Shown: one piece after another, positions 1 to 64,000 of the stretch | Numbering within the stretch: position 1 is the first letter of the stretch | Layout of the letters: every line of letters starts with the position of its first letter | Origin: Candidatus Xianfuyuplasma coldseepsis | Lineage (GTDB): Bacteria; Bacillota_I; Bacilli_A; Izemoplasmatales; Izemoplasmataceae | Length of the DNA: 64,000 bases | Assembly (NCBI RefSeq): GCF_014023125.1 | Contig: NZ_CP048914.1 | Span: 708,698 to 772,697, forward strand | Reading direction: 5' to 3' | Made by a program: the position numbers and the translations under genes | Notes under the pieces: model-generated | Databases searched by the model: none | Told to the model about the DNA's origin: nothing | The model's input: the letters and a program-made list of their open reading frames with translations, nothing else

Positions 1-944
1 ATCAAATCAATGTTGTTATCAATAAACTCTTCGATGTTCGGACGATAATCCGCATCCGAAGATGACGTTAAGTAACAGTAGTTCGATTCTGGGATATTAT
101 TCTCTGATGCAAATGCAACGATTCCTTCCCATGTCATTTGGTTAAATGAATAATCAATACCGCCGGTATCTGTAACCATACCTATTGTATAATAATTAGG
201 ATCAATTTCAGAATCACCACACATAGAGGTTATATTCCAATTGGCATATACAGATATATCTGAATCTACTGGGGTTTCAAAATTGTAGATGGTAGAGAAT
301 GATTCATCTTGATACCATGCATCAAATGTATATCCATCTTTAAACGGATTATCAGGCAAAGTAGGATAATTCCCCTCTTCCACAATTTGAGTGAACAGTA
401 CACTACCGCTGGAACCGATAAACTCAACGGTGTAGTATTCAACAACTTCATCCCATTTTGCATACAAGCTGATATCACGATCAATTGCCGTCTCAAAGTT
501 AAATTGGTTTGTATACTCTGCGTCTGTATACCATCCAATAAAGCTATATCCTCCTTTTGTAGGATCTGTCGGTGTTTGTGCTTGTTCACCTGATACGATA
601 TCCTGAGTCGATAAACTTGCTTCACCATCGTAAAACGATACTTGATAGGTCACGATGACTTCGTCCCATTTTGCATACAGCATTAAGTTTCCATTCACAG
701 TACTGGAAAAATCATATGGAACATTCAGTGACGAATCACTAAACCACCCACCAAAATCGTACCCATCTTTGGTTGGTTGAACAGGTTCGGATACCGTCTG
801 TCCTTCTACTACTTCTTTTACAACATTTGTAGTGTCACTATTATAGACAAATGTTACTGTAAATGTCTCTTTTTGAACAGTCTCGCATCCACTGAGTATA
901 AACACACTCAATACTAGTCCTAACATAACAGCAATCTTTTTCAT
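1..944 (-). CDS. Lipoprotein, partial (runs off the window start): signal peptide with lipobox, three tandem Flg_new / Listeria-Bacteroides-type repeats, then a BMP-family (nucleoside-binding lipoprotein-like) domain
   Basis: The minus-strand ORF is not in the ORF track because it lacks a stop inside the window. It begins ATG at 942-944, preceded by AAGGAGG. The translation starts MKKIAVMLGLVLSVFILSGCE (lipobox). Three repeats of the form DGYxFxGWYxD....FxFxTxIxxDIxLYAKW follow, then GMVTDTGGIDYSFNQMTWEG, which is a BMP-like motif. Confidence 0.7.
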   Translation of the reverse strand, partial: MKKIAVMLGLVLSVFILSGCETVQKETFTVTFVYNSDTTNVVKEVVEGQTVSEPVQPTKDGYDFGGWFSDSSLNVPYDFSSTVNGNLMLYAKWDEVIVTYQVSFYDGEASLSTQDIVSGEQAQTPTDPTKGGYSFIGWYTDAEYTNQFNFETAIDRDISLYAKWDEVVEYYTVEFIGSSGSVLFTQIVEEGNYPTLPDNPFKDGYTFDAWYQDESFSTIYNFETPVDSDISVYANWNITSMCGDSEIDPNYYTIGMVTDTGGIDYSFNQMTWEGIVAFASENNIPESNYCYLTSSSDADYRPNIEEFIDNNIDL

Positions 945-1055
945 GTTTTCCTCCTTGATGTAAAAAAACACAGACTACTTGAGTCCATGTTTCGTTTTCA
1001 TCCCTCTTTGTAGTACTAATATTTTATCATAGATAATCTCTATAGACAATCTGAT

Positions 1056-1685
1056 TTAGAACATATCGATGATATAGTACTCACCATCAATTTTAACGAT
1101 TCCTAACTCATCCATTATATATTCAAAATCACCATAGAACTCATTCTCAGGATATAGGTCTATTGAAATAAACAGCACCTCATATACCCCTTCTAAGTTG
1201 GTAAAATCTACATCTGGATATGATTGATTCATCTCTTCTATTGTAATATCTTCATACTCATATACCTCTTCAACCGCTACAAAATAAGTTTCCATCATAC
1301 CATATTGTGCTATTTCAGACTTCATGTACTCAATATATTCTATGGTATCAGTGTAAAAAGATCCGATAATTATTTCAGCACAATCATCAAAATAGTTATA
1401 CCCCGTCTCTGTATATGATCGATTAAGAGTGACAAAAAAGCGTTCTACTATCTCTACAATCTGTTCTTCATGTGTTGGAACATAAATTTGACTCTCAAGA
1501 TACTCATTCATCAATTGTAGTTCATCTACTTGATTTTGAAGAGTAGTTTTATCATTATTCAGTTCGATAATAGATTGAGCTAAATTGTCAATCTCTAATT
1601 GCATTTCTGCCATCTCATTATTTGAACCACAACCAATTAATATAACCACTAAGAATAGTGTAACAACTATGTTTAATCGTTTCAT
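1056..1685 (-). CDS. Lipoprotein with a coiled-coil N-region, unknown function
   Basis: 209 aa. The signal peptide ends in LIGCGS (lipobox). There is a strong RBS (AAGGAGG) upstream. Confidence 0.6.
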   Translation of the reverse strand: MKRLNIVVTLFLVVILIGCGSNNEMAEMQLEIDNLAQSIIELNNDKTTLQNQVDELQLMNEYLESQIYVPTHEEQIVEIVERFFVTLNRSYTETGYNYFDDCAEIIIGSFYTDTIEYIEYMKSEIAQYGMMETYFVAVEEVYEYEDITIEEMNQSYPDVDFTNLEGVYEVLFISIDLYPENEFYGDFEYIMDELGIVKIDGEYYIIDMF

Positions 1686-1753
1686 ATGATGCCTCCTTAT
1701 ACAAACTATTATATATTAAAACAGCTTTATCTATCAATCAGAAAAAAGAAGCT

Positions 1754-2134
1754 TTAGATAGCTTCTATTAGTTTCGTTCTGATTTCAATTGATTTATCTA
1801 AGATATTCTCAACGGTTTCTCCATACACATCAATGATTATAGTCATTGTATTTGATGACTCATGATATTCAATCTGTATCGTCGAACCATCTTCAATAAC
1901 ATACTTCAGGAATTTTCGCTTTGGAACATCCATTGTCTCTTCTCCCCTGATGGAGTATCTTTTTCGGGTATGGTGGTTCTCAACTTCAATGACATTTTGA
2001 TTGTAATATTTACTTGGTGCAAGCTCTGTATAATGATTGTGTAATTTGTCTAAAAAACCCCCATTTACATTGGAATCCAAGTGAATGTCAATTGTCTCTT
2101 TCAAATTCTGTGTAGAACGCTTATCTTGATTCAT
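1754..2134 (-). CDS. Hypothetical protein (126 aa)
   Basis: An ORF with an upstream RBS-like AAAGGATG. No recognisable motifs. Confidence 0.4.
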   Translation of the reverse strand: MNQDKRSTQNLKETIDIHLDSNVNGGFLDKLHNHYTELAPSKYYNQNVIEVENHHTRKRYSIRGEETMDVPKRKFLKYVIEDGSTIQIEYHESSNTMTIIIDVYGETVENILDKSIEIRTKLIEAI

Positions 2135-2264
2135 GGTTTTACATCCTTTCTTCGTTATATTTTTAGGATACTATGATTTCTTGAATCATGCAATCCAATA
2201 CTTGTTAATTGGAGGTACTTCAAAGACTTAACGAAAAACTTTTTAAAAAATATGTAAAGTTTAC

Positions 2265-2293
2265 TTGACATCAATCGATTATTAAGATATCAT
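2265..2293 (+). promoter_or_regulatory. Sigma70-type promoter (TTGACA-17-TATCAT) for the oxidoreductase gene
   Basis: -35 TTGACA at 2265-2270, a 17-nt spacer, and -10 TATCAT at 2288-2293, about 58 nt upstream of the ATG at 2352. Confidence 0.5.
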
Positions 2294-2351
2294 TACAGTG
2301 TAAAGTTTGTTTTACATATAGTAAACCAAACACGACAAGGAGGAAATAAAT

Positions 2352-3335
2352 ATGAAAGCAATGTATTGCCCCAAATATGGCGGCCCAGAAGTATATAGAC
2401 TAATGGATGTTGAACAACCAATACCATCCGAGAACGAGATTCTTGTTGAAGTCTATAGAAGCATCGTCTCCCCAACGGATGTGAATTTCCGTTCTGGTAA
2501 ACCATTTGTCGCTCGTTTATTTAGCGGACTGACAAAACCGAAGAAGACCATTCATGGAGAAATGTTTGTTGGCAAAGTCGTTCAAGTTGGTAGTGGTGTT
2601 ACAGAATTTAAAGTAGACGATCTGGTGTATGGTACCAACGGAATGAAGCTTGGAGCGTATGCAGAATATGTCGCAGTTGATACAAAAGAAGCCATCAAGA
2701 AAGTTCCAAATGATATCAAGTATAAAGATGCCCTTCCACTATTGGATGGAGGTATAACCGCATTACCTTTTCTGAGGGAACTCGCAAAAGCGAAAAAAGG
2801 AGATACTGTTTTAATTAATGGTGCTTCTGGGGCTGTTGGTTCCATGGCTGTTATGATTGCAAAGCACCTTGGATGCCATGTAACCGGTGTATGTAGTACC
2901 AACAATGTAGAGGCTGTTATGAATGTAGGTGCTGATGAAGTGATTGATTATACCAAAGAGGATTTCACACAAAATAAAAACACCTATGATATAATTTTTG
3001 ATACCGTAGGGAAAGCATCCTACTCGAAAGCCAAACAAGCCCTCACTGAACATGGTCTCTTTATAACTACTGTGCCTACACCAGGAATCATGCTTCAAGC
3101 ATTATTCAAAAAGAACAGTACCAAACGAAGAGCTAGTTTCATGGCTGCGGGTTTACGAAAACCAGCACAAAAAATCAGTGATCTTGAGTACCTCGAAGAA
3201 CTTATCCGTAACAACGAATTAACACCATTACATGGTAACGAGTATCCATTATCAAAACTAGGTGAAGCTCAAACCTATGTCGAAACAGGTCACAAAGTGG
3301 GAAATGTAACAGTAATCGTAAAAAAAGAAGCCTAA
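2352..3335 (+). CDS. Zinc-binding/MDR-superfamily NAD(P)H quinone oxidoreductase or alcohol dehydrogenase
   Basis: 327 aa. The Rossmann motif GASGAVGSMAVMIAKHLG is present and the overall architecture is MDR-like. Confidence 0.75.
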   Translation: MKAMYCPKYGGPEVYRLMDVEQPIPSENEILVEVYRSIVSPTDVNFRSGKPFVARLFSGLTKPKKTIHGEMFVGKVVQVGSGVTEFKVDDLVYGTNGMKLGAYAEYVAVDTKEAIKKVPNDIKYKDALPLLDGGITALPFLRELAKAKKGDTVLINGASGAVGSMAVMIAKHLGCHVTGVCSTNNVEAVMNVGADEVIDYTKEDFTQNKNTYDIIFDTVGKASYSKAKQALTEHGLFITTVPTPGIMLQALFKKNSTKRRASFMAAGLRKPAQKISDLEYLEELIRNNELTPLHGNEYPLSKLGEAQTYVETGHKVGNVTVIVKKEA

Positions 3336-3355
3336 AATAGGCTTCTTTACTTTAT
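3325..3355. terminator. Rho-independent terminator hairpin (AAGAAGCCT-loop-AGGCTTCTT) overlapping the oxidoreductase stop codon
   Basis: A 9-bp perfect stem followed by a T-rich tract (tactttatatt). A near-identical copy occurs at 4734-4763. Confidence 0.6.
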
Positions 3356-3403
3356 ATTGTTCCTAGAATAAGTGGGTGAAAAACCATCCATTCGGTCTCT
3401 AGA

Positions 3404-3955
3404 TCAAATAGTTACTTTTTTGATGGAAACGAAGTGAAAATATGAATTAAACTCTTGATACAAAAAGGTCTCTTGATAATCCACTTCTAAACAGTGCTTT
3501 GATTTCGTAATAATTTCATTCAAATGCTTAACTCTAAAACCACTCTCTTGTACAATGAGAACGAATCGCGCGTTATTCTTCATCTTATCGATAATTCGAT
3601 TAATGGACCTTGTTTCCTCGGCAATATCGTTTTTATAAAAATGAAACATCGAATTCATTAAAATGATATCGTATTCTTGGAAACTCGCAAAATCTTTATA
3701 ATCTGTGACTTCACCAACGACATCTAATTTCTCTTTCGTTGCGATCTCATTTAATTGATTGATTCCAACATCGGATATATCTATTCCTCTTACAGAAAAT
3801 CCCATACGACCTAACTCTAGAGTATCCCTCCCTTGTCCACAACCTACATCTAATATCATACTCGATCGATCAAATCGATCAAAATAACGTATTAATTCAG
3901 GATATGGTTTTCCAAAATAATTAGCCTTTTTATAGTACTTATTATATGAAGACAT
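3404..3955 (-). CDS. Class I SAM-dependent methyltransferase, TehB-like
   Basis: Motif ILDVGCGQGRDTLELGRMGFSVRGIDIS, compared with the TehB signature LDLGCGNGRNS. The start was moved to the internal ATG at 3955 (MSSYNKYY), which has a GGGAG RBS. The ORF-track extension to 4162 runs over the tRNA-like remnant. Confidence 0.6.
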   Translation of the reverse strand: MSSYNKYYKKANYFGKPYPELIRYFDRFDRSSMILDVGCGQGRDTLELGRMGFSVRGIDISDVGINQLNEIATKEKLDVVGEVTDYKDFASFQEYDIILMNSMFHFYKNDIAEETRSINRIIDKMKNNARFVLIVQESGFRVKHLNEIITKSKHCLEVDYQETFLYQEFNSYFHFVSIKKVTI

Positions 3956-4073
3956 GAAATCACTCCCTACGATAATTCTAGCAAAATTCAATGCATATTT
4001 AAAGGTAATTAATCCGTGTGCTTTATATGAAAACAAAAAAAGAAGCAATAACTGGCATCTTTTATTTATATAA

Positions 4074-4150
4074 TGGTAGCGGTGACAGGATTTGAACTGT
4101 ACCAAAGATTTAGAGACCCAAAATGTAATACTTACTCTACCTCCACATAA
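4074..4150 (-). pseudogene. Degenerate tRNA-like remnant, roughly 75% identical to the 3' half of tRNA-Trp. Probably an old att scar.
   Basis: The reverse complement ends ...GGTACAGTTCAAATCCTGTCACCGCTACCA. This T-arm and 3' end resemble tRNA-Trp (GTACGGGTTCAAATCCTGTCACCCCTGCCA), but the acceptor stem cannot pair and the anticodon arm is degraded. Confidence 0.5.
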
Positions 4151-4183
4151 ATAAAGAAACATTCCACGAGGAGTATTTCAGAA

Positions 4184-4621
4184 TTATCCTTTAATATATT
4201 CAAAATCAATTACTACCTTAGATTTTGGCAAATAAGTGATTGATATCTCATCACTAACTTTAGGCATCTTATCTTTACATAGAATGTAGAACTTAATACC
4301 ATTAACAACAAAAACTAATGTATTGTGACCCCTTGTATCAAACCAAACAAAATCATAGACTTTAGAAACTTCTCCTTTGAGTACCTTAGTGTTTAAGTGC
4401 ATATCATCTATGAGTTTTAACCCTCTTATTAATCTTGGTATCATAATGATGTTTAACCCTATCATTATAAATCCACTAACTAAGACAAATGTTGTATCTA
4501 TAGCTTCAATAACATAACCAAGAGTGAAAAATAATGAGAGAATCATTGTTAAAATAATTGCCCCCAACGGCCTATAGAACAAGTCTTTCTTATAGTTTCT
4601 ATACTCTTTTAGTATATTCAT
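4184..4621 (-). CDS. Small membrane protein (2 TM helices plus a C-terminal soluble domain), unknown function
   Basis: 145 aa. Hydrophobic helices at about 20-40 and 45-65. No known motif. Confidence 0.45.
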   Translation of the reverse strand: MNILKEYRNYKKDLFYRPLGAIILTMILSLFFTLGYVIEAIDTTFVLVSGFIMIGLNIIMIPRLIRGLKLIDDMHLNTKVLKGEVSKVYDFVWFDTRGHNTLVFVVNGIKFYILCKDKMPKVSDEISITYLPKSKVVIDFEYIKG

Positions 4622-4733
4622 GCTACCCCTCCAATACTCAACATTATAGTAATTATATCACATCTAGAAATCTAATGTAAGACAGCAAATGCACAATGGT
4701 CTTATCGATATAATTGTGTACATCACAAACAAA

Positions 4734-4763
4734 AAGAAGCCTATCTTGGCTTCTTTACTTTAT
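4734..4763. terminator. Second copy of the AAGAAGCC...GGCTTCTT hairpin, A-run on the left and T-rich on the right. The likely native bidirectional terminator abutting the att site.
   Basis: An 8-bp stem with flanking AAAAA (4731-4735) and TTTACTTTATAT. It is identical in stem and 3' flank to the 3325-3355 hairpin. Confidence 0.5.
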
Positions 4764-4767
4764 ATAG

Positions 4768-4815
4768 TGGCAGGGGTGACAGGATTTGAACCCGTACTAA
4801 CGGTTTTGGAGTCCG
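4768..4815. repeat. attL: 48-bp direct repeat copying the 3' end of tRNA-Trp (47/48 identical to 21773-21820)
   Basis: TGGCAGGGGTGACAGGATTTGAACCCGTACTAACGGTTTTGGAG(T/A)CCG is present at both positions. Confidence 0.85.
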
Positions 4816-5207
4816 ATTATATGTTTTTTCAGCACTCCAATAAGCTAGTAAAGTTCATTACCTTACCCTATACAATAATTATACTAAAGAAAGCGGGTGA
4901 TAACAACATAGACGCACCACAAAAACAGGTCCACTCCCTGGCACGACTATTAAGGGGAGTATGAATTGCAACAAGAGTTCCAAAGTTAAAAGAAAGGATG
5001 TTGCAATCGGTGATCATGTCATAAACTGGCTACCACATTGCCTTCGGGAAAGGGTGGCACTAAACAATGTTAGGCTCTGTTCAAATACAGACTTCATAAG
5101 ACCTACAGCATAAGTTGATCACTTAAACATGATAGTTCGGTACTGCCGCACCTATAAAGAAATCACTATAGTAATAATAAACGAAATAAGAAGAAAAGGA
5201 GAAGGAA

Positions 5208-6290
5208 ATGAAAAAGACGACATCCTTCAATAAAGATTTGTTTAAAAAAAGTTTAGTTAATAGTTTAAGTAATTATAAAGAGGGTTCTAAACAACAAGTA
5301 GAGCGCACTCCTAAGTATTCTACTGGAATAATTCCTTTGGATGATTTACTTGAAGGTGGTTTCCCAATGGGAAGCATAGTTGGCTTTGGTTCAGAAGCCG
5401 GTGTAGGAAAAACAACCATACTTTTACAAGCTTGTGCAAACATTGTTAAGAAGTACAACAAGACTGTTTACTACATTGATGTTGAGAATGGAGCAAAACT
5501 AGACTTGATCTACAAAATGGAATACACAGATATGTTGTACCATCCTGAATCAAATCCAGAAGGCAGGTTTTATCTACTATCATTCAAAACTATACAAGAC
5601 ATTGTGAGTTTTATTAACCAGGCTGCGAAAGGTCAAGATACTGCCGTAATTGTAATTGATTCTGTAACACAAGTTGTGGATGAAGAATCCAAAGAGAAAG
5701 ATGATTTGGATGTATCTAATAAACAAAAGGGAAAAATCGCAACAATGTGGTCTAAAGCATCAAGAGCTTTGAACACTATTATCGGTGACTCTGACATTAG
5801 TCTAATCATGGTTCATCAAGCAAGACAAAAACTAAACGACTTCAACCCTAAAACCACTTCTGCTGGTGGGAATGCTCTAAAACATATCACCTCAGTTGAG
5901 TTATGGGCAAAAAAGGGGAAATACATAAACGAGAAATATGTAACAGTTGACAAGGCGTCAAACTCAATAGGTTTCAATGTTAAACTTCAGAGTTTGAAGT
6001 CTAGATGTGGAGATTCGGACTCTTCAAGAAATCTAGTACTTTTCAAGGGTAAAGGCGCTGTTAATGTTTTTGCTGTAAAGGAATGGCTTGAAGAGTATCA
6101 GTATTATGATAAAAAGAAAGAGGAATACATCCCGTACTTCACTAAAAACGACCCTTGGAAGACATACAACATTCCTCAGTTAAGTATCTACATTAAGGAG
6201 AGATCTTATACAAAAATTCTTGAGCAGCTAAACTACCATAGAGATGAACTTATTCCATATGTTATACAACAACTCGAATCAAATTGGTAG
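5208..6290 (+). CDS. RecA-superfamily (KaiC/RadA/DnaB-C-like) ATPase
   Basis: Walker A GFGSEAGVGKTT, followed by YYIDVE and Walker B-like VIVIDSV. Strong RBS AAAGGAGAAGG. Confidence 0.6.
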   Translation: MKKTTSFNKDLFKKSLVNSLSNYKEGSKQQVERTPKYSTGIIPLDDLLEGGFPMGSIVGFGSEAGVGKTTILLQACANIVKKYNKTVYYIDVENGAKLDLIYKMEYTDMLYHPESNPEGRFYLLSFKTIQDIVSFINQAAKGQDTAVIVIDSVTQVVDEESKEKDDLDVSNKQKGKIATMWSKASRALNTIIGDSDISLIMVHQARQKLNDFNPKTTSAGGNALKHITSVELWAKKGKYINEKYVTVDKASNSIGFNVKLQSLKSRCGDSDSSRNLVLFKGKGAVNVFAVKEWLEEYQYYDKKKEEYIPYFTKNDPWKTYNIPQLSIYIKERSYTKILEQLNYHRDELIPYVIQQLESNW

Positions 6291-6483
6291 ATAATGCCTC
6301 AATAACAACTAAAATACTTATTATCATTATGGGTTCTCACAAATAAACAATCAAAAACACTCCTATATCAATGTGATTTAGAAGTGTTTTTGTAATAAAA
6401 ATCCCAGTAGCTTTCTCAAGATTAGTAAAATTAACCTCTAATCCGTAATTGTGAGAGAGTCACAACTATATTGATTATAGATA

Positions 6484-6966
6484 CTATAAATCATCAATTA
6501 TTTGTTTTCTTTTAGTGTTGTATTCATCCTCAGTGATAATACCTTTGTCTCTTAAAGAAGTTAACTTTTCTAGTCGCTCAGTAACGTCAGTATCTTGCTT
6601 CTGAATTTTCGGTTTAAAGTGTTTGGATTTATCTATCCTACTAAATCTTGTGTTCATAGATTCAAGATATTTATCAATCCATCTAGGTGCTGATTGGAAT
6701 CCAACAGATCCATCCATTGAGTCAGCTTGAATATTAACTTTCGTTCCATCTTCAACTCGACTAAAAGTAATTCTTAACTTGGCAGGATTCAATGGAGGAA
6801 AGAATTTCATTGGGCACTTAATTACTATTGAACCAATTCCCCTATTGTTGCTAACTACCTTACCAATGTCGTTACCAGCATTTATGCATAAGTTAAATGC
6901 ATCATCAAATTCTAAAGGTAGGACCATTTCTCTAGTCCCCTTTTTAAACATTGTACCTACTAACAT
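6484..6966 (-). CDS. SHOCT-domain protein (uncharacterised N-domain plus a C-terminal SHOCT oligomerisation motif)
   Basis: The C-terminus LEKLTSLRDKGIITEDEYNTKRKQIIDDL matches the SHOCT pattern. RBS GGAGGTG. Confidence 0.5.
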   Translation of the reverse strand: MLVGTMFKKGTREMVLPLEFDDAFNLCINAGNDIGKVVSNNRGIGSIVIKCPMKFFPPLNPAKLRITFSRVEDGTKVNIQADSMDGSVGFQSAPRWIDKYLESMNTRFSRIDKSKHFKPKIQKQDTDVTERLEKLTSLRDKGIITEDEYNTKRKQIIDDL

Positions 6967-7135
6967 GTTACACCTCCATAATCCTATATTAAACCAGAAG
7001 TAATCATGTAATCAATAAAAACTGCTTACAAAAAGTCCCGCACAGTGTAATTTTTCATAAAAACTTGATCATTCTTCACCAAGAAAGACATTAAAGGGGG
7101 ATGTATTTTCCTTCCCAAACATACTAACTACAGAG

Positions 7136-7471
7136 TTAGACTTCGTTAGCTCCATCAATGTACTTGTCATAATCGATGTCTTTGGTTTTATCAAGACTGA
7201 TAAAAGTAACCTTATCAGCTACAACTGTTAAGTCTTTTACGATGATCTCTAAGTGTGCCTTAACTCCGATCATGCTTCCAACCTCGATATGTTCTTTAAT
7301 AGCATTTGATAAATGCCTAGATAGTCTTACATTAATCTCATCAGTGTGGTTTTCTGTTTCGTTTACATTAGTAACCAACAACGAGATTAATAACTCTTCA
7401 GGATTTCCAGCACTAGTAACAAAGTCATATATACCAGTAACCTTACCTACCAAAATGACTTGATTCAACAT
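7136..7471 (-). CDS. SSB-like OB-fold protein (short)
   Basis: The N-terminus MLNQVILVGKVTG... resembles the SSB start (MxNxVxLxGRL). The start was set at the ATG with an AAAGGAG RBS. The track ORF begins at an upstream TTG. Confidence 0.45.
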   Translation of the reverse strand: MLNQVILVGKVTGIYDFVTSAGNPEELLISLLVTNVNETENHTDEINVRLSRHLSNAIKEHIEVGSMIGVKAHLEIIVKDLTVVADKVTFISLDKTKDIDYDKYIDGANEV

Positions 7472-7559
7472 GGAAATCAACTCCTTTCAACTATAGTTGA
7501 TGTATTAAGTATAACCGGTTAAGCGCCTAAATGCAGCCCTAAAATAGAAAAAGATGATA

Positions 7560-8234
7560 CTATTGAACTGTATCATCTGTATTCTCTGTATTTGACTTCT
7601 TAGGTGATTTTATTTTCTTGATTGTCACTTTCACTATGTTTTGTAGAACCAGAAAATCTTGTTTGACATCTGTCTTTATTACATCTAGAGTTAAGTATCC
7701 TTTACGAACCAGTACTATTGTTACTACACCACTACCTGTTATCGAAATCCAAAAGAATGATAGGAAGATATAATGAGAGCCAAGTAAATCCCATCTAGTA
7801 ACTTCAATGAATGAAGCATAATGATCGTTGGTATAAAATAACTGCTCACTTGAGAAAACAAATCGCTCAGCACCAACATCATCTGTTGTGGCATTGATAT
7901 ATGCTTCAGTATATGAATATCCGTCTGGTAGTAAAACTGGATCTCTAGTATTGTCGTATACAGCATAAACTGTTACATCGTATTCCCCAGGAGCAACTCC
8001 TTGTGACTTAGGCACGTAATTGCTAGGCAATTCATCATACTCTAGTATATACATTGCGACATGATCATAATCAGTATATGTTTTATAACGTCTAGCATTC
8101 ACATCTGTACTCATTGACATAATTAACAGAAAAAGTACCACAGGAAGGAAAATGTATCTTATCCTTCTTCTAAATGACTCTTGTTCTAAACTTAAAAGAA
8201 ACTTGTCTATACTATCTCTAATCTTCTGATTCAT
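7560..8234 (-). CDS. Membrane protein: N-terminal TM, a roughly 120-aa extracytoplasmic domain, and a C-terminal TM plus Lys-rich tail
   Basis: 224 aa. Hydrophobic segments IFLPVVLFLLIMSMS and IFLSFFWISITGSGVVTIVLV. Its start overlaps the upstream gene by 17 nt. Confidence 0.5.
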   Translation of the reverse strand: MNQKIRDSIDKFLLSLEQESFRRRIRYIFLPVVLFLLIMSMSTDVNARRYKTYTDYDHVAMYILEYDELPSNYVPKSQGVAPGEYDVTVYAVYDNTRDPVLLPDGYSYTEAYINATTDDVGAERFVFSSEQLFYTNDHYASFIEVTRWDLLGSHYIFLSFFWISITGSGVVTIVLVRKGYLTLDVIKTDVKQDFLVLQNIVKVTIKKIKSPKKSNTENTDDTVQ

Positions 8235-9420
8235 CCACTTTATCCATAAGGAACTTTACAGCAGATGTAACTGAGTTCAAATTGAATCTATGATTACTAT
8301 CATATGCATTTGGGATACTGAACACTGCTCCAGCATCAAGTAGTACTTTAGCAATAGCAAGTCCATCTTCAAAATTCACTTCTTCTAAGGCTAGATCTAG
8401 AGATTTCTTATCAACTATGTTGATCAATGCTTTGACAGCCATCAAGTCGTTTGCTTTTACTGCATCAATGATTCCATTGGACATCTGATGTTTGTTAAGA
8501 TTCATATTAGATACTCTATCTTGAACGTATGCTCGATCATTAATTTTCAAGAGATTCTCAACAGTCTTTAGATCATAGTTATCATATAGGAACTTAGCAC
8601 ACTCTGTAGCCTCATAATTAATCGCAAAGTCAAACATGTCCTTGTTCACATTATATTTGCTTCTATCGAGGAAGTACTTAAGAATATGTACTACATCTTT
8701 CTCTATTGCAACCTGAACTAGTTTAGGGACACCCCTGTCTCCCATTCTCACTAATCTTAATTCGGGAATAAGTTTTAATGTCTCGTCATTGGTACAAGCT
8801 AGAACGGCAGAAACGTATTCCTTCATATTCTCTGAGAGGTTTGCATACATGGGTAAAATTTTCTTACCTATTCTTAGCGAACCGCTTCTCTCTGATAATC
8901 TAGGTATCTCTAATTTACCATGATGATAACTAACAACATTGCCTTCTTCATCTTTTATCGGAGTACGGAAACTCGACTGTAGTAATTTCAAATCGTTGTT
9001 CTTAATAAGAAATGCAACAAATCGAGGATTGTTATTCAGTGACTCAATGATAAGTTGTTTAGAAAAGAGAAATTTGAATTTCTCTAAATCGTTACTCTCA
9101 ATACAATAGTCTAATAATGTCTTACCATTACTATCAGGCTGTTCAGGAGCCAAATCTGGATTGATTTTATCAATGTCTTGGTTATAAAACTTGCTTAACA
9201 TTGTTTCTCGCTCTGAACCAGCATATAGGATGTCATCCACTTTTACATCTAGAAACTCTGCAATCATCATTAGGTTCGAGATCTCAAATGAACTCTTACC
9301 ACTTAAATTCTGAGATACTGCTTGTTTGGATATACCAAGATAATCAGCCAAATTCTCTTGTGTATGTCCCTTTAATCTGAGTTGCTCTTTGATAAATTTT
9401 CCAATTTCAACTGTGTTCAT
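8218..9420 (-). CDS. XRE-family HTH protein with a large alpha-helical (possibly ankyrin-like) C-terminal domain
   Basis: The HTH is GHTQENLADYLGISKQAVSQNLSGKSSFEISNLMMIAEFL. Ankyrin-like segments include GLAIAKVLLDAGAVF. The start was set at ATG 9420 (MNTVEIGKF), 7 nt after AGGAGG. The track ORF starts further upstream. Confidence 0.6.
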   Translation of the reverse strand: MNTVEIGKFIKEQLRLKGHTQENLADYLGISKQAVSQNLSGKSSFEISNLMMIAEFLDVKVDDILYAGSERETMLSKFYNQDIDKINPDLAPEQPDSNGKTLLDYCIESNDLEKFKFLFSKQLIIESLNNNPRFVAFLIKNNDLKLLQSSFRTPIKDEEGNVVSYHHGKLEIPRLSERSGSLRIGKKILPMYANLSENMKEYVSAVLACTNDETLKLIPELRLVRMGDRGVPKLVQVAIEKDVVHILKYFLDRSKYNVNKDMFDFAINYEATECAKFLYDNYDLKTVENLLKINDRAYVQDRVSNMNLNKHQMSNGIIDAVKANDLMAVKALINIVDKKSLDLALEEVNFEDGLAIAKVLLDAGAVFSIPNAYDSNHRFNLNSVTSAVKFLMDKVDESED

Positions 9421-9445
9421 TTTGATTCCTCCTTTTGATAACTTC

Positions 9446-9474
9446 ATTATAGTCAAGTTGTGATTTATTTGTAA
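9446..9474 (-). promoter_or_regulatory. Promoter (TTACAA-17-TATAAT, minus strand) for the HTH/membrane gene pair
   Basis: The -10 is 9446-9451 and the -35 is 9469-9474, both read on the minus strand, about 20 nt upstream of the RBS. Confidence 0.45.
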
Positions 9475-9668
9475 GCAACTAATAGTTAATTTCTCCTTTA
9501 CAATATAAAAATGATACATAGTAAAGTAAACCACTCATTAACTTTCTTTTACTTAAGCGGTATTAAGACTATGTATCAAACTATTTCGGAAGTAAATTAC
9601 CCCTTATTTTTATTTTATCATTTTACAAAATAAAGTATAACAAAAATTTTCAAATGTCTCTTCTTGTT

Positions 9669-10766
9669 TTAGAATGGCAGATCATCTTCCGACACTTCAA
9701 TATAAACAGGTTTCTTTTCATTAATACGTACTTCAAGTAGTTTGTTTTGAAAAGAATGTATTAATGCATCCAATAATTCTTCATTTTTGTCTTTCAATGC
9801 TTCGTATATTTTATTTAAAACTTTGATATCTTCAACAGGAATTCCAACATTGCATTTAACTTTTATATCTAAGGAATCAAAAAGATCTTCAGCTCTAACA
9901 GAATGTTCAAACCAATTCCTTTTTATCAATATGTTTAGATTGTCTAAAATCTCTTTAATTGATGCAATACTAAATTCATTATAGACATTAAATCGGGGTT
10001 CAAAATGAACATCTCCATTCCAAATTTCTAATCTATCATAAAATATACTTACCATACTATCTAAAGCCTGTTGTCTCAACTCATCATAATTAATCTCTGG
10101 TTTAGTTTTATCTAAAGGAGATTCTTCGATGGAATCTTTGTTTTCTTCATCGTAATCAATGGTTATTTGAAGTTCTTTCTCTAGCTTATTAAGCTGCCCT
10201 CCATCTATTATTGACATTGAAAAATTAGTTTCATCTAGAAACTCAGTTTTCAAAGCATTAGAGTTGTTTAGAAATCCTTTGTCGGATGTTATAAAGTATA
10301 GGTTTTGATATTTCTTCATTTCAAAGTACTCTAGAAGACTAATCCATATCATACTATCTTTAAAACCTTTGTCGCTTGCATTCTCATTGCTGTTGAAAGG
10401 TGGTAACTTATATCGATCTCTTTCAAGTAACTTGTCAAGCATCTTTTTCTTATTGTAGCTGATAACTTTATCCTTAAAATGATGATCAATATATTTATCA
10501 AGTGACTTCTCATAAAGTATTATCTTGTCTTCAAGATTTACTTTATTATTTATCTCAACATACTCTACTAACTCTTCTTTTAGTACCTCTATTTTTTCAT
10601 AAGATTTTTTTATGTCTCTTGCTTTAATGTTCTTAATCTCTTTAACAACAATTTCAGGGACAAAAACATCATATTGTTTTTTACACTCTACTATAAATCT
10701 TGTTATGTAATTGTCCTTTCGTTGTTCTATTAGAAAATTTGTATCTATTACAATAGCATTTTCCAT
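9669..10766 (-). CDS. PIN-like nuclease domain protein (N-terminal PIN-like, roughly 190-aa uncharacterised C-domain)
   Basis: An N-terminal IVIDTNFLI acidic motif, and a later FITSDKGF motif typical of the last PIN strand. 365 aa. Confidence 0.5.
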   Translation of the reverse strand: MENAIVIDTNFLIEQRKDNYITRFIVECKKQYDVFVPEIVVKEIKNIKARDIKKSYEKIEVLKEELVEYVEINNKVNLEDKIILYEKSLDKYIDHHFKDKVISYNKKKMLDKLLERDRYKLPPFNSNENASDKGFKDSMIWISLLEYFEMKKYQNLYFITSDKGFLNNSNALKTEFLDETNFSMSIIDGGQLNKLEKELQITIDYDEENKDSIEESPLDKTKPEINYDELRQQALDSMVSIFYDRLEIWNGDVHFEPRFNVYNEFSIASIKEILDNLNILIKRNWFEHSVRAEDLFDSLDIKVKCNVGIPVEDIKVLNKIYEALKDKNEELLDALIHSFQNKLLEVRINEKKPVYIEVSEDDLPF

Positions 10767-10865
10767 TATATCTCTCCATCCAAGCCTAATTTAAGTATTT
10801 TCATAAACCAGTTCAATCGTTTCACAATGTACTAGTCTTATGAATTTATACTACCTAGCCTTCTT

Positions 10866-11327
10866 CTATTTTCTTTTCACCCATTTTGCCTCACCCTTTT
10901 TTTTAAAGAGTGTAATAAAATATGATTCAACTGCCGGTGCCATCCAATGTGGTTCTATCAAAAAAGATTTATAATATACAAACCTACTAGGAATTGGCAA
11001 AGTCATTATATAGTCATAGATTTTCTTTATGCAAGATTTTGTTTTTGCTTGAGTGTTTTGCACAATGTGAGACTTGATACGTGTGTTAATACCCTTTTTA
11101 TTTTCCTTCTTACCAATATATTGACACCTACCAAGGTTATCAAATATAAAATAGATGTTATTAGAAGAAGGTTCCAAGACCTTTGTATCTTTTCGTTTCA
11201 ATACTTGGTATCTTTTTGGTTTGTTGTAAACCATTCTTTTGAATTTAGATGGATTTTGAATGTCGTTTTCGATTGTGTCGAGAACGTTCTTTATACATGC
11301 AAAACCACTGAAATTGTAATCGGCCAT
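10866..11327 (-). CDS. Small GIY-YIG-like nuclease domain protein
   Basis: NIYFIFDNLGRCQYIGKKENKKGINTRIKSH matches the GIY-x9-YIG-x8-R-x3-H layout. A downstream ESYFI glutamate is present. RBS GAGGT. Confidence 0.5.
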   Translation of the reverse strand: MADYNFSGFACIKNVLDTIENDIQNPSKFKRMVYNKPKRYQVLKRKDTKVLEPSSNNIYFIFDNLGRCQYIGKKENKKGINTRIKSHIVQNTQAKTKSCIKKIYDYIMTLPIPSRFVYYKSFLIEPHWMAPAVESYFITLFKKKGEAKWVKRK

Positions 11328-11346
11328 AAACTACCTCTTCTTAATA

Positions 11347-12162
11347 CTAAAAATCTGCACTTATATGTGAAAGAGAAATTATTTTGGTTAGCAACAAATC
11401 AATAGACTCCTCTTTATACTTTCTTTCTTTCGACCAGTCTCTAATCTTCTTTATGAGAATTTCAATATCGCTTTTATTATCAACAATAATATATTCAATA
11501 TCTTTAATATCAAGTTTTAACTTGAAGGCACTTTTTAAGTCATCACGAATATCTTTGTTGAACAGGTTCATCTGTTCTTCCCAAATGAACAAACTTTTGC
11601 CTGTCGTATCTTCAAACACATTCTTATTCGGTACGAATCTCCATTCATTTTCTAGATAGTACCTAGTAACCTTATCATCTTTCCTGATTATCATTGGTTT
11701 TGAATAAGTTTTCATCAATCTTAGGTAGTTTAGAGCATTTGTTTGTAGATATAAAGAATCTCCATCTAGTACCTCTTTAGACATTTGATATTCTCTTGAA
11801 TCTGTCACTTTTGCCACCAATAATCTCATCTCAGTGTATATAGGCATCTCTGAGCTATAATACCAAAGTGGGGTCAACCCATTATGCAAACCCCAAGATT
11901 GCTTCATTCCAATGGCAATTCCACCATATTTTGTTTTGTGTTCTTTTATGCTTGTTAATGGGATATCACAAAAGCATACCATTGGGAAGGTACTCGATCC
12001 TAGTTCATCTATTAATTCAGAATCAAATAATTCTTCCTCAAACCCAAATAAATCATCAATTTGTTCTTTATTATAGAAGGGTATAAATCCATGTTCTAAA
12101 ATACTTATAATAGTGTCTATATCTCTTGTAAAATGAAACAATGAGTTAGTTTTATAAGCCAT
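11347..12162 (-). CDS. AbiGi-like abortive-infection family protein (tentative). Its start overlaps the hsdR stop.
   Basis: The N-terminus [29 protein letters not shown] resembles the AbiGi family N-terminus as I recall it. ATG 12162 is preferred because it has a GAGGT RBS. It overlaps the hsdR 3' end by about 11 nt. Confidence 0.4.
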
Positions 12163-15100
12163 ATTGTACCTCATTTTCACACACCAATTCAGTTTGTTCC
12201 ATAATCAATTTCACTGATCGATCGTAGTTGTTTGGGTCTGTTGGATCATCTGGTGGATACTTGTATTTCTTAAGTAGCACTTTGATTTCGAATCTCATTT
12301 TAGCTCTAACTGAATCTCTAATGTTCCAGTCTACGGTAGTGCTTGCTTTAATTTTAACAGTTAGCTCTTTGGCAATATCTTTGAGGACATCAATACCCAT
12401 TACCTCTTGAGCCTTGATGTTTGATGCAAGTGCTTGATAGAATGCATATTCATCTTCAGTGAGTCCAGATTCTTTACCAGCTTCAGCAGCTTTAGTAATA
12501 TCTTTTGCTAAGGCTATCAATTCTTCAATGACTATAGTAGAATCAATAAGTCTCTTGTGATATTTAGCTAGGGAATCCTCTAACATTTCAGAGAACAATC
12601 TTGACTGAACCACTGTTTTGCGTGAAAATGCTCTGATCTTACCTTGGATAAGACGTTTGAGAAGTTCAACTGCAACATTCTTATGATCCATGTTCTTGAA
12701 CTCTTCTAAGAACTCATCTGATAGGATAGAGATATCAGGTTTAGCTAAACCTATTTCAGACATAATATCTATAACCTTGTCAGATTTTAAGGACTTAGAA
12801 ATCAATTGATTCAACTCTCTATCGAGTTGGTCTCTTGATTTCTTTTTATTGTTATCAGTAGTAAGTTTGATAATTCCCGCTCTTACAGACTTATAGAAAC
12901 CTATCTCAACATTGTGCTTCTCTGCTGTTTCAGTAGTAGCACAAAGAGAGTAAGCTTTTGTGAGTTCTGAAGTTAGTTTGATATAATCTTCTTTTCTCTT
13001 AATCGATAAACCAACAATATAGTCTATTGTAGCCATAATGATTTTGAGTTTATCTGTCTGTCTACCTTTGAAATATAGAGAGTAGTCGAACCCATGAAGT
13101 AATTCTCGCACCAGTTCCAGTTTCTCCATCATAACAGAAACAGCTAGTTCTGTATCTACTCCAGTTTGTTCTCTATCACTATCTGTATATTGAGATAGAG
13201 CTTTTTTAAGACTTTCTGCAATACCTATATAGTCAACAATAAGTCCACCTTGTTTCTCTTTAAACACACGATTCACTCGTGCGATTGCTTGCATTAAGTT
13301 ATGTCCTTGCATAGGTTTATCAACATACATGGTATGTAAACTTGGAACATCAAATCCTGTAAGCCACATATCACGTACTATTACGAGTTGTAGTTCATCG
13401 TCATTGTCTTTCATACGTCTAGATAATGTATCTCTAGTTTGTTTATTACCGATATGTGTTTGCCAATGCTCAGGATCTGAAGAACTACCTGTCATAACGA
13501 CTTTTATTTTACCTTTCATCAACTCATCTGAAAGCCAATCAGGCCTTAGTGCAATAATTGCATCATGTAGTTCAACAGCAATTCTACGACTCATAGCTAC
13601 GATCATACCTTTTCCAACTTCGGTTTCCATAGAAGCTTGACGTTTTTCAAAATGTTCTACAAGATCTTTAGCTACAACCTTAATTCTAGGTTCAGCTCCA
13701 ACAATTGCTTCTAACCGTGCCCATTTACGTTTGAGACCTTCTTTTTGGACATCTTCTTGGTATTCGGTTATATCATCATAATTCTCATCTATAAGCTCGT
13801 ATTCTTCAGTGAAGTCAATTCTCGCTATGCGGCTTTCGTAGTAGATTTTAACGGTTGTTCCATCTTCCACTGCACGGGTCATATCATAGACGTCAATATA
13901 GTCTCCAAAGACTGCTCTTGTGTTCTTGTCAGTAGTTTCTATTGGTGTACCAGTAAAACCAATATATGAGGCATTTGGAAGGCTGTCACGCATGTGTTTG
14001 GCATAGCCATACTTCTCATATGCCTCTTCTTTTGTTTTTACAACTTCAGCTTTAAAACCATACTGGCTTCGATGTGCCTCATCAGCCATAACAATAACGT
14101 TCTTACGTTCTGTTAAAGGTGTCACTAACCCTTCTTCGTTAGGAGCAAACTTATGTATAGTAGTAAAGATGATACCTCCTGAATCTCTACCATCTAATAG
14201 TTCTTTTAGATGGTCTCTTGATTCTGCTTGTTGTGGATAGGAACGTAATAAATCTTTTGACTTAGAGAACGTAGAGAACAATTGATCATCTAGATCATTT
14301 CGATCTGTTATTACAACAATAGTTGGATTTGATAGTTCTTGTGAGATTACCATCTTACCAGCATAGAAGACCATAGATAGTGATTTACCACTACCTTGTG
14401 TATGCCATATAACTCCAATACGTCTATCCCCATCTTCACTAGTAGCAGTATAAGTGCTTTCTAATGCAGTATTCACAGCATGGTACTGATGGTATCCAGC
14501 TAATATCTTATTGTAGTCATTGTTGTTCTCTTGGAACAAGATGAACTGTTTGATAATATCCATAAAGATATCTTTACGGAACATACCTTTTAGTAAGGTT
14601 TCTAGTTGAGGTAATACTTTAGGAGCAATATTAATACCATCTATTGTACGCCAAGACATATACCATTCTTCATTTGAAGTAATCGTACCAGCTTTAGCTA
14701 CGTGTCCATCACTAATAACATTGAATGCGTTGTAGACAAATAAATTACTAATAGATTTTTGATAGTTCTTGATTTGTCTGTAAGCATGATGAACTGTCAC
14801 CTTCTCATCCGAAGGTGTTTTAAGTTCGAAGACAACCAATGGTAAACCATTGACAAAAAGAACTATATCAGGACGTTTTTCAACTCTGTTCTCAACAACA
14901 GTGAATTGATTCACAGCAAGGAAGTCATTGTTCTCAATATTCTCAAAGTCAAAGAGTTGGATGTTTGGATATACTGTGCTTCCATCCTCTTCTTTATGTA
15001 GGACAGTAACTCCCTCATTAATCATCTTATGAAAGGCATGATTATTAGCAATCAAAGATACTTGTTTAGGAATGGTGATCTCTCTAATCGCATCTTCAAT

Positions 15101-15304
15101 GACTTGTCTTGGAACTGTATCATTAATACGAAGAAGCGCTTCTCGTAAGCGCTCAATTAATATTACTTCTTCATATGAATCCCTTTCAGGATATTCCCCG
15201 TCAAATGAGATATTAGGACCAAACTCAATATTGTATCCTAATTCTTCTAGCCACTGTAAAGCAGCTTCCTCTACATCCGACTCATAAAATACTTTTACTC
15301 CCAT
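12152..15304 (-). CDS. hsdR: Type I restriction enzyme R subunit (HsdR)
   Basis: About 1050 aa with a DEAH box ([10 protein letters not shown]) and SF2 helicase motifs. Operon position after hsdM/hsdS. ATG at 15304 with a GAGGGG RBS. The track start at 15319 is a TTG. Confidence 0.9.
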
Positions 15305-15308
15305 TTCA

Positions 15309-16634
15309 TCACCCCTCAATAGGTACTTCTATCTCTCCACTCATTAGTTTTGGTAATAGTGTATCTCTAGTTATGGTTAACACTTCATTCTCTTTACCAT
15401 TCTGCTGTATTTGTTCATAAGTATCCAAATAAAAACTAGCTAGTCTGTCTATCCATTCTTTGTTTGGGATTACAATCTTGTATTCATTCAATATAAACTT
15501 CAAATCAAAATTCTTTATTCCAGTAGTCCCATTCTCATAATTGAAGAAAACATTATTGTTATACAAGTATTCAAAAGTAAGACTTATATAAGGTGATAAA
15601 TTTATGTCTTTTGGCTCAATAGCTCTACAAAAATTAGTGCATATAACCTTATCATTATATCTATGTATAAATTCTTTTGATATCAAAGCTGTTCTACCAG
15701 TCGACTGTTTAGGACTTCCCCCCGATATCTCAACTACTATATCTCCAGCTTTCAATTTCTTCTTGAGAAAGTTCTTATTAAGTATATATCTGGTTGGGCA
15801 TTTTCCTTTATCCCCAACTTTGATTGAGTTTATATCTGCACCTCTAATACACACAACTTCAGAAGTATAGTTACCAGTTATTGCTTCTTTACCCCAGTCA
15901 CCTGCAATCGTTGTAGCTACAAGATCTCCTAGACTCCCGACTTCCCATCCTCTAGGAATTAATCCCAAGTCACTTTCTATCATTTCTCCACCACTAGATT
16001 TATATGGTTCTCCATCTTCATTAGGATACTCAAAATCAACAAACCATTGTTTATATAATGCTTGTGCCATTTCTTCAAGGTTCTTATTGATTTTGTTGTT
16101 AAGTTCTATTTTGTCATCAAGTGATGATAAGATGTTTGATATTGTTTTTTGTTCCGCTAAAGGTGGTAAAACAACATTAATATTTTTAATGTTTTTTATA
16201 GGTAATTTTGCTTGTACCGCCCCTACAGTTCCCATTCTAATTTCTTGAATACCATTGGGTGAGTTCAAGTAATAATAAAGAAATCTATAGTCAATTTTCT
16301 CAGAATGATTTGTTAATTTAACGCAATTTTCTGTCAAACTTGCATTATCCAATGTTTTACCTACTATACCCGTTAAACCTATAGTCCCAACTATGGATAA
16401 TAGTACATCTTTATAATTAGTAATGTACCGTGAAATATTACTAAATGTCTCCTCAATAATATATTGAATCCCATCAAATTTCTCAAGTTTTGTAATATTA
16501 TTCAAATCTCGCACACGAATATATGGATGTGTAGTTTTATAATCTACTAAAGAATGTCCTTTAGGTAATCTCTTCCCGCCCTTTATCTCAACTATTTCTT
16601 CTAATTTTACATTTCTCCAATCATCATAACTCAT
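15309..16634 (-). CDS. hsdS: Type I R-M specificity subunit (HsdS), two TRDs
   Basis: Conserved central [14 protein letters not shown] and C-terminal LLPKLMSGE motifs. Overlaps hsdM and abuts hsdR. Confidence 0.9.
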
Positions 16635-18111
16635 AACCTATTCCCCTTAAGTTCTCCTTGATTTTTTCCTCAAGAGATTTAGATTCTTCAAATAGGTCTG
16701 ATAATTCTGAAGTAAGTCTATCCATTTTCTCTTCAAATGGAATACCATCATCTTCCTCTTCTTCAATACCTACATAACGTCCAGGAGTTAAAACATAGTC
16801 ATGTAACTTAATTTCTTCAATTGTAGATGATTTGCAGAATCCATCAACATCTTCATAATTTTCTTCATTTTTCCAATTATGGTAAGTAGTGTAGATTTGT
16901 TCTATCTCTTCATCTTTTAATTCTCTATGTTTTCGCGTTTCCATATATCCCATTTTACGAGCATCTATAAATAATACTTTATCTTTTCTACCGTTCTTAT
17001 TTTTGGAAACAAACCATAAGGATACAGGAATAGCCACATCATAGAATAGTTGTGAAGGCATAGCTACAATACAGTCTACTAATCCTTCTTCTAGGATTGA
17101 TTTACGGATATCGTACTCCTCACTTCTTGATGTTGATAAAGAACCATTAGCTAAAACAAATCCAGCAGTACCTCTTGGACTTAATTTACTTATCATATGT
17201 GAAATCCATGCATAGTTCGCATTTGTTTTTGGTGGAACTCCCCATTTCCATCTAACATCATCTAATAAATGAGGTTGTCCCCAGTCTTTAATATTAAAAG
17301 GTGGATTGGCTAATATATAATCTACTTTCAATGTTTTATGTTGATCGTTAGTAAATGTATCTCCATCTCTTTCACCAAGATTTGCATCAAGTCCTCTGAT
17401 TGCAAGATTCATTTTTGCTAGTCTCCATGTAGTAGCTACATATTCTTGTCCGTAAATTGAGATATCACCAAGTCTACCTTGATGTTCTTCAACAAACTTT
17501 GCAGATTGCACAAACATACCACCACTACCACAACAAGGGTCATATACTCTACCTTTATAAGGTTCAATCATATTTACTAATAATTTAACAATACTGGGTG
17601 GTGTATAAAACTCACCTTCCGTACTACCAAACTTCTTAAGGAAGTACTCATATACTCTACCTAACACATCTTTAGCTCTTGCTTCCTTACTTCCTACGTT
17701 AAAAGAGAATAGGTCTACCAACTCACCTAATCGTGTCTTATCTAGAGCTGGTCTTGCATAGTTCTTAGGTAAGACATTTTTTAATGGAACATTCTCACGC
17801 TCAATAAGGATCATTGCATTATCGATTACTTGTCCGATAGTAGGTTGTTTCGCTTGTGACTTAATATAATCCCATCTAGCTTCTTTCGGTACGAAGAATA
17901 CATTCTCAGACTCGTATGCATCTCGATCTTCTTCCATACCAGGATAGACTTGCTTCACTTCGTTATATCGTTCTTCAAAGGAATCAGAGATGTACTTCAA
18001 AAAAACAAGCCCCAATATAACGTGTTTATATTCAGAGCTTTCAATATTACCCCTTAACTTATCTGCCATTTCCCACAGTTTATTCTCGAATCCTAAATTT
18101 ACTTTTGCCAT
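16624..18111 (-). CDS. hsdM: Type I R-M N6-adenine DNA methyltransferase (HsdM)
   Basis: NPPFN catalytic motif and the HsdM N-terminal domain. 495 aa. Confidence 0.9.
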   Translation of the reverse strand: MAKVNLGFENKLWEMADKLRGNIESSEYKHVILGLVFLKYISDSFEERYNEVKQVYPGMEEDRDAYESENVFFVPKEARWDYIKSQAKQPTIGQVIDNAMILIERENVPLKNVLPKNYARPALDKTRLGELVDLFSFNVGSKEARAKDVLGRVYEYFLKKFGSTEGEFYTPPSIVKLLVNMIEPYKGRVYDPCCGSGGMFVQSAKFVEEHQGRLGDISIYGQEYVATTWRLAKMNLAIRGLDANLGERDGDTFTNDQHKTLKVDYILANPPFNIKDWGQPHLLDDVRWKWGVPPKTNANYAWISHMISKLSPRGTAGFVLANGSLSTSRSEEYDIRKSILEEGLVDCIVAMPSQLFYDVAIPVSLWFVSKNKNGRKDKVLFIDARKMGYMETRKHRELKDEEIEQIYTTYHNWKNEENYEDVDGFCKSSTIEEIKLHDYVLTPGRYVGIEEEEDDGIPFEEKMDRLTSELSDLFEESKSLEEKIKENLRGIGYEL

Positions 18112-18128
18112 AATTAGTACCTTCCTCT

Positions 18129-18488
18129 CTATTTATATACTTCCCTTAAAGATTTTCCTTTGCTATTTACTATTTCATCCCATGCTTTTGTAGTTATGTA
18201 CCCTAAAAAAATACATGCAGCTCTATTGGGTGATGAAAAAACCTCATCAGTTTGTAATTCGTAATAGTTTTGATCATACTCTTGAAGAACCCCTTTGTTT
18301 AGTAAATCTCTTCTTGAGCGTTCAATCCAATTACAGTCAGTCCATTTTTTAGTAATTATAGGTTCTCTTTTCATCAAGGAGCCTTTATGTACTATAACTT
18401 CATTATCTTTACCTTTGGTTTCTCCCGTACCTATATAACTTATAGTAGCAATTAACATACCTTTGTTATTTTTTAGATAAAAATCCAC
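18129..18488 (-). CDS. Small protein leading the hsd operon, DUF4357-like (tentative)
   Basis: 119 aa. The C-terminal VFSSPNRAACIFLGYITTKAWDEI resembles, from memory, the DUF4357 motif seen upstream of hsdM genes. GTG start with a GGTGGTGAG RBS. Confidence 0.4.
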   Translation of the reverse strand: MDFYLKNNKGMLIATISYIGTGETKGKDNEVIVHKGSLMKREPIITKKWTDCNWIERSRRDLLNKGVLQEYDQNYYELQTDEVFSSPNRAACIFLGYITTKAWDEIVNSKGKSLREVYK

Positions 18489-18528
18489 TTAACTCACCAC
18501 CATCTTATTCAGGTTCTTTTCAATTAAA

Positions 18529-18557
18529 ATTATATCAAAAAATGAACGTAAGTTAAA
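18529..18557 (-). promoter_or_regulatory. Putative promoter of the hsd operon (extended -10 TGaTATAAT on the minus strand, weak -35 TTTAAC)
   Basis: Reverse complement ...TTTAAC-17-TATAAT, about 40 nt upstream of GTG 18488. Confidence 0.35.
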
Positions 18558-18706
18558 TAGCTAGTATAAATGAATAATTGCAAGTCTGCAGAAACGTCAT
18601 TGTTAAGCCATCTATCCATTAAATCCCTATCGAAACCTTCCGTATACCAAGATCAGACTGGATTACATATATACTATAGAGTCTGAAAGCTATCTCAAAT
18701 ACGGCA

Positions 18707-18735
18707 TGGACAAACCTGATCCTGCCGCGTATAAT
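18707..18735 (+). promoter_or_regulatory. Promoter TGGACA-17-TATAAT directed toward the serine recombinase gene (about 130-nt leader)
   Basis: -35 at 18707-18712 and -10 at 18730-18735. Confidence 0.45.
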
Positions 18736-18869
18736 GTGGTACACAAATGAAATAAACCACTAATTTTTGCCCTCTCAATTATACTGAGCATTAATTAGTG
18801 AATTAATTCTAATTTGTTGTTGAGTGCACTATAAAAGGATAAATGCACACCATAAAGGAGGGTATCTAA

Positions 18870-19430
18870 ATGAGAATAGGATATATGAGAGTATCAACAG
18901 TCGCTCAAAACTTAGATACACAGAAAGCGGCTCTGGAATCATATGGAGTAGAAAGAATCTTTGAAGAGAAAGCGTCTGGAAGAAACATTGAAAGACCAGT
19001 CCTTAAGGAGTTGCTTAAGTTCATCAGATCAGGGGACACGCTTGTAATATATGATTTATCTAGACTGGGTAGGACAGTACATCAAGTTGTAAAATTATTA
19101 GATGACTTCATAAAAAGAAACATTGGTTTCGTATCGCTTAAGGAATCACTGGACATAACCACACCGATGGGTAAAGCAATGGCACACATAATTGCAGTGT
19201 TTAATCAAATGCAAGTGGATGTTCAAAATGAAAAGACTAGAGAAGGACTACTAATCGCAAAAGCAAATGGTAAAAAACTTGGGAGAAAAGCCATTACTCA
19301 AGATAAGATTCTAATGATACAAGCATTATGTAAAGAAGGGTATTCGAATCAAGAAGTTGCAGATAAATTAGGAGTCTCAAGAAGAACTGTAATTAACTAC
19401 AAGAAGGGCTCTAAACAGATAAAAAACTAA
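18870..19430 (+). CDS. Small serine recombinase (resolvase/invertase family)
   Basis: MRIGYMRVSTVAQNLDTQ N-terminal catalytic motif (S10), and a C-terminal HTH (GYSNQEVADKLGVSRRTV). 186 aa. Confidence 0.85.
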   Translation: MRIGYMRVSTVAQNLDTQKAALESYGVERIFEEKASGRNIERPVLKELLKFIRSGDTLVIYDLSRLGRTVHQVVKLLDDFIKRNIGFVSLKESLDITTPMGKAMAHIIAVFNQMQVDVQNEKTREGLLIAKANGKKLGRKAITQDKILMIQALCKEGYSNQEVADKLGVSRRTVINYKKGSKQIKN

Positions 19431-19446
19431 TGTTGAGGTGTAAACT

Positions 19447-19716
19447 ATGGACGAAGATAAAAGAGCATTTCAGGCTAGTGAAAATCAGCTGCTATATAAA
19501 AAAACTTTAAGTTCAGACAACTTCATTATTGATCAAATAAAACAAGCATATCTATTAAGTCTTCCATATCTACCTATGGATTCCTTAGAAGAGTCTGAGA
19601 AGATCGCTTCATTGTTCGATTTATTGAAGAGGAACATGGCTTATAAGAAGGGGTTAATGGATCAGACTGTTAGTCTTATTACTGAGGATGCATTTAATGA
19701 ATGGTTCAAAACTTAA
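19447..19716 (+). CDS. Hypothetical small protein (89 aa) co-transcribed with the recombinase
   Basis: An RBS GAGGTG 6 nt upstream. No motif. Confidence 0.4.
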   Translation: MDEDKRAFQASENQLLYKKTLSSDNFIIDQIKQAYLLSLPYLPMDSLEESEKIASLFDLLKRNMAYKKGLMDQTVSLITEDAFNEWFKT

Positions 19717-19749
19717 AACAATGCTTAAAACTAAAAAAGATGGGCACTA

Positions 19750-20196
19750 CTACATCCATCTTTCTTTTAGTTTGTGTGAAGCTGACAAAATATTAGCAAC
19801 CTTTAGCATCAATGCCGATTTGATACTAATCAAATCTGCTGACAGTTTATTTAGTTTCTCAGTATCTGCTTCAGAGATACTGTTTTTATTTACTGAATCT
19901 TCCTCCAACCTTTTATGGTGTTCCACAAAATCATATGTTTTCATATCAAATAACACGCCTAACTCAGTAATTGTGAGGTCGCTAAAATCACTGTCAGGAA
20001 TGTCTTTAATGAAAAAGGCTTGAACGGGATAATGGTAGAAATCTGCTAGCCTTTCCAAAATATCAAAAGGAATATTCCTATCACCTAATTCATATCTACT
20101 GTAGTTTTGTATCCTGATATCTAAGTGTTGAGCTATATCCTTTTGCCTGAATCCTTTTTGTTTCCTTAGTGTTCTAAGATTGTTGCATATGTTCAT
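19750..20196 (-). CDS. XRE-family HTH transcriptional regulator (repressor-like)
   Basis: HTH_3 motif LRKQKGFRQKDIAQHLDIRIQNYSRYELGDRNIPFDILERLADFY. Confidence 0.8.
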   Translation of the reverse strand: MNICNNLRTLRKQKGFRQKDIAQHLDIRIQNYSRYELGDRNIPFDILERLADFYHYPVQAFFIKDIPDSDFSDLTITELGVLFDMKTYDFVEHHKRLEEDSVNKNSISEADTEKLNKLSADLISIKSALMLKVANILSASHKLKERWM

Positions 20197-20229
20197 ATAA
20201 TCTCACCTCATCTAAATTATAACATCCTA

Positions 20230-20305
20230 TCACCATTTTGGTGAATATTTCTTCAAACCTATACACCCCTGAATTGAAAAACTAATTTATTCACCGTTTT
20301 GGTGA
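20230..20305. promoter_or_regulatory. Two copies of the 15-bp palindrome TCACC-N5-GGTGA (20230-20244 and 20291-20305), centres 61 bp apart. Candidate operators of the XRE repressor in the XRE/int divergent region.
   Basis: TCACCATTTTGGTGA and TCACCGTTTTGGTGA are both perfect 5-N5-5 inverted repeats. Confidence 0.45.
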
Positions 20306-20450
20306 TTTTATTGGAAAGAGCACATGAAATGTCCTGTATTTAAACCGCATAATAAAGCCATCTTGTTAAAATGGGCTTTTTTGGCTCAAAAAAAACACAC
20401 CTCTAGTATATACGTAGGTGTATAGTGCTTGACACATCCAACAATAAAAA

Positions 20451-21683
20451 ATGAAGGAGTTGATAAAAGTGAAAATGAATCAAGCCCTAGATAATTTTTT
20501 AAAGCTGAAAGAGGCAACGTTTAAACCTGAAACTGTAAGATACTATAAAGGAAAGATACCTACGATTAAGAAGTTCATGGGTAATCTAGATGTTGAAGAA
20601 GTAACAGATGTTGACATTGCAGACTTTCTACTCAAACTCAAAGAAAGAAACCCGGAAATCTCCAAACGAACACAAAGGAAATACGTTGACATCATCATGA
20701 GTATAGTCAACAAAGGAAAAAAAGAAGCTGATAAACTTAAATTTACCAGACCAAAACCTGTTTTGAAAAAGATTAAAAAGGTATCAGATGAAAACATAGC
20801 TCTGATACTTAATTACTATGTATCAAATCTTAGCTATGCAAATAATCACAAGTACTACTTGTTAATCAATCTTCTTCTTGATACAGGTGTCCGCATTAAT
20901 GAACTAGTAAACATTAAGATGAAGAACATCAATCTATCTATGAATAGCATCCATCTAGATGTGACCAAGACAGATTCAGATCGAACTGTGTATTTTAGTG
21001 ATAGGACAAGACAAATACTTCTAAGCTACATTAACAAACACATTGATGGTCACGAATATCTCTTCTACAGCCAGGATGGTAAGGGTCATATTCATAGAGA
21101 CTCTGTATACAAATCTATAGCGAGATTGCAAAAAAGACTAAACATAAAACAATCAATAAGTCCACATAAGTTTCGTCATGCTTTTGCAACAAAGCTTCTT
21201 AGAAAAACAGGTGACATCGAAGTGGTAAGACAATTGCTTGGGCATAAGCATCTTGAAACCACACAAATATATCTAGACTATGAAGACGAGTACTTGAAGA
21301 AGGTCTACGATAAAGCAATGAATAACAATGGTATGTATAATGCCAAAAATCAAAATAAGGAGGATCAAGATTTGAGCAAAGCTAAAGTACTTCAAGATCA
21401 TTATCAAGTGAAATGTGATGTGTGTAACACAGACATAAACACTCCAAAAGATGACATACAGATATATTGTCCAAAATGTGGATCAGTTATCACAGTGTTA
21501 CACGATAAAGACAATCATGCTTATGCAATTGAAACCGGAGTTCTTGTTGCATCTTCATTTCTCCCTGGAGAACCTAAGAAATATGTTATACACAAAGATG
21601 GTAATCGAGGTAACAATAACGTTGCAAATCTACAATGGAGCGATCACCCCGACTATCCAAGCCAAGATAAACAAATCAACTAG
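20451..21683 (+). CDS. int: Tyrosine site-specific integrase with a C-terminal Zn-ribbon plus HNH_3-like extension
   Basis: R (TGVRINEL), HKFRHAF, and LGHKHLETTQIYLDY catalytic motifs. The C-terminal roughly 120 aa contain CDVC...CPKC and HKDGNRGNNNVANLQW. The true start is possibly GTG 20469 or ATG 20475, after AAGGAG. Confidence 0.85.
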   Translation: MKELIKVKMNQALDNFLKLKEATFKPETVRYYKGKIPTIKKFMGNLDVEEVTDVDIADFLLKLKERNPEISKRTQRKYVDIIMSIVNKGKKEADKLKFTRPKPVLKKIKKVSDENIALILNYYVSNLSYANNHKYYLLINLLLDTGVRINELVNIKMKNINLSMNSIHLDVTKTDSDRTVYFSDRTRQILLSYINKHIDGHEYLFYSQDGKGHIHRDSVYKSIARLQKRLNIKQSISPHKFRHAFATKLLRKTGDIEVVRQLLGHKHLETTQIYLDYEDEYLKKVYDKAMNNNGMYNAKNQNKEDQDLSKAKVLQDHYQVKCDVCNTDINTPKDDIQIYCPKCGSVITVLHDKDNHAYAIETGVLVASSFLPGEPKKYVIHKDGNRGNNNVANLQWSDHPDYPSQDKQIN

Positions 21684-21772
21684 GTAATACATAAAAATGG
21701 TATGTACTAGCGGTCATTTCAAGACTAGAGCAAATAAAAAAGCAAACCTAATGGCTTGCCTAAGCTCTTAAG

Positions 21773-21847
21773 TGGCAGGGGTGACAGGATTTGAACCCGT
21801 ACTAACGGTTTTGGAGACCGCTGTGCTACCATTGACACCACACCCCT
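21773..21847 (-). tRNA. tRNA-Trp: tRNA-Trp (CCA anticodon), the integration target
   Basis: Reverse complement AGGGGTGTGGTGTCAATGGTAGCACAGCGGTCTCCAAAACCGTTAGTACGGGTTCAAATCCTGTCACCCCTGCCA. The acceptor stem pairs, and the anticodon loop is CTCCAAA. Confidence 0.9.
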
Positions 21848-21851
21848 AAGA

Positions 21852-21935
21852 TGGTGGGAGGGGACGGATTTGAACCGCCGAACCCGAGGGAACAGAGTTA
21901 CAGTCTGTCGCGTTTAACCACTTCGCTACCCGCCC
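21852..21935 (-). tRNA. tRNA-Tyr: tRNA-Tyr (GTA anticodon, long variable arm)
   Basis: Reverse complement GGGCGGGTAGCGAAGTGGTTAAACGCGACAGACTGTAACTCTG...TTCAAATCCGTCCCCTCCCACCA, with anticodon loop CTGTAAC. Confidence 0.85.
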
Positions 21936-21968
21936 ACTAATCTGGCTCTATTTCTAGAGCGCTATTAT

Positions 21969-21997
21969 ATTATAGCAAAGTGATATTATAAAATCAA
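21969..21997 (-). promoter_or_regulatory. Promoter of the tRNA-Tyr/tRNA-Trp operon (TTGATT-17-TATAAT, minus strand)
   Basis: -10 at 21969-21974 and -35 at 21992-21997, read on the minus strand. Confidence 0.5.
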
Positions 21998-22349
21998 TGG
22001 TTTTGTGTATAGAAAAAAGACTGGATAAAATCCAGCCTCTTGTTCGCTTGACAATTATGTGTGTAATCCGTCTTTATTGTGAGAAAACTTAATGGATTAA
22101 ATAGATAACACGACTATCCCTTACGATAGTTTCCTTGAAATCCGCTTGTGTTACAAATAGAACCATATGATGTGTACGTTATGAAGTTATGACCTAACGG
22201 AACCACCTTATAATGCAAACGAATGTAGAAGAGAAAACGTTATATAGAACTGAATAATCCCCTTGATTATTTCAGAACTACAGTATGGATTATATCATGT
22301 TTAAAATGAAAATACAAAAAAAGCAAAGCGGAGAGCAATCTCCGCTTTG

Positions 22350-24737
22350 TTACTTGATTGTATAGCCTTTTTGTTCAATCGCTTCTCGTGCAACTGCGAC
22401 CGATCTTCCATCTAAATCAAAGTTGACAATCTTGGTATCAAGATCAATGATAATGTTGGAAAACCCTTTTTCTGATAAGGCTTTTTCAATCGTCATCTTG
22501 CAATGATTGCAAGTCATATCAGGTACTTCTAGTTTTGCCATATCGGTTGTACCTCCTTTTTCAGATTTGAATTCTGGTAATTTATATGCTTTTAAGCGTA
22601 ATGCGTTTAAGACAACAGTAATACTACTGAAGGCCATTGCTGCTGCTGCGACAACCATACTAAGGCGTCCGGTTGCAGCAAGTGGAATCGCTACAAGGTT
22701 GTAACTAAATGCCCAACCAAAGTTTTGATAAATGTTTTTTAGTGTTGCTTTGGACATATCAATCGCTTTAATAACAAGACCGAGATCATAACTCATTAAG
22801 GTAACGTCACTACTATCAATTGCAACGTCGGTACCATGTCCCATGGCAATTCCAACATCAGCCAATTTTAAAGCTGGTGCATCATTGATTCCGTCACCAA
22901 CAAAGGCTACAACATGTCCTTCTGCTTGAATGCTCTCTATGATTTTTGCTTTTTCGTGTGGTAGGACTTCACTATGGACATGCTCAATGCCAAGTTCTTT
23001 GGCGATTTGATTGGCAACCACATGGTTATCACCTGTAATCATATAAGGTATTAATCCTCGTGCTTTCATTTCGGTGATGACTTGTTTTGACGTATCTTTG
23101 ATTTCATCACGAACAGCATACATTGCTTCTACTTTATTATCAACAATCACAAAGTTTACTGTTTTTGCCTGATTGATTAATGTTGTATGCTCATCCGCAA
23201 AAGGATTCGTGAGAGATAAATCATGGAGTAATTTATGGGATCCAACGACAATGTCTTTCCCATCAACAACACCTTTAATCCCTTTTCCTTCAATCGTTTC
23301 AAATTGTTTGACAGGTAAGGATTTGATATTGTGATCCTTCATATAATCCAGCACTGCACCACTAATTGGGTGATTACTGTCTTTTTCTAAGGAGTATAGA
23401 AGTTGTAATACGTCTTCATTTCCCACATAATCCGTAACACTCGGTTTCCCAACGGTTAGGGTTCCGGTTTTATCAAAGGCAATCGCTTCGATTTTGTTCG
23501 CGAGTTCAAAGAATTCGCCACCTTTATATAAAATATGATGTTGCGCAGCTTTACCATTTCCAACAAGAATACTTGTAGGTGTCGCTAACCCAAGAGCACA
23601 CGGACAACTAATAACGAGGATTGCTATGGTCCGTTCAAAGGCAATACTGAAATCATACCCTAAGAAAGCAAAATGAATAATGAAGTTCAATAATGCAATG
23701 GATACAACAATCGGAACGAAGTATGATGCGATTTTGTCCGCTGATCGCTGAATCGGTGGTTTTTCTGCACTGGCTTCTTCTACGTGCTGAATGATTTGTG
23801 CCAACATCGTATCACTACCAATTTTTGTTGCTTCAATAATGATTCGTTGACGTTGATTAATGGTTGCACCAATGACCTTGGATCCCGCCTCTTTCTTAAC
23901 TGGGATACTTTCTCCAGTAATCATCGATTCATCGATATAAGTCGTTCCTTCAACAACTTTTCCGTCTACAGGAATTTTCTCATTGGCTAAGACAACCAGG
24001 TGATCTCCTAAGAAGACCTCATCGATGTCAACCATCTGTTCCTTGCCGTCTTTTAGAACACGGGCTTCTTTTGCTCCTAAGTTCATCAGTTCGACTAATG
24101 CATCTGTCGTCCGTTCTTTGGCAATATGTTCAATGTAATTCCCGATTAATACCATCGTTATAATTAAGGCACTAATTTCAAAGTAATAGGTTGGGTGCAT
24201 AACAGGATTTTGAAGTTGTTCAATCAGTAAATAGATACTGTATAAGTACGCACTGGTGGTTCCCATAACAACCAAGATATCCATACCAAGTACTTTTTTC
24301 TTAATACTGTGGTAGGCTGCTAAATAGAACCGTTTCCCAATATAGAACTGAACGATCCCAGCAACAACTAATTGGAAGATCCCATCTTTTAATAGTTCTG
24401 GTACCCAGATAAAGGATGTAAATGACAAGTGACTAAACATCGCCCAGAGCAATGGAATACTGAAGAATACGGAGATGTAGATTTCCTTCCGCATTTTCAT
24501 TCGTAGTTTTTTGGCATCATCGAGGTTTTCTTCAATGACGGGTTCATACCCGATTTCTTCGACGATTTTAGCGATATCAATTAATGTATAGGTTTCTTCA
24601 TCGTAGGTAAAAATAACTTTCCCCGCACCGACATTAACATTGGCGCTAATTCCTTCATAGTGCTCAAATGTGTTGGTAATCGTTTTGGCACACATCGCGC
24701 ATGTCATCCCATTGACTTTCATGCTTTTCTTAATCAT
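22350..24737 (-). CDS. copA: Copper-translocating P1B-type ATPase with an N-terminal HMA domain and an extra C-terminal HMA (CopZ-like) domain
   Basis: MTCAMC (N-terminal HMA), CPC transmembrane motif, DKTGTLT phosphorylation site, GDGINDAP, and C-terminal MTCNHC. Confidence 0.9.
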   Translation of the reverse strand: MIKKSMKVNGMTCAMCAKTITNTFEHYEGISANVNVGAGKVIFTYDEETYTLIDIAKIVEEIGYEPVIEENLDDAKKLRMKMRKEIYISVFFSIPLLWAMFSHLSFTSFIWVPELLKDGIFQLVVAGIVQFYIGKRFYLAAYHSIKKKVLGMDILVVMGTTSAYLYSIYLLIEQLQNPVMHPTYYFEISALIITMVLIGNYIEHIAKERTTDALVELMNLGAKEARVLKDGKEQMVDIDEVFLGDHLVVLANEKIPVDGKVVEGTTYIDESMITGESIPVKKEAGSKVIGATINQRQRIIIEATKIGSDTMLAQIIQHVEEASAEKPPIQRSADKIASYFVPIVVSIALLNFIIHFAFLGYDFSIAFERTIAILVISCPCALGLATPTSILVGNGKAAQHHILYKGGEFFELANKIEAIAFDKTGTLTVGKPSVTDYVGNEDVLQLLYSLEKDSNHPISGAVLDYMKDHNIKSLPVKQFETIEGKGIKGVVDGKDIVVGSHKLLHDLSLTNPFADEHTTLINQAKTVNFVIVDNKVEAMYAVRDEIKDTSKQVITEMKARGLIPYMITGDNHVVANQIAKELGIEHVHSEVLPHEKAKIIESIQAEGHVVAFVGDGINDAPALKLADVGIAMGHGTDVAIDSSDVTLMSYDLGLVIKAIDMSKATLKNIYQNFGWAFSYNLVAIPLAATGRLSMVVAAAAMAFSSITVVLNALRLKAYKLPEFKSEKGGTTDMAKLEVPDMTCNHCKMTIEKALSEKGFSNIIIDLDTKIVNFDLDGRSVAVAREAIEQKGYTIK

Positions 24738-24740
24738 CTG

Positions 24741-25109
24741 TTAACTCGCCTCGTTTCGATATGTACGACAAACATAGATGTTGTCATCTTTTACATCTTC
24801 ATGATGTAGAAATTCTTCATAATCTTGCTGTAATAATGGCTCTGCAAAGCGTAAATCTTTAATATGGTTAATCAAGTGCTCGTTTTCTTTGAATGTATCG
24901 GTTATGAAATAAAACCCACGTTGTTTATCACGCCTCACATCAACGATGTTGGCGTCTTTTAAACTACTTAGATTCTTTGATATGTTCACTTGTCGGATGT
25001 TTGTGATCTCTTCGAGTTCACAGACACATAGTTCATTCTCCAACAGCAAACTAACCAGTCGTAGTTTGGTATTATTACTGATACTCTTTAAATAGGTTAG
25101 ACTCTTCAT
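24741..25109 (-). CDS. ArsR/SmtB-family metalloregulator
   Basis: The ELCVCEL metal-site motif in an HTH context. Immediately upstream of copA. Confidence 0.7.
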   Translation of the reverse strand: MKSLTYLKSISNNTKLRLVSLLLENELCVCELEEITNIRQVNISKNLSSLKDANIVDVRRDKQRGFYFITDTFKENEHLINHIKDLRFAEPLLQQDYEEFLHHEDVKDDNIYVCRTYRNEAS

Positions 25110-25144
25110 CTAATCACCTCGCATGTTCATATTACCACATCGTT

Positions 25145-25164
25145 ATATTCCATTGAAGGAATAT
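25145..25164. promoter_or_regulatory. Inverted repeat ATATTCC-N6-GGAATAT, a candidate ArsR/SmtB operator upstream of the regulator-copA operon
   Basis: Perfect 7-N6-7 palindrome, about 40 bp upstream of the start codon at 25109. Confidence 0.4.
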
Positions 25165-25203
25165 ACGTTATTTTCTAAATAACAAGCCCCTGAAACATGT
25201 TTC

Positions 25204-25232
25204 TTGACAAATAAGTTGTTTGTTTGTATACT
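25204..25232 (+). promoter_or_regulatory. Promoter TTGACA-17-TATACT for the thioredoxin-like gene
   Basis: -35 at 25204-25209 and -10 at 25227-25232. Confidence 0.5.
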
Positions 25233-25308
25233 AACTTTCGTATTACATAATGACTTTTGTAATCACCTATTGTATACTACAATTGTCAACCCATATATTG
25301 GAGGTACG

Positions 25309-25621
25309 TATGAACGTATTAACGACCTATAAAGAGATTGAAATAACATTGCAGAAAGACTTTGTGATGGTGATTGCGAAATCCCATACTTGTACCGCTT
25401 GTCAAAGCATTTTAAATATGTTAGAACACAATGTGAAAAACTTGGATCAAATTGAGATTTATAACGTCTTTATTGATGATATGGATCAATTCCGAGGGGA
25501 TCACTTGATTTTTAGTGTACCAACCGTCTTAATATTTAGTGAAGGTAAAGAATTATTACGAGAATCACGCTATATTAACTATAGTAAAATAGAACGCTTA
25601 ATCGATTTATATCGCAATTAA
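25309..25621 (+). CDS. Thioredoxin-family protein
   Basis: CTAC (CxxC) motif. The start was chosen at the ATG after GGAGGT. The track ORF starts further upstream. Confidence 0.55.
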
Positions 25622-25622
25622 A

Positions 25623-25646
25623 AAGGATGCTCAGCATCCTTTTTTG
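25623..25646. terminator. Bidirectional rho-independent terminator (AAAAAGGATGCTCAGCATCCTTTTTT)
   Basis: A perfect hairpin with A and T runs on both sides, between convergent genes. Confidence 0.75.
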
Positions 25647-25647
25647 T

Positions 25648-26631
25648 TTACCATAAATAATGAACAGGGTCTTTGATATACTTGTTATAAATATCTTCGA
25701 CTGCTTTCATTTGCTTTTTTGTTAATGGTGGCAGCTCTGCAGCTTCGGCATTGGAGATAATATGTTCGGCTTTACTAGCGCCAGGAATGACGGTGCTAAC
25801 CGCATCAAACATTAAAATCCAACGCAATGCAATTTGAGCTAAGTTTTGATTTGGGAATACTTTTTTAAGCTCTTCAACTGCTTCCAATCCTAATTCGTAA
25901 TCCACACCACTAAAGGTTTCGCCCTTATCAAATGCTTCCCCGTTACGATTAAATGTACGGTGATCCCCAGGACTGAAGGTTGTTTTTTTGGTGTATTTAC
26001 CGGTTAAAAGTCCACTAGCAAGAGGAACCCGAACAATAATGGCTACATCGTTCTTCTTCGCTTGTTCAAATAGTAGTTCTAATGGACGTAAACGGAACAT
26101 ATTAAAGATGACTTCAATTGCTGCTACACCTTCATATTCCATCGCTTTTAAGCCTTCTTCGACTTTTTCGATACTGACACCATAATGCGTTATTTTACCT
26201 TCTTCTTTTAACGTATCTAGAAGTTTAAATACATCGGGATTATAATACACATCGGTTGGTGGACAGTGCAATAGAACCATATCGAGTGATTCAACATCTA
26301 AGCGTTTACGACTATCATCAATAAAATAACGAATGTTTTCTTCGTTGTATCCCTCAGCAACATGGGGATTAAGTCGTCGCCCGGTCTTTGTGATCACAAA
26401 TGGCTTTTCATCTAAGGTCTTGATGTATTGCCCAATCGCTTCCTCACTCGCTCCGCCTTGATATACATCCGCCGTATCATAGCAGTTTATATCTTGTGCC
26501 GTAGCCCCTTCTAATGTTTCTTGTGCTACTTTGGCATCAAATGGATCTCCCCATTTGGAACCAAGTTGCCATGTTCCAAGAGAAATTTCTGATACCATTA
26601 CATCGGTTTTACCAAATCGTCTTTTCTTCAT
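25648..26631 (-). CDS. Aldo/keto reductase family oxidoreductase
   Basis: AKR fold motifs. Start at the ATG (MKKRRFGKT) with an AAGGAGG RBS. Confidence 0.8.
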   Translation of the reverse strand: MKKRRFGKTDVMVSEISLGTWQLGSKWGDPFDAKVAQETLEGATAQDINCYDTADVYQGGASEEAIGQYIKTLDEKPFVITKTGRRLNPHVAEGYNEENIRYFIDDSRKRLDVESLDMVLLHCPPTDVYYNPDVFKLLDTLKEEGKITHYGVSIEKVEEGLKAMEYEGVAAIEVIFNMFRLRPLELLFEQAKKNDVAIIVRVPLASGLLTGKYTKKTTFSPGDHRTFNRNGEAFDKGETFSGVDYELGLEAVEELKKVFPNQNLAQIALRWILMFDAVSTVIPGASKAEHIISNAEAAELPPLTKKQMKAVEDIYNKYIKDPVHYLW

Positions 26632-26750
26632 AAAAATCCTCCTTCTATTCACTTACTATTATACAACATCCCCACGGAAAAACACATTTATAACAAATAT
26701 ATTATTAGAATCAAAGATTTATACGGTATACTGTATATGAGGTGATCATC

Positions 26751-27113
26751 ATGAAAATAGCCATCATCGCACATGATAAGAAAAAAGACGAAATGATAAC
26801 ATTCTGTAAACGACATAAGGATATTCTTGCTCGACATCAATTGTTTGCCACAGGTACCACCGGACATCGTGTTATGGAAGAAACTGGACTGATAATCCAT
26901 TGTTTTAAATCCGGTCCACTTGGTGGAGACCAAGAAATTGGGGCTCGTGTTGCCAATGGAGATATTGATTTAATCCTGTTTTTCCGCGATCCATTAACCG
27001 CTCAACCACATGAACCGGATGTTTCCGCATTATTCCGCTTAAGCGATGTATACAAAATTCCGCTCGCTAGTAATATCAATACCGCAGAAATGTTCTTTAA
27101 AACATTAAAATAA
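26751..27113 (+). CDS. mgsA: Methylglyoxal synthase
   Basis: [15 protein letters not shown]...LFATGTTG. Typical MgsA N-terminus and length. Confidence 0.85.
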
Positions 27114-27137
27114 CGCTCAAGTGAGCGTTATTTTTTT
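27114..27137. terminator. Bidirectional terminator (AACGCTCAAGTGAGCGTTATTTTTTT)
   Basis: A hairpin plus a T-run, between mgsA and the convergent ABC permease. Confidence 0.7.
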
Positions 27138-27903
27138 AGTTGATATCTAATTTTTGAACCTTCCAGACGGATAGTCCTAAGAAGCCGAGTGTAAACAATA
27201 CCGTTACGATAATATTCCAAACAAACACACCGGTTTCATTCACCTCGTATAAAACTCCTACAATACTGTTAACGAGCATTCCAGGTAGTACTTCAAAGAC
27301 AGGAACGTCCCCAAATATGGTAAATATACTTATCAGTATGTATACTCCAAACGTTAATGAAATAGCTGGTAAATAGTTCTTGGTGATGGTGGCAAAGAAC
27401 ATTGCAATTGCCGAGATAAAGGCTAGATAAAGCAGATATAACGACATCATCGCAAGTCCCTTGGCAAAGAAGATTTCATCAAATAAGAAGTACGTGTAAT
27501 ATGTGAATAATAAATATCCAATAAAGGTGGATATGGTAATCATAATCATAAATGCCAGATACTTACTGAGTACGTATTTTGTACGATTAATTGGTTTACT
27601 GAAAATTAACGCAGCAAGACCTTTGGATTTATCACGAATGAAGATGCTTACCGAGACAAATAATACAACGAAGAAGATGGTTTCGAATAAATCAGAGATG
27701 TACTGTTCATAGGCGGTATATACCGTTGGTGTACCAAAATCAATCTGGATATCGGTACCGCCAGTTAACGCTTCTAAAATTTCTCCAATGTATTTTGCGG
27801 TAAGTGGTGACAAAATGGAAAAGAGAACAAATACAGCGGCAAAAACGGTTAATTTATGGGTTTTGATCAGATAGAAGAAATCGTATTTAAGTAGTTTTTT
27901 CAT
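27136..27903 (-). CDS. ABC-2 type transporter permease
   Basis: 255 aa with 6 TM helices, overlapping the upstream ATPase gene. Confidence 0.6.
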   Translation of the reverse strand: MKKLLKYDFFYLIKTHKLTVFAAVFVLFSILSPLTAKYIGEILEALTGGTDIQIDFGTPTVYTAYEQYISDLFETIFFVVLFVSVSIFIRDKSKGLAALIFSKPINRTKYVLSKYLAFMIMITISTFIGYLLFTYYTYFLFDEIFFAKGLAMMSLYLLYLAFISAIAMFFATITKNYLPAISLTFGVYILISIFTIFGDVPVFEVLPGMLVNSIVGVLYEVNETGVFVWNIIVTVLFTLGFLGLSVWKVQKLDIN

Positions 27904-28807
27904 TGGTTACCTTGATGAACACGTCTTCTAGTGTCGCATTAACACGTTTAAACTCTTGTATTGTAAACCCATTATCAACCAATACTTTTAAAACGTCTTG
28001 TGCGGTTTGTGCTCCATTTGTTTCACATATAATTCCATTCTTATGTTTTTCAATGGTATTTTGAATACTCTGTTGTTCTAGAAATTCAAACACAGTAGTC
28101 GAATCTTCCTTGGTCGTAATTAGCATTTGATTTTGATAGTAGTTCTTTTGAATGTTTTCAATGGAATCTTCTAATAAAAGCGTTCCATTATCGATTAAGC
28201 CAATATGATCACAAACTTTTTCAACGTCTTCAAGGATGTGTGTTGAATAGAAGATGGTTTTCGTACCTTTTAGCTTAAGGATGATATTCATGACATCTTT
28301 ACGACCGATCGGGTCCAATGCACTGGTAGGTTCATCCATAATGATAATTTCCGGATCATGAACCAACGCTTGAGCGATTGCTAAACGTTGTTTCATTCCA
28401 CGGGAGTACGCGCCAATCCGCTTCTTGTGATCATGTAAATCGACAAACTGTAATACTTCTTGAACTTTTTGCGGAATGGCTTCTCTTGGAATATCAAACA
28501 TATCACAAGTATATGTAATGTATTCTTTGGCATTCATATAATTGGGAAATACCGGTACGTCTGGTACAAATCCAATCGTTCGTTTGTAATGCTGATCATT
28601 AAAAACTACTTCTTTATCATTTATCTTTACGTTTCCTTCACTTTTATGAATCAACGATAAAAGAATGTTGATTGTCGTTGTTTTTCCAGCTCCATTACGC
28701 CCAATAAAACCATAGACGTCACCTTTTTTAACATGGATATCCACGTTGTCTAAAGCGCGTTTACGATCGTATTGTTTACATAGTTTTGTTGTCTCAATGG
28801 CGTACAT
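27887..28807 (-). CDS. ABC transporter ATP-binding protein
   Basis: Walker A GRNGAGKTT, LSGGQ-like YSRGMKQRL, and Walker B IIIMDEP. Confidence 0.85.
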   Translation of the reverse strand: MYAIETTKLCKQYDRKRALDNVDIHVKKGDVYGFIGRNGAGKTTTINILLSLIHKSEGNVKINDKEVVFNDQHYKRTIGFVPDVPVFPNYMNAKEYITYTCDMFDIPREAIPQKVQEVLQFVDLHDHKKRIGAYSRGMKQRLAIAQALVHDPEIIIMDEPTSALDPIGRKDVMNIILKLKGTKTIFYSTHILEDVEKVCDHIGLIDNGTLLLEDSIENIQKNYYQNQMLITTKEDSTTVFEFLEQQSIQNTIEKHKNGIICETNGAQTAQDVLKVLVDNGFTIQEFKRVNATLEDVFIKVTNEKTT

Positions 28808-29013
28808 TAGTCATCTCTCCCGATCAGGAAGTAGATGATCCAACCAAAGTAACTTACCAATCCAACAATTAAAATCCAGACAATTTTGTTGTTTCCTTTT
28901 ACTTGCCGTTCTTGTTTGACGATGTCGATAATCGCAAAGATACGAAAACCGATGTCGATTAAGACAATCGGTATCAGTAACGGCAGTAATTCTTGAAGTT
29001 GTTCTAGCATCAA
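28807..29013 (-). CDS. PLDc_N-domain small membrane protein
   Basis: KIVWILIVGLVSYFGWIIYFLIGR matches the PLD-nuclease N-terminal (PLDc_N) pattern. Confidence 0.5.
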   Translation of the reverse strand: MMLEQLQELLPLLIPIVLIDIGFRIFAIIDIVKQERQVKGNNKIVWILIVGLVSYFGWIIYFLIGRDD

Positions 29014-29031
29014 GAATCCTCCTTTATGATG

Positions 29032-29472
29032 TTATATTCCGTCGCGTATATTACGTTCTTCACGGTGTCCACTATAACCGGATACACCGCTGATTAAATA
29101 CATTATAGCTGTTACTTGATTAAATAGGACATTGATTCCACCCCAAATAGCTTGATAAAGGTAGACTTTTTTTGCAGATTCTTCATCATATTTACCTTGT
29201 AGTAATTTGACGAATAGAACGAGATTCACAAGAAAAACAACTCCCATGACAATTGCTAATACAAATAAAATATCACCAAGCCATGCGAACAATTCAACGA
29301 CTTCATTGAAGTCTTGTTGTGTTAAATCCATCGTTTCTGCACTGATCCCAGGAAAGGAATCAAAATTCATCATAACCCACGCACCAAACAAGGTGCTTGG
29401 AGCTCCGATACCTTCAAATATTAACCCAATAATTGTTAATATTCGTGGTGTTTTATCCATCTGATGCATCAT
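29032..29472 (-). CDS. Membrane protein (DUF-type, 4 TM)
   Basis: Hydrophobic profile only. Confidence 0.4.
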   Translation of the reverse strand: MMHQMDKTPRILTIIGLIFEGIGAPSTLFGAWVMMNFDSFPGISAETMDLTQQDFNEVVELFAWLGDILFVLAIVMGVVFLVNLVLFVKLLQGKYDEESAKKVYLYQAIWGGINVLFNQVTAIMYLISGVSGYSGHREERNIRDGI

Positions 29473-29477
29473 AATAC

Positions 29478-29804
29478 CTAGTCTAATTTAACAGCTGTCC
29501 CGTAGGCGATGATTTCCGCAGCTCCACCCATGACTGCACTGGTTTGGAGACGGAATCCAACAACAGCATCTGCACCCATTTCGTCCGCTTCTCGTAGTAG
29601 TCGTTCTGTCGCAATCTTACGTGCATCATTCATCATTTCCGTATAGGATTGGATTTCACCACCAATGAGACTTTTCAATCCCGCCAAAATATCCTTTCCA
29701 ACATTCTTTGTTTGGACGGTAGATCCTTTAACATATCCCAGTACTTCCGTGATATTACGTCCTGGATACTCGTTAATGGTGATTAATTCTTTTCTTGTAA
29801 TCAT
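29478..29804 (-). CDS. YbjQ/UPF0145 family protein
   Basis: Full-length similarity pattern (GADAVVGFR...YGTAVKL). Confidence 0.7.
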   Translation of the reverse strand: MITRKELITINEYPGRNITEVLGYVKGSTVQTKNVGKDILAGLKSLIGGEIQSYTEMMNDARKIATERLLREADEMGADAVVGFRLQTSAVMGGAAEIIAYGTAVKLD

Positions 29805-29982
29805 GAAATAAATCTCCTCTCTGGTTTCTTACCAAACACTTTCTACCATTATTATAACCTCATAATTAATTAAAATCAACTATTTATTATTTTTAATTAT
29901 TTTTTTGTATATAGTTTTGATTTCAACACTATTTTTATGAATTTGTAGCGTTTAAAACTCCATTGGTTTATACTATTATTAC

Positions 29983-30744
29983 ATGGAGGTGGTACTCTTG
30001 CCTACATTCTTTACTCGTATCCCATTAGATGGGGAAAAGGAGTTTTATCTTGGGTCTCCCCCTCATATTATAGCACTTGTTGTCGCACTTATACTACTAG
30101 TAATTGTCTACATCTATTTACCTAGACTTCAACGATACAAACACGAACGATCTATTCGTTATGGAATCGTTGGTTTCTTACTACTAACATCTATTATCAA
30201 ACAATCGTTCCTGTTTTTTAGTGATGTACCCTGGTATCAACATCTACCTGAAGCCACATGTGGCTACGCGATTATCACAAGTTCGATCATGTTACTCACA
30301 AAGAATAGGACATTATTCGTGATTACATTCTTCTGGGGATGGGGTGCATTCTTAGCTTTATTTGCTCCAAACCTATTAGAAACATGGAATCGATTGTATT
30401 TCTATCAGTTTTATCTACGGCATATGATGATTGTTATTGCTGGACTGTATATGATTCGTGTACATAAGTTTTCAGTCTACAAACGTGATTATCAAACGTA
30501 TATTACAATTACATTAAGTTTAGCCATTATTGGATACATTGTATCAACCCTTATCAATCATCCCAATCAGTTTAATATGATGTATATGGTTCAACCACCC
30601 GTAGAAAATATCATCTTGTATAGCATCTACGATGTGCATCCTCTTCTTTATACATCCTTCTGGGTTAGTGTTGCGTTTCTCTTTGGATATCTCTATGGAT
30701 TACCATTTTATCAAACAAGTTCAAAACACGATGTAGTTGCATAA
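29983..30744 (+). CDS. Integral membrane protein (about 7 TM), YwaF-like
   Basis: Hydrophobic profile. The start is possibly TTG 29998 after GGAGGTG. Confidence 0.45.
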   Translation: MEVVLLPTFFTRIPLDGEKEFYLGSPPHIIALVVALILLVIVYIYLPRLQRYKHERSIRYGIVGFLLLTSIIKQSFLFFSDVPWYQHLPEATCGYAIITSSIMLLTKNRTLFVITFFWGWGAFLALFAPNLLETWNRLYFYQFYLRHMMIVIAGLYMIRVHKFSVYKRDYQTYITITLSLAIIGYIVSTLINHPNQFNMMYMVQPPVENIILYSIYDVHPLLYTSFWVSVAFLFGYLYGLPFYQTSSKHDVVA

Positions 30745-30803
30745 TAGCAATAATCAAAAACCTACTGGTGATAGAATATAAGTAGACAATAAAGGAGGAT
30801 CCT

Positions 30804-31208
30804 ATGAGCCAATTTTTAATACCATACGTCATGTTTGAAGACACAATGAAAGCTGTTGAATACTATAATAGTATATTTGGTGGAGAAGTACGTTATACAA
30901 TGATGGGTAAAGATATGCCCAATTGTCCGGAAGAGGATTTAGACAAAGTTATGCATCTGGAGTATGTATTTAATGACACTGTCTTTTACTTTGGTGATTT
31001 GCCACTTGAGGATCAAGGACGTATTCAGCTACATCTTAACTTCAGATACGAAGATGCTGAATTTATGGAGGAAGCGTTTAACAAGATGAAAAAGCAAGGA
31101 ACTGTAATCCAAGAATTAAAAGAAGAGTTTTGGGGTGCCGTATACGGTAATATCAAAGATCCATTTGGTGTTACTTGGCAATTTCATCGACCCGCACAAA
31201 AACGCTAA
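30804..31208 (+). CDS. VOC/glyoxalase-family protein (PhnB-like)
   Basis: 134 aa with a PhnB-like N-terminus, IPYVMFED...AVEYY. Confidence 0.55.
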   Translation: MSQFLIPYVMFEDTMKAVEYYNSIFGGEVRYTMMGKDMPNCPEEDLDKVMHLEYVFNDTVFYFGDLPLEDQGRIQLHLNFRYEDAEFMEEAFNKMKKQGTVIQELKEEFWGAVYGNIKDPFGVTWQFHRPAQKR

Positions 31209-31213
31209 ACAAA

Positions 31214-31244
31214 AAGGAATGACAACTGTCATTCCTTTTTGTTT
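31214..31244. terminator. Bidirectional terminator (AAAGGAATGACAACTGTCATTCCTTTTT)
   Basis: A perfect 11-bp stem between convergent genes. Confidence 0.75.
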
Positions 31245-31246
31245 AA

Positions 31247-32773
31247 TTACGCTTTTTTTGTTGGTTTTGGTTCGGGTGCTGGTTTCGATGCTGGTTTGGG
31301 TTCTGTCTTTGGTGTTTCCTTGACAGTTGGTTCATCGGTTTTGTCTGCAAGTTTATGTGCAGCAACACCACCGAGTGCTCCACTTAATAAACCACCTAAA
31401 TCAATACCTAATGTTTCTTTTACACCTTCTAAGATGTTGGTTCCAGTTTTCATGATGTCTTTTGATAGCTTCGCAGCATTTCCTTCCCCATACATAACAA
31501 TCTTATCTGTTTGAGCAAGTGGTGCAGCAGCTGCTTCAACAATTTTAGGTAATACATCGGAATCAAGAACAAGTCCAAGGATAGCGGCTTCTTCCATTTT
31601 CTTCATAGCGAGTGCTTTCTTTTCAATGGCAGCAGCTTCGGCAAGACCGACTGCTTCGATCCCTTTTGCACGGGCTAAAGCTGCTTCGCGTTCCGCATCA
31701 GCGACTACTTTGATCGCAGCCGCACGGTTGGTTTCTTCAGCTAATTCTGCTTCCGCATCTTTTGTTCGAGTAAATAAATCTGCTTGTGCTTTTTGTTCCG
31801 CAGCGTATTTATCCGCATCCGCTTGTTTCTTAATGCTCGCTTCTAAGAACCGTTCTTGAACGCGTACTTCACGTTCTTTTAACTCAATTTCTTTTTCTTT
31901 GCGAGCGATTAATGCGTTTTGTTCGGCAACGTTGATTTTAAGTTGTTCTTCTTGTTGACGAATCGAATACGCAGCATCTGCAGTAGCTTGTTCCGTTTGT
32001 GCTTTGCGCTTCAAGGCTGCTTTTTTAAGGTCTAACTCCGTATTTTGTTCAGCGATTAATAATTCGGCTTTAATACGAGCTTGATTGGCAACTTCTTTAG
32101 CTTCTGATGTTTTGACTTCAACATCTCGCTGCGCTTCTGCTTTCGCAATGCTTGCATCTTTACGGATTTGTTCTACATTGTCAACCCCAAGATCTTGAAT
32201 TACACCGTTATTATCAGTAAAGTTTTGAATGGTGATGTTGATGATTTCAAGACCCATTTTTTCCATGTCTTGCATCGCTGTAGTGCGTACTTCGTCGGCG
32301 AATTTATCACGGTTTTGAACCAGTTCGGTTAATTTCATCTGACCGATGATTTCCCGCATGTTCCCTTCCAAGATTTCCTCGGCGATTTTCTTTACTTGAT
32401 CGCGTCCCATCATGAGGAAAATCTCTGCAGCACGTTTGATATCACCTACATCATGTCGTACTTTGATGTTGGCAACACCGTCAACAAAGATGTCAATGAA
32501 CTCGTTTGTTGGTACAGCTGATGTTGTTTTGATATCCACTTGGATAATATCTAGTGGAATCACATCTACTCGAGATATGAACGGCATCCGCCAAGTGGCT
32601 TTCCCTGTTACGACGCGAGAAGTTTTTTGTGGGCTTGTGATGATGTATGCTTGGTTTGGTCGTGCTTTCACGTATCCTAATGCGAAGATAACCAATCCAA
32701 TCCCAAGAATCACAACACCAGCGGTAACCCATACTCCTGTTGCTAATAATGCCATATGTAGTTCTCCTTTCAA
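31247..32773 (-). CDS. Flotillin / SPFH (band-7) family protein with a coiled-coil and a Pro/Lys-rich tail
   Basis: N-terminal TM, SPFH domain, a long Ala/Glu/Lys coiled coil, and the C-terminal KPASKPAPEPKP. Confidence 0.75.
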   Translation of the reverse strand: MKGELHMALLATGVWVTAGVVILGIGLVIFALGYVKARPNQAYIITSPQKTSRVVTGKATWRMPFISRVDVIPLDIIQVDIKTTSAVPTNEFIDIFVDGVANIKVRHDVGDIKRAAEIFLMMGRDQVKKIAEEILEGNMREIIGQMKLTELVQNRDKFADEVRTTAMQDMEKMGLEIINITIQNFTDNNGVIQDLGVDNVEQIRKDASIAKAEAQRDVEVKTSEAKEVANQARIKAELLIAEQNTELDLKKAALKRKAQTEQATADAAYSIRQQEEQLKINVAEQNALIARKEKEIELKEREVRVQERFLEASIKKQADADKYAAEQKAQADLFTRTKDAEAELAEETNRAAAIKVVADAEREAALARAKGIEAVGLAEAAAIEKKALAMKKMEEAAILGLVLDSDVLPKIVEAAAAPLAQTDKIVMYGEGNAAKLSKDIMKTGTNILEGVKETLGIDLGGLLSGALGGVAAHKLADKTDEPTVKETPKTEPKPASKPAPEPKPTKKA

Positions 32774-32945
32774 ATTTGTAGTTCATACTGCATAAAAAAA
32801 GCCCATAGAAAGGGCTTTATCCCTTACAATATGTCAAGCATATTATACCATGATAAATACCATTGTGACAAAATTATTTTTGCAAATGAAAAAACATCTA
32901 AATAAAGCGCTTAATTGGCAAATTAAAAAGGACTTATTTGTCCTT

Positions 32946-34208
32946 TTATTGGTTTAATTTAAAGAGCTCTTCTACAGCAAAATGCAACTTCGTTACCGCA
33001 AACGATTGATCGATTGGATACAAATAGAACGTATCATTGATATTCGAGAAACTAAACCCGTCTCCTTTGCCAAAATAATCAAACTCCAAATGGAGGCTGT
33101 AGTTGGCTGAAACTGGTTTTTGAATGTCCAAATCACCATGGTCCCAGTGGCCGGTTAAGTGGAACCCATCGGCATTATGTGTAATATGACCCTTACCCAA
33201 TCGATAAAAACCAGTACTGTTGGGAAGAATATCGACTTGAACATCCATATCAACGTGATATTCATCTCGTAAAATCTCCTCGCGTACTTGTGATCGAATC
33301 CACTCATACCAATCCGGTATATGAGAAAAAGTCGTGTTTCCTGATGTGTTATGAAGTACTCCATATTCATCCATGTTATGAACTTCACCGCAAGCCTCAC
33401 AAATGAGTTGGTTCGCTTTACTTGTCATTTTAAACTCGGTTTTACAGGAGGGGCATTGATATAATATTTTATGCAGTCCCTTGGCACGGTTGGGGTATGT
33501 AATCCGTATTTTATGATCACGTTGATACTGATAATCATCATATTGGAAATGTGTGCGAATCCGTTGATTAATCTCATCCACGCTTAAGGTTTGAATCTCG
33601 TCTTTGGTAATAATCTGCGTAATGTCAGATGTTGTATGAAGTTTTCGTTTGTTAAGGTTCCAAACCGGTTGACGCAAATGGTGTCCGTGGGATATTAAGG
33701 TAACAACAGGATGGCCTAACTTTTTACATAATTTCCCAAGGCTATCGGGTAAAATTGCCGTTGTCCCTACGAGTGAATACCGTGCTTCGGCATAGATTTG
33801 ACAAATCGATCGGTTGACATTAAGACTATGTTTGATTTGGCGAAACATGGTTGAATCCGTGACAAACTTACGCTTTCCAAAACACCCCACATTCCGCAAT
33901 AATTCTTCGCGATTGATAAAACCATCAATGGCGACAATGTAATTTGAACGATGGGGAAAAACCGCTTTTGTAGCGACTTTGAAATCCAAAAAACTATTGT
34001 GATTACAAAGTAATACGTAGGGTGGTTTGAGACCCTTCATATTGATTTTTGTTACTTTGGCTCTTGTAGCAATGGTTTCTGGAAAACTTAACATCCATGC
34101 AACAATCTGCAGATACCACTTCGCTTTTCGAGGAGGTTCTAATAAATCAAACCGGGGCATTGCATTCATTTCATCTACTGTCGTATACACAACATCACTA
34201 ATTTTCAT
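32946..34208 (-). CDS. Acyltransferase-domain protein (PlsC-like HX4D motif) with a C-terminal extension
   Basis: NHNSFLD (H-x4-D). 420 aa. A terminator hairpin at 32921-32944 lies downstream. Confidence 0.45.
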   Translation of the reverse strand: MKISDVVYTTVDEMNAMPRFDLLEPPRKAKWYLQIVAWMLSFPETIATRAKVTKINMKGLKPPYVLLCNHNSFLDFKVATKAVFPHRSNYIVAIDGFINREELLRNVGCFGKRKFVTDSTMFRQIKHSLNVNRSICQIYAEARYSLVGTTAILPDSLGKLCKKLGHPVVTLISHGHHLRQPVWNLNKRKLHTTSDITQIITKDEIQTLSVDEINQRIRTHFQYDDYQYQRDHKIRITYPNRAKGLHKILYQCPSCKTEFKMTSKANQLICEACGEVHNMDEYGVLHNTSGNTTFSHIPDWYEWIRSQVREEILRDEYHVDMDVQVDILPNSTGFYRLGKGHITHNADGFHLTGHWDHGDLDIQKPVSANYSLHLEFDYFGKGDGFSFSNINDTFYLYPIDQSFAVTKLHFAVEELFKLNQ

Positions 34209-34386
34209 ATGAATACCTCATAACCTCTCCATCCCTAGTAAAAGCACTTACTACCATTATACTCTAGAACATTTTAGGATACAAAATAATCTTTCAAGTT
34301 TCCAAACTGGATAGATTTTTTGTATGAGAATAGAAAAATCAAACGGATTACGATATACTGAATATAGAGAAAAAAGGAGGGTTTAT

Positions 34387-34740
34387 ATGACCATCGCACG
34401 AGTATTAGGATATGCCATACTAGTCTTTTTTATCCTTGCATCATTAAATGGAGCAAAACGATACACCAAAAACACATTGGTGCGAGCAATTGCCAAACAG
34501 CATCAGATATATGCGGGAATAGCCGTTCTATTAGCTCTTGTTCATTTGATTGTTAACGTAAGCAATAACAACCTATCACCTACTGGATTGATAACATTGC
34601 TGTTACTAATCGCAACTGGTGTCATGGGAGCATTGTTCAAGCATTTTAAGAAACGCAATTTATATCTTGCCCATCGAATCTTAGGACCCTTAGCATTTGT
34701 ATCCGCATTGATTCATGTACTTACAAACCTACTCGCGTAG
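34387..34740 (+). CDS. Small membrane protein (3-4 TM)
   Basis: Start at the ATG after AAAGGAGGG. Hydrophobic. Confidence 0.45.
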   Translation: MTIARVLGYAILVFFILASLNGAKRYTKNTLVRAIAKQHQIYAGIAVLLALVHLIVNVSNNNLSPTGLITLLLLIATGVMGALFKHFKKRNLYLAHRILGPLAFVSALIHVLTNLLA

Positions 34741-34766
34741 GTTTTCTTCGCAAAAGGAGGTGGCTT

Positions 34767-35327
34767 ATGGACTATAATACAACCGGTGTTATTTGTACGA
34801 AACGACGCCTTTGGAAACAACAATCAACCGTCGTTGCCATCATTTCACACTTACAAGATCAAGGCTATCATTTTAAGGAAGTAGTTCTTGGAGAACCCAA
34901 CAACTTCATTTTCGCTGATACAGTACATGAACTCGATGAGATCTTTGCAAAAAAAGGATATTACGGTATCCGTATCAAAATGGACAATGATGATACCTTA
35001 ATTGAAATCAATTCCAACACCGATGGAATCAACAACGTTCAATACACCATTTTCGCTGAATCCGAAGAACTCCTAGTAAGAGCAAAACAACATATGGAAG
35101 AACTAGTATTCATTATTCGTCCTTCGAATAATACGTTCGCACAATTTAGTGAGTGGCTAGGGACTCATAAACAAATACGAAACATTGCAGTATTAGTTCT
35201 CATTGCGATTACATTATATTTTTTAGGTGTACATGTATTCATCTTTAGTTTCTTGCAGATGATTCTATCCTTTTCTCCATTTCTAACGATTTATATCATC
35301 TATCTATTATTACGAAGAAGACGTTAA
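34767..35327 (+). CDS. Hypothetical protein with a C-terminal TM anchor
   Basis: RBS AAAGGAGGTGG. No motif. Confidence 0.45.
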   Translation: MDYNTTGVICTKRRLWKQQSTVVAIISHLQDQGYHFKEVVLGEPNNFIFADTVHELDEIFAKKGYYGIRIKMDNDDTLIEINSNTDGINNVQYTIFAESEELLVRAKQHMEELVFIIRPSNNTFAQFSEWLGTHKQIRNIAVLVLIAITLYFLGVHVFIFSFLQMILSFSPFLTIYIIYLLLRRRR

Positions 35328-35348
35328 AAAAGGCACTCATGTGCCTTT

Positions 35349-35930
35349 TTATATGGTTTCTACGATAATTATTACACCACTATACGCAAGTAATAGCGCC
35401 ATAATAATATTAAATACTGTTCGATGGTTCTTCATTACTTGCTTCAACGCTTTTCCGAAGTAGCCCCACACAAGAACACTGACAAAACATAAAAATGCAT
35501 TGATGAAACTGAGTAGAAACATCCCATCAGATGGGAATGATAACCCCAAGTAGAATGCTGCAACCGTTAATCCAAAAATAATCGCTTTGGGATTGATCAA
35601 TGTCAAGACAACCGCCATATAGAAGTAGCGATCATTTTGGATCATCATTTTACCTTCTTCGTGCCTTGTTTTAAACATTCCATATGCTAAGTATAAAATA
35701 AAGAGTCCCCCTAATATTCCGATATAGCGAGTTATTACAGGAACTTGTTCTGCTAAGAACACATTAAATATTCCTGTGATATAAAATACAATAAATGTTC
35801 CTACGAAAACCCCGGCCATAAATGGTAGGGTCTTCACAATTCCAACCTTGGAACTGGATGCTGAGGAAAACAAATTGTTGGGTCCTGGTGTAAAAATTGA
35901 TACCAGGATATAGATAATAAAAGCATCCAT
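35349..35930 (-). CDS. LysE/RhtB-family amino-acid exporter
   Basis: N-terminal FTPGPNN motif. 6 TM. Confidence 0.65.
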   Translation of the reverse strand: MDAFIIYILVSIFTPGPNNLFSSASSSKVGIVKTLPFMAGVFVGTFIVFYITGIFNVFLAEQVPVITRYIGILGGLFILYLAYGMFKTRHEEGKMMIQNDRYFYMAVVLTLINPKAIIFGLTVAAFYLGLSFPSDGMFLLSFINAFLCFVSVLVWGYFGKALKQVMKNHRTVFNIIMALLLAYSGVIIIVETI

Positions 35931-35967
35931 ATCATCACACCTACTATATTTTTTTGTTAGTTCTACA

Positions 35968-36699
35968 CTATTGATACTCTTTCATCACATCATATCGTTG
36001 TAGTATCTCATTTGTTTCACCGGTATATTTTATATCATACTTCATGATACGATCAATACGATCAGCTGTTTTAGTGATTGTATCTACGGGTACTTCATGC
36101 TTCAATAGAAATTGTAATACATCGTCTTTCGTTGGTGTAGAGCGAATCAAATTCATAAGTTCACGGTAATCATACTCTGTGATTCGATCTTTATCCAGTT
36201 GAATCATTTTACGAAATGTTCGTCGTTCGCGATAAGAGATTTTGTCATCATCATGTTTTAGAACATAGGCAAACATCATCGCAAAAACTTTCATCGCAAG
36301 TGTTTTTTGCTTATAGTCCCACTGATCATAGATGGATCGTGGCTGTGGTTGCGTTTTTTGGACCATAAAGAAATCTTCAACACCGTATCGCAATCGTTCG
36401 GATAACGTATACCCCCATAAATGGTTATTTCGATGTCTCGTAGGTACCAAACGAGGTGTACTGTGAATTTGCTTCGTCGGAGGTAATGGATTGGTACGTA
36501 GTTTATCCCAGATATTCGTCGACCGAGATTGTGCAGAAAAATTCCGAAATGCCGTTGAACTAGAGGTTGAACGAATCCGTGGTCCCGAAAAACTACGCCC
36601 CGATACTCTCGTACTCATTCTTGTACTGTGTGTTCGTGTTCGTCCAACTGATGAGGACCGGAATCCTGAAAACCCTGATTTTTTTCCCATAAATAACAC
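35968..36699 (-). CDS. Hypothetical protein: Arg/Ser-rich disordered N-terminus plus a conserved C-domain (paralog of the next gene)
   Basis: Shares WD.KQKTL...AYV...DDDK.S.RERR.F......KD...E.DY.....LIR with the 36706-37290 product. Confidence 0.5.
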   Translation of the reverse strand: MLFMGKKSGFSGFRSSSVGRTRTHSTRMSTRVSGRSFSGPRIRSTSSSTAFRNFSAQSRSTNIWDKLRTNPLPPTKQIHSTPRLVPTRHRNNHLWGYTLSERLRYGVEDFFMVQKTQPQPRSIYDQWDYKQKTLAMKVFAMMFAYVLKHDDDKISYRERRTFRKMIQLDKDRITEYDYRELMNLIRSTPTKDDVLQFLLKHEVPVDTITKTADRIDRIMKYDIKYTGETNEILQRYDVMKEYQ

Positions 36700-36705
36700 C
36701 CTAAT

Positions 36706-37290
36706 TTATTCAACATTGTTAATGAATTGAATCTCAAGTTGTTGTAACAATGAAAGATACTGTTGCTTATTGCGTAAAATTCTTTTAATACGTTCTATTA
36801 CTTTTTGCATGATGCTGTAATGTACTGTATTTGATTCCATGAAATCAATGATGGATTGTTTGTCGATACGCAATCGTATCAATGACTCAATATCGGTATA
36901 GTCCTCTTCGGATAAATCATCTTTTGCGACTTTAAGAACACGTTTAAACCACCGACGTTCTCTCATTGATACCTTGTCGTCATCATTCACAAAAACATAT
37001 GCTAATACCAGACATGTCAGTCTTACTTCAAGTGTTTTTTGTCTTGCATCCCACGTTTCATATACATTGTTTCTTTTTTCCAATTTACCAAAACCACCAA
37101 ACATATTTGCAGCACGATCATTACCCCCATGTGCTGACATGGATCCTTGTACAGGTGTTGTTCTATTGCTTGGCAATGTATTCTCATTCATATCAGATTG
37201 CTTCTTTGATGTCTTTTTCACTATATTGCTCACCCTTTCATAGGCACTATTATACATTACATAAGTACTTATAGTCAAAAGAGTCTTCAT
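36706..37290 (-). CDS. Hypothetical protein, a tandem paralog of 35968-36699
   Basis: The same conserved C-domain. Polar N-terminus. Confidence 0.5.
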   Translation of the reverse strand: MKTLLTISTYVMYNSAYERVSNIVKKTSKKQSDMNENTLPSNRTTPVQGSMSAHGGNDRAANMFGGFGKLEKRNNVYETWDARQKTLEVRLTCLVLAYVFVNDDDKVSMRERRWFKRVLKVAKDDLSEEDYTDIESLIRLRIDKQSIIDFMESNTVHYSIMQKVIERIKRILRNKQQYLSLLQQLEIQFINNVE

Positions 37291-37354
37291 TCAAAATGCT
37301 TTTATAATCGTTTTAAATTGAGTATAATTAGGATACAAGAAAAAGGAGGTACTT

Positions 37355-39046
37355 ATGAAATTTAGTGAATTTACATATGAGCGTCCCGACTTAGAACAAT
37401 ACAAAGCTCAAATGACGGACATTCTTAACAAAATGAAGGATACCCCAACCGTAGGTGAAGAACTCGCTCTCATTAAGAGCGTCTTTGATTTACAAGATGA
37501 ACTATCGACTATGGCTGGACTAGTCTCCACCAGACACAGTATTGATACTAGAGATGAATTCTACGAAAAAGAACAACAGTTCTTCAACGAAAACATTCCT
37601 CACTTGCAACAATACGACCAACAATTCTCGATCGCATTATTGGAATCTAAAAATCGCAAAGCGTTGGAACAAGAATTTGGAACACTGTTATTTGATCAAG
37701 CGGAATTACAACGAAAAACATTTTCCGAAGAAATTATCCCAGAATTACAACTTGAAAACAAACTATCGATGGAGTATCAAAAACTCTTAAGTAGTGCGAA
37801 AATCGAGTTTAAAGATGGAACATATAATCTCAGTCAAATGCGTCCATTTACCCAAGACTTGGATCGTCAAACACGCCATGATGCCCAACTTGTTGTATCA
37901 AAATGGTTTGAAGACCACGAAAAAGAGATTGATGATATCTACGATAAAATGGTCGAAGCACGTCATTCAATGGCGATAAAACTCGGATACGAGAACTATG
38001 TCCAATTAGGCTATGACAAACTCGGTCGTACCGATTATAACTGGAAAGACGTGAAAACCTATCGTGATCAAATCTATCAAGATGTTGTTCCGGTTGTCAA
38101 TGAACTTGCGGAACGCAAAGGAAAGCGAATTGGTATTGACAATCCCAAATCCTACGACTTAACACTCTCCTTCTTAGATGGTAACCCGACACCAAAAGGA
38201 GATAGTAAATGGCAGTTAAATGTAGCGAAAACCATGTATGAAGAAATGTCACCAAAAACCGGTGAGTTCATTAATTTCATGATTGACAAAGAACTGCTTG
38301 AACTAGACGCCAAAGAAGGAAAATCCGGTGGTGGATATTGTACGTATTTCCCAACATTTGAAACCCCATTTATCTTTGCCAACTTCAACGGCACCAGCGG
38401 TGATGTGGATGTCTTAACCCATGAAGCAGGACATGCGTTCCAAGTCTATTCCAGTCGTCACAACATCCCTGTGTATCGCTGGCCAACATTAGAAGCTGCT
38501 GAAATCCACTCGATGAGTATGGAATTCCTTGCTTGGCCATGGATTGATGGATTCTTTAAAGAGGATACACCAAAATATAAGTTCGATCATCTTGCTTCCG
38601 CACTTAGCTTCTTACCCTATGGTGTAGCGGTTGATGAATTCCAACATGGTATCTATGAGAATCCCAAGTTAACCCCAGATGAGCGAAAAACTTTATGGCG
38701 TAGTATTGAAAAGAAATACCTTCCATTCAAAGATTACGATGACGATGCCTTTTTAGACAAAGGAACGTTCTGGTACCGACAAGGACATATCTTCGGTGTA
38801 CCATTTTATTACATCGATTACACCCTTGCTCAAGTTGTCGCCTTCCAATATTGGATTAAGAGCCAGGAAAATCATAGCAAAGCGCTGGAAGAATACATTG
38901 CCCTTTGTGAACGTGGTGGATCCAAAAGCTTTGTTGCTCTACTAGATAGTGCATCGCTAGAAAATCCATTCATTCAAGGTACAGTTAGCAAAATTGTTAA
39001 ACCCATCAAAGCCTATTTAGATGGCATTGACGACACAACCTTATAA
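37355..39046 (+). CDS. pepF: M3-family oligoendopeptidase (PepF-like)
   Basis: HEAGHAF zinc motif. 563 aa. Confidence 0.8.
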   Translation: MKFSEFTYERPDLEQYKAQMTDILNKMKDTPTVGEELALIKSVFDLQDELSTMAGLVSTRHSIDTRDEFYEKEQQFFNENIPHLQQYDQQFSIALLESKNRKALEQEFGTLLFDQAELQRKTFSEEIIPELQLENKLSMEYQKLLSSAKIEFKDGTYNLSQMRPFTQDLDRQTRHDAQLVVSKWFEDHEKEIDDIYDKMVEARHSMAIKLGYENYVQLGYDKLGRTDYNWKDVKTYRDQIYQDVVPVVNELAERKGKRIGIDNPKSYDLTLSFLDGNPTPKGDSKWQLNVAKTMYEEMSPKTGEFINFMIDKELLELDAKEGKSGGGYCTYFPTFETPFIFANFNGTSGDVDVLTHEAGHAFQVYSSRHNIPVYRWPTLEAAEIHSMSMEFLAWPWIDGFFKEDTPKYKFDHLASALSFLPYGVAVDEFQHGIYENPKLTPDERKTLWRSIEKKYLPFKDYDDDAFLDKGTFWYRQGHIFGVPFYYIDYTLAQVVAFQYWIKSQENHSKALEEYIALCERGGSKSFVALLDSASLENPFIQGTVSKIVKPIKAYLDGIDDTTL

Positions 39047-39049
39047 CAA

Positions 39050-39083
39050 TTAAAAAGCATAATGCCACATGCATTATGCTTTT
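39050..39083 (+). terminator. Rho-independent terminator (AAAAAGCATAATGC...GCATTATGCTTTTTT)
   Basis: A long hairpin plus a T-run after pepF. Confidence 0.7.
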
Positions 39084-39086
39084 TTC

Positions 39087-39305
39087 TTATACTAAATATT
39101 TTAAGTCGTTATTGAGAATTACAGATACCAAATCAACAATAAAGAATAGTGGGAACAATACAATGTTCAATATGACTAATACAAGATTCTTCTTACTTAA
39201 ACGATACAAGACCCCAAGAATAATATTTGTAATGGGAATAATCGCTAAAATTAAGGATACAATAAACGGTTGTTTCAAATACGCTTTGTTCGTTTTGGCT
39301 GCCAT
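39087..39305 (-). CDS. Small membrane protein (72 aa, 2 TM)
   Basis: AGGAGG RBS. Preferred over the overlapping plus-strand ORF 39076-39354. Confidence 0.35.
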   Translation of the reverse strand: MAAKTNKAYLKQPFIVSLILAIIPITNIILGVLYRLSKKNLVLVILNIVLFPLFFIVDLVSVILNNDLKYLV

Positions 39306-39437
39306 ATTTCCTCCTACTTTTTTCTTTATTCTACCACATAGATTGAAAACATAAAAGCATATTTCACTATGTGTGTTATTTCAACTTTTTATCGTGTTTT
39401 GTTTTTGATACAATAAAAGTAGATAGGAGGTAGTGGT

Positions 39438-40307
39438 ATGGAATCATTGTTTTATACAGTATTATCAGAGCAAGCAGTCCATTGTCATGTATGTGAACAT
39501 CACTGTGTTATCAAAGATAATGACATGGGTATTTGCGGTGTCCGAAAAAACAATAATGGCGTATTAAAGGTCTTAAACTACAATAAAACCATTTCTGTCT
39601 CCATTGATCCGATACGTAAAAAACCTCTCTATCACTTTCTTCAAAACACGAATACGTATAGTTTTGCGGCGATAGGTTGCAATCTACGATGTGCGTGGTG
39701 TCAAAACTATTCCATCTCCCAATCACAACATACCTTCAATAGTATCCCCGGTAAACCAATCAAACCACAACAGCATGTAGATCAAGCCATTCACTATGGT
39801 TGTCCGTCCATATCCTACACCTACTCAGAACCAACAATATACGTTGAATACGCATTAGAAACAATGAAACTAGCTCATAAACAAGGTCTCAAGAATATTT
39901 GGGTTACCAATGGCTTCATGTCAGAACAAACAATACGAGCTATCATCCCGTATCTAGACGCAGTAAACATTGATTATAAAGCTTCAAGTGAAGAAATATA
40001 TTCATCCTACATTGGGGGACGACCTGAACCAATCCTACGCAACATGAAGCTATTTAAAGAAGCTAGTGTTCATATAGAAGTAACGACACTAATAATTCCT
40101 GGAGTGAACGATTCAACCAAAGAATTAACAAGTATTGTGGAGGATCTAACAAATACGTTAAGACATGATTTCATCTGGCACATATCTCGCTTCTTCCCTT
40201 CCTATAAAATGAAGAGTACAAGTCCAACACCAATGAATACGTTACGAACAGCAAAAGATATTGGAACATCATACGGAATTCAACACATCTATCTCGGTAA
40301 TGTATAA
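39438..40307 (+). CDS. amrS: AmmeMemoRadiSam system radical SAM enzyme
   Basis: CNLRCAWC radical-SAM cysteine triad, with an additional N-terminal Cys cluster. It precedes a Memo/AMMECR1 gene. Confidence 0.75.
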   Translation: MESLFYTVLSEQAVHCHVCEHHCVIKDNDMGICGVRKNNNGVLKVLNYNKTISVSIDPIRKKPLYHFLQNTNTYSFAAIGCNLRCAWCQNYSISQSQHTFNSIPGKPIKPQQHVDQAIHYGCPSISYTYSEPTIYVEYALETMKLAHKQGLKNIWVTNGFMSEQTIRAIIPYLDAVNIDYKASSEEIYSSYIGGRPEPILRNMKLFKEASVHIEVTTLIIPGVNDSTKELTSIVEDLTNTLRHDFIWHISRFFPSYKMKSTSPTPMNTLRTAKDIGTSYGIQHIYLGNV

Positions 40308-40318
40308 GGAGTGATTTG

Positions 40319-41698
40319 ATGATTCTAAAAGCATATACCGTTCCCCACCCCCCAATTATTATTCCAGAGATTGGTCGAGGTGAAGAACGTAAAATACAAG
40401 CAACGATTGATGCCTATCATGCGATTGCCAAGGAGATTCGAGATCTACAACCGGATACGATCATCATCTCCTCGCCTCACTCAACTGTATACTCCAATTA
40501 CTTTCACATATCTCCCCATTCAAAAGCATCCGGTTCCTTTATCTCTTTTGGATTCCCCACAATCTCAACCAATGTCTCCTATGATACAACTCTCGTGCAA
40601 CGAATCGAAGAACTAGCCATCCTTAGCGATATTCCTGCGGGAACGCAAGGTGAACGAGATAACCAGCTTGATCATGGTGTCTTGGTTCCACTGTACTTTA
40701 TTAACCAATATTATAGCGACTATAAACTTGTCCGCATTGGTCCGTCAGGACTCTCTTCACAAGAACACTATCGCCTAGGACAAACCATCCAAAAAGCATT
40801 GGATTCAGATAAGAAAGTAATCTACATCGCAAGTGGTGATTTATCCCATAAATTAAAAAAAGATGGTCCTTATGGCTTTGTTAAAGAAGGTCCTATCTTT
40901 GATCGGGAAATCGTCTCCATATTGAACGAGGCAAACTTCTTAAAACTGTTATCTCTTGATTCCACCCTATGTCACAAAGCAGCCGAATGTGGATATGGAT
41001 CATTTAATATTATGGCTGGTGTATTAGATGGTTATGATGTGATATCAAACGTATACAGCTATGAAGGGCCATTTGGTGTCGGTTATGTCGTTGCTGGATT
41101 CACACCAACATCCCCAAACATAAATCGCCACTTTTTATCTCAATATAATGAATCACTACAGGAAGGGCAACGCTCTATCCGCAACCACGAAGATGAATAT
41201 GTAACCTTAGCACGACAATCCTTGGAGTACTACATCAATCATCACAAACCATTACCCCGACCGAAAAACTTGTCCAAAGAATTAACCTCTTCCAAAGCTG
41301 GAGTCTTTGTCTCATTACATAAAAACGGACGTTTACGAGGATGCATCGGTACTACAGGTCCAACAACCATTTGTATCGCTGATGAAATTATTCATAATGC
41401 GATTAGTGCTGGCACAAGAGATCCTCGCTTTCCAAAAGTTACTGCAAAGGAACTGCCTGACATTATCTATTCTGTGGATGTCTTATTCCCTCCAGAAGCA
41501 ATCACATCCATCAACGATCTTGATCCGAAACGATACGGTGTTATCGTTAAGAGTGGTTACAAATCTGGATTGTTACTTCCCAATCTAAATGGAGTTGATA
41601 CTGCTGAGGAGCAGGTTGACATCGCCCGTCAAAAAGCTGGAATCCATAAAAAAGATAACTATACGTTAAAACGGTTTGAAGTGATACGCCATCATTAA
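40319..41698 (+). CDS. Fused AmmeMemoRadiSam protein B (Memo-like dioxygenase fold) and protein A (AMMECR1 domain)
   Basis: 459 aa. Memo-like N-half (HSPHS..., SGDLSH). The C-half GVFVSLHKNGRLRGCIGT is the AMMECR1 signature. Confidence 0.7.
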   Translation: MILKAYTVPHPPIIIPEIGRGEERKIQATIDAYHAIAKEIRDLQPDTIIISSPHSTVYSNYFHISPHSKASGSFISFGFPTISTNVSYDTTLVQRIEELAILSDIPAGTQGERDNQLDHGVLVPLYFINQYYSDYKLVRIGPSGLSSQEHYRLGQTIQKALDSDKKVIYIASGDLSHKLKKDGPYGFVKEGPIFDREIVSILNEANFLKLLSLDSTLCHKAAECGYGSFNIMAGVLDGYDVISNVYSYEGPFGVGYVVAGFTPTSPNINRHFLSQYNESLQEGQRSIRNHEDEYVTLARQSLEYYINHHKPLPRPKNLSKELTSSKAGVFVSLHKNGRLRGCIGTTGPTTICIADEIIHNAISAGTRDPRFPKVTAKELPDIIYSVDVLFPPEAITSINDLDPKRYGVIVKSGYKSGLLLPNLNGVDTAEEQVDIARQKAGIHKKDNYTLKRFEVIRHH

Positions 41699-41726
41699 AT
41701 AAATAAAAAATCCATGAGTGGATTTT

Positions 41727-41921
41727 TTATTTTAAGATGTTTTTTTCAATGATCCAGTATAGGATTACACCTACATATGGAAGTAGAATAATGATAATTG
41801 CCCATACCAACTTACTAAGATTCTTCGGTTTTTTACCAGTTACAAGAACATAGAGTGTATACACGACTAAAATGAACCACACAAAACCTAATATACCTTG
41901 AAAAGCGTTAACTAATAACAT
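41727..41921 (-). CDS. PLDc_N-domain small membrane protein (second copy in the window)
   Basis: LSKLVWAIIIILLPYVGVILYWIIE. Confidence 0.45.
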   Translation of the reverse strand: MLLVNAFQGILGFVWFILVVYTLYVLVTGKKPKNLSKLVWAIIIILLPYVGVILYWIIEKNILK

Positions 41922-42059
41922 TGTGTCCTCCTTAGATTATTTACTATAGTATACCATACCCAACAATCATCTACGAAGTACTACAGTAAAATATGCGTAA
42001 AGTATTATCCGTTTTGGACATAATATACTATAATAGAGCTATATGTTTGAGGTGACTCT

Positions 42060-43445
42060 ATGGGATCTGCTACTTACAAGAATGAAGCAACCTTATTTCA
42101 GATTAGTGCGTTTTCTGGTAACAATGCAGCGACAACATCATTGTCGTTAATTTTTACCGGCTTTTTTTTAGCATATGGAACCAATGTATATTCCTTTAGT
42201 CCAATTACAATTGGTGGAATTATGATGATCACTCGTATCCTAGACGCCTTCACAGATCCAATCATTGGTATTTTGGTCGACCGGACACATACTCGATTTG
42301 GACGGTTCCGTCCATGGATATTATTTGGATCCCTTTTAATGTGTCTTTCGTTCTTCTTGCTCTTTTTGGGACATGATTTTGGTAGTAATACCGCGAATTT
42401 AATCTGGATAATCAGTATGTATGTCCTTTGGGTAATCGGGTATACATTTCAAACAACCATCACCAAAGCGGGACAGAATGTTCTAACGAATCACCCCAAA
42501 CAACGAACATTGTACAGTGCCTTTACGCAGTTCTATTCAATGTTTCTATTACTATTCATTTACACGATAATGGTTCCTTTCCTAGATCGATTTGGAGGCT
42601 TCGCAAGTGCAGAAGCTTGGCGTAATCTAAGTCTCGTGATGATTGCGATTCAACTAGTCTTTACTGGATTTGCCCTAGCTGGATTGTGGAAAAAAGATGT
42701 GATCGAGAACTATGGTAAGAATCATGATGAGTTTCATCCTAAAGTTCGAGACTATATTCAAATGTTTAAGAATAATCGTGCCTTGACAATGCTCATTATT
42801 GCGGCATCCACAAATAAAACAGCGAATACAATGGTAAATGGTTTGGTTGTCTTCTTCTATGTGTACGTTGCTCAAGATGTTAGTAACCAAACACGGGTAA
42901 CTCCGTTTATGGGGATTGCGATGGCAATTGCCATTGTAATCACTACGATACTAACCAATCGAATTGGACGTAAAACTACATTTCTGCGTTCATCACAACT
43001 GGCATTTCTCTTTGGTCCAATTGCAATACTGGCAATTGCTTTAGCACCAACGCCAACACCCTTCATCGTCTTAGTATTTGTCTTTATGCTCTTTGCATTC
43101 ATCACTGCTGCGACCGAACTAAATATCATTCCAATGATTGGGGATACAGCGGATTACGAATACCACTTGTCAAAGCAGTTTGTTCCCGGAATGATTGGAT
43201 CTGCATTTAGCTTAATTGACAAGTTTATTAGTAGTTTTGCCGGACTATTTAACGGGTTAATCCTAGCTCTATTAGGCTATGTTAGTTTTGCTGATACTCC
43301 TCCAAACAATACTCTATTTTGGGGAATCTTAATTACCATTGCTGCGGTTCCTTCATTAGCTCATTTAGCAAGCATTATTGCGATATATTTCTATCCAATT
43401 GATGATGATACACTTCAAGAAACACTCGCATCTTCTCAAGTATAG
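42060..43445 (+). CDS. MFS/GPH-family transporter
   Basis: 12 TM helices with a GPH-like N-terminus. 461 aa. Confidence 0.65.
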   Translation: MGSATYKNEATLFQISAFSGNNAATTSLSLIFTGFFLAYGTNVYSFSPITIGGIMMITRILDAFTDPIIGILVDRTHTRFGRFRPWILFGSLLMCLSFFLLFLGHDFGSNTANLIWIISMYVLWVIGYTFQTTITKAGQNVLTNHPKQRTLYSAFTQFYSMFLLLFIYTIMVPFLDRFGGFASAEAWRNLSLVMIAIQLVFTGFALAGLWKKDVIENYGKNHDEFHPKVRDYIQMFKNNRALTMLIIAASTNKTANTMVNGLVVFFYVYVAQDVSNQTRVTPFMGIAMAIAIVITTILTNRIGRKTTFLRSSQLAFLFGPIAILAIALAPTPTPFIVLVFVFMLFAFITAATELNIIPMIGDTADYEYHLSKQFVPGMIGSAFSLIDKFISSFAGLFNGLILALLGYVSFADTPPNNTLFWGILITIAAVPSLAHLASIIAIYFYPIDDDTLQETLASSQV

Positions 43446-43515
43446 ACGCCACATTGGCGTTTTTATTTTGGCAATAAAAAAGTCCGTTCTATTCGAACAG
43501 ACTTTGTCGTTATTA

Positions 43516-43592
43516 TGGTGACCCGTACGGGATTCGAACCCGTGAATGCATGCGTGAAAGGCATGTGAGTTAAACCGCTTCTCCAACGGGCC
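43516..43592 (-). tRNA. tRNA-Glu: tRNA-Glu (TTC anticodon)
   Basis: Reverse complement GGCCCGTTGGAGAAGCGGTTTAACTCACATGCCTTTCACGCATGCATTCACGGGTTCGAATCCCGTACGGGTCACCA. Confidence 0.8.
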
Positions 43593-43609
43593 AACTAGAA
43601 CGCTTTTTC

Positions 43610-43639
43610 ATTATAACAAAAACCATTCTTTAAAGTCAA
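43610..43639 (-). promoter_or_regulatory. Promoter of tRNA-Glu (TTGACT-17/18-TATAAT, minus strand)
   Basis: Read on the minus strand just upstream of the tRNA 5' end. The arsC terminator hairpin (43636-43656) is adjacent. Confidence 0.45.
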
Positions 43640-43659
43640 TAGGCAGAAAAAAAAGGAGA

Positions 43660-44061
43660 TTATAATTCTCCTTTTTGTACTCTTTCAATTAATTCAATGA
43701 CTTTTTCCTTTATGATATCACGGGTTTCCTCAAACCCTTCTTTCGGTCCTCCACTTGGATCGTCCAGTCCCCAATCCTCACGATGATTCGTAGGAACATA
43801 CGGACATTCTACACCACATCCCATAGTAATCAGGATATCCAATTCAGAAGGAATATCACTTAGTAACTTACTACTGGCATGTGACATATCGACACCAGCA
43901 TCATTCATAACTTCTAATGCCATAGGTTTGGGTCCAGGATAGACTTCAGTTCCTGCAGAGTATACATCCAGTACATCCGCTCCTAGTTCCCGTGCCCAAC
44001 CTTCGGCCATAATACTACGACAACTATTATGAACGCAGACAAATGCGACGACTTTTTTCAT
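43660..44061 (-). CDS. arsC: Arsenate reductase, LMW-PTP family (thioredoxin-coupled ArsC)
   Basis: CVHNSCRS P-loop. 133 aa. Confidence 0.8.
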   Translation of the reverse strand: MKKVVAFVCVHNSCRSIMAEGWARELGADVLDVYSAGTEVYPGPKPMALEVMNDAGVDMSHASSKLLSDIPSELDILITMGCGVECPYVPTNHREDWGLDDPSGGPKEGFEETRDIIKEKVIELIERVQKGEL

Positions 44062-44160
44062 ATTTCAAACCTCCTTGTTATGCACCTATATTATATCGGA
44101 TGAAAATGCAATGGGCAATCAATTTACATAACGATAACATTTCTTATAAAAAAAGAGACC

Positions 44161-44382
44161 TTAGTCGGTCTCCTCAAATGTAATCTGAATCACATCATCG
44201 ACTGGAATATCAAAGATTTGTGCGATTTTAGCTACAAGCACAAAAGATGGAGAATACTTGTTTTGTTCCAAGGAGATAATGGTCTGTCTAGTGCATCCGA
44301 CTAAATTCGCCAGAACCTCTTGACTCATTTGATGTTGATAGCGATAATCTTTTATCGTGTTCGATACCTGTTTAATCTTCAT
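44161..44382 (-). CDS. XRE-family HTH regulator (short)
   Basis: HTH QEVLANLVGCTRQTIISLEQNKYSPSFVLVAKIAQIF. Start set at MKIKQ. Confidence 0.6.
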   Translation of the reverse strand: MKIKQVSNTIKDYRYQHQMSQEVLANLVGCTRQTIISLEQNKYSPSFVLVAKIAQIFDIPVDDVIQITFEETD

Positions 44383-44806
44383 ACCCAACACCCTTGTGTT
44401 CGAAGAGTAGATATAAGCCACTATGTAGCATGAATGCCACAAAAATCGTCGTATAGGCGATAAACCACAACCACGCAACAGGTAGACCTACTTCGAACTC
44501 ATAGGAAATATATAGCGTCATGACCAAGGCATACACATAGAGTAATATTCCAATTACAGAAACACTACTTGTCCGGTACTGAATCAACTGTGTTCGTTCA
44601 TCCAATGGTTCTACCTTATCTTTTGATAACAATAGGATTTGGATTACTCCACCGACAAATAAAAGAATCGCAGAGAGTAATCGAAACAGCTGATTTTCCT
44701 GCCATTGATCAACATCTTTCAAGACAAAAAACAACACAATAAATACTGTCATAATCACACTCCACATTACAAGTGATATCACTGCACTTTGACGTCTCAT
44801 TCTCAT
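44372..44806 (-). CDS. Membrane protein (4 TM) upstream of the HTH regulator
   Basis: Hydrophobic profile. Operonic overlap. Confidence 0.5.
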   Translation of the reverse strand: MRMRRQSAVISLVMWSVIMTVFIVLFFVLKDVDQWQENQLFRLLSAILLFVGGVIQILLLSKDKVEPLDERTQLIQYRTSSVSVIGILLYVYALVMTLYISYEFEVGLPVAWLWFIAYTTIFVAFMLHSGLYLLFEHKGVGYED

Positions 44807-44954
44807 TGGATTACCTCCATATTTCTTGATATTATTATTGTAATATATTTTTTACATAGTGTCAAATATATATTACATTCATTTCGTAGGCAACCAACCG
44901 GTATACGTCTTAATATAAACAAAAAACGGACATTTGTCCGTTTTCATTTTTAAA

Positions 44955-45045
44955 TGGCGGAGTAGGAGAGATTTGAACTCTCGCGCCGCGTCAACGACCT
45001 ATACCCTTAGCAGGGGCACCTCTTCAGCCACTTGAGTACTACTCC
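44955..45045 (-). tRNA. tRNA-Ser: tRNA-Ser (GCT anticodon, long variable arm)
   Basis: Reverse complement GGAGTAGTACTCAAGTGGCTGAAGAGGTGCCCCTGCTAAGGGTATAGGTCGTTGACGCGGCGCGAGAGTTCAAATCTCTCCTACTCCGCCA. Confidence 0.85.
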
Positions 45046-45061
45046 AACTGTTAGCCTTTAT

Positions 45062-45090
45062 ATAATAATATATTTTAGGCTAACTGTCAA
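45062..45090 (-). promoter_or_regulatory. Promoter of tRNA-Ser (TTGACA-17-TATTAT, minus strand)
   Basis: -35 at 45085-45090 and -10 at 45062-45067, read on the minus strand. Confidence 0.5.
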
Positions 45091-45112
45091 TAAGATGTGT
45101 TCTTAATTTAAC

Positions 45113-47317
45113 CTACTTTGTATAAGGGGCATTTTCCTTTATCATAGTCAGTTGTAAACGATGACGTTTTAAGTCAACATCTTTGACCCAAACAGTCACA
45201 ATCTCCCCAACACTAACAACGTCAAGAGGATGTTTGACATATCCTTTTGCAAGTTGTGATATATGGACTAATCCATCATCTTTAACACCACAATCGACGA
45301 AGGCACCAAAGTCAACGACATTACGAACGGTACCTTGGAGTTCCATACCAGGACGTAAATCTTCTAACTTCAATACATCACTACGAAGAATTGGTGGTTC
45401 AACATCATCACGAGGATCACGAAGTGGTGCGACAAAGATATCCATAATATCCTCAACAGTATGTAATCCAGCGTCAAGTTTTTTGGCGATTTGCATTTTA
45501 CTCATATTAGCGAACTTCAATTTAAGAATAATGTTTCCAATATCATCATAATCCAATTTCAACTCTTCCATTAAACGAAGCGCTAAATCATAACTTTCGG
45601 GGTGAATTCCAGTTTTGTCAAAGGGGTTGTCCCCATTTAGTATTCGCAAGAATCCAACCGCTTGTTCATATGCTTTTTCACCTAAACGTGGTACTTTTAG
45701 TAGTTGTTCACGATTGGTGAACGGTCCATTTTTCTCACGATATTTAACGATATTTTCAGCAACAGTTTTATTTAATCCAGCAACATATTGTAGTAATTGA
45801 ACGGATGCAGTATTGACATTCACACCAACTTGGTTAACAGCCGTTTCGACGACAAAATCAAGAGAATCGCTTAAGTTCTTTTGTGAAACGTCATGTTGGT
45901 ATTGTCCGACACCGATGCTTTTTGGATCGATTTTAACCAATTCACTAAGCGGATCTTGTAGACGACGGGCAATACTTACTGCACTACGTTCTTCGACAGC
46001 GAGTTTCGGAAACTCATCTTTCGCTAGTTCACTTGCACTGTATACCGAAGCTCCCGCTTCATTTACGATAACATAGAATAACTTTTTACCCATGTCTTTT
46101 TCAACATACTTGATAACGTTAATGATAAATTGTTCCGTTTCACGAGATGCTGTACCATTACCGATAGCAATGATGTCTATATCGTATTTTTTAATCAAGT
46201 TTGTAACTTTAAATCCTGCTTCATTACGGCGGATTTGAGAGACATTTTCACCAGGGAATTTTTGATGGGGATAAATCACATCAATTTCTTGCATGGTTCC
46301 CATTTTATCAACGACTGCCAGTTTACATCCGGTTCGGTACGCTGGGTCTACACCGAGAACCATTTTTCCCTTCATTGGAGGTTGTAACAGTAAACTCCGT
46401 AAATTTTCACTAAATATATGAATCGCATTTTGATCGGCTTTTTCCGTTAATTCACTACGAATTTCACGTTCAATCGATGGTCCAATCAACCGTTTATATG
46501 CATCACGTACGGCGTCTTTAATAAACGGTACGACATACGATGCTTTGTTCTTGATGACTTGACGATCTAAATATTCATGAATTTTCTCATCATTGATATT
46601 AACTTTTACCGTCAGAACTTTTTCCTTTTCTGCTCTGTTTAAAGCCAATACACGATACAATTTAATGTTGCGGATTGGTTCTGAAAATTCATAATACATT
46701 TCATAGATTTTCATCTCATCTTTAGCATTTTTCTTAATCGATGAATCCAGTGTTCCTTGCTTAAACGTATGGTTACGAATCCATTTACGATAATCACTGG
46801 AATCACTAATGTCTTCCGCAATAATGTACAGAGCACCTTGAATCGCATCCTCAACAGTAGGTACTTCTTCGGTTACAAACTCTTCCGCTTTTTCTTCCAA
46901 AGATCCTTCCGTAGGAAACGTTTCAATGAACTCCGCAAGGGGTTTTAGTCCTTGTTTCACTGCGATTGTCGCCTTGGTTTTCTTTTTCTCTTTAAACGGA
47001 CGATACAAGTCTTCGACATCAACCAGTTTCTCCGCTTTCATAATCTCTTCGTGTAATTCCTCGGTTAACAGACCTTTTTCATCAATTAAGCGAATAACGT
47101 CTTCTTTACGTTTTAGTAAGTTAACACTGTATTCATATTCCTTGTTAATTTCGCGAATTTGCTCTTCATCAAGAGCCCCGGTTTGCTCTTTCCGATACCG
47201 TGCTATAAAAGGTACGGTATTCCCTTCTTCGAGCATTTCAAGTACCGTCTTAATCTGTTTGCGGGAAATGTTTAAATTGGCCGCAATGTCATTCATAAGT
47301 TTGTTGTTAAATTCCAT
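45113..47317 (-). CDS. tex: Transcription accessory protein Tex
   Basis: 734 aa with YqgF/HhH/S1 domains (C-terminal S1: GTVRNVVDFGAFVD). Confidence 0.85.
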   Translation of the reverse strand: MEFNNKLMNDIAANLNISRKQIKTVLEMLEEGNTVPFIARYRKEQTGALDEEQIREINKEYEYSVNLLKRKEDVIRLIDEKGLLTEELHEEIMKAEKLVDVEDLYRPFKEKKKTKATIAVKQGLKPLAEFIETFPTEGSLEEKAEEFVTEEVPTVEDAIQGALYIIAEDISDSSDYRKWIRNHTFKQGTLDSSIKKNAKDEMKIYEMYYEFSEPIRNIKLYRVLALNRAEKEKVLTVKVNINDEKIHEYLDRQVIKNKASYVVPFIKDAVRDAYKRLIGPSIEREIRSELTEKADQNAIHIFSENLRSLLLQPPMKGKMVLGVDPAYRTGCKLAVVDKMGTMQEIDVIYPHQKFPGENVSQIRRNEAGFKVTNLIKKYDIDIIAIGNGTASRETEQFIINVIKYVEKDMGKKLFYVIVNEAGASVYSASELAKDEFPKLAVEERSAVSIARRLQDPLSELVKIDPKSIGVGQYQHDVSQKNLSDSLDFVVETAVNQVGVNVNTASVQLLQYVAGLNKTVAENIVKYREKNGPFTNREQLLKVPRLGEKAYEQAVGFLRILNGDNPFDKTGIHPESYDLALRLMEELKLDYDDIGNIILKLKFANMSKMQIAKKLDAGLHTVEDIMDIFVAPLRDPRDDVEPPILRSDVLKLEDLRPGMELQGTVRNVVDFGAFVDCGVKDDGLVHISQLAKGYVKHPLDVVSVGEIVTVWVKDVDLKRHRLQLTMIKENAPYTK

Positions 47318-47364
47318 TCTAATTCCTCCTAAAAAAGATAAAAATAGCCTAACTTGTAGGCTAT

Positions 47365-47847
47365 TTAGTTAAAGTCATAAGTTCCATCATTGATCGCTTC
47401 GAACGTATCCAATACCTGAACATAGCCTGGTGCCATATGGGTGATTTGTCCATCTACAACTGTGATAAGTGATGGTGTCCCATCCATTGTCGCGAGTGTA
47501 TCAGGATCAGTCACAATCCGATCTTTACCAGTTGACGCGAGATTATCAAGGAAATACACCTTTACATCCGCTTCATTATCATCAGCAAAATTCAATACTT
47601 GTAATTTTATATCGGTACAAATACTGCATGACTCGCTATAAAAATAGACCAAATACTGATCTTCTGGCTGATCTTCGATATCATAGAAATCGGTAATATG
47701 ATCAAAGCTATCATAGGTTAGTTCTTCGCTAAAAATGTTGTATAAGATTAATCCTACAACAAGGGAAACGATAACTGCAGCAAATCCAACAAGCAAATAC
47801 GTTAGAAAACGGTCATTGTTAGATTTTGCAAAAGAACTCTTTGCCAT
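47365..47847 (-). CDS. Membrane-anchored thioredoxin-like protein
   Basis: N-terminal TM and a CSIC (CxxC) motif. Confidence 0.5.
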   Translation of the reverse strand: MAKSSFAKSNNDRFLTYLLVGFAAVIVSLVVGLILYNIFSEELTYDSFDHITDFYDIEDQPEDQYLVYFYSESCSICTDIKLQVLNFADDNEADVKVYFLDNLASTGKDRIVTDPDTLATMDGTPSLITVVDGQITHMAPGYVQVLDTFEAINDGTYDFN

Positions 47848-47935
47848 AAATCATCAACTCCTAGCCTAATCTATTGTATTAGAAATAGGAAAATTTTGCA
47901 AGAATAAAACCCATCAAAAAAACACCCGAAGGTGT

Positions 47936-48283
47936 TTATTCTTTTGTAACTATGGCAACGGCATAGTGCCGTGAGTGGGAAATACTAACGTGCAGTGTAT
48001 CTTCAGGATGATATGAACTAACAATATAGGGTGCACCAAATTCATCATTTACTATCGATACGTCGGTAAAATTGAGTGGCTCGTTAAACTGTTTATACAC
48101 CTTAGAGTAGGCTTCCTTTGCCGCAAAGCGTCCCATCAGATATTGAATTCGACGGTCTGTATTCTTAATCCGATGATACCTTTCTAGTTCTTGTTCACTT
48201 AATATCCGGTGGACGAAACGATCGCTCATACGTTCCTTAATCTCTTCCATCTCTACGATATCGATTCCAATGGCTTTACTCAT
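47936..48283 (-). CDS. acpS: Holo-[acyl-carrier-protein] synthase
   Basis: GIDIVEMEEI and HVSISHS motifs. Confidence 0.8.
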   Translation of the reverse strand: MSKAIGIDIVEMEEIKERMSDRFVHRILSEQELERYHRIKNTDRRIQYLMGRFAAKEAYSKVYKQFNEPLNFTDVSIVNDEFGAPYIVSSYHPEDTLHVSISHSRHYAVAIVTKE

Positions 48284-49217
48284 GTAAGTTCTCCATAATT
48301 TGGTCCGCGAGTTCGTTTATATTACGAAATCGATGGTTTAACGCAGATTTTGAAATGGATTTGTTAAAGAGATCATAACTATAATCCGCAAGTTCATTGA
48401 GCGATGACTCGGGATAGGTTTTACGTAACGTAATCGCTTCTTTCATACTGTTAGGTAGTTTAGTGATGTCCGTCATATTTTCTAAGACACTAATACTTCG
48501 AAGTTGTTTATCTGCCGCTTCTAATGTTTTATTCTGATTGGCAATATCCATGTTCATTACTCGAGTAATCGAATTGACAAAATCCCGTTTTATTCGTTCA
48601 TCTTCATATACAAACAGAGCATTCATTGCCCCAACAACACGGAGAAAGTCGGCAATTTTTTCCGATTCTTTAATGTAGGATATAAAACCTCGTTTACGTT
48701 TTAAGCTTTTGGCATTTAAGTGATAATAATTGAGTAAATCTGTAACCGCAGTAACATCTTCTTCGCTGTAAGAATGAATCTCCAAATGGTAACTACTGGA
48801 TTTTGGTGAGTTGATGGATCCACTGGCTAAGAATGCTCCACGTAAAAAACTACGTTTACAACATTCCTTTACCATGAGTGGTTCGTCAATAATCGCTTCT
48901 TGATTATTCATTAACGATAGTTCATTGATAATTTTATTCGCTTCTTGTTTCATTCGCACAATGTACATGTCGTGCTTGTACAACTTCATTTGCTTCTTCG
49001 ATACAACTTCTACATCGATCTTGTATAACTCCTTAACACTAGAAATCACACGGCGAGCAATCTTTAAGTTGGTTGTATGAAACTCTACCGATAGACCATT
49101 GCTGGATATGTGGATATCCCCGTTAATGCGTAAAAGAGCGGATAATTCTGCTAAAACACAGCAATTATCTGCCTTGACACTCAACAATTCACTTTTAACA
49201 TCAGCTGCAAAACTCAT
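48276..49217 (-). CDS. whiA: DNA-binding protein WhiA
   Basis: The MSFAADVKSEL N-terminus and a C-terminal HTH. Start set at the internal ATG, since the track ORF is extended upstream. Confidence 0.75.
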   Translation of the reverse strand: MSFAADVKSELLSVKADNCCVLAELSALLRINGDIHISSNGLSVEFHTTNLKIARRVISSVKELYKIDVEVVSKKQMKLYKHDMYIVRMKQEANKIINELSLMNNQEAIIDEPLMVKECCKRSFLRGAFLASGSINSPKSSSYHLEIHSYSEEDVTAVTDLLNYYHLNAKSLKRKRGFISYIKESEKIADFLRVVGAMNALFVYEDERIKRDFVNSITRVMNMDIANQNKTLEAADKQLRSISVLENMTDITKLPNSMKEAITLRKTYPESSLNELADYSYDLFNKSISKSALNHRFRNINELADQIMENLHE

Positions 49218-49283
49218 ATCATCACCAATCCTACCAAAATTATAACATGACGGTAAAAAAAAGAATAGGCACAAGTCCTATTC

Positions 49284-50222
49284 TTACCAAACTTTATTCG
49301 ATTTACCTAAGTATTTACCAACTTGGATTGCAGCAATGCTTCCATCGTTTGCAGCGGTAATGATTTGGCGTAATTCTTTATCGACAACATCACCAATGGC
49401 ATAAATACCAGGTACTTTTGTTGCCATGTTTTCATCCACTTCAATGTATCCCCATTTATTGGTGATACCCAAATCTTTTACAAAGTCTGTTTTTGGAATT
49501 TGGCCAATAAAGACGAATGCACCTTGAACAGCGATGTCTTGTTCTTCTTTGGTTTCAACATTTCGTACTGTAACACTTTCCATTTTATCCGTACCGTTGA
49601 AGGATACTACTTCGTATCCAAGTAAGAAGTCTGCTTTACCAGTTTCTTTTAACTCATCAATAGCTACAGCATCCGCTTGCAAAGTCGGTAAGATGTTGAC
49701 AACGGTTATGTGGTTTACTGTTTTTGCAAGAAACGCAGCTTCTTCAATAGCACTGTTTCCTCCACCAACAACGACGATATCCAAATCTTTAAAGAAGGCA
49801 CCGTCACACACTGCACACCAACTAACACCTTTTCCGGATAATTCGGATTCACCAGGGGCGTTTGTACTGCGTGGTATGGTTCCTGTACCGATAATCACAG
49901 CTGCTGTTTGATACACTTCACCAGATGCGGTGTGAACTTCCTTATAGTCACCTTTGTCAACGACGTTGACAACGTCACCGTAACGATATTCGACACCGAG
50001 TTCTTGTGTATGATTAAACATTTTTTCACTTAACTCAAATCCAGAAATGTTTCCAAATCCTGTATAGTTTTCAATTTCCCAAGTGGTCATCATTTTCCCA
50101 CCAGGAGCGGCTTTTTCCAACATCAACGTTTTCAAACTAGAACGTTGTGTATAAATTGCAGCAGTCATCCCTCCGGGACCTGCACCGATAATAATAACAT
50201 CAAATTTTTCCATCATTTTCAC
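49284..50222 (-). CDS. trxB: Thioredoxin-disulfide reductase
   Basis: GAGPGG FAD motif, CAVCDG redox site, and an NADPH GGGNSA motif. Confidence 0.9.
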   Translation of the reverse strand: MKMMEKFDVIIIGAGPGGMTAAIYTQRSSLKTLMLEKAAPGGKMMTTWEIENYTGFGNISGFELSEKMFNHTQELGVEYRYGDVVNVVDKGDYKEVHTASGEVYQTAAVIIGTGTIPRSTNAPGESELSGKGVSWCAVCDGAFFKDLDIVVVGGGNSAIEEAAFLAKTVNHITVVNILPTLQADAVAIDELKETGKADFLLGYEVVSFNGTDKMESVTVRNVETKEEQDIAVQGAFVFIGQIPKTDFVKDLGITNKWGYIEVDENMATKVPGIYAIGDVVDKELRQIITAANDGSIAAIQVGKYLGKSNKVW

Positions 50223-50234
50223 CTCGATTATTTA

Positions 50235-51233
50235 TTATACTCCTTCTACTTCATTTTGTTCAGCGTTTTGCTCAGCGACCTCAGCTAAGACCTCGTAATA
50301 CTTTTTCTGTGGCCATATTGTACGCGTTAATGCGAGCAACGCAATTCCACCAGCAATCATCACAAGACTGATGACTTGTGCTGTTCGGATATTGGTATCG
50401 CCGATGTACAAACTATCTGTCCGCATACCTTCAATAAAGTAACGACCAACACTATACCAAATCAAATATACCGGTAATAAGTCCCCACGAGTTAAGATCT
50501 TTGTTCGTCGTAATATCAACATGATGATGAATCCAACCACATTCCACATACTTTCATAGAAGAATGTTGGATGATAGTAATTTACGCGTACCATTTCGCC
50601 AAACATATCTTCTACAAGATATCCTGGGTCTCCCGGTTCAATCTCAATCAACATTTGATTGGTGATAAAATCAGGTAGTTTTAAGGTACCAGATAAAAAC
50701 TCCCGTTGTTCATCAAGCGACAACGCTGGCGCTCCATCGGTTGTTCCACCAATAATGCCTCCATGTGCTTCTTGATTAAAGAAGTTCCCCCAACGCCCAA
50801 ATGCTTGAGCAATCAAGAATCCAGGTGCCATGATATCAAAAACACTAAAGATATTGATTCCGCGCTTCTTGGTATAGAAATAAGCACTAACAAAGGCGGT
50901 TATGAATCCTCCGTGTATGGCAAGTCCTCCATCGCGAATATTAAATACGTTGATGATTCCATCAACAAAACCGTATGTTTGGAAATAAGGCCAATATGAA
51001 TTGCCCCATTCAAATAGTACATACCATAAACGGGTTCCGACTATCGATAATGGAACGATGATTAAAACACCGTCCAAGATATGATCCGTTGAAATTCCTA
51101 GTTTATTCCCTTCTCGTATTCCTAGTAAGATGGCTGTCAGTAGACCCAGCATAATCATTAAACTATATTTCTGCCAGGAAAATGAATCAAAGAGTGTGAT
51201 AAACGTTGGGTCTATCGGATTAAATACATGCAT
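50235..51233 (-). CDS. lgt: Prolipoprotein diacylglyceryl transferase
   Basis: GRWGNFFNQEAHG signature. Confidence 0.85.
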   Translation of the reverse strand: MHVFNPIDPTFITLFDSFSWQKYSLMIMLGLLTAILLGIREGNKLGISTDHILDGVLIIVPLSIVGTRLWYVLFEWGNSYWPYFQTYGFVDGIINVFNIRDGGLAIHGGFITAFVSAYFYTKKRGINIFSVFDIMAPGFLIAQAFGRWGNFFNQEAHGGIIGGTTDGAPALSLDEQREFLSGTLKLPDFITNQMLIEIEPGDPGYLVEDMFGEMVRVNYYHPTFFYESMWNVVGFIIMLILRRTKILTRGDLLPVYLIWYSVGRYFIEGMRTDSLYIGDTNIRTAQVISLVMIAGGIALLALTRTIWPQKKYYEVLAEVAEQNAEQNEVEGV

Positions 51234-51244
51234 TGTAATGACCT

Positions 51245-52171
51245 CTATTCTGTTTGTTTCTGTTTTAAATATTCATCAAGTGCATCAGAAAACTCTTGTG
51301 CGGCATTTTCACCCAAAAATTTCAACCGGGCGTTTACCGATGCGGCTTCTACGAGGGAAGCGACATTCCGACCTTCTGATATGGGAATCTTTATATGTTC
51401 GACATCAGAATCAAAGAATCGAATCGTATGACTTTCCAATCCTAATCGATCATATTCTTGTTTGTAATCCCAGGGTTCCAAATCGATAACCAACATGATT
51501 TTCTTGTTTTCTTTGTAGGCCTTAGCGCCAAACATCTTCACCACATTGACAATACCGATACCGCGAATTTCCAAGTAACGGCGTAATAATTCAGGTGCTT
51601 CACCAACAATAACACCAATTTCTCGTTGATAGATATCAACACGATCATCAGCAACCAATTGATGCCCACGACGAACCAGTTCCAAGGCAACTTCACTTTT
51701 TCCTAACCCGCTTTTCCCACGAATTAATACACCGACACCACTAACATCTAACAGTGTACCATGTAAACTCTGACGGGGAGCAAGTTTCGCACTTAAATAT
51801 TGATATAAATTACTTAATAGTGCGGATGTCTTCTTGTTGCTTTTTACGATCGGAATCTGATACTCATTCCCTTTGCGAATAAACACTTCGGGAACCTCCG
51901 CATTATGAGAGAAGATAAACATGGGTGGTTGTGCTTGAAACAACATATCCACACGAATCTCTTGATCCTGATGGTTTAACCACCCAAAAAAGGCCACTTC
52001 TTTACTACCGAATACTTGAACACGATCGTGCTCATAGAAATCAAACAAACCCGCTAGTTCAATCCCTGGACGAGATACTTGTGGTTTTGTGATTTCACGT
52101 AGTAAGCCTTCACTACCACTGATTACAGCTAGTCGATGTTCTTCGACTACGGTTTGCACGGTTAAACCCAT
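51245..52171 (-). CDS. hprK: HPr kinase/phosphorylase
   Basis: Walker A GKSGLGKSE and an HprK C-terminal domain. Confidence 0.9.
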   Translation of the reverse strand: MGLTVQTVVEEHRLAVISGSEGLLREITKPQVSRPGIELAGLFDFYEHDRVQVFGSKEVAFFGWLNHQDQEIRVDMLFQAQPPMFIFSHNAEVPEVFIRKGNEYQIPIVKSNKKTSALLSNLYQYLSAKLAPRQSLHGTLLDVSGVGVLIRGKSGLGKSEVALELVRRGHQLVADDRVDIYQREIGVIVGEAPELLRRYLEIRGIGIVNVVKMFGAKAYKENKKIMLVIDLEPWDYKQEYDRLGLESHTIRFFDSDVEHIKIPISEGRNVASLVEAASVNARLKFLGENAAQEFSDALDEYLKQKQTE

Positions 52172-52175
52172 CCAA

Positions 52176-52718
52176 TCACCTCGATTCTACACGTCGTAAG
52201 AAACGACGCAAATATGTTCCAAAGAAATACCGTGTTAAGGTAAATATTAAGACAAAGAACGCAAGTAATGTCCCATTGACAAAGTTAAATGTCTTAATAA
52301 ATACATATTGATCTAATACAAAGAAAATCACAATATATCCGAAGAAGAAAATTGTACCAAAAGATTTCAATATTAATGAGAAATGCTTCATTAAAAGGTA
52401 CGTTCGATAGAACTCTTCCACGACACTATACAGTAGCATCAGTGCTACCATGTTTATAATATCACTATAGACGGCGAAATCAAAGATTTCGATCACGAAG
52501 AAGGCAAATGTAAAGTTCAAGATAAAACTAAATACAAAATTTATAATACGATTATGATGAAAAACCCCGCCAAATTCAATTGCGATAAATGGCCGACGAG
52601 GTCGTTTTTTAGGAGTTTTGTTTTGTTGCTTTTGAAGCTCTTCAAGTTTTTTAATCACTTCCCGAAGTTCTTCCAACTCCTCTTCATTTTGATTATTTTT
52701 TTCTGGTTCTTGATTCAT
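52176..52718 (-). CDS. Membrane protein with a charged coiled-coil N-terminus (YvlD / phage-holin-4_2-like)
   Basis: 3-4 TM helices. Position between uvrA and hprK, as in Bacillus-type genomes. Confidence 0.45.
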   Translation of the reverse strand: MNQEPEKNNQNEEELEELREVIKKLEELQKQQNKTPKKRPRRPFIAIEFGGVFHHNRIINFVFSFILNFTFAFFVIEIFDFAVYSDIINMVALMLLYSVVEEFYRTYLLMKHFSLILKSFGTIFFFGYIVIFFVLDQYVFIKTFNFVNGTLLAFFVLIFTLTRYFFGTYLRRFLRRVESR

Positions 52719-52722
52719 CCAA

Positions 52723-55533
52723 TCACCTCAGAACTTTTTTGAGGTATTCTCCCGTATAACTTTGTGGATTTGCGGCTACTTCTTCAGGGGTTCCTGTTGC
52801 AATAACTTCGCCACCCATGTCGCCACCTTCTGGTCCTAAATCAATAATATGATCGGCAACTTTTATGACATCGAGATTATGTTCTATTATAACAACTGTA
52901 GCGCCCATGTCAACGATATGTTGAATCACCTGCAACAGGCGTTTTACATCATCTGCATGCAATCCCGTTGTGGGTTCGTCTAGGATATATAGCGTGTTTT
53001 CCGTAATTCTCTTATGTAGCTCTTTAGCAAGTTTCACCCGTTGTGCCTCACCACCACTAAGCGTGGTTGCGGGTTGTCCCAGTTTTAAATACCCGAGTCC
53101 AACATTATTCAATGTTTCGAGTTTCCGTTTTGCTTTGGGGATATTCTTGAAGAATTCAACCGATTCCTCAATTGTCATATCTAACACGTCACTAATGTTT
53201 TTTCCTTTATATTTTACTTCTAATGTTTCACTATTATACCGTTTCCCATTACAAACTTCACAAGGTACATAGACATCTGGTAAGAAGTGCATTTCAATCT
53301 TAATTAATCCATCACCACTACAGGTTTCGCATCGTCCACCCTTCACATTGAAACTAAAACGTCCTTTTTTATATCCGCGCATTTTCGCCTCATTCGTCAT
53401 CGCAAAAATATCCCGAATATCATCAAATACCTTGGTATAGGTCGCTGGATTGCTTCGTGGGGTTCGTCCAATAGGTGATTGATCAATGTTGATTATTTTT
53501 TCAAACTGATCAATGTTCTTGATCGCATCAAAATCACCCTGTGGGATTTTTTTACGATAGATTATATTATGTAGCCCTTTGTATAAACATTCATTCACAA
53601 GACTTGATTTTCCACTTCCAGAAACGCCAGTAATGACATTCAATACGCCTTTGGGTATCTGAACATCAATATTCTTTAAGTTGTTCTGACGGGCACCAAG
53701 CAGTTCAATATATCCTCGTTCGTGAGATCGTCTTGTTTGTGGTACATCAATCTGCAATTGTTTTGAGAGGTATTTTCCTGTAATGCTCTTGGTATCTTTT
53801 AGGATTTCTTCGACGGTACCTTGGAATGTGACTTCACCACCATAAATACCAGCACCAGGACCAATATCAATGATTTGATCCGCTTCATACATGGTTTCCT
53901 CGTCGTGTTCTACAACGAGTAATGTATTTCCTAAATCCCGCATTTTCTTCAGCGTTGTGATTAGTTTATGGTTATCCCGTTGATGAAGTCCAATCGAAGG
54001 TTCATCTAGTACATACAGAACTCCAGTTAACTGAGACCCAATTTGAGTTGCCAACCGAATCCGTTGGCTCTCACCACCACTTAATGTGGCCGCTTGTCGT
54101 GATAACGTTAAGTAGTTCAGACCAACATTATCTAAGAAAGACAAACGCTCAATGACTTCTTTTAACGCCATTTCACTAATCTTTTGATCTTTATCCGATA
54201 GGGTTAATTGTTGAAAGAACTGAATAATTTCTTTCACAGCCATATCGGTTACTTCAATGATATCTCGTTGTCCTATTTTGACACTAAGAGCTTTATCGTT
54301 TAGTTTTTTACCTTGACATGTTGGACAGGGTACTTCTGCCATATAGTTTTCAATCCATTCACGCATAAATCGTGACGTTGTCTCGATATAACGCCGTTCT
54401 AGATTGTTGATAACGCCTTCATATTTAGCGACATTTTCGTGGCGATACCCACCTCTTCCATTGCCACCAAACTTGAAGTGAATTCGTTCTTTTGTCCCGT
54501 ATAAGAATAAATCCAGTTCCTTTTGCTTCATGGCCTTAACTGGTTGATTCAAATCCACACCATAATGTTTGGCAACCTGACGAATCATACTGAAGCCGTA
54601 TGTATCGGTATTTTGCCATCCTTTGATTGCCCCGTCTTCAATGGAAATTGTTTTATCGGGTATCAGTAAGTCTGGGTCGATTTTGCGACTATGGCCAAGT
54701 CCATGACAAGTAGGGCAAGCGCCGTATGGAGCGTTAAATGAAAATAAACGCGGTTCTAAGTCACCAATGCTAAAATCACAGTGGGGACAAGCGTAATGTT
54801 CACTAAAGACGTGTTCTTCATCATTGATGAGAACAAGAACTTTCCCTTCACCCTTTTTCGCAGCGGTTTCTAAACTATCGAACAATCGACTGCGAACACC
54901 TTCTTTTAGACGTAAGCGATCAACAACCACTTCAATCGTATGGCGTTTGTTCTTTTCCAAATTAATATCATCATCAAGATCATAAACTTCACCATTGACA
55001 CGAGCTCGTACATATCCTTCTTTACGAAGTTGATCCAATGTTTTGACGTGGGTTCCCTTTCGTTCTTTCACAAGGGGAGCTAATATAATGACTCGGCCCT
55101 CATTATATTCTAGAACTTTATCCGTCATTTCTTCAATCGATTGTCCTGTAATTTCAACACCATGAGTTGGGCAAATCGGGGTTCCAATTCGAGCAAATAA
55201 CAAGCGTAAATAATCGTAGATTTCGGTTACCGTTCCTACGGTAGAACGAGGGTTCTTCGATGTGGTCTTTTGATCGATGGAAATCGCTGGAGATAGCCCC
55301 TCAATGCTTTCAACATTGGGTTTCTCCATATTGCCTAAAAACTGACGGGCATACGCACTTAAACTCTCGACATAGCGTCGTTGCCCTTCTTTGTATATCG
55401 TATCAAAGGCCAGGGATGATTTCCCGCTCCCTGAAAGACCCGTCATCACGACGAACTTGTTTTTCGGGATGCGGATGTCCAAGTTTTTTAAGTTGTTTTC
55501 CTTGGCTCCTTTTACATAAATATCGTGTAACAT
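52723..55533 (-). CDS. uvrA: Excinuclease ABC subunit A
   Basis: 936 aa with two ABC ATPase modules ([20 protein letters not shown]) and zinc fingers. Confidence 0.95.
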
Positions 55534-55541
55534 ATAATCAC

Positions 55542-57560
<2,019 letters not shown>

Positions 57561-59735
57561 TTACTTCTTCTTTGATATTGCAGGATGATCTTTTAGCAAT
57601 GTCTTTATGCCGTGGGGAACTTGAAATGCGATAACGCAATGATCCCCTGCAACCGATACGACAACACCATCACCAAATACTTTGTGGATAACCTTATCTC
57701 CTTTGTTCAAATCATTGGTATTATCTTTGGAAAGCAATGACTTCCGTTTTTGATCAATTTGTCGTTTATATTCCGGTCTTTGATAGACGCTATTTACATT
57801 TTTAGAGCGATTTACCGCGACACTATATCCTTCACGATGTAATAGTTCTGCGGGGATTTCTTCAATGAATACGCTATCGGCATTACGCAATGTTTCACCG
57901 TATGTTTGTCTGGTATCCGCGTTGGTGACAAACAATTTCTCTTTCGCTCGTGTAACACCAACATACATCAAGCGTCGCTCTTCTTCGAACTCAAATCGAT
58001 CACCAAATGTCCGAGATAATGGGAACATTCCCATTTCTAAAGCAACAATGAAAACCACTCGAAACTCCAGTCCTTTTGCGGAATGCAAGGTCATCAGAGT
58101 AACACCGTTTTCGACGTCTTCTTTCGTCTCCTCACTCTTCAAGGCAATGTCTTCTAAAATGTAAGTTAGCATCTCTTCTTTGGTTAAATCTTCATATATT
58201 TCGTTATTTTCGGCTAATATTGTCTTAAATTCGAGTAAATTCTCATAACGTACATCGCCTTTATCATCCAACTTCAACATGTCGATGTATCCTGTCTTAT
58301 CCAAGACATAGTCGACGAAATCTGTAAATGGGATGTCATCAAGTTGCGTTCTAAAATCAACCATCATGTCCATAAATGCTGTTATTTTATTACTCGCAGT
58401 TTTACCAAGAAAATCTGAGGATAGTCTTAATGCATCGCTAAATGCTAATCCATTATTCGCAGCATAATCTACGACTCGTTCAATGGTTACCGGTCCAATA
58501 CCACGGCGTGGTGCACTAACAGCACGAATAAAGCTAAAGGCATCATCGTTGTTTAAAATAAACCGAAGGTATGCGGTAAAATCTTTAATTTCCTTTCGTT
58601 TGAAGAAGCTTGTATTACCAAAAATACGATAGGGAATTTGTTTTTGCAGAAAAACATCTTCAAATGATCGAGACGTACTATTTGCCCGATACAGTATCGC
58701 AAAATCATTGTATTCATAGCCTTTACGCACCATATGTATGATTTTCATTGCGACATATTCAACTTCATCTCTTGCAGTAACCCCTTTGTAGTGGGTAATA
58801 GGCTCTCCTTTTCCTTTTTCAGAAAATAGGTTTTTCGGTATTCTTGTCGAGTTATTTTGAATGATATTATTCGCAGCATTCAATATATTGTTTGTACTAC
58901 GATAGTTTTGTTCTAGAAGGACAAGATAATAGTTCTTATAATCTCGTTTGAATTTATTGATGTTTTCTATGTTTGCCCCTCGGAAGGCATATATACTTTG
59001 ATCCTCATCACCAACAATGAAGATATTCTTGTTCTCATTTACGAGCAGTTTAATCAACTCATATTGAACATTGTTTGTATCTTGAAACTCATCCACAAGA
59101 ACGTAATGAAATTTATTATTGAAGTACGCTTTGACGTCTTGTTCTTGCTTTAACAGTTTAATTGTTAACAGAAGTAAGTCTTCAAAATCAACCAGATTAC
59201 TTTCGAATAAGTAGCTTTGGTACTTTTTGTATATAATCGCAACAACTTCATTAATTGGTGCTTCAATCGATTTGATGAAGTCTTCGTCAAACTTCATTTT
59301 AAGGACTAGATTGCGAATTATCTTCGGATTAAACAATTTCGTATCTATATTGCTTTTCTTCATCAAGTTCTTTACTAATTGATGGGTATCGTCATCATCG
59401 ATGATTTGAAAGTTGCGTTTGTAGCCTAATCGTTCAATATAATCTCGCAAAATGCGGGCACCCATTGAATGAAACGTACTAATCCACATGTCGTAAGTAT
59501 TAATTCCGAGAGCTTGTCGGACTCGTTGTTTCATTTCGTTTGCAGCTTTGTTTGTGAAGGTGATTGCAAGAATGTTTTGCGGGTTCACATTCTTCTCAAA
59601 GATTAAATAAGCGATTCTTTTCGTAAGAACGCTTGTTTTTCCGCTTCCAGCACCCGCTATAGCCATTACTGGCCCTTCGGTTTGAAGGACTGCTTCGCGC
59701 TGTTTTTCGTTCAATCCAATCAGTAAATCATTCAT
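57561..59735 (-). CDS. pcrA: ATP-dependent DNA helicase PcrA/UvrD
   Basis: GAGSGKT and DEFQDTN, with the overall SF1 layout. Confidence 0.9.
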   Translation of the reverse strand: MNDLLIGLNEKQREAVLQTEGPVMAIAGAGSGKTSVLTKRIAYLIFEKNVNPQNILAITFTNKAANEMKQRVRQALGINTYDMWISTFHSMGARILRDYIERLGYKRNFQIIDDDDTHQLVKNLMKKSNIDTKLFNPKIIRNLVLKMKFDEDFIKSIEAPINEVVAIIYKKYQSYLFESNLVDFEDLLLLTIKLLKQEQDVKAYFNNKFHYVLVDEFQDTNNVQYELIKLLVNENKNIFIVGDEDQSIYAFRGANIENINKFKRDYKNYYLVLLEQNYRSTNNILNAANNIIQNNSTRIPKNLFSEKGKGEPITHYKGVTARDEVEYVAMKIIHMVRKGYEYNDFAILYRANSTSRSFEDVFLQKQIPYRIFGNTSFFKRKEIKDFTAYLRFILNNDDAFSFIRAVSAPRRGIGPVTIERVVDYAANNGLAFSDALRLSSDFLGKTASNKITAFMDMMVDFRTQLDDIPFTDFVDYVLDKTGYIDMLKLDDKGDVRYENLLEFKTILAENNEIYEDLTKEEMLTYILEDIALKSEETKEDVENGVTLMTLHSAKGLEFRVVFIVALEMGMFPLSRTFGDRFEFEEERRLMYVGVTRAKEKLFVTNADTRQTYGETLRNADSVFIEEIPAELLHREGYSVAVNRSKNVNSVYQRPEYKRQIDQKRKSLLSKDNTNDLNKGDKVIHKVFGDGVVVSVAGDHCVIAFQVPHGIKTLLKDHPAISKKK

Positions 59736-59799
59736 GTTATCACCTATAAAAATTATATCAAAAAAAGCACTAAAATCATAGTGCTTTAACCCTTAAATT

Positions 59800-60117
59800 T
59801 TAATCAAATTGATATAAATATTTCTTCAAATCAACCCGTTTATTTTGTACCTCAATTCCTTCACTAATAAGCATGTTTGTTTGGACAAATCCACCTTCAC
59901 CAGTAAGTGAAATTCCTCCTTTTGAATTGATGACACGATGCCATGGTAGTTGATGAGATCCGCTCATAGAATTAAGTATTCTTGATACTTGTCTAGCTCC
60001 TCTGGGATTACCAGCAACTGCAGCAATTTGGCCATAGGTCATGACTTTACCATGGGGAATACTTTTAATAATATCCAACACTTGCTTTGTAAAATCTGTC
60101 ACTTTATCACCTCTCAC
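59800..60117 (-). CDS. atl: Alkyltransferase-like (ATL) protein: the MGMT DNA-binding fold with PWHRV replacing the catalytic PCHRV
   Basis: LPWHRVINSKG has Trp at the position of the MGMT active-site Cys. 105 aa. Confidence 0.65.
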   Translation of the reverse strand: MRGDKVTDFTKQVLDIIKSIPHGKVMTYGQIAAVAGNPRGARQVSRILNSMSGSHQLPWHRVINSKGGISLTGEGGFVQTNMLISEGIEVQNKRVDLKKYLYQFD

Positions 60118-60164
60118 CCAAATTATAGCATAAAAAAAGACCGTTTCCGGTCTTTTTCGTTACA

Positions 60165-60362
60165 TTATAAAGCTGTTACGTTTGCTGCTTGAGGACCTTT
60201 GTCTCCATCAACTACGTCGAATTGTACTTCTTCGTTTTCTTCTAATGTTTTGAATCCGTCTTTTTGGATTTGTGAGTAATGAACGAATAAGTCGCTTCCT
60301 TCTTCAGTTGTAATGAATCCGTAACCTTTTTCAGCGTTGAACCATTTAACTTTACCAGTCAT
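60165..60362 (-). CDS. csp: Cold-shock protein (CspA family)
   Basis: [15 protein letters not shown], with RNP motifs. Confidence 0.9.
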
Positions 60363-60515
60363 GTGTGTTACCTCCTTGTTTTTTTGTTGATTTCATACAA
60401 ATTGCATATTATTTCAAGGTAACACTGTTACTTTTCTTAATATTCCTTCATATTACGTCTACTCTATAATACTACATATTTTTAAAAATGCAAGAAAAAA
60501 GAAAAGGCAAAACAT

Positions 60516-62168
60516 TTATTTTGCCTTTGGTTTGTAGGACGAACGTAGTTCGACTACTCGATTGAATACAATATAATCTTTTGTCGTGTCTGAATCAACA
60601 CTGTAGTAGCCATTTCGAGCAAATTGGAATGTATCTCCAATGTTTGGATTAATATGTTCTTCGATAAATCCTTCTTTGACAATTAAACTTTCAGGATTGA
60701 TTTTTTCACGGAATGGTGTATCTTTATCATCCATATCTGTTATCAATTCATCAAAAAGACGAATTTCTGCTTTCTTATTGTGAGTAGCATCTACAAAATG
60801 AATGTTTCCGTTTGGTTTGCGATCATTAAACCCGGATCCTGATTTGGTATTTGGATCGTATGTACAGTGAACTTCAATGATGTTTCCATCGTCATCCTTG
60901 ACAACAGAGTTCGCTTTGACAAAGTAGGCATGCATTAGGCGTACTTCAACATCTAGAGCTAAACGTCGCCATTTTTTGTTTGGTTTCTGTTCGATAAAGT
61001 CTTCGCGTTCAATATATACTTCCCGACTGAAAGGAATGCTTTTGCTTCCTAAGTCTGGATTTTCGCGATTATTGACAACATCTAAGTATTCTACTTGTCC
61101 TTCTGGATAATTATCAATCACAAGTTTTAATGGATCGAGTACCGCAAAGGTTACGGGTGCATCGTGTTTTAGATGATCACGAACGTATTGGTATAGCATA
61201 TCAATTTCGGTTTCACCTTGGCTTTTTGGTAATCCTAGGGCAATGATAAAATCATGAATCGCCATCGGTGGAATTCCGCGACGACGAAGCCCGCTTAAAG
61301 TAATCAGACGAGGATCGTCCCAGCCCATTACTAAGCCTTCTTCCACTAATTGCTTAATGTATCGTTTACCCGTTACAGCACCAGCTATATACAGTTTACC
61401 AAATTCGATTTGACGTGGTACTTCTTCCATTTCACAATGTTCGACAACCCAGTCATATAATGGACGATGGTCTTCAAATTCTAAGCTACATAAACTATGC
61501 GTGATTCCTTCAATTGCATCCTCAATTGGATGCGCATAATCATACATCGGATAAATACACCATTTGTCACCGGTATTATGATGTGTTGCTCGTTGGATTC
61601 GATAAATAACAGGATCTCGTAAGTTAATATTTGGACTTGCCATGTCGATTTTTGCCCGAAGGACACGAGATCCATCATCGAATTGGCCATCTTTCATTGC
61701 AATAAATAGATCCATATTCTCTTTAATAGAGCGGTTACGATAAGGACTTTCTTTACCGGGCGTGGTGAAATCACCACGATACTCGCGAATTTCCTCTGCG
61801 CTTAAATCATCGACATAGGCATCGCCCTTTTCTATCAGCAATAATGCCCGTTTATACATTTCATCAAAATAGTCGCTAGCGAATAGGAGATTCTTCCAAT
61901 GACAGCCCAACCAAGCGATATCCTTCTTGATACCTTCAACAAAAACCGTGTCTTCTTTCACGGGGTTGGTGTCGTCAAAACGAAGATTAAAATACCCACC
62001 ATGTTGTTGAGCCATCGTATAGTTCGTAATGATGGCACGCGCATGTCCTAAATGTAGTAGTCCATTAGGTTCTGGAGGAAATCGTGTGATTGCCTTTTCA
62101 TGTTTACCACTGCGGATATCCTCTTCAATAATTGTGTTTATAAAATGATTAATTTCCATTGTTTTCAC
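60516..62168 (-). CDS. glnS: Glutaminyl-tRNA synthetase
   Basis: RFPPEPNG-LHLGHA (HIGH) and NLRFDDTNP, which are closely GlnRS-like. About 550 aa. Confidence 0.8.
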   Translation of the reverse strand: MKTMEINHFINTIIEEDIRSGKHEKAITRFPPEPNGLLHLGHARAIITNYTMAQQHGGYFNLRFDDTNPVKEDTVFVEGIKKDIAWLGCHWKNLLFASDYFDEMYKRALLLIEKGDAYVDDLSAEEIREYRGDFTTPGKESPYRNRSIKENMDLFIAMKDGQFDDGSRVLRAKIDMASPNINLRDPVIYRIQRATHHNTGDKWCIYPMYDYAHPIEDAIEGITHSLCSLEFEDHRPLYDWVVEHCEMEEVPRQIEFGKLYIAGAVTGKRYIKQLVEEGLVMGWDDPRLITLSGLRRRGIPPMAIHDFIIALGLPKSQGETEIDMLYQYVRDHLKHDAPVTFAVLDPLKLVIDNYPEGQVEYLDVVNNRENPDLGSKSIPFSREVYIEREDFIEQKPNKKWRRLALDVEVRLMHAYFVKANSVVKDDDGNIIEVHCTYDPNTKSGSGFNDRKPNGNIHFVDATHNKKAEIRLFDELITDMDDKDTPFREKINPESLIVKEGFIEEHINPNIGDTFQFARNGYYSVDSDTTKDYIVFNRVVELRSSYKPKAK

Positions 62169-62306
62169 CCTTCTATATACTGTTTAGTTATGTCTATACT
62201 GTTTGATTATTCGGGTGTTCTGCTGGACCTTCATATATCTCACCTACTTCACTTATGTAGATATTGTATATTTTAACACATTTTTTTACAAGAGAAAAAC
62301 CGAGAA

Positions 62307-63293
62307 TTACGATTTCTTCTCGGTTTTCGCTTTAATCTCTTTAAATTCTTGTAGACTTTGGTTAAATACACCGCTTTTCTTTCCAATCCATCCAAAGAAT
62401 CGTTCATCTGCAAGGACATCTTGGGCGACGGAATCAATTTCGAGGTAGTTGTCATTTAAATACGTAATGAAATCTTCAACGGTTTTGTATTTTTTACGTC
62501 GGAACTTATATAGATTTTGATCTTTTACATCTTCAATACCCTGACCTTTTTTCTCACGTTTTTTGCGTCGTCTAAGCTCTTTACGAGAGTATTTCTTGCG
62601 GTCTCGTCGTTTTAATTTTTTCTTTTTCAACTTGCTGGTTTCAAAGAATGTGTTTAAATCAACTTTTTCTTCTTCTGTAACAACATCTTCTACCGGTGGT
62701 GCAATCATATCTTCCGGTCGTTTTTGTGGTTGTTCCTCCACAACCTTGTGTCGGCGTTTTTTCCGTTTGTTACGTTTCTCTTCTTTTTCTCGCTCTAATC
62801 GTTCTTGTTCCAGGCGTTTTCGTTCTTTTCGGGATAGTTTCTTTTGCGGTAAATCACAAGCATCAACATCGGTCCAAACAAATCCTTGTTGAACTACTGG
62901 ACTGTCATCTGGTTCTTCCTCAACCGTTTCTGGTTTCGGCATTTTTACTTCTTCAGAGTCTTCTTGATTCTCTTCAAGAATCTCTTGAATGATGTCTTGG
63001 GATTCCTCTGAGATGGGTTCGGTAGTGATTGCTTCAACGAGTTCTTCTTCATCTTCTACATCTCTAGATTTAGCGGTTTCCTGTTCATCTAGTTCGATTG
63101 TTTCTTCTTGATTTTCTACGACTTGATGATTAGGTTTAGCTTCGAGTTCTTCGTCGACTTCGGGTTGAACTTGATCTTGTTTCGGAGTGCTTTCCTCATC
63201 GATAGCTTGTGCAATGTCAGCAGCTGTTACAACGAGTTCATCTTCTAAAAGACGTTCAATTTGTTGTTGTTTCTTATTCTTTTTCTTAAACAC
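62307..63293 (-). CDS. Highly charged Glu/Lys/Arg-rich protein, unknown function
   Basis: 328 aa with long EEE/KKR tracts, then a C-terminal conserved-looking domain (YITYLNDNYLEIDSVAQDVLADERFFGWIGKK). Confidence 0.5.
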   Translation of the reverse strand: MFKKKNKKQQQIERLLEDELVVTAADIAQAIDEESTPKQDQVQPEVDEELEAKPNHQVVENQEETIELDEQETAKSRDVEDEEELVEAITTEPISEESQDIIQEILEENQEDSEEVKMPKPETVEEEPDDSPVVQQGFVWTDVDACDLPQKKLSRKERKRLEQERLEREKEEKRNKRKKRRHKVVEEQPQKRPEDMIAPPVEDVVTEEEKVDLNTFFETSKLKKKKLKRRDRKKYSRKELRRRKKREKKGQGIEDVKDQNLYKFRRKKYKTVEDFITYLNDNYLEIDSVAQDVLADERFFGWIGKKSGVFNQSLQEFKEIKAKTEKKS

Positions 63294-63942
63294 TTAACCA
63301 CCCCATTTGCATGAGGATACCTAGTCCAATAAAAGCAACATAGGCTAGTACTGCAAAAACATACATCCAGCGTAGTGCACGACGGAATGTTTTGTAATAT
63401 TTCGTCATGATGTCATACTTACGTTCAATCATTTGAACATAGTCTTTTAGACGTTGCAACCAGATTTCTGGTTCTTCTAGTTTGGACAGTTCTAATACAG
63501 ATTTTTGTGGTTTCTTAATGACACGTTCAACATAATCTTCTAAGTATCCTGCTTGTTTCAGTCGGGCATCTTTCATATCTTGGTCCCATTTGTCGAATGT
63601 TTTAATCGCGTGTTTGCTTTTTTCACTACGAATATCCCGCATATAACGACTAAAGAAGTTGTTTGATACGGCAAATAGAACAAATAGCAGGATTCCAAAA
63701 TTCGCAATTAATGCCATCCACCAGTATTGGATTAACAACTCTTCATAATATTCAATAAATGGTGTGATAAATCCTAGGAATGGGGATTTAAGGCTATCTG
63801 GTGATACCATCAGCATCATTCCTAAAACTGCCATAAGAACGGCAAATAGGAAGAATATCTTACTGGCTTTTTTGTATTTTTTGTTCTTTTTTGGAAAACG
63901 ACTGATCATTTCCTTGAGATTTTCCATTTGACGTATTGACAT
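63286..63942 (-). CDS. Membrane protein (2-4 TM), unknown function, overlapping the downstream charged-protein gene
   Basis: Hydrophobic segments. An 8-nt overlap suggests an operon. Confidence 0.5.
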   Translation of the reverse strand: MSIRQMENLKEMISRFPKKNKKYKKASKIFFLFAVLMAVLGMMLMVSPDSLKSPFLGFITPFIEYYEELLIQYWWMALIANFGILLFVLFAVSNNFFSRYMRDIRSEKSKHAIKTFDKWDQDMKDARLKQAGYLEDYVERVIKKPQKSVLELSKLEEPEIWLQRLKDYVQMIERKYDIMTKYYKTFRRALRWMYVFAVLAYVAFIGLGILMQMGWLSV

Positions 63943-63955
63943 TTCCCGATATTCT

Positions 63956-64000
63956 TCAACCCAACCATCTAAAATATCGTATAAGATGCTTTCTCGATGA
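63956..64000 (-). CDS. 3' end of a gene running off the window (C-terminus ...SSRKHLIRYFRWLG)
   Basis: An open frame from the window edge to TGA at 63956-63958. Confidence 0.25.
   Translation of the reverse strand, partial: SSRKHLIRYFRWLG

Follow-up and report, generated by a model that had tools for sequence, protein, structure and literature searches.

Positions 4816–21770 of the DNA analysed here, a 64,000-nucleotide stretch of Candidatus Xianfuyuplasma coldseepsis contig NZ_CP048914.1 (the window), are best explained as a single site-specifically integrated island, a reading that covers an integrase-mediated route into a tRNA-Trp gene, membership of a family with a common backbone and tandem accretion at the left flank, and that we hold with high confidence. 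The host is a deep-sea, wall-less bacterium of the Izemoplasmatales. The 2021 strain description makes no mention of an island, prophage or integrase (PMC8397711). An earlier note on this DNA had proposed a ~17-kb defence-type island in the tRNA-Trp 3′ end, and this is borne out by an att-type repeat, an intact integrase at the reconstituted tRNA, foreign composition and variable site occupancy, which together support the tRNA-island reading. Gene calls were confirmed with Pfam, PADLOC, NCBIfam and PHROGs.

Integration at the tRNA-Trp gene

ARAGORN places tRNA-Trp(cca) at 21773–21847 and tRNA-Tyr at 21852–21935, both on the minus strand. In the alignment, 4766–4815 matches 21771–21820 over 50 nt with a single mismatch (4812 T vs 21817 A), and blastn finds an exact block of 46 nt (4766–4811 and 21771–21816). 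The 48-nt repeat with one mismatch given in the earlier note (4768–4815 and 21773–21820) is correct on alignment; the repeat begins where the anticodon loop does, covers tRNA positions 32–75 and extends 2 bases beyond the tRNA 3′ end. Its 45-nt core (4767–4811 and 21772–21816) occurs only at these two sites in the window at up to 3 mismatches and had no match in 100 shuffles, with none expected by chance. The left copy, attL, is the displaced 3′ part of tRNA-Trp, and attR (21771–21820) lies within the intact, reconstituted gene (attR and gene together 21771–21847, minus strand). Weaker similarity reaches into the adjoining terminator hairpin (4731–4815 vs 21737–21820, 82.6% over 86 nt). Terminator scans predict a bidirectional hairpin at 4733–4756, just outside attL on the side of the chromosome or older island, which resembles the terminator after the empty tRNA-Trp of a relative (L019), and an island-borne intrinsic terminator at 21740–21761 (minus strand), where the tRNA-Tyr/tRNA-Trp transcript now stops; the tRNA strand thus has a terminator at both places. 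The flank 21690–21770 is conserved in L010, L014 and L021.

The 17 kb between the repeats are compositionally foreign. A comparison of GC and k-mer content found a deviant composition with a shift at both repeat boundaries: GC is 33.6% inside the island vs 37.6%, and the tetranucleotide distance to the rest of the window is 0.294 inside vs 0.152 ± 0.02 outside, dropping at both boundaries.

The flank ArsR–CopA–tRNA-Tyr–tRNA-Trp is common to related Izemoplasmatales contigs, but the site is occupied differently in each: by a sister island in L010/L011, by other cargo in L014, L020 and L021, and by nothing in L019. The site is therefore a site-specific integration hotspot, used by related integrases for quite different cargo. 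An empty site in relatives had been predicted, and L019 comes closest, with the order CopA, two opposite-strand ORFs, tRNA-Tyr, tRNA-Trp, terminator, two small ORFs and an MDR oxidoreductase 48% identical to that of the window, and with neither integrase nor repeat at the tRNA-Trp site; however, synteny in this one empty-site relative is only partial and its tRNA-Trp sequence has diverged. The sister island carries a different Type I restriction-modification (R-M) system, and its integrase, serine recombinase, SSB-like and XRE proteins are 68%, 63%, 36% and 39% identical to those of the window. Behind related integrases, unrelated cargo includes a 9.7-kb element (L014) that carries a rolling-circle Rep and is framed by a 44-bp repeat from tRNA position 32, as well as surface proteins (L020); the repeats of the window, L014 and L021 all begin at one tRNA position. 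No conspecific empty-site genome was found, and the left flank occurs elsewhere only in Logan contigs L001/L002, where it is identical to the window and breaks off 30 nt into the repeat, hence is uninformative. The presence of the L010 sister island at the same site in a related organism also leaves room for vertical inheritance in place of independent integration, which would speak against our explanation.

Both flanks had been described as housekeeping DNA, which probably does not apply to the left one, where a 145-aa ORF and a TehB-like methyltransferase lie between degenerate att copies and are probably older accreted DNA. The third copy of 'terminator plus tRNA-Trp 3′ fragment', a putative old att remnant, is at 4037–4121 (80.5% identity to attL over 77 nt; blastn E 2e-12, nhmmer 5e-8; repeat family D1). 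It overlaps a spurious N-terminal extension of the TehB-like ORF, whose homologues match only residues 66–249 and whose true start is probably M70, at about 3955. The outermost copy (3321–3360), between the MDR oxidoreductase and TehB-like genes, consists of the terminator hairpin and ctttactttatat without a tRNA fragment (87% identity to 4731–4768 over 39 nt, E 2e-6; repeat-scan families D18 and I4). The 145-aa ORF (4184–4621, minus strand), with no known family in family searches, is the sole gene of a ~650-bp unit between the degenerate copy and attL that resembles a CIME-like remnant. Judged by their sequence, the two degenerate copies show apparent tandem accretion left of the island. Accretion at att sites is known from cis-mobilizable elements (CIMEs) beside ICEs and IMEs, and a study of the Dehalococcoides ssrA gene reportedly described serial islands. 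As in those systems, there are several att copies in direct orientation here (21771–21820, 4766–4815, the degenerate 4037–4121 and the flank-only 3321–3360) and the inner units lack any recombinase; L021, with three att copies, parallels the pattern. Unlike in them, the remnant units here are very small, at ~700 bp with one gene each, and the outer copies are strongly decayed.

In the route we propose, the Xer-like tyrosine integrase would recombine the chromosomal tRNA-Trp gene with an attP carried by the island, which duplicates the 3′ part of tRNA-Trp (anticodon loop to 3′ end) and includes a terminator. The tRNA would gain its present 3′ part and terminator from the island, the original 3′ part would be displaced and stay as attL, and earlier insertions would have left the degenerate, att-bounded remnants at the left. 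We infer that the island is still able to move.

Backbone and cargo

Read from gene content, the island family shares a conserved backbone of integrase, serine recombinase of the invertase type, 89-aa ORF, SSB-like protein, structured RNA-like element and phage UvsX/RecA-like recombinase; an XRE repressor is often present as well. Backbone genes from both island ends recur together in L016 and L097/L098, and in L098 an attL fragment adjoins the RNA element and RecA-like gene, which supports 4816 as the true island end.

Pfam and NCBIfam confirm the tyrosine integrase that the earlier note had placed next to the intact tRNA (20451–21683, plus strand; NCBI start 20475; Phage_integrase 4e-35, XerA-type 2e-51). 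The gene is full length, with the catalytic motifs R, H-x-x-R, H and Y all present. Its C-terminal tail of ~120 aa (21324–21683) combines a CxxC...CxxC zinc ribbon with an HNH_3 motif, HKDGNRGNNNVANLQW (Pfam HNH_3 2e-5, just under the cutoff; PHROG HNH endonuclease 8e-8 on residues 365–401), and is unique, every other integrase-type homologue checked ending at ~285 aa. The XRE repressor and serine recombinase reported near the integrase also stand, with Pfam and PHROG matches. The XRE/CI-type repressor (19750–20196, minus strand; Pfam HTH_3 1.4e-10, PHROG repressor families) has its homologue in L010. The divergent XRE/int control region holds two palindromic candidate operators, TCACC-N5-GGTGA (20230–20244 and 20291–20305), the first overlapped by a promoter-like site for XRE, and L010 has a comparable pair upstream of its own XRE gene; through these palindromes the repressor may control int. 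The small serine recombinase is of the DNA-invertase/resolvase type (18870–19430, plus strand; Pfam Resolvase 8e-40, PHROG 125 DNA invertase 1e-62); its counterparts in L010, L016 and L097/L098, 58–83% identical, neighbour related integrases or RecA-like genes. Directly 3′ of it, the 89-aa ORF (19447–19716, plus strand) had no family match in Pfam and PHROG searches, and L097/L098 have a 40% identical ORF in the equivalent position; a 111-aa ORF that overlaps it in the window, at 19688–20023, is probably spurious.

Towards the other end lies the phage-type RecA/UvsX-like recombinase (5208–6290, plus strand; Pfam RecA 4e-19, PHROG 97 UvsX-like 7e-34, PDB RecA 2.5e-13), with homologues in the islands L097/L098 (71% identity) and L016 (41%) and also in the phage replication modules of L101, L103, L104, L105 and L111. 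The short SSB-like OB-fold protein (7136–7480, minus strand; Pfam SSB 8e-6, at cutoff; PDB SSB E 0.04) has homologues at 34–40% identity in L010, L016 and L097/L098; these begin at 'MLNQV', and the start is therefore probably at 7471. In the predicted circular form, int and attP would share a strand with the RNA element and RecA-like gene, uninterrupted by any predicted terminator, so that the recombination module could be activated by excision.

The payload of the island family is exchangeable and mostly anti-phage. Here, as annotated from sequence, it consists of AbiGi, a PIN nuclease, a complete Type I R-M system and a barnase-like RNase with its candidate partner, an HTH-ankyrin protein. 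The Type I R-M system noted earlier is confirmed by Pfam as a complete operon (12152–18111, minus strand), with hsdM (16624–18111; N6_Mtase 1.8e-108, HsdM_N), hsdS with two target-recognition domains (15309–16634; two stretches of Methylase_S) and hsdR (12152–15319; HSDR_N, SWI2_SNF2, T1RH-like_C 3e-115). The other small genes had been called uncharacterised, yet most can be assigned: AbiGi, PIN_12, HTH-ankyrin, barnase-like RNase, SHOCT and the SSB-like and UvsX/RecA-like genes above. All lie on the minus strand, apart from the RecA-like gene. They include an AbiGi-like abortive-infection protein (11347–12180; Pfam AbiGi 3e-26, PADLOC AbiGi 1e-43), a 365-aa PIN_12 domain nuclease (9669–10766; Pfam 8.9e-21) and a 160-aa cargo protein with a C-terminal SHOCT domain (6484–6966; Pfam 1e-8). 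An HTH_3 (Cro/CI-type) and ankyrin-repeat protein (8218–9534; Pfam HTH_3 1.5e-9, Ank_2 2.6e-6; PADLOC PDC-M69A 1.7e-12) overlaps by 17 nt the gene of a protein (7560–8234) with a barnase/binase-like RNase domain at residues 55–145 (PDB binase/barnase E 2e-8 to 1e-4), preceded by an N-terminal segment of signal or membrane type and followed by a membrane helix at the C terminus; the HTH-ankyrin protein is possibly a regulator or immunity partner of this RNase. Downstream of AbiGi, a 153-aa ORF (10866–11327, minus strand) has no Pfam or PHROG match and only a weak PADLOC match, to UzuA (0.0019); it occupies the AbiGii position, yet similarity to AbiGii is undetectable. At 18129–18488 (minus strand) a truncated gene encodes the C-terminal ~100 residues of a ~300-aa DUF4357/PDC-S14-type protein (Pfam DUF4357 below cutoff; PADLOC PDC-S14 1e-11, profile positions 205–294 of 301). 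This truncation and the unusual HNH tail of the integrase could mean a decaying element, which would count against our explanation.

The structured RNA-like element

The 392-nt, apparently empty stretch at the left end of the island (4816–5207) holds a conserved structured RNA-like element of ~240 nt (4928–5166, plus strand), identified by covariance model and strong covariation and ending 41 nt upstream of the RecA-like gene. Its helices are P1 (4933–4939/4954–4960), P2 (4965–4972/5000–5007), P3 (5009–5016/5116–5123), P4 (5026–5028/5106–5108), P5 (5029–5034/5053–5058), P6 (5071–5074/5102–5105 and 5076–5080/5087–5091) and P7 (5138–5140/5146–5148); P1–P3 were recovered independently by RNAalifold. 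The element is 84% identical in nucleotides to that of L097/L098, where the RecA-like protein is only 71% identical, and is detectable in L099, where protein identity is 42%. Covariance model R1 scores 238.7 bits on the window element and finds copies left out of its building in L010, L016 and L111. Across the pair cells 93.4% are paired, and the observed value was reached in none of 500 shuffles. Rfam 15 contains no matching family.

The same sequence might instead act as double-stranded DNA, such as an operator array or arm sites for the integrase, or encode a small protein: it adjoins attL, where arm-type sites are expected, and a 50-codon ORF (4961–5113) overlaps it. We consider this very improbable, as compensatory double changes are seen in 37 of the 46 proposed pairs and only the plus strand gives consistent G-U pairs; in L099 and in phages the element lies far away from att sites and integrases, and the frame of the ORF is lost through a 1-nt indel when the window is compared with L098.

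The RNA element is carried by five phage contigs and by four distinct loci that are islands or resemble them. In the phages it lies between a recombinase gene and helicase genes and is followed by tandem simple repeats; four of the five then have an AT-rich stretch ahead of the helicase genes, and the retrieved stretch of the other, L104, ends in the repeats. Transcript-primed or structured-RNA replication origins are known, such as the T4 oriF/oriG R-loop origins and ColE1 RNA II, and we offer these as the nearest functional analogy for the phage copies, which share with them this placement, the repeats and, in four, the AT-rich tract. The RNA element has no sequence or structural homology to them, and the island copies, unlike the origin-like phage layout, sit directly upstream of the RecA-like gene without tandem repeats or AT-rich tract.

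Nature of the island

Islands in tRNA genes with tyrosine integrases, including the att type from anticodon loop to 3′ end, were reportedly described by Williams in 2002 (Nucleic Acids Res 30:866). Like tRNA-integrated defence islands, this one has an integrase adjoining the reconstituted tRNA, a direct repeat of the tRNA 3′ part from the anticodon loop, foreign composition, an anti-phage payload and a tDNA hotspot whose cargo varies in relatives. Unlike them, it has a short Xer-like integrase (~285-aa core) without an N-terminal arm-binding domain and with the unique zinc-ribbon/HNH tail, a backbone with added serine recombinase, SSB-like, UvsX/RecA-like and structured RNA-like components, and an Izemoplasmatales host. 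None of the island genes could be recognised as coding for an excisionase, replication initiator, relaxase or packaging function, which counts against our explanation.

Integrase-borne phage satellites have been described, and P4-like elements and PICIs combine an integrase, a CI-like repressor and defence cargo. The island could likewise be a helper-dependent satellite that keeps a phage-type recombination/origin-like module and an integrase/repressor switch, draws replication and packaging from an infecting phage of the L101/L103/L104/L105/L111 type and protects its host against other phages. By analogy its layout, compact size and phage-shared modules fit, the RNA element and RecA-like gene are shared only with the five phage contigs, which carry DNA polymerase A, DnaB, primase and ThyA, and the phage layout is origin-like. 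However, no primase/Rep, capsid-remodelling (capsid-size redirection) or terminase gene, including small terminase, was found among the island ORFs, the phage-shared module is a recombinase with a structured RNA-like element and not a replication initiator, and the island copies lack the repeats and AT-rich tract. Scans of a viral collection with the integrase and RecA-like protein gave no close relative, and we know of no helper phage for this host. We therefore regard a satellite as possible, though unlikely.

More doubtful still is an immobile remnant of a prophage that long ago entered tRNA-Trp and lost its structural genes. The integrase, CI-like repressor, DNA-invertase family recombinase, UvsX-like recombinase and SSB would suit such an origin, as would the one truncated gene and the sister island at the same site; but at least four distinct islands (window, L010/L011, L016, L097/L098) share one minimal backbone while differing in cargo and gene order, which makes independent decay unlikely, attL and attR differ by 1 base in 50 nt, and the integrase, R-M and recombinase genes are full length. 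Transfer by conjugation, as an integrative mobilizable or conjugative element, deserves hardly any credence: conjugative elements carry leading-region ssb genes and single-strand promoters or origins, which the SSB-like gene and strand-specific non-coding element may recall, yet relaxase, coupling protein, type IV secretion component and oriT-like feature went undetected in every island ORF. Taken as a site-specifically integrated island, the element is of an ordinary kind; its novelty lies in the ~240-base structured RNA of its backbone.

Integration at tRNA-Trp

The island (4816-21770) is bounded by direct repeats of the 3' part of tRNA-Trp. In alignment, positions 4766-4815 match 21771-21820 over 50 nt with a single mismatch (4812/21817) and an exact block of 46 nt (4766-4811); the repeat coordinates and mismatch count of the earlier note, which claimed a ~17-kb defence island in the tRNA-Trp 3' end from a 48-bp repeat, are thus correct. 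ARAGORN places tRNA-Trp(cca) at 21773-21847 and tRNA-Tyr at 21852-21935, both on the minus strand, and the repeat takes in tRNA positions 32-75, everything from the base that opens the anticodon loop to the 3' end, and two bases beyond. Its 45-nt core occurs at only two places in the window at up to three mismatches and found no match in 100 shuffles, so that no such pair is expected by chance. On the 3' side of both copies a weaker similarity, 82.6% over 86 nt, runs into a terminator-like hairpin. A terminator scan finds the terminator of the replacement tRNA 3' part, borne by the island, at 21740-21761 (minus strand), and the old terminator, left behind as a bidirectional hairpin, at 4733-4756. 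Integration is therefore shown to have occurred at the segment of tRNA-Trp from anticodon loop to 3' end, with the island bringing a replacement 3' part and its own terminator.

The composition of the island is unlike that of the host chromosome, as the earlier note had proposed to check: GC content is 33.6% versus 37.6% in the rest of the window, and in tetranucleotide usage the island lies at a distance of 0.294 from the remaining window sequence, versus 0.152 ± 0.02 for stretches outside it, with a fall at both repeat boundaries. The window holds further tRNA genes, tRNA-Glu (43516-43592, minus strand) and tRNA-Ser (44955-45045, minus strand), and the 4-kb tetranucleotide windows over them give 0.147-0.173, at or slightly above this background.

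The tyrosine integrase that had been noticed beside the intact tRNA is borne out by Pfam (20451-21683, plus strand; Phage_integrase, 4e-35). Its translation carries the catalytic R...HxxR...H...Y residues in the motifs DTGVRINE, HKFRHAF and LLGH...TTQIYLD, and its gene ends 90 nt from the tRNA 3' end, so that a catalytic tyrosine recombinase is encoded beside the target tRNA, as in other tRNA-gene islands; the public annotation starts it eight codons later. The C-terminal tail of the protein (residues ~292-410, 21324-21683) contains a CxxC...CxxC zinc ribbon and a complete HNH_3 motif (HKDGNRGNNNVANLQW). This tail is unique to the integrase of the window, the other integrase-type homologues checked all ending at ~285 aa, exactly where it begins, and it resembles a single repeat unit of a multi-HNH_3/NUMOD4 protein of homing-endonuclease type (P0076). 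Either a small HNH gene was captured in frame or the protein is a genuine recombinase-nuclease fusion.

Contigs of related Izemoplasmatales, recovered by looking up exact protein matches and by scanning metagenomes once with the CopA-type ATPase of the flank, have the right-hand context ArsR-CopA-tRNA-Tyr-tRNA-Trp in common and differ in what occupies the site. One pair (L010/L011) carries a sister island with an integrase at 68% identity, a serine recombinase at 63%, an SSB-like protein at 36%, an XRE protein at 39% and a different Type I R-M system. In a further contig (L014) the site holds an element of 9.7 kb that encodes a 48% integrase and a REP_ORF2-G2P rolling-circle initiator along with small ORFs; it lies between copies of a 44-bp repeat whose start is once more tRNA position 32. 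A 38% integrase lies beside the tRNA in L020, followed by Ig-like surface proteins, and L021 combines a 36% integrase with paired endonuclease and methylase genes and has att copies at three places (the tRNA, 20887-20936 and 21613-21668). In L019 (CopA 76%), neither an integrase nor a repeat is found at tRNA-Trp, and the order is CopA, two opposite-strand ORFs, tRNA-Tyr, tRNA-Trp, a terminator resembling that at 4733-4756 of the window, two small ORFs and an MDR oxidoreductase 48% identical to that of the window. The empty-type site that the earlier note had suggested looking for thus exists, in a comparison with other species rather than conspecific strains and beside a diverged tRNA-Trp sequence. 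Because the same site is empty in L019 and differently occupied in L010/L011, L014, L020 and L021, all from other species, it has the pattern of an integration hotspot of one integrase clade, and this occupancy also answers the alternative that the repeat is part of a duplicated tRNA gene: the repeat is an att site. The L014 element, at 1638-11498 of a related MAG, resembles an integrated ssDNA phage of plectrovirus or inovirus type.

The left flank was also searched for in other sequences. Genome contigs retrieved with the TehB-like flank protein gave relatives of at most 55% identity, with no tRNA nearby and no empty site. The sole other sources of the left flank of this strain, Logan contigs L001 and L002, end 30 nt into the repeat; a break inside a repeat is expected of de Bruijn assembly at any repeat.

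This flank contains further att-like remnants. Positions 4037-4121 hold the terminator and tRNA 3' fragment for a third time, in decayed form; this copy has 80.5% identity with attL across 77 nt (E = 2e-12) and also emerged independently from a repeat search. A fourth copy, at 3321-3360, consists of only the terminator and a 'ctttactttatat' tail. The TehB-like ORF (3404-4162, 252 aa) runs through the third copy in its first ~69 codons; since its homologues align to residues 66-249 only, it is probably over-extended at the 5' end, with the real start near 3955. The 145-aa ORF and the TehB-like gene each sit in a unit of ~700 bp between att-like remnants, an arrangement that would be expected from successive insertions with decayed inner elements (tandem accretion). 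Such att-bounded units may be compared with accretion of the CIME type, and the three att copies of L021 give the same picture.

Gene content and class of the element

Gene assignments from Pfam, PADLOC, NCBIfam and PHROGs confirm the cargo and recombination genes noticed previously and add to them. Leftwards from the integrase lie an XRE/CI-type repressor (19750-20196, minus strand), an 89-aa ORF (19447-19716, plus strand), whose homologue search returned only itself, and a serine recombinase of the DNA-invertase family (18870-19430, plus strand). The 380 nt upstream of the serine recombinase (18489-18869) hold no ORF and are not conserved in L010, L016 or L098, except for a 36-nt match to L016 6056-6091. 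A truncated DUF4357/PDC-S14 gene (18129-18488, minus strand) precedes a complete Type I R-M operon of hsdM, hsdS and hsdR (12152-18111, minus strand), in which all three genes are full length with all diagnostic Pfam domains and hsdS has two target-recognition stretches. The AbiGi gene (11347-12180, minus strand; PADLOC 1e-43) is clear, and neither the 153-aa ORF without a family, which follows it, nor the product of the next gene, a PIN_12 nuclease (9669-10766, minus strand), matches AbiGii, the other half of an AbiG system. An HTH-ankyrin protein gene (8218-9534, minus strand) overlaps that of a 224-aa protein (7560-8234) with a barnase/binase-like RNase domain at residues 55-145. The remaining genes encode a short SSB-like protein (7136-7480, minus strand), a SHOCT-domain protein (6484-6966, minus strand) and a UvsX/RecA-like recombinase (5208-6290, plus strand; PHROG 97, 7e-34; RecA structures, 2.5e-13).

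As judged from these families, the Type I R-M, AbiGi, PIN and RNase payload is consistent with anti-phage defence. The RNase domain of the 224-aa protein lies between a signal or membrane segment at the N terminus and a membrane helix at the C terminus, which weakens its reading as a cytoplasmic toxin; it could be a surface nuclease, or form a toxin and immunity pair with the HTH-ankyrin protein. The host organism is known for the degradation of extracellular nucleic acids. We rejected the serine recombinase as a driver of hsdS phase variation: there is one hsdS, with no extra copies in the island of the kind a shufflon-type R-M system would have, no hix-like sites and no convincing inverted repeats, the sole one between hsdS and the recombinase gene being weak (29 nt, 83% complementary). 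A search for an invertible segment on which an invertase-type recombinase could act likewise found none.

Other classes of mobile element were weighed against this gene content. A phage satellite of the PICI or P4 kind would be marked by a replication initiator or primase and by packaging-hijack genes, and searches of Pfam, PHROGs, PADLOC and NCBIfam returned none of these; no ORF has the relaxase or type IV secretion domain of an ICE or IME; and PHROGs gave no virion structural, terminase or lysis genes of a prophage, its matches in the island being confined to the integrase, the repressor, the invertase and the UvsX-like recombinase. Near-identity searches (megablast) of phage and plasmid collections with the island found no related DNA, the plasmid-collection DNA search yielding only a 43-nt hsdR-like match in Mycoplasmopsis plasmids, and neither the RecA-like protein nor the integrase core had relatives in scans of the viral collection. 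Two of the DNA-pattern scans yielded false positives alone (L107-L110). The island is an ordinary member of a familiar kind of tRNA-integrated defence element, and the interpretation offered in the earlier note is supported. In the paper describing the strain (PMC8397711, 2021) there is no mention of any island, prophage, integrase or restriction system.

A family backbone and a structured element

The genes for the RecA-like, SSB-like, serine recombinase and integrase proteins, which lie at opposite ends of the island, are found together elsewhere. In L016 they are contiguous and adjoin another Type I R-M system and an AIPR gene, and L097/L098 carry the RecA-like protein at 71% identity, the SSB-like protein at 40%, the 89-aa ORF at 40% and the serine recombinase at 82%. 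L098 also has an attL-like tRNA-Trp fragment (46-132) beside the RecA-like end, and its pair of recombinase and 89-aa ORF is inverted relative to the RecA-like gene in comparison with the window. Because the backbone genes recur together in L016 and L097/L098, this arrangement supports 4816 as the true terminus and the 17 kb as one element. In this family the backbone is conserved and the payload exchangeable. An 81-nt tRNA-Phe(gaa), an unusual length for tRNA-Phe, lies beside the SSB-like gene in these contigs (L098 3633-3713, L097 3545-3625). More distant RecA-like homologues (37-45% identity) occur in phage contigs; in the three with enough retrieved sequence (L101, L103 and L105) a DnaB-type helicase gene lies downstream, L101 and L103 also have DNA polymerase A, thymidylate synthase and an ssDNA-binding protein, and L103 has a primase-type Toprim domain.

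The DNA upstream of the RecA-like gene (~4928-5166) is 84% identical between the window and L097/L098, whereas the RecA-like proteins are only 71% identical, and it is still detectable by nhmmer (4e-16) in L099/L100, where the proteins are 42% identical. A covariance model of this region, R1, was built from seven sequences with nine helices defined. Members of the training set score 238.7 bits (window, 4928-5166), 234 (L097 602-839, L098 690-927), 208 (L099 9631-9874, L100 437-680) and, in phage contigs, 182 (L104 257-474, minus strand), 141 (L105 2838-3035), 130 (L103 11362-11549, L106 2609-2796) and 109 (L101 11207-11380, L102 4798-4971). Outside the training set, R1 matches another phage contig at 114 bits (L111 1625-1860, minus strand), the sister island twice, at 72.6 bits (L010 4075-4291, L011 4029-4245) and 24.1 bits (L010 3707-3930, L011 3661-3884), and L016 at 20.7 bits (6303-6472).

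Across ten distinct sequences, in an alignment fitted to R1, 93.4% of pair cells hold standard pairs, versus 71% for column shuffles and ~38% for slid partners, and 37 of the 46 pairs have changes on both sides, values reached by none of 500 shuffles. A free run of RNAalifold on the same alignment recovered helices P1 and P2 as well as the long-range P3, with compensation in 19 of 22 pairs; the homologues thus have compensated helices, as structured non-coding RNAs do, in an alignment fitted to the model. Invariant G-U pairs fit the plus strand only, which is that of the RecA-like gene. Single-sequence folding is no better than that of shuffles (z = -0.4 on the plus strand, -1.0 on the minus strand), and since the folding energy is unremarkable and the alignment was fitted to the model, the case for the element rests on covariation together with the independent R1 matches. 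Rfam 15 has no match to 4928-5166 at the gathering threshold and, in permissive searches, no relevant match at E ≤ 10 for this region and none at E ≤ 1 for the island and phage copies. On this evidence, there is good support for an RNA-like structured motif that Rfam 15 lacks and that islands and phages have in common, beside the gene for a UvsX/RecA-like recombinase. In L099 (8900-20474; GCA_021736205.1, a Ca. Izimaplasma sp. MAG) the element and RecA-like gene lie beside a 799-aa unknown protein, an HNH_2 protein, a PDDEXK protein and two DNA methyltransferases, with no integrase or tRNA within 10 kb; this locus may be another kind of defence island using the same module.

Candidate roles and biological meaning

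The position of the element bears on what it might do. In the window, L098, L099 and L016 it precedes the RecA-like gene by ~40 nt (window, L098) to ~140 nt (L016); in L010 two copies sit between XRE operators and a convergent SSB-like gene; and in all five phage contigs it is just downstream of the RecA-like gene. There it runs straight into long tandem simple repeats, nearly perfect and built from a different unit in each phage: (ACT)33 at L105 3025-3124, (TAA)n at L103 ~11550-11620, a CAACAATAA-type unit at L101 ~11380-11540, a CCTAAA-type unit in L104 below 257 and (GATAAA)n in L111 below 1625. In four of the five an AT-rich tract follows, the retrieved sequence of L104 stopping within the repeats, and beyond this tract come the next genes, including the DnaB-type helicase in L101, L103 and L105. 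These repeats may mark an origin, serve as contingency repeats or have some other meaning.

A role purely as 5' leader accounts for the copies in the window, L098, L099 and L016, but not for those in L010, where the next gene converges, or in the phages, where long repeats intervene, and we rejected it. A stand-alone RNA or an element of origin or priming type would fit all three contexts. A sigma-70 promoter scan found sites no more numerous than in shuffled sequence, so that it places the promoter of neither the element nor the RecA-like gene. We also considered, as an improbable extension of the origin or priming reading, that the element (~170-245 nt) is an undescribed class of structured RNA or ssDNA belonging to the replication and recombination module of a group of Izemoplasmatales phages, and the island family, with its integrase, invertase, SSB-like protein, UvsX/RecA-like recombinase and this element, a minimalist satellite. 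The element would then be, for example, an origin, a priming RNA or a recombinase loading signal, and the copy in the island would let such phages amplify or mobilise the island while its defence systems reach the host.

For the integrase gene, the organisation suggests a switch. Between the XRE gene and int are two TCACC-N5-GGTGA palindromes, at 20230 and 20291, to which the repressor would bind, and L010 has a similar pair ahead of its XRE gene; binding at these candidate operators could give a lysogeny-type switch for int. The circle predicted to form on excision would have int, attP, the RNA element and the RecA-like gene all on the plus strand, and the terminator scan predicts no plus-strand terminator between them, so excision could place the recombination module under the int promoter. 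While the island is integrated, the module would be insulated on its left by the bidirectional hairpin at 4733-4756.

We found no earlier description of such elements, and this is apparently the first island family outlined for the Izemoplasmatales, a wall-less lineage that has been little studied. The strain of the 2021 paper, the only cultured one among those examined, could be used for experiments. At the tRNA-Trp hotspot, integrases of one clade bring cargo that ranges from defence islands to a rolling-circle Rep element to surface-protein genes, and seem to leave accreted remnants behind. More interesting than the island itself is the family backbone with a structured element that is shared with phages and absent from Rfam. 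If the motif acts in replication, recombination or the interplay of satellite and helper, it would represent a new functional RNA class, and as transcriptomes exist for the strain, this possibility is directly testable.

Follow-up and report, generated by a model that had tools for sequence, protein, structure and literature searches.

An overlapping gene pair encoding an HTH-ankyrin regulator and a predicted membrane-tethered barnase-family ribonuclease in Candidatus Xianfuyuplasma coldseepsis

Barnase is among the best-studied enzymes, and the bacterial versions of this ribonuclease known so far, guarded by barstar, either leave the cell as free enzymes or form part of large toxins. Barnase is a basic protein and barstar an acidic one. 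In wall-less bacteria, the mycoplasma membrane nucleases, e.g., MnuA, are surface enzymes that harvest nucleotides; as a rule these are lipoproteins, from nuclease families other than that of barnase, and the parallel drawn with the RNase described here concerns lifestyle. In the sigma/anti-sigma arrangement, two overlapping genes code for a transcription factor, which comes first, and a membrane protein, which comes second.

The gene pair considered here was found in the window, i.e., the whole stretch of 64,000 nucleotides that was analysed, from Candidatus Xianfuyuplasma coldseepsis, a wall-less marine bacterium of the Izemoplasmatales. It associates an HTH-ankyrin protein (HTH-Ank) with a barnase-type RNase, a pairing which has not been described before. 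What is new is an RNase of this type predicted to be tethered to the membrane at both ends, devoid of barstar, with an ankyrin transcription factor as its only conserved partner. At slightly less than an even chance, the pair is an autoregulated mobile two-gene cassette that displays an RNase at the cell surface, with a regulator that may bind to this membrane protein.

Organization of the gene pair and of its upstream region

The open reading frames bear out the overlapping minus-strand pair reported in the preliminary description, including its 17-nt overlap, and shorten the first protein from the 401 residues given there to 400 (Table 1). The ATG of the RNase gene lies 17 nt ahead of the TAG stop codon of HTH-Ank, an arrangement that suggests translational coupling of the two genes. 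Both starts deserve a comment. The reading frame of HTH-Ank extends mechanically up to a GTG at 9534, and the ATG at 9420 is favoured by an alignment of six loci. The database record of the RNase (QMS84832.1/WP_258878454.1) consists of 180 aa, starts with MNARRY at the GTG of residue 45 and lacks the first transmembrane (TM) helix. Since the N-terminal 44 residues, including this helix, are kept in the full-length homologues, the database annotation is considered short by 44 residues, with the resulting loss of TM1, and has been corrected here.

Table 1. Features of the gene pair and of its upstream region (positions in the window)
Feature	Position	Strand	Basis and remarks
Operator-like motif TTAACTATTAGTTG	9476..9489	minus	Directly upstream of the -35 box; fits the conserved TTAACTAnTGATTG block
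Sigma-70-type promoter-like site of the bicistronic operon, CTTACA / 18-nt spacer / TATAAT	9446..9475	minus	Consensus scan, 10/12
RBS of HTH-Ank, AAGGAGG	9428..9434	minus	7 nt before the ATG; read from the sequence; kept in the upstream alignment
HTH-Ank gene	8218..9420	minus	400 aa; ATG at 9420; GenBank QMS84833.1, RefSeq WP_258878455.1; ORF listing, 100% database match
XRE/Cro-C1-type HTH DNA-binding domain of HTH-Ank	9211..9420	minus	aa 1-70
Divergent ankyrin-repeat domain of HTH-Ank	8221..9159	minus	aa 88-400
Overlap of HTH-Ank stop and RNase start	8218..8234	minus	17 nt
Membrane-tethered barnase-family RNase gene	7560..8234	minus	224 aa; ORF listing
RNase TM helix 1 / signal anchor	8106..8162	minus	aa 25-43; hydropathy and charge counts; model helix 19-42, pLDDT ~90
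Barnase/binase-like RNase domain, predicted extracytoplasmic	7797..8078	minus	aa 53-146; sequence and Foldseek matches
RNase TM helix 2	7704..7772	minus	aa 155-177; hydropathy/charge counts and model
RNase basic cytoplasmic tail	7563..7703	minus	aa 178-224; alignments; model helix 183-209

In the alignment of six upstream regions, the -10 and -35 blocks are kept and the TTAACTAnTGATTG block is conserved upstream of the HTH-Ank genes. The operator-like motif recurs exactly, at an equal position, in L001, L005, L006 and L007. A search of the 64-kb window allowing up to two mismatches yields a single match, located at the pair's own promoter, which rules out a wider regulon within the window. With respect to the HTH domain and the conserved upstream motif, HTH-Ank probably autoregulates the operon via this putative operator.

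Structural features of the two proteins

The N-terminus of HTH-Ank is an XRE helix-turn-helix (PF01381, E 1.3e-9), which displays both the HTH_3 domain and the five-helix fold of the XRE/Cro-C1 group. The structures closest to this HTH include phage and ICE repressors, and its weak matches include antitoxins of the HipB/Y4mF and spr1629 types. The repeats that follow, previously described as helical and ankyrin-like, match Ank_2 with an E-value of 3.2e-6 and 28.1 bits, against a cut-off of 27.3 that no single stretch passes alone. At the family level, Ank_2 is matched by 13 of 30 members (best 6.9e-11), Ank_3 by seven and Ank_4 by five. Matches of the ankyrin domain in the PDB are weak (E 0.008-0.04) and consist of the designed protein 4hb5, matched four times by the repeats with ankyrin-consensus residues, and K1L (3kea). 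The AlphaFold model (pLDDT 83) predicts about eight short helix pairs in the ankyrin domain, interrupted by two β-hairpin insertions (aa 150-169 and 367-381). The domain as a whole has a pI of 5.4, and its last three repeats a pI of 4.7.

A plain cI-type repressor, envisaged in the preliminary description as a possible outcome, would carry a peptidase or a known sensor domain; both were looked for in HTH-Ank and none was found, and a cI/LexA-like repressor with peptidase was rejected on this ground. A TPR receptor of the RNPP/AimR type was equally rejected: the whole-chain Foldseek matches to such proteins have low TM-scores and are regarded as artefacts that any HTH followed by helices would produce, sequence models assign the repeats to ankyrin and not to TPR, and the AimR model aligns to the HTH alone (positions 1-50 of 365). 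The absence of any recognizable named system, as stated at the outset, is upheld by PADLOC-DB v2, which touches HTH-Ank in its HTH only (PDC-M69A, E 1.5e-12, aa 6-72) and has no match for the RNase.

The second gene had been taken for a generic membrane partner, and the nature of its central domain had gone unnoticed. According to both the sequence comparisons and the structural model, the domain located between the TM helices is an RNase of the barnase/binase family. It matches binase (4haa) with an E-value of 2.1e-8 in phmmer and 2.8e-10 with the family profile, and shares about 28-32% identity with barnase and binase. PF00545 is matched by all 13 RNase relatives, the window RNase alone scoring 21.8 bits, under the curated 24-bit cut-off. 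The structure predicted for the RNase, a step proposed earlier for both proteins, points in the same direction: the top 50 PDB matches of the RNase in Foldseek are all binase or barnase (E 1e-5, probability 1.0), with a TM-score of 0.65 (range 0.62-0.67 when a single chimeric entry is set aside), for an AlphaFold model with a pLDDT of 78, falling to just 51-66 across aa 71-120.

The putative catalytic residues K76, E110, R124 and H138 correspond to K27, E73, R87 and H102 of barnase and are invariant in a 13-sequence alignment. Among the 16 members of the main lineage, the equivalents of K27, R87, H102 and Y103 are kept throughout and that of E73 in 14; a second RNase lineage also keeps the R87, H102, Y103 and E73 equivalents. 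In the 17-sequence set, E110 is replaced by Ser in L005 and L006, and K76 by Asn in L011; owing to the Ser of L005 and L006 at the catalytic Glu position, what the family conserves may be a function other than catalysis. The equivalent of R83, the second active-site arginine of barnase, is V120 in the window RNase, and V or I family-wide. At the R59 position of the guanine loop stands T96, and R97, one residue downstream, may substitute for this Arg. Compared with barnase and binase, the helix2/helix3 region is shorter by about 12 residues.

The earlier reading of an N-terminal TM helix, an extracytoplasmic domain and a C-terminal TM helix holds, the two helices (about aa 25-43 and 155-177) flanking a domain of about 100 aa. 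The positive-inside rule and the model predict an N-in/C-in topology in which the RNase domain faces the outside. A basic N-terminal segment (RRRIR), predicted to be cytoplasmic, precedes TM1, and the net charge summed over 14 RNase homologues amounts to +31 in the N-segment, -16 after TM1, -27 before TM2 and +49 in the tail. Similarly, the ecto-domain has a pI of about 4.3 and the cytoplasmic segments pIs of 9.4-10 (tail 9.4). The tail contains a (I/V)(I/V)KxDxxxD motif, with invariant D189 and D193, in all 16 main-lineage members. A pore-forming or holin-like two-TM abortive-infection effector was rejected as an identity for this protein, the inter-TM domain being a barnase-type RNase predicted to point outward.

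Distribution and genomic setting of the two families

Both families are very rare: the RNase yielded 12 matches among 5.8 billion proteins and the ankyrin domain 33 representatives among 1.84 billion. Six of the RNase homologues lie on short contigs of about 1-3 kb. The question raised in the preliminary description, whether homologues of the pair are linked in other genomes, is answered positively, since RNase and HTH-Ank are linked in seven of the nine RNase loci, in three arrangements. An overlap of 14-17 nt characterizes five loci (window, L001, L002, L005 and L006), which also share the conserved promoter/operator and in which the two proteins co-diverge (r = 0.81). Because this overlap recurs in four loci besides the window with proteins only 40-60% identical, the pairing is not ascribed to chance. 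In L004 the RNase again adjoins an HTH-Ank, here a divergent one (34% identity), and in L011/L012 a TM-barnase-TM protein of the second lineage (28% identity) precedes a further divergent HTH-Ank by 370 nt.

Each partner also occurs on its own. In L003 and L008, two of the nine RNase loci, no HTH-Ank was found within 2.6-6 kb, and HTH-Ank relatives devoid of RNase occur in L007, L009, L010 and L013-L015. Three of these relatives (L010, L013 and L015) directly follow large serine recombinases and others precede unrelated genes, a setting typical of mobile-element regulators. A metagenome scan with a narrower ankyrin-domain alignment found one locus.

The pair of the window sits in an integrative island of about 17 kb at a tRNA-Trp gene, together with a type I restriction-modification (R-M) system, AbiGi and a PIN protein (PIN_12). 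Defence genes (R-M, Abi, DarTG, AIPR, DUF4238) surround four of the nine RNase loci. No conserved third gene was found: the downstream SSB-like gene (7136-7480) does not occur as a conserved neighbour in the other loci, and a 207-aa neighbour is common to L001 and L002 only, at different positions. Relatives of both proteins were absent from IMG/VR and from GenBank phages, and relatives of the ankyrin domain from plasmids. The plasmid matches of the RNase are limited to three B. cereus records, pAH820_272 and two equally long ones, which code for an SLH-barnase protein. Taking into account these searches, a prophage or plasmid origin was rejected.

A barstar homologue was found neither in the window nor in loci L001-L010 by tblastn with a barstar query, and the Pfam barstar model matched none of the neighbour genes scanned.

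Possible functions and comparison with known systems

The autoregulated cassette that we favour would operate as cargo of the tRNA-Trp island. As suggested by the conserved HTH and the upstream motif, HTH-Ank would bind the operator at its own promoter and set the expression of both genes. In agreement with the predicted topology, TM1 would act as a signal anchor and the RNase domain would be exported during synthesis and never fold in the cytoplasm, which we propose as the explanation for the absence of a barstar gene. The displayed RNase would then cut extracellular RNA at the cell surface. Its simplest pay-off would be the scavenging of nucleotides and phosphate near transporters, because a wall-less host cannot retain secreted enzymes and belongs to a lineage living on extracellular nucleic acids (PMC8397711, PMC10470597). 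However, it has been stated that strain zrk13 "only degrades DNA" (PMC10470597), so that a major RNA-scavenging role is not favoured, and a purely nutritional role leaves the defence-gene setting of four of the nine RNase loci unexplained. Possible roles are scavenging, RNA sensing and defence, the last of these suggested by the neighbourhood of the pair only. More speculatively, the ankyrin domain could touch the membrane protein and thereby make the activity of the regulator depend on how much RNase is present or on the state it is in, a physical contact suggested by the gene arrangement, namely the conserved overlap and the co-inheritance of both genes. The likelier point of contact would be the basic cytoplasmic helices of the RNase rather than its acidic RNase domain.

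Whether the RNase is instead a toxin has to be weighed against this cassette. HTH-Ank would then replace barstar, with an ankyrin domain inhibiting an RNase folded in the cytoplasm and an HTH repressing the operon, and the pair would form either a type II toxin-antitoxin (TA)-like or abortive-infection module or an exported competitor toxin with its immunity protein. The order of the genes, in which the regulator precedes the enzyme and overlaps it by a conserved 14-17 nt, recalls the type II TA operons, and the bicistronic operon indeed starts with a DNA-binding protein, which is probably autoregulatory as judged from its sequence and shows weak resemblance to HipB/Y4mF- and spr1629-type antitoxins. 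Ankyrin repeats are listed among the immunity proteins (Imm-ank) of polymorphic toxin systems (PMC3482391), although the gene order is opposite to the toxin-then-immunity order of these systems (PMC3482391). The lack of a barstar gene, which the B. cereus relative possesses, and the defence-island setting are also consistent with a toxin. However, the predicted export of the RNase places the producer's cytoplasm out of its reach, so that the logic of addiction fails, and for the same reason the inward-killing effector of an abortive-infection module, the logic originally evoked for the pair, is unlikely; the defence-rich neighbourhood supports that proposal, and an RNase predicted to face outward does not fit it. 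In addition, HTH-Ank is missing at two of the nine RNase loci (L003, L008) and the HTH-Ank family partners unrelated genes too, the RNase domain (pI 4.3) and the ankyrin domain (pI 5.4) are alike acidic, whereas barnase is basic and only barstar acidic, a PADLOC match of the RNase is lacking, and 400 aa are far above the size of a typical antitoxin. All things considered, a toxin is unlikely.

Other readings concern the way in which the two proteins communicate, if they do. As a receptor-regulator pair, the barnase-like ecto-domain would mainly serve as a sensor of extracellular RNA or nucleotides, with cytoplasmic helices that hold or release HTH-Ank, which we regard as quite improbable. A transcription factor followed by an overlapping membrane protein reproduces the sigma/anti-sigma arrangement, the tail motif is invariant in the main lineage, the basic cytoplasmic helices face an acidic C-terminal ankyrin block, and ankyrin repeats are a protein-binding module for which no other ligand is obvious; moreover, L005 and L006 retain the pair and its overlap after the loss of the catalytic Glu. 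Against a sensor speak the intact catalytic set of 14 of the 16 main-lineage members, including the window RNase, the tail motif kept by the solo RNases of L003 and L008 without a neighbouring regulator, and the second-lineage RNase of L011, whose cytoplasmic tail is almost absent and which yet adjoins an HTH-Ank. A version in which the membrane protein is a receptor instead of, or besides, an enzyme, with an ecto-domain that binds or cleaves extracellular RNA and basic helices that hold the acidic ankyrin repeats at the membrane, RNA thus controlling the transcription of a mobile element, is less probable still. It is also rather unlikely that the proteins share nothing but a promoter, HTH-Ank being the repressor of a mobile element and the RNase an unrelated cargo or exclusion gene without any protein contact, in the manner of the superinfection-exclusion genes located beside prophage repressors. 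Such a loose association would account for the HTH-Ank relatives placed after large serine recombinases or before unrelated genes, for the solo occurrence of both proteins and for the phage and ICE repressors among the closest HTH structures. In contrast, the linkage recurs in three arrangements and in two divergent lineages of each partner, a recurrence unlikely for such rare families unless they depend functionally on each other, and the exact overlap is conserved.

The significance of the pair will vary with its function. Should the ankyrin domain turn out to inhibit the RNase or to dock on it, the pair would represent a new solution for self-protection or a new kind of signalling from the membrane to DNA. 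An RNase that simply harvests RNA at the surface of wall-less cells would be a mobile and regulated addition to the nucleic-acid foraging proposed for the Izemoplasmatales of marine sediments. An RNA-controlled receptor, if true, would amount to an undescribed bacterial sensing of environmental RNA, following the logic of sigma/anti-sigma or BlaR1/BlaI.

With respect to the described systems, among the closest are barnase (B. amyloliquefaciens) and binase (B. pumilus, formerly B. intermedius), which share with the window RNase the PF00545 fold, the general acid/base pair, the K27 and R87 equivalents and export, predicted in our case. The window RNase differs from them in being tethered by N- and C-terminal TM helices instead of released, and in being acidic instead of basic, with loss of the R83 and R59 equivalents; unlike the barnase-barstar couple, it has no barstar and its conserved neighbour is the upstream HTH-ankyrin protein. 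The nearest relative in annotated plasmids is the 1131-aa SLH protein WP_001092157.1 of B. cereus pAH820_272, whose barnase-like domain is 35% identical to aa 46-145 of the window RNase, and which resembles it as a surface-anchored domain encoded on a mobile element. However, the B. cereus protein uses a wall-binding SLH anchor, carries its barnase cassette at the C-terminus of a large protein and is directly followed by the barstar WP_000351383.1, i.e., immunity after toxin, whereas the window RNase is small and membrane-anchored, with an upstream partner unrelated to barstar.

Type II TA systems such as HigBA, HipBA and MqsRA similarly consist of an overlapping two-gene operon with an HTH protein as probable autoregulator and a BECR-fold RNase in second position, but here the RNase is predicted to be extracellular, the HTH protein comprises 400 aa with ankyrin repeats, and the RNase lacks its partner at two of the nine loci. 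The RNPP/AimR-type regulators (PlcR, PrgX, ComR, Rgg, AimR), which are the top whole-chain Foldseek matches of HTH-Ank with TM-scores of only 0.16-0.25, combine an XRE HTH with long helical repeats and an exported product encoded downstream; HTH-Ank differs from them by its short helix pairs of the ankyrin type in place of TPR, and by a downstream gene for a 224-aa membrane enzyme in place of a secreted peptide. Finally, as a receptor, the pair would be comparable to the ECF sigma/anti-sigma and BlaR1/BlaI systems, in which an outer domain resembling an enzyme signals to the transcription factor that its operon also encodes.

Sequence, fold and topology of the RNase

The second gene of the pair encodes a membrane-tethered RNase of the barnase type, assigned by its sequence, its fold and most of its catalytic residues, with a putative enzymatic activity. 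The window protein alone falls below the Pfam cut-off for PF00545 (E 2.7e-4, 21.8 bits; cut-off 24 bits). Binase and barnase are matched over residues 55-145 in a phmmer search of PDB sequences (E 2e-8). A family profile built from 13 sequences also retrieves binase (E 2.8e-10), and each of the 13 matches PF00545. The top Foldseek matches in the PDB for the AlphaFold model (pLDDT 78) consist exclusively of binase and barnase (E 1e-5, probability 1.0, target TM ~0.65). According to the HMMER alignment used for mapping, K76, E110, R124 and H138/Y139 correspond to barnase K27, E73, R87 and H102/Y103, respectively, and are invariant in a 13-sequence alignment. The position of barnase R83 is occupied by V120 (Val or Ile across the whole family), the Arg of position R59, T96 in the window protein, is not conserved, and the helix 2/3 region is shorter by ~12 residues than in binase/barnase. 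In a 17-sequence set, the catalytic Glu (barnase E73) is replaced by Ser at L005 and L006, two other loci whose RNase homologues may thus be catalytically inactive, and the Lys (barnase K27) by Asn in the distant member from L011. The pair and its 17-nt overlap are retained at L005 (9244-9888) and L006 (1531-2187) despite the replacement of Glu.

Two strongly hydrophobic helices, ~25-43 and ~155-177, flank the RNase domain. Summed over 14 homologues, the net charge amounts to +31 in the N-segment, -16 after the first transmembrane helix (TM1), -27 before the second (TM2) and +49 in the tail. Because this pattern fits the positive-inside rule, both ends are predicted to be cytoplasmic and the RNase domain to face outward. 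The pI of the ecto-domain ranges from 4.1 to 4.9 in the main lineage of closer homologues and reaches 5.9 in L011; both cytoplasmic segments of the window RNase are basic (pI 9.4-10), and the tail contains an invariant (I/V)(I/V)KxDxxxD motif. The deposited annotation (QMS84832.1 / WP_258878454.1) is a 180-aa protein beginning with MNARRY at the GTG of residue 45, devoid of the N-segment and TM1 (window 8103-8234). Since homologues keep the 44 upstream residues and a separate gene call (P0066) gives 224 aa, the long form is, on these comparative grounds, taken here as correct.

The preliminary description had reported a gene pair with a 17-nt overlap, and the RNase gene indeed starts 17 nt inside the HTH-Ank gene. 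Its layout of an extracytoplasmic domain between two TM segments agrees with the hydrophobic helices and the charge pattern, as a predicted topology, and the XRE HTH and ankyrin-like repeats ascribed to the first protein hold for a chain of 400 instead of 401 aa. The pair itself is confirmed and sharpened by the recognition of its second protein as a barnase-type RNase.

Coordinates of the features in the window and of the divergent second-lineage RNase at L011/L012
Feature	Position	Strand	Details
Degenerate tRNA-Trp copy (third)	4053-4121		
Copy of tRNA-Trp 3' part	4767-4815		48 nt
RecA/KaiC-like ATPase	5208-6290	plus	
SHOCT-domain protein	6484-6966		
SSB-like OB-fold protein	7136-7480		114 aa; 79 nt downstream of RNase, no terminator between
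RNase gene	ATG 8234 to 7560	minus	224 aa; QMS84832.1 (protein look-up)
HTH-Ank gene	ATG 9420 to TAG 8218-8220	minus	400 aa; QMS84833.1 (protein look-up)
RBS AAGGAGG	9428-9434	minus	before ATG of HTH-Ank gene
Promoter-like site	9475-9446	minus	CTTACA, 18 nt, TATAAT
PIN_12 protein	9669-10766		365 aa
GIY-YIG-like ORF	10866-11327		153 aa
AbiGi	11347-12180		PADLOC E 1e-43
Type I R-M genes	12152-18111		
Resolvase	18870-19430		
Tyrosine integrase	20451-21683		
Intact tRNA-Trp	21773-21847		
Second-lineage TM-barnase-TM	L011 4049-4630; L012 1871-2452		same in both; almost no cytoplasmic tail

The HTH-Ank regulator and its upstream region

Beyond its HTH, the first protein is, by its sequence, a divergent ankyrin array. 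It scores 28.1 bits against Ank_2 (cut-off 27.3 bits), a family matched by 13 out of 30 relatives (best E 6.9e-11); other relatives match Ank_3, Ank_4, Ank and Ank_5. The best-conserved repeat, PxQPDSxGKTLLDYxIExND, weakly aligns (E 0.008-0.04) with K1L (3kea) and with the designed protein 4hb5, in the latter four times and with ankyrin-consensus residues. In the model (pLDDT 83), short helices form about eight pairs, and two β-hairpins are inserted. Homology to TPR proteins was rejected, the whole-chain Foldseek matches to PlcR, ComR and PrgX (TM 0.16-0.25) being read as an HTH plus helices; the pair is not an RNPP/AimR system. Two metagenomic proteins, P0021 and P0022, combine an HTH 83-84% identical to that of the window with an unrelated C-terminal region, containing an FtsX-like permease domain in P0022, which suggests either domain shuffling or assembly chimeras.

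Six loci share an alignable stretch of 180 nt preceding the HTH-Ank gene, with conserved -35 and -10 elements and a TTAACTAnTGATTG block just upstream of the -35. This motif occurs in the window at 9476-9489 only, with exact matches at the same position in four other loci. Both this block and the HTH, itself highly conserved, speak for an autoregulated bicistronic HTH-Ank/RNase operon, in which the block would be bound as an operator. No terminator-like site was found in window 6900-9800.

Linkage of the two families and genomic setting

Both families are very rare, with 12 RNase members in 5.8 billion clustered proteins and 33 representatives of the ankyrin domain in 1.84 billion proteins. 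A single other genome, an Izemoplasmatales MAG, was found among GTDB species representatives; IMG/VR and GenBank phages yielded no relatives of either family, nor PLSDB plasmids any of the ankyrin domain. The co-occurrence of homologue pairs, proposed as a check in the preliminary description, is conserved in three arrangements, an HTH-Ank neighbour being present at 7 of the 9 distinct RNase loci. The regulator gene ends 14-17 nt past the RNase ATG at five loci (the window, L001, L002, L005 and L006), and the two proteins of these overlapping pairs co-diverge (r = 0.81, ten comparisons). At L004, an 82-aa ORF separates a divergent HTH-Ank (34% identity) from the RNase downstream. At L011/L012, a second-lineage protein of the same TM-barnase-TM architecture (193 aa, 28% identity) comes first, with another divergent HTH-Ank 370 nt downstream of it. 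These three arrangements, the divergent lineages of both partners and the rarity of the families argue for a probable functional dependence, not chance.

The linkage is not absolute. The RNase occurs without an HTH-Ank neighbour at L003 and L008, and HTH-Ank is followed at L007 by nothing but a 65-aa ORF, precedes an 806-aa protein with a hydrophobic N-terminal region at L014, and stands between a large serine recombinase and a 254-aa protein at L013 and L015; shorter relatives (280-320 aa) occur in other mobile contexts. Relatives directly follow large serine recombinase genes at L010 (689-4846, two short paralogues in tandem), L013 (4411-6266) and L015 (1-3382), the place expected of a mobile-element repressor. 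A small family of 65-82 aa (motif GDIHRxLGGYxGxNHxxPxxCxAMR), devoid of any significant Pfam match and, for the L004 member, of any NCBIfam match, lies downstream of HTH-Ank, between regulator and RNase at L004 (2098-2346) and as sole downstream gene at L007 (5308-5505). The gene before the L011/L012 RNase encodes a protein of 284 aa containing a GIY...YIG-like motif.

The pair is carried, as cargo, by a defence-rich integrative island of ~17 kb, delimited by the tRNA-Trp repeat and the adjoining tyrosine integrase; the degenerate tRNA-Trp copy may be left over from an earlier insertion. As listed, the AbiGi ORF (GTG 12180) shares 29 nt with the end of hsdR, and is followed by the GIY-YIG-like ORF and the PIN_12 protein instead of a recognisable AbiGii partner. 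None of the ATPase, SHOCT-domain and SSB-like genes at the island end is conserved beside the pair in other loci. Defence genes also surround the RNase at L002 (type I R-M, AIPR, DarT/NADAR), L003 (Abi_2, DUF4238) and L001 (DUF4238), the remaining RNase loci not being among such genes.

Possible functions and comparison with known systems

The reading preferred here, tentatively and with slightly less than an even chance, is an autoregulated surface RNase cassette. The regulator would control its own operon, TM1 would serve as a signal anchor for an RNase exported while being made, and the enzyme would act on extracellular RNA at the cell surface. Owing to this export, it would need no barstar; barstar is absent from the window and from L001-L010. 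The cell lacks a wall to retain secreted proteins, Candidatus Xianfuyuplasma coldseepsis, to which protein look-ups assign both products, being a cultured, wall-less Izemoplasmatales of deep-sea cold-seep origin (PMC8397711). Extracellular nucleic acids are degraded by Izemoplasmatales according to published descriptions (PMC8397711, PMC10470597, PMC8289736), which makes nucleic-acid scavenging the simplest pay-off. However, strain zrk13 is stated to degrade DNA only (PMC10470597), and scavenging leaves unexplained the defence-island setting and the lost catalytic Glu at L005/L006.

The conserved overlap suggests that the two products are synthesised in a fixed ratio and contact each other. 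Charge gives a slight preference to a contact in which the acidic C-terminal ankyrin repeats dock on the basic cytoplasmic helices, over inhibition of the acidic RNase domain. A repressor accompanied by unrelated cargo, although HTH-Ank relatives occur apart from the RNase, is unlikely given the probable functional dependence. Judged by cytoplasmic action, given the predicted outward topology, and by obligatory pairing, the pair is not a type II toxin-antitoxin system, and the same two tests weigh against the looser reading as a toxin-antitoxin-like or immunity pair, which appears equally unlikely. The abortive-infection module envisaged in the preliminary description is only partly supported, as it fits the defence-rich island but not the predicted outward RNase domain. 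A receptor-regulator pair seems even less probable, and its more specific form, an extracellular-RNA receptor coupled to a transcription factor, lower still.

The pair matches no catalogued defence system, as the preliminary description, which recognised no named one, had anticipated, and literature searches brought up no account of a membrane-anchored barnase with an HTH-ankyrin regulator as its partner. Ankyrin immunity proteins (Imm-ank) exist in polymorphic toxin systems (PMC3482391), in which immunity is encoded after the toxin, whereas the HTH-Ank gene lies upstream in the overlapping pairs. With the barnase family, the RNase shares sequence, fold and most catalytic residues, but differs in its anchoring, its charge, the loss of R83 and the lack of barstar. 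Its nearest relative in annotated plasmids, from pAH820_272 of B. cereus AH820 (L016 950-4641), is a 1131-aa S-layer-homology protein whose terminal barnase-like domain shares 35% identity with the RNase domain of the window protein. Unlike the window RNase, it is directly followed by a barstar gene, and it represents the wall-anchored counterpart of the membrane-anchored enzyme.

Follow-up and report, generated by a model that had tools for sequence, protein, structure and literature searches.

A PIN_12 protein from a genomic island of Candidatus Xianfuyuplasma coldseepsis carries a conserved C-terminal module with an SSB-like tip

The 365-residue PIN protein encoded on the minus strand at 9669..10766 of the window, by which we mean the whole 64,000-nucleotide stretch of Candidatus Xianfuyuplasma coldseepsis DNA analysed here, joins an N-terminal PIN_12 (formerly DUF4935) domain to a C-terminal part that forms a conserved and portable module and whose end is an SSB-type C-terminal tip, a feature that an earlier note on this DNA had missed. 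Judged by its sequence, the end of the protein is the signature of the SSB C-terminal tip, and this is our main result. The SSB tip is among the most conserved protein-docking peptides of bacteria, and phage recombination and replication proteins depend on it. A nuclease family and sister kinases that bear such a tip point to a simple, portable coupling of an effector to the SSB interactome, which could serve either to bait phage proteins or to deliver the effector to single-stranded DNA intermediates.

The C-terminal module and its SSB-type tip

Past the nuclease domain, the chain runs through an acidic, disordered inter-domain linker (residues 201-224; 10095..10166, minus strand), which varies in length and sequence among the aligned homologs and has pLDDT values below 50 at residues 206-223. 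The C-terminal half is a separate, conserved alpha/beta domain (residues 225-347; 9726..10094, minus strand), predicted with pLDDT above 90, in which R231 is invariant and a G, F259, Y321, F335 and N344 are near-invariant. The earlier note had found no recognisable family for this part of the protein, and none has emerged: the domain has no relative in PDB, BFVD, Pfam or PHROGs, and the C-terminal ~165 residues are uncovered by any Pfam, NCBIfam, PADLOC or PHROG model and by any PDB sequence. A short, flexible spacer (residues 348-359; 9690..9725, minus strand), variable in its alignment columns and with pLDDT below 50 for residues 352-361, leads from the domain to the tip.

The tip itself, EDDLPF-COOH (residues 360-365; 9672..9689, minus strand), was delimited from the alignment, family counts and codons. 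The tip peptide of the window protein reads KPVYIEVSEDDLPF, and its last ten residues, IEVSEDDLPF, match the Gram-positive SSB consensus IDISDDDLPF by identical or conservative residues. L363, P364 and F365 are invariant, and each of the 29 homologs in the alignment has a terminal DD[DE]LPF-like tip. The tip is strictly coupled to the C-domain, being present, as acidic-acidic-acidic-[L/I/V/M]-P-F, on 40 of the 41 full-length homologs as against none of the 12 PIN_12 proteins with another C-terminal half. Among the family representatives, 131 of 150 end in [LIMVF]P[FYW]; the family logo is acidic at positions -6, -5 and -4 (68, 74 and 87%, respectively) and hydrophobic at -3 (98%), followed by P-F, and the last ten residues carry a mean net charge of -3.1. 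All four proline codons, both phenylalanine codons and all three stop codons are in use at the tip, and this variation of synonymous and stop codons places the selection on the peptide. An overlapping DNA-level signal behind the conservation was ruled out, since these codons vary freely. No other ORF with such an ending was found in the ~1 Mb of homolog loci and the window.

Bacterial SSB likewise carries (D/E)3-(L/I/P)-P-F-COOH on a disordered segment, as DDDIPF in E. coli, as DDDLPF / IDISDDDLPF in S. aureus and B. subtilis (PMC5531588) and as DDEPPF in mycobacteria (PMC3575820), and within one genome a C-terminal LPF is almost exclusive to SSB (PMC5143411). In its succession of a folded domain, a disordered spacer and a conserved tip, the window protein mirrors SSB. 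However, the spacer is ~12 residues long, compared with the 40-60-residue linker of SSB, and the carrier in this family is a nuclease or a kinase rather than an OB-fold protein; the window protein has no OB fold, with no match to the SSB Pfam family and nothing found by phmmer with the E. coli and B. subtilis OB domains. In the limited library covered by our literature search, no paper connects an SSB-Ct-like tip with DUF4935/PIN_12 or with any defence protein, so such a publication may exist elsewhere.

The module is portable and has been reused on kinases. The same domain and tip occur on two divergent Ser/Thr kinases (P0107 and P0197), and the kinase versions occupy the same niches as the nuclease, one of them lying 14 nt after hsdS. 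Among PIN_12 proteins, the C-domain and tip are confined to one subfamily, the other C-terminal halves being unrelated. A stand-alone C-domain, P0094, has a PPF tip and is encoded on DNA of ~45% GC that is not actinobacterial, and it therefore lends no support to a co-variation of tip and host SSB. Run with the C-domain profile, a word-index search turned up just four proteins, all of them stand-alone C-domains, and is uninformative on architectures, which we took from an exhaustive search of the family representatives.

The PIN domain and its relatives

The nuclease domain (residues 1-200; 10167..10766, minus strand), delimited by its Pfam match, an AF2 model, Foldseek and the 29-sequence alignment, has a VapC-like core with a long helical insert at ~38-97. 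Pfam PIN_12 (PF16289) matches residues 5-165 along its entire profile (positions 1-172/172) with 75.5 bits, the cutoff being 32 (E=8.9e-21), and is the sole recognisable domain of the 365-residue protein, PIN_4 matching at 2e-5; as PIN_12 was formerly DUF4935, the earlier note's guess of PIN_4/DUF4935 proved right. The PIN-type acidic motifs that the note had placed at the N-terminus are likewise present, IVIDTNFLI spanning residues 5-13 and FITSDKGF residues 158-165. In the AF2 model of the whole protein, predicted as a monomer, mean pLDDT is 84.3 and the PIN domain lies mostly at 85-95, and the best PDB matches found by Foldseek are the VapC-type PIN domains 1y82, 3zvk and 8wmm_G (probability ~1.0, target TM 0.58-0.63). 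D8, E43, D132, D137 and D162 are invariant among the 29 homologs (26-32% identity), the first two of them aligning with the canonical first two PIN acids, and N10 and S131-D137 (SDKGFKD) are invariant in the same alignment. By model and alignment, the predicted PIN fold is confident and its acidic catalytic set is intact.

VapC toxins provide the closest solved folds (1y82, 3zvk, 6nkl and 3tnd), although VapC is ~130 residues long, whereas the window protein, at 365, has an extra helical insert and the C-terminal module. Furthermore, VapBC has an adjacent VapB antitoxin, while the window protein has no VapB-like neighbour and its homologs no conserved partner. The description of PIN_12 by Matelska et al. 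2017 (PMC5499597), in the passages of that paper covered, fits the window protein closely, with proteins of ~350 residues, an N-terminal VapC-group PIN domain with a long helical insert, 4-5 conserved acidic residues, mostly monocistronic genes and a C-terminal alpha/beta region lacking a structural homolog. Those passages give the function of PIN_12 as unknown and mention neither the C-terminal tip nor embedding in restriction-modification (R-M) loci.

The only experimentally tested PIN_12 protein that we found is Cosus (Brc24), a single-gene anti-T7 system from mobile integrons that depends on its PIN residues T12, D14 and D96, and whose mechanism is tentatively tied to genome injection, with escape mutants in T7 gp2.5 (SSB) having no effect (bioRxiv 10.1101/2024.07.02.601719). 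Like the window protein, Cosus is the product of a single gene and has PIN_12 as its only recognisable domain. Cosus, however, is a proteobacterial integron cassette, whereas the window gene lies in an island bounded by an integrase and tRNA genes and not in an integron; as the window protein has no tblastn match among plasmids, Cosus is probably not a close relative.

The island and the genomic context of the family

The ORF is real, lying on the minus strand (the earlier note gave no strand), starting with ATG and ending in TAA at 9669-9671, and the ORF list and its translation give a complete gene for the PIN_12 domain and C-terminal module together. A Shine-Dalgarno-like GGAGAG, read from the sequence, lies 5 nt upstream of the ATG (10772..10777, minus strand), and an identical database protein is named 'PIN domain-containing protein [Candidatus Xianfuyuplasma coldseepsis]' at NCBI. 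Upstream are HsdM/HsdS/HsdR, AbiGi and, 99 nt away, a 153-aa ORF without a family; downstream, an HTH_3 protein overlaps a 224-aa protein with two TM-like segments. The gene thus stands between an R-M/Abi block and an HTH-membrane pair, as the earlier note had described, with flanking gaps of 99 and 134 nt, and no window neighbour recurs at the 66 homolog loci. It lies 1.4 kb downstream of hsdR, outside the hsd operon and not between hsdS and hsdR. The island is real, its boundaries being marked by a resolvase (18870-19430), a tyrosine integrase (20451-21683) and tRNA-Trp/Tyr (21773-21935). A promoter and terminator scan around the gene gave counts no different from those in shuffled sequence and is therefore uninformative on transcription units.

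Elsewhere, the context of the family is that of defence islands and R-M loci. Type I R-M genes lie within 10 kb at 18 of 52 GTDB loci, and in 10 loci (8 GTDB and 2 metagenome) the gene has hsdS on one side and hsdR on the other, frequently at distances of -4 to +21 nt. Defence families prevail in the neighbour census, which shows no conserved partner; the commonest are HsdS, HsdR, Fic/DOC (PDC-S04/SoFic), TIR/ThsB, AbiJ, Mrr and protein kinase. About two thirds of the loci have no Hsd gene within 10 kb; among them are a prophage, an island next to Cas13a and loci where the gene stands alone. A minority of the homologs are solitary genes amid metabolic ones (L004). Defence genes are enriched among those embedded in R-M loci (bioRxiv 10.1101/2024.01.29.577857), and the recurrent hsdS-hsdR position recalls PrrC / RloC, Ronin, TgvAB and the 'guilt-by-embedding' candidates, all of them R-M-linked or embedded, although most members of the present family are not R-M-linked. 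The likeness to PrrC / RloC also extends to a latent nuclease beside a Type I R-M system, but these have an ABC-ATPase N-domain and an anticodon-nuclease C-domain, neither of which Pfam or PADLOC detects in the window protein.

The earlier note's reading of a PIN-like defence nuclease is supported: a PIN fold is predicted, with VapC-type domains as its nearest structures, and homologs sit mainly in defence or mobile contexts rather than housekeeping ones. The anti-phage function itself we infer. Phmmer searches with the AbiGi, 153-aa, HTH_3 and 224-aa proteins of the window found none of them beside the 66 homolog loci, which rules out a multi-gene system with any of the four.

The family is tiny and patchy, with 228 clusters (50% identity) in a set of 1.84 billion proteins. 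Tblastn searches of INPHARED phages and PLSDB plasmids with the window protein gave no match, and IMG/VR holds only 3 full-length members, which rules out a mainly phage or plasmid gene. None of the families in PADLOC-DB v2.0.0 matches the protein at E<=10, and it is a candidate single-gene defence that PADLOC misses.

Possible roles of the tip

We favour, tentatively and short of calling it probable, a model in which the protein is a single-gene defence nuclease whose SSB-tail mimic acts as a bait or docking peptide for SSB-binding proteins. In this model, the N-terminal metal-dependent PIN_12 nuclease would be the effector, and the C-terminal module would combine the family-specific alpha/beta domain, the flexible spacer and the acidic tip (D/E)3-(L/I)-P-F-COOH, the last of these copying the SSB peptide that recruits recombination, repair and replication proteins. 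The tip would enter a pocket of the kind that receives SSB tips, with a hydrophobic hole for the terminal Phe and a basic rim. The nuclease would be inert in the uninfected cell; upon infection, a phage protein that needs the SSB tip, with RecT/Red-beta/Sak-type single-strand annealing recombinases and phage replication proteins as candidates, would engage the mimic tip and the adjacent domain. This engagement may activate the nuclease, bring it to phage replication or recombination intermediates, or both, and the infection would be aborted. Phage defence, the SSB-type docking of the tip, the identity of its partner, the activation step and the nucleic-acid substrate are thus parts of the model that we infer. 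Phage SSAPs need the SSB C-tail (PMC13490951; PMC11846896), and phage recombinases are targeted by several defence systems (PMC11846896). Conversely, the lone-gene homologs amid metabolic genes and the lack of any PADLOC match count against the bait model, as does the tip in the AlphaFold monomer models, which is of low confidence (pLDDT ~45-63) and undocked. VapC-like PINs are usually RNases, a habit that suits a logic of ssDNA and SSB less obviously.

A more specific and more doubtful version of the model sees the module as an integrated decoy of a host short linear motif, through which phage SSB-docking proteins, such as RecT/Red-beta/Sak/Erf-type annealases and components of the phage replisome, would activate the fused PIN nuclease or Ser/Thr kinase. 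We know of no earlier peptide-motif decoy sensor in prokaryotic immunity, and if this version is true, the module would be the first, and would suggest a mechanism by which unrelated Abi systems come to target phage recombinases, a pattern noted long ago. Ronin is a precedent for bacterial decoy immunity (bioRxiv 10.1101/2023.04.06.535777).

The tip could also be addressed to the host. SSB tips bind the OB fold of SSB itself and drive condensates that dissolve on ssDNA. It is conceivable, if unlikely, that the tip of the window protein binds to the host SSB's OB fold in the manner of the SSB tip itself when ssDNA is absent, or binds host SSB partners, so that the nuclease is either sequestered until abundant ssDNA from phage replication or DNA damage frees it, or delivered to cut SSB-coated ssDNA. 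This draws on the same tip evidence as the bait model and on the known binding of tips to the OB fold and its ssDNA-sensitive condensates, and would account for the sharing of one module by a nuclease and a kinase. Nevertheless, in known systems the tip binds the OB fold weakly, and no SSB gene was found in the ~1 Mb of homolog loci examined; the window island does hold a 114-aa SSB-like ORF, but this lacks the tip and is not conserved near homologs. The hsdS-hsdR position in the 8 GTDB and 2 metagenome loci, the Hsd genes within 10 kb at about a third of GTDB loci, the kinase version just after hsdS and the proximity of the window gene to hsdR, together with the precedents of PrrC and Ronin, would instead suit a latent nuclease silenced by the Hsd complex and freed when a phage anti-restriction protein disables R-M, with the acidic tip contacting Hsd subunits or the anti-restriction factor. 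We consider this quite improbable, as most loci have no Hsd gene nearby, the unrelated AbiGi and 153-aa ORF lie between the gene and hsdR in the window, Type I operons serve in general as hotspots where unrelated defence genes insert, and the precise SSB likeness of the tip is left unexplained.

A short acidic C-terminus with an aromatic end could have other roles, for example in autoinhibition or as a degron. LPF might be a ClpXP tag that holds down the level of the nuclease for as long as proteolysis is undisturbed, or a pseudo-substrate, the acidic tail folding into the basic PIN groove as in T7 gp2.5 or T4 gp32. In some S. mutans strains, GFP becomes a ClpXP substrate when it carries LPF alone, and SsbA/SsbB are degraded via LPF, but this recognition is strain-specific, did not occur in E. 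coli, S. gordonii or S. sanguinis, and could not be repeated in vitro (PMC5143411). Moreover, LPF alone would suffice for a degron, yet positions -4 to -6 are conserved as acidic; and although the negative charge of the last ten residues would suit an autoinhibitory tail, an electrostatic pseudo-substrate has no need for an invariant Pro-Phe-COOH, and AF2 does not dock the tail on the PIN domain. Such a role is, on balance, very unlikely. Least credible of all is an ordinary VapC-like toxin or housekeeping RNA-processing PIN without a role in immunity, the tip being a lineage-specific oddity. The VapC-type structural neighbours, the homologs amid metabolic genes and the label 'rRNA-processing protein FCF1' that one database source gives to a distant PIN_12 protein would fit this, but there is no conserved adjacent antitoxin-like gene, the protein has 2.5 times the size of VapC, so small and patchy a family does not resemble a housekeeping one, its context is dominated by defence, and the tip is under strong protein-level selection across phyla.

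The tip offers a concrete, testable handle on DUF4935/PIN_12, for years listed as 'function unknown', and our results suggest that a scan of defence islands for non-SSB proteins with an SSB tip could reveal more sensors; one AbiC-family protein is already known to end in LPF. Were the tip only a degron or an autoinhibitory tail, it would still be a useful annotation of a conserved regulatory element.

The PIN_12 protein and its island

The gene is an ATG-initiated ORF of 365 codons running from 10766 to 9669 on the minus strand, with a Shine-Dalgarno sequence (GGAGAG) read 5 nt before the start codon. This bears out the ORF of the earlier note, and the protein contains both motifs quoted there (IVIDTNFLI, residues 5-13; FITSDKGF, residues 158-165). 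Of the two families that had been guessed, PIN_4 and DUF4935, the second fits best: residues 5-165 cover the entire 172-position Pfam profile of PIN_12 (PF16289, former DUF4935; 75.5 bits, E=8.9e-21, curated cutoff 32 bits), with PIN_4 a second, weaker match and no matches among NCBIfam and PADLOC models. An identical database protein is titled 'PIN domain-containing protein [Candidatus Xianfuyuplasma coldseepsis]' / 'DUF4935 domain-containing protein', and the gene is a member of this known, uncharacterised family.

The full-length AlphaFold2 model, built from a 29-sequence alignment (mean pLDDT 84.3), comprises a PIN domain at residues 1-200 (strands 3-7, 32-37, 155-160 and 184-188, with residues 38-97 forming a long helical insert) and another compact domain, of alpha/beta type, at ~225-347; the acidic linker between the two (206-223) and the tail (352-361) are disordered. 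Its top Foldseek matches in the PDB are VapC-type PIN domains (1y82, 3zvk VapC2, 8wmm_G PcrIIC1, 6nkl and 3tnd; probability up to 1.0, target-normalised TM 0.52-0.63), so that profile and predicted structure agree on the PIN fold. Invariant in the homolog alignment (29 sequences, 26-32% identity) are D8, N10, E43, R116, P123, F124, S131-D-K-G-F-K-D137, D162, E175 and R231. Because D8, E43, D162 and others do not vary, the canonical PIN acidic set is judged from sequence to be intact, which makes an active nuclease probable. Sequence and model together render a PIN nuclease with an intact active site very likely, although it is the activity itself that we infer.

All neighbours between 6.5 and 18.5 kb lie on the minus strand. 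On one side of the PIN gene are HsdM (16624-18111), HsdS (15309-16634), HsdR (12152-15319), AbiGi (11347-12180, 277 aa, PADLOC AbiGi E=1e-43) and a basic 153-aa protein without family (10866-11327). On the other are an HTH_3 protein with ankyrin-like repeats (8218-9534, 438-aa ORF) and a 224-aa protein (7560-8234) in which two TM-like segments flank a weak barnase-type ribonuclease match (PF00545, 2.7e-4), which confirms the position between an R-M/Abi block and an HTH-membrane pair. Intergenic gaps of 99 nt and 134 nt flank the gene; a promoter/terminator scan around it gave results at shuffled-sequence level and is uninformative on transcription units. Further out lie a 114-aa SSB-like OB-fold ORF (7136-7480, Pfam SSB 8.4e-6, no acidic C-terminal tip), then a minus-strand SHOCT protein and, on the plus strand, a 360-aa RecA/KaiC-like ATPase (5208-6290). 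What justifies the term island is the right edge, where tRNA-Trp/tRNA-Tyr (21773-21935) are preceded by a serine resolvase (18870-19430) and a tyrosine integrase (20451-21683) that has an HNH_3 motif at its C-terminus; this boundary region (18129-21935) also holds a DUF4357-like ORF. GC content is 0.31-0.32 at 8-12 kb versus 0.36-0.40 further along the window.

Within this island, the 153-aa protein begins 19 nt downstream of AbiGi, in place of a recognisable AbiGii, and the two may form a variant AbiG pair in which the partner has been exchanged. No PIN_12 homolog was found to have the 153-aa protein as its neighbour. The HTH_3 and 224-aa genes overlap by 17 nt and could encode a regulator and membrane-anchored RNase pair, the HTH_3 protein probably starting near residue 38 of its ORF. 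The tip-less SSB-like ORF lies ~2 kb from the tip-bearing, non-SSB PIN protein, a pairing that is not conserved near homologs.

The C-terminal domain and its SSB-type tip

Modelled alone, residues 222-365 reach a mean pLDDT of 89.3 and a pTM of 0.78. Matelska et al. 2017 (PMC5499597) describe DUF4935 proteins as ~350 aa long, mostly monocistronic and without an assigned function, with an alpha/beta region lacking structural homologs behind a PIN domain of the VapC group. The earlier description of the C-terminal part as having no recognisable family likewise holds, since the C-terminal half gave no BFVD match below E=0.1 and only E>=0.07 in PHROGs, and the C-domain profile only E>=0.43 against PDB sequences. 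Despite this, the C-domain is a real, conserved unit: among 1.84 billion cluster representatives its profile has 228 matches at E<=1e-3 (149 at E<=1e-10), and almost all of these proteins are ~350 aa long and have the domain at their very C-terminus.

The protein ends in EDDLPF, and D-D-[D/E]-L-P-F or a close variant ends all 29 aligned homologs, with L363, P364 and F365 invariant after a spacer that varies in length and sequence. The tip is present in 40 of 41 full-length database matches (the exception being a truncated 257-aa fragment), and in none of the 12 PIN_12 matches sharing only the N-terminal half or the five distant PIN_12 proteins of named genomes. Among the 150 best representatives, 131 end in [LIMVF]-P-[FYW], the rest being mostly fragments or xPF-ended. 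In 150 non-redundant tails, preselected for a PF ending (which leaves 131/150 as the unbiased estimate for the three terminal residues), positions -6, -5 and -4 are acidic in 68%, 74% and 87%, position -3 is hydrophobic in 98% (L75/I12/V6/M4) and the last ten residues carry a mean net charge of -3.1. As the tip uses all four Pro codons (30/9/8/3), both Phe codons, five Leu codons and all three stop codons, its conservation acts on the peptide and not on DNA. Nor is it background, because across all ORFs of >=60 aa in ~1 Mb of fetched loci and the window, acidic-[LIVMFP]PF endings are confined to family members.

The resemblance is to bacterial SSB, whose tip is DDEPPF in mycobacteria (PMC3575820) and DDDIPF in E. 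coli; in S. aureus, B. subtilis and other Gram-positives it is DDDLPF and forms part of the consensus IDISDDDLPF (PMC5531588). The end of the window protein, IEVSEDDLPF, is identical or conservative to that consensus at all ten positions, and the shared architecture is a folded domain, then a short disordered spacer, then a conserved tip. Unlike SSB, the window protein has no OB fold and is therefore not an SSB itself. In AlphaFold models of both the full-length protein and the C-terminal half the tip is low-confidence, with no docking visible. Only three proteins of S. mutans UA159 end in LPF, SsbA and SsbB being two of them; the EbfC-family protein SMU.394 has this ending as well (PMC5143411).

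Tip variants group by lineage: (P/S)EDIPF ends all four Treponema members (L044, L045, L052, L053), DDDIPF the Christensenellaceae members (L021, L025) and DD(G/E)IPF those of Syntrophomonadaceae and Cloacimonadota (L020, L024, L034), while most Clostridia members end in LPF.

The C-domain matches also include two mutually divergent Ser/Thr kinases, P0107 (558 aa; Pkinase 127-356, C-domain 423-558, end NDDYPF) and P0197 (515 aa, end IDLPF). The P0107 gene begins 14 nt after hsdS, and that of P0197 stands beside HpaII R-M, SLFN/AlbA, ASCH, SHOCT and YhcG genes. A homolog of the P0107 kinase part, a 533-aa kinase without the module, is encoded at 10547-12148 of metagenome locus L007, in a Type I R-M operon where a PIN_12 family member lies two genes upstream of it. 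Kinase and PIN versions share one genomic niche. The joining of one module to two unrelated effector domains is what would be expected if the module served sensing, regulation or targeting, and not if it were an integral part of the nuclease.

Stand-alone forms of the C-domain also occur (P0094, P0201 and P0058). P0094 (155 aa, end DDDEPPF; L077 10001-10468) was found in 60 assembly blocks, on contigs of up to 217 kb and ~45% GC, with short ORFs and a NucS-like gene upstream. It is the sole PPF-tipped member placed and does not come from a high-GC actinobacterium; it could represent the remnant of a PIN gene or a tip-bearing protein in its own right.

Genomic context of the family

One genome was scanned for each GTDB species, which gave 58 loci; the tip-bearing subfamily accounts for 52, with hosts mostly in Clostridia along with four Treponema, a Cloacimonadota, an Odoribacter, a Mucispirillum and a Tenericutes MAG. 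Searched by phmmer with the window's Hsd proteins as queries, 18 of the 52 loci have one or more Hsd homologs no further than 10 kb away, probably far above chance given the general density of R-M systems. In eight (L016, L028, L039, L043, L045, L055, L057, L059) the PIN gene has hsdS on its upstream and hsdR on its downstream side, and in several of these the gaps of -4 to +21 nt imply co-transcription. Two metagenome loci share this arrangement and read HsdM-HsdS-AbiJ-x-PIN-x-HsdR (L001) and HsdM-HsdS-PIN-KAP NTPase-kinase-HsdR (L007, the KAP-family NTPase and kinase genes spanning 9099-12148).

A census of Pfam families two genes each side in 41 loci was topped by Methylase_S (7), ResIII (6), Fic/DOC (6), HSDR_N (5) and TIR_2 (3), followed at two each by ThsB_TIR, AbiJ_NTD3, Pkinase, Mrr_cat, Macro, Eco57I and Phage_integrase. 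It revealed no recurrent partner gene, and none of the window's own neighbours adjoins any homolog. The Maledivibacter halophilus homolog lies near a NERD-UvrD helicase and Cas13a-Cas1-Cas2, and other homologs occupy a prophage accessory region, a mobile-element edge and, in one case, a lone position amid metabolic genes. Viral collections rarely contain the family: IMG/VR holds three full-length members, and none was found in INPHARED phages; PLSDB plasmids have none either.

Besides R-M genes, the commonest neighbour is HTH-Fic/DOC (PADLOC PDC-S04/SoFic), which 6 of 41 loci have no more than two genes away (L010, L012, L032 and others; alignment A3). Two PIN_12 paralog types share the L001 R-M locus, where a tip-less PIN_12/PIN_8 protein of 379 aa with another C-terminal half (2460-3599) lies just upstream of hsdM.

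A proposed mechanism and its alternatives

We tentatively propose an autonomous, abortive-infection-type nuclease whose effector would be the PIN domain and whose sensor or targeting module would be the C-domain with its SSB-mimic tip. The tip would insert into SSB-Ct-binding pockets, and the likeliest trigger would be an annealase, a replisome component or another phage protein obliged to dock on SSB, whose binding would activate or relocate the nuclease. Phage single-strand annealing proteins depend on the C-tail of host or phage SSB (PMC13490951), as does Sak of phage 80-alpha, and phage recombinases are targeted by several unrelated defence systems through unclear mechanisms (PMC11846896). 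A defence role is likely, given the genomic context and the precedent of Cosus (Brc24), and the anti-phage PIN effector suggested at the outset is supported. Motif identity, selection and architecture tilt the balance slightly towards SSB-type docking by the tip, while a phage-protein bait with activation is a conjecture we consider rather doubtful. Cosus, a PIN_12 mobile-integron cassette, blocks T7, with protection weakened by T12A, D14A and D96A (bioRxiv 10.1101/2024.07.02.601719); it is the only PIN_12 protein for which we found functional data in the literature, and, as a plasmid search with the window protein gave no match, it is not a close relative. Defence functions are enriched among genes lying inside Type I R-M, BREX and DISARM loci, so-called 'guilt by embedding' (bioRxiv 10.1101/2024.01.29.577857), TgvAB being a further case in R-M-type loci (PMC11411939).

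The tip might instead couple the protein to host SSB, either by sequestration on the OB fold until ssDNA frees it or by delivery to SSB-coated ssDNA, which we regard as improbable. Embedding between hsdS and hsdR recalls PrrC and Ronin, R-M-linked latent effectors triggered by anti-restriction proteins, Ronin having been put forward as decoy immunity (bioRxiv 10.1101/2023.04.06.535777). However, Hsd genes are missing within 10 kb in about two thirds of loci and the window's own gene layout differs, so that it is quite unlikely that the protein guards its linked Type I enzyme in the manner of PrrC. Marginally less credible again is a tip serving as ClpXP degron or acidic autoinhibitory tail: LPF does act as a degron in some S. 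mutans strains, but this recognition is strain-specific and leaves the conserved acidic positions and invariant Pro-Phe unexplained. An ordinary toxin or housekeeping PIN protein is very improbable; homologs are not mainly in housekeeping contexts, as R-M, Fic/DOC, TIR and AbiJ neighbours prevail and the kinase-version loci are also defence-type.

As far as could be found, there is no earlier description of the SSB-type tip, of its presence on kinases as well or of the repeated placement between hsdS and hsdR, and together these features provide a directly testable hypothesis for PIN_12/DUF4935. Our literature search found no SSB-Ct-like tip on a PIN or other defence protein; one paper mentions in passing an LPF end in AFM81543, an AbiC-family protein of ~25 kDa from the S. 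mutans pan-genome (PMC5143411), and other abortive-infection proteins may carry SSB-like tips.

Follow-up and report, generated by a model that had tools for sequence, protein, structure and literature searches.

We read the six-gene operon described here, with moderate confidence, as a complete Type I restriction-modification (R-M) system carrying three unrelated defence-cargo add-ons, and not as one new machine. The operon is found in a 64,000-nucleotide stretch of DNA from Candidatus Xianfuyuplasma coldseepsis (the window), on an island of approximately 17 kb. Three unrelated small genes would have been recruited into the hsdM-hsdS-hsdR transcription unit as independent second-line defence cargo, which would lodge at the ends of the Type I operon and use its promoter; we infer for these add-ons an enzymatic activity, a role in defence and independence. 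Accessory genes attached to or embedded in Type I operons have already been described as a source of defence candidates (Payne 2024, bioRxiv 10.1101/2024.01.29.577857), and that "guilt-by-embedding" catalogue contains, as here, small non-hsd genes within or at the ends of the hsd unit. In particular, the first gene of our operon matches the PADLOC candidate PDC-S14 of the catalogue, and PDC-S30 and PDC-S49 genes occupy the same positions in related loci. However, the add-ons considered here are not located between hsd genes but precede hsdM and follow hsdR. The operon may be regarded as one well-defined example of how Type I R-M operons can host additional defence genes.

Every open reading frame of the region 10866 to 18488 is present and lies on the minus strand, in the order leader, hsdM, hsdS, hsdR, AbiGi and GIY-YIG. 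A sequence-only reading of this DNA had counted seven closely packed genes in the region; there are six, and the seventh co-directional gene is located 99 nt beyond its end, at 9669 to 10766 (minus strand), where it encodes a 365-aa PIN_12-domain protein (8.9e-21) with no PADLOC match and probably belongs to the island as cargo in its own right. The leader and hsdM are separated by 17 nt, and hsdM and hsdS overlap by 11 nt. The hsdS-hsdR junction is an 11-nt overlap if the TTG start of hsdR is adopted and a 4-nt gap with the likelier ATG at 15304. At the hsdR-AbiGi junction, the ATG of AbiGi at 12162 gives an overlap of 11 nt (sequence ATGGCTTATAA) and is preceded by a GAGGT ribosome-binding site; the earlier claim of an overlap between the start of AbiGi and the stop of hsdR is borne out. 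The AbiGi and GIY-YIG genes, which had also been described as overlapping, are instead 19 nt apart, and the latter has a GAGGT ribosome-binding site of its own.

We infer the co-transcription of the six genes. A promoter-like site some 40 nt ahead of the start of the leader (TTAACT, a 16-nt spacer and TG-TATAAT; 18529 to 18556, minus strand) is a candidate operon promoter on the basis of its match to the consensus only, the number of such sites across the region being at chance level (64 found versus 61 expected). At the opposite end, the 99-nt spacer 3' of the GIY-YIG gene contains an imperfect long RNA hairpin (10782 to 10862, minus strand; -22.7 kcal/mol, z -3.9, equalled by none of 200 shuffles), which has no T-run and was not called as an intrinsic terminator in the terminator scan. 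The six-gene transcript may have its 3' end at this hairpin or be stabilised by it.

On the evidence of full-length profile matches for each subunit, the hsdMSR operon is intact. The 495-aa methyltransferase subunit HsdM (16624 to 18111, minus strand) matched the Pfam families N6_Mtase (1.8e-108, profile positions 2 to 311 of 311) and HsdM_N (2.1e-26), as well as PADLOC MTase_I (2.3e-226). The 441-aa specificity subunit HsdS (15309 to 16634, minus strand) consists of two target-recognition halves, with Methylase_S matched in two stretches (1.1e-32) and PADLOC Specificity_I over residues 4 to 439 (2e-86). The restriction and translocase subunit HsdR (12152 to 15319, minus strand; 1055 aa counted from the TTG) matched HSDR_N (9e-51), SWI2_SNF2 (5.9e-81), T1R_D3-like (2.7e-22) and T1RH-like_C (3.1e-115) in Pfam and REase_I in PADLOC (1121 bits). 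Its architecture is complete: the nuclease domain at the N terminus is accompanied by an SF2 motor and by the assembly domain at the C terminus, the last assigning it to the type with a HindI-like C-terminal domain. By analogy with what is established for the family, and given the intact domains, HsdM2S would methylate the host DNA and HsdR would cut unmodified incoming DNA.

The leader (18129 to 18488, minus strand) encodes 119 aa from a GTG start, or 109 aa from an alternative ATG. Its match to Pfam DUF4357 (PF14267; E 4.3e-6, profile positions 1 to 38 of 54) is below the cutoff (27 bits versus 38.4), but the DUF4357 homology is supported by two PADLOC PDC-S14 profiles, one at 1.1e-11 (residues 22 to 117 on positions 205 to 294 of 301) and the other at 1.6e-9 (residues 4 to 117 on positions 188 to 297 of 305); phrog_12629 was matched at positions 208 to 276 of 303. 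Elsewhere DUF4357 is joined to nucleases of the restriction type, and the PDC-S14 candidates are single proteins of about 300 aa in which a nuclease domain occupies the N-terminal part and DUF4357 the C-terminal part. The leader appears to be a DUF4357-like protein standing alone, which corresponds to the last ~110 residues of such proteins; different from them, neither its polypeptide nor the DNA upstream contains a nuclease half.

The leader would be DUF4357 alone, either as a truncated remnant or as a small DNA-binding accessory. It is possible to hypothesize that a nuclease-DUF4357 gene of about 300 aa in front of hsdM lost its 5' half through recombination, leaving the hsd promoter region with a translatable tail, and we take such a dead remnant as a serious possibility, if somewhat short of an even chance. 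Coverage restricted to about positions 188 to 305 of the PDC-S14 profile, stop codons directly upstream with no remnant of a nuclease domain, and a serine recombinase gene only 380 nt away would all agree with such a loss. Furthermore, no NCBI protein record matches the leader, a word-index homolog search returned only the leader itself, tblastn gave no match in plasmids and phages, and the sole copy among 5.8 billion proteins is a 109-aa Logan sequence with the precomputed Pfam tag PF14267. Against this, the frame is open over the whole domain, a plausible ribosome-binding site and the promoter-like site are present, and the gene ends 17 nt before hsdM in the manner of a first cistron.

The first gene downstream of hsdR (11347 to 12162, minus strand) encodes a solo AbiGi-family protein of 271 aa, an identical product being annotated by NCBI. 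It matched Pfam AbiGi (PF10899) at 3.1e-26, with 93 bits versus a gathering cutoff of 22.4, PADLOC AbiGi at 1e-43 over residues 8 to 277, and phrog_13416 at 2e-39. AbiG of Lactococcus lactis pCI750 consists of AbiGi and AbiGii, and our protein shares with it the Pfam and PADLOC AbiGi families; however, the score against the NCBIfam AbiGI equivalog NF042957 is below the cutoff (62.9 bits versus 300), which places the predicted relation to lactococcal AbiGI at the family level only. Different from the lactococcal system, the operon has no AbiGii partner: as the earlier reading had noticed, neither Pfam nor PADLOC identified one beside AbiGi, the flanking genes being hsdR, the GIY-YIG gene and the PIN_12 gene. 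In the PADLOC scan of the whole window, the best 25 families listed were swamped by UvrD-helicase models. The Lactococcus AbiG requires both AbiGi and AbiGii, and for this reason a solo AbiGi may not protect alone, a point that weighs against the reading as independent cargo.

The mechanism of AbiG is unknown (PMC13064643), and AbiGi has been listed among the ADP-ribosyltransferase (ART)-like families (bioRxiv 10.1101/2024.07.30.605764). In our protein the N-terminal motif SLFHFT..L..IL..G aligns with DarT1, albeit weakly (E 0.14), and the ExE-type acidic residues E171 and E173 are conserved. The N-terminal motif, the conserved acidic residues and the ART-like listing are features in common with DarT and other toxins of the ADP-ribosyltransferase fold, and an ADP-ribosyltransferase-like fold can be predicted on the basis of the literature classification and of the weak motif match. 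Pfam labels AbiGi a putative antitoxin; this label is misleading, judging from the mostly solo occurrence of the family, its enzyme-like conserved residues and its ART-like class. AbiGi would be a stand-alone effector with the predicted fold and not an antitoxin, and since its start codon falls within the hsdR stop region, it would be made in step with HsdR.

At least 548 relatives of AbiGi occur in species-representative genomes, and 155 loci of AbiGi homologs were considered, namely, 80 genomic loci, 68 viral contigs and 7 loci of five closer homologs; the large numbers rest on distant homologs, 27 to 34% identical, and the close clade with context has five members. Around the 80 genomic homologs, where neighbours were called with a crude ORF picker, 36 had no same-strand neighbour within 150 nt, while the tightly linked neighbours of the others included TIR_2 (7 cases), EAD11 (6 cases), BrxL, an RT and Abi_C. 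AbiGii was absent from the 25 most frequent families listed among the 53 tightly linked neighbours, so that an AbiGi without AbiGii, to which the earlier reading had drawn attention, is the usual case in this family. AbiGi homologs are widespread, mostly solo or beside varied defence genes.

In locus L001, the closest homolog (57%) is located between an EcoEI-type hsdR, which ends 4 nt before it, and a PDC-S49 gene downstream. We could notice that tight linkage from hsdR to AbiGi occurs with two HsdR families, as an 11-nt overlap in the window and as a 4-nt gap in L001.

PrrC in EcoprrI is the classic case of a gene embedded in a Type I operon, and a PrrC-like role can be imagined for AbiGi: the Type I enzyme would hold the ART-like protein inactive, and a phage anti-restriction protein that disables HsdMSR would free it to kill or arrest the cell. 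In favour of such a role are the overlap of the AbiGi start with the hsdR stop and the 57% homolog, which follows an hsdR of a different family, so that attachment to hsdR is seen in two of the five AbiGi genes of the close clade. The recurring linkage hints at a functional tie to HsdR beyond hitch-hiking and, to that extent, counts against the reading as independent cargo. However, the other three close homologs do not adjoin hsdR, and hsdR was found near only 1 of the 80 genomic loci, on the opposite strand, and near none of the 68 viral loci. Moreover, the add-ons do not resemble PrrC or RloC in sequence, and ABC-ATPase and anticodon-nuclease domains of the PrrC/RloC type were not detected in the three small proteins with Pfam, PADLOC or NCBIfam. 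We consider such a guard unlikely. The fuller conjecture, drawn by analogy, that AbiGi, its translation coupled to that of HsdR in two unrelated families of the latter, guards the Type I enzyme as PrrC does, firing upon phage anti-restriction either alone or with the EndoII-like nuclease described below, seems to us quite unlikely; if true, it would give Type I systems their first back-up of the ADP-ribosyltransferase type. Were the coupling between hsdR and AbiGi functional, PrrC and RloC would be joined by a second type of guard for these enzymes.

The last gene of the operon (10866 to 11327, minus strand) starts 19 nt after AbiGi and encodes a 153-aa protein whose match to Pfam GIY-YIG (E 0.013) is below the gathering threshold (16.2 bits versus 22.6). 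Nevertheless, the structure predicted from an alignment, which replaced a poor single-sequence model (pLDDT 55), contains the GIY-YIG fold, with T4 EndoII as the closest structure, and the alignment to UvrC brings the GIY-YIG motifs into register. In the family, Y59, Y70, G72 and H87 are invariant and R83 is near-invariant, with E134 invariant among the 8 closer members. Fold and motifs together establish, at the level of a structural model, that the protein is a GIY-YIG nuclease. The three small proteins carry the domains guessed by the sequence-only reading: AbiGi was confirmed outright, and DUF4357 and GIY-YIG both missed their Pfam cutoffs, the former (E 4e-6) being upheld by the PDC-S14 profiles and the latter by fold and motifs.

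In PADLOC, the sole match of the 153-aa protein was UzuA at 0.0019. It would be a minimal GIY-YIG DNA endonuclease, comparable with T4 endonuclease II (DenA), the UvrC N-domain, PD-T4-3 and Eco29kI, to which it is 14 to 20% identical; different from these, the family has its own N-terminal extension of about 50 residues and occurs beside R-M genes and, unlike T4 EndoII, not in a phage. It is rare and unannotated, with about 19 cluster representatives among 1.84 billion. A word-index homolog search returned only the protein itself, tblastn gave no match in plasmids and phages, and back-translated motifs located no family loci in genomes, metagenomes or viral contigs; the contexts were taken from exact-protein look-ups of the matches of an exhaustive search. 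Among the 13 loci obtained, seven contexts were informative and four of these were beside R-M genes: a member is last in the hsdM-hsdS-x-hsdR-SLATT-SMODS loci (L007 to L009), another lies 225 nt after hsdS (L099), and a further one is near a DpnII-type R-M system. On these contexts, it is reasonable to consider the family as candidate nucleases with a role in defence or as R-M accessories. Each downstream add-on recurs separately beside Type I genes, AbiGi in L001 and the nuclease in L007 to L009 and L099, in agreement with the earlier expectation that relatives of both would neighbour R-M genes.

The two downstream genes had been proposed to form one module, and it is conceivable that AbiGi and the nuclease constitute a two-gene abortive-infection or toxin-antitoxin unit in which the nuclease replaces AbiGii. 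They lie side by side in the same orientation, 19 nt apart, the second gene has a ribosome-binding site, AbiGi is a putative antitoxin according to Pfam, and a nuclease is a plausible toxin. However, the two families were never found together outside the window. A GIY-family gene occurs in none of the 155 AbiGi-homolog loci (family HMM and tblastn over the 80 genomic, 68 viral and 7 closer loci), and AbiGi occurs in none of the 13 GIY-family loci (tblastn), a null that for close relatives rests on small numbers (five AbiGi members and seven GIY contexts). Moreover, the neighbours of the GIY members are quite different, and the enzyme-like residues and ART-like class of AbiGi fit an effector better than an antitoxin. 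We judge such a unit improbable, and by the earlier reading's own criterion of co-occurrence the proposed module is not sustained.

It is barely credible that, as had also been suggested, a PDC-S14-type fusion has been divided between the leader and the 153-aa protein, the two parts acting in trans, even though the leader matches the C-terminal part of the PDC-S14 profiles and fusions of DUF4357 with GIY-YIG and T5orf172 domains have been published (PMC4619093): the idea fails because the PDC-S14 nuclease half finds no match in the 153-aa protein (nothing at E<=0.1, versus 1e-11 for the leader, which covers only the C-terminal ~110 residues), no relative of the leader was detectable by tblastn in any GIY-family locus, and some 7 kb separate the two genes, one of which opens the operon while the other closes it.

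With the three add-ons read as unrelated cargo, the genomic setting can be considered. The operon lies on an island of approximately 17 kb, from about 4.8 to 21.8 kb, integrated at tRNA-Trp (21773 to 21847), the extent of which is given by the repeat of the tRNA-Trp 3' half at both ends. The attachment repeat in the tRNA itself (21773 to 21817) marks the right end and its direct repeat (4768 to 4812) marks the left end; both belong to the repeat family D1, the copies of which (4747 to 4815 and 21752 to 21820) are 86% identical overall and share a core of about 45 nt without mismatches. Beside the tRNA, the island carries its tyrosine integrase (20451 to 21683, plus strand; Phage_integrase 4.2e-35). 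Divergent from the operon is a serine recombinase of 186 aa (18870 to 19430, plus strand; Resolvase 7.8e-40 plus an HTH), of the size of a resolvase or invertase; promoter flipping by this enzyme was considered and dropped, since convincing inverted repeats were not found on the two sides of the promoter region. A third, degenerate copy of the D1 repeat is located at 4053 to 4121.

The six genes between positions 10866 and 18488 all lie on the minus strand and are as tightly packed as a previous sequence-only reading had claimed: a leader gene (18488 to 18129, 119 amino acids) is followed, after a 17-nt gap, by hsdM (18111 to 16624, 495 amino acids), hsdS (16634 to 15309, 441 amino acids), hsdR (15319 to 12152, 1055 amino acids), an AbiGi-family gene (12162 to 11347, 271 amino acids), and a GIY-YIG-like gene (11327 to 10866, 153 amino acids). 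That reading had counted seven genes in the interval and had described the last two as overlapping; in fact, these two lie 19 nt apart, the last gene having a GAGGT of its own in the gap, and the seventh co-directional gene, encoding a PIN_12 protein on the minus strand, lies outside the interval, past a 99-nt spacer. The products of hsdM, hsdS, and hsdR match their Pfam and PADLOC families over their full length; thus, the Type I system looks intact and, from established knowledge of these families, would carry out restriction and modification.

The AbiGi-family gene overlaps hsdR by 11 nt (12152 to 12162, ATGGCTTATAA), with GAGGT seven bases 5' of its ATG. An 11-nt overlap of the same form occurs between hsdM and hsdS (16624 to 16634, ATGAGTTATGA), probably by coincidence; hsdS and hsdR overlap by 11 nt if hsdR starts at a TTG or are separated by 4 nt if it starts at the likelier ATG at 15304. 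A scan for intrinsic terminators gave none between the operon genes. A candidate promoter-like site with an extended -10 precedes the leader by about 40 nt, in a region where promoter-like matches occur at chance frequency. In the spacer 3' of the GIY-YIG-like gene, we could notice an unusually stable long hairpin lacking a T-run (10782 to 10862, minus strand; -22.7 kcal/mol, z of -3.9, with no shuffled sequence folding equally well), which could mark a transcript end or a site of processing or act as a stabilizer.

The domain assignments previously proposed for the three small proteins proved essentially right. In particular, the 271-amino-acid protein is a clear AbiGi-family member (93 bits in Pfam against a cutoff of 22.4, 1e-43 in PADLOC, and 2e-39 for phrog_13416), and NCBI annotates an identical AbiGi product; against the NCBIfam equivalog for lactococcal AbiGI, it scores 62.9, far under the cutoff of 300. 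Pfam labels the family "antitoxin." The family has been classed with ADP-ribosyltransferase-like families (bioRxiv 10.1101/2024.07.30.605764), keeps enzyme-like invariant residues (C65, D66, H75, E171, E173, and R175), and carries an N-terminal SLFHFT..IL..G motif that aligns weakly to DarT1 (E value of 0.14). On the basis of these three elements, the protein fits an effector better than an antitoxin and is probably a solo ADP-ribosyltransferase-like effector that would be co-expressed with HsdR. A 2026 review describes the mechanism of lactococcal AbiG as unknown and its trigger as a phage major tail protein (PMC13064643).

AbiGi-homolog loci were collected for the five closest homologs (7 loci), from species-representative genomes (80 loci, drawn from at least 548 relatives), and from viral contigs (68 loci). 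As determined with a simple ORF picker, 36 of the 80 genomic homologs have no same-strand neighbor within 150 nt, and AbiGii is absent from the 25 most frequent families listed among the 53 tightly linked neighbors, where TIR_2 (7), EAD11 (6), and S9 peptidases (4) recur and BrxL, a reverse transcriptase, and Abi_C occur once each. The absence of an AbiGii partner, which had been regarded as special, is thus common in the family. The homologs are frequent in viral and prophage contigs. The TIR-domain genes, tightly linked in 7 of the 80 genomes and often accompanied by EAD11, would fit an NAD-related role of the family. Furthermore, in the locus of a 48%-identical homolog (L002, 4653 to 8822), the AbiGi gene follows a three-gene cluster whose last product has a DUF3732/LmuB_C domain (Lamassu-like) and whose first product shows a weak ABC-3C CTD7 match.

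The 153-amino-acid protein matches Pfam GIY-YIG only with an E value of 0.013 and belongs to a small family (19 proteins at an E value of ≤1e-3 when 1.84 billion representatives were searched exhaustively), whose profile also finds the GIY-YIG domain of UvrC at the sequence level (E value of 0.007). In the family alignment, Y59, Y70, G72, and H87 are invariant, R83 is near-invariant, and E134 does not vary among the closer members. AlphaFold, run on this alignment, gave a confident model (pLDDT of 84.2, pTM of 0.82). The protein is probably an EndoII-like DNA endonuclease.

Each of these two genes recurs separately next to Type I genes. The AbiGi homolog nearest in sequence (57% identity) begins 4 nt past an hsdR that belongs to another family (EcoEI-type C terminus) and precedes a PDC-S49-like gene. 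A GIY-YIG family member with an identity of about 50% across the nuclease core, listed in 39 blocks of the sequence collection, ends loci with the order hsdM-hsdS-x-hsdR-SLATT-SMODS; another lies 225 nt after hsdS, another near a DpnII-type restriction-modification system, and the remaining ones next to unknown genes or on contigs of insufficient length for an assessment. The same pattern has been described under the name of "embedded" genes for Type I restriction-modification, BREX, and DISARM systems, and the PADLOC PDC candidates were drawn from it (bioRxiv 10.1101/2024.01.29.577857). We are therefore inclined to regard the AbiGi-family and 153-amino-acid proteins as independent second-line cargo; the earlier observation was largely right and its domain calls good, and the proposed new module finds no support, the locus being a new example of a known arrangement. 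The rare EndoII-like GIY-YIG family recurring beside restriction-modification genes and the hsdR-AbiGi coupling are worth following.

In three contigs with the SLATT-SMODS loci (L007 to L009, about 1000 to 8500), the hsdR-SLATT-SMODS-GIY backbone is identical, and the gene between hsdS and hsdR, just upstream of the latter, is PDC-S30-like, DUF5677, or PLDc_2 depending on the contig; one also has a second SMODS-SLATT pair upstream of hsdR. The arrangement resembles a hotspot of cassette swapping within a Type I locus.

The coupling of AbiGi to hsdR, present in two HsdR families, would favor a guard relationship analogous to that of PrrC, which we nonetheless consider unlikely. A genuine toxin-antitoxin-like pair of the AbiGi and GIY-YIG proteins appears still less probable: neither tblastn nor the family HMM found a GIY-YIG family gene in the 7, 80, and 68 AbiGi loci, and none of the 13 GIY-YIG family loci contains an AbiGi homolog, which is the outcome that the earlier reading had itself named as refuting its proposal, so that the supposed two-gene module is, in the window, a one-off juxtaposition. 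That the leader and the 153-amino-acid protein are halves of a split PDC-S14-type protein (a family of about 300 amino acids combining a nuclease with DUF4357), as also proposed, is highly improbable, since it predicts a match of the latter to the N-terminal part of the PDC-S14 profiles and none was found at an E value of ≤0.1 (its sole PADLOC match being UzuA, 0.0019), and tblastn detected no leader relative in the 13 GIY-YIG family loci.

The leader itself scores 27 bits against Pfam DUF4357, under the threshold of 38.4, and matches four PDC-S14 profiles (up to 1e-11), always in the C-terminal 110 or so of about 300 positions; its match to a phage family of about 300 residues gives the same picture. 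The DNA upstream contains stop codons and no nuclease remnant, and the leader is 380 nt away from a serine recombinase gene. The protein is absent from NCBI proteins, no relatives were detected in plasmids or phages, and only a 109-amino-acid Logan copy of the leader itself was found elsewhere. Tentatively, the leader may be a truncated remnant that still provides the operon with its promoter region; the alternative is a stand-alone DUF4357 protein. DUF4357 occurs fused to GmrSD, McrB, GIY-YIG, and T5orf172 nucleases (for the last two, see PMC4619093), which suggests a possible role in DNA recognition.

Protein names point to Candidatus Xianfuyuplasma coldseepsis as the organism. The operon resides in an integrated island of about 17 kb, because a tyrosine integrase gene (20451 to 21683, plus strand) abuts tRNA-Trp (21773 to 21847) at the right end and the 3' half of this tRNA is repeated, with about 45 nt at about 4768 to 4812. 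Three direct repeats are recognizable: 21752 to 21820 (in the tRNA), 4747 to 4815 (86%, with about 45 nt of exact core), and 4053 to 4121 (degenerate, 68%). They bound the island and suggest that a remnant of an older one, about 0.6 kb long, lies next to it. The other cargo comprises the serine recombinase, HTH regulators, and PIN_12, HTH-ankyrin, weakly barnase-like, SSB-like, and RecA-like proteins. On the minus strand (7560 to 9534), the gene for a 438-amino-acid HTH-plus-ankyrin protein overlaps by 17 nt that for a 224-amino-acid protein with hydrophobic segments close to its two ends and a weak, below-cutoff barnase-type ribonuclease match (E value of 2.7e-4); these could form another toxin-like pair of the island. 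Its far end (5208 to 7480) encodes a RecA/KaiC-like ATPase (360 amino acids), a SHOCT-domain protein (160 amino acids), and an SSB-like protein (114 amino acids). Elsewhere in the window, the PADLOC matches listed include mad3 (6e-103), mad8 (3e-42), and a reverse transcriptase-associated helicase model (1e-111), most likely helicase or recombinase genes with housekeeping functions in the 45- to 60-kb stretch.
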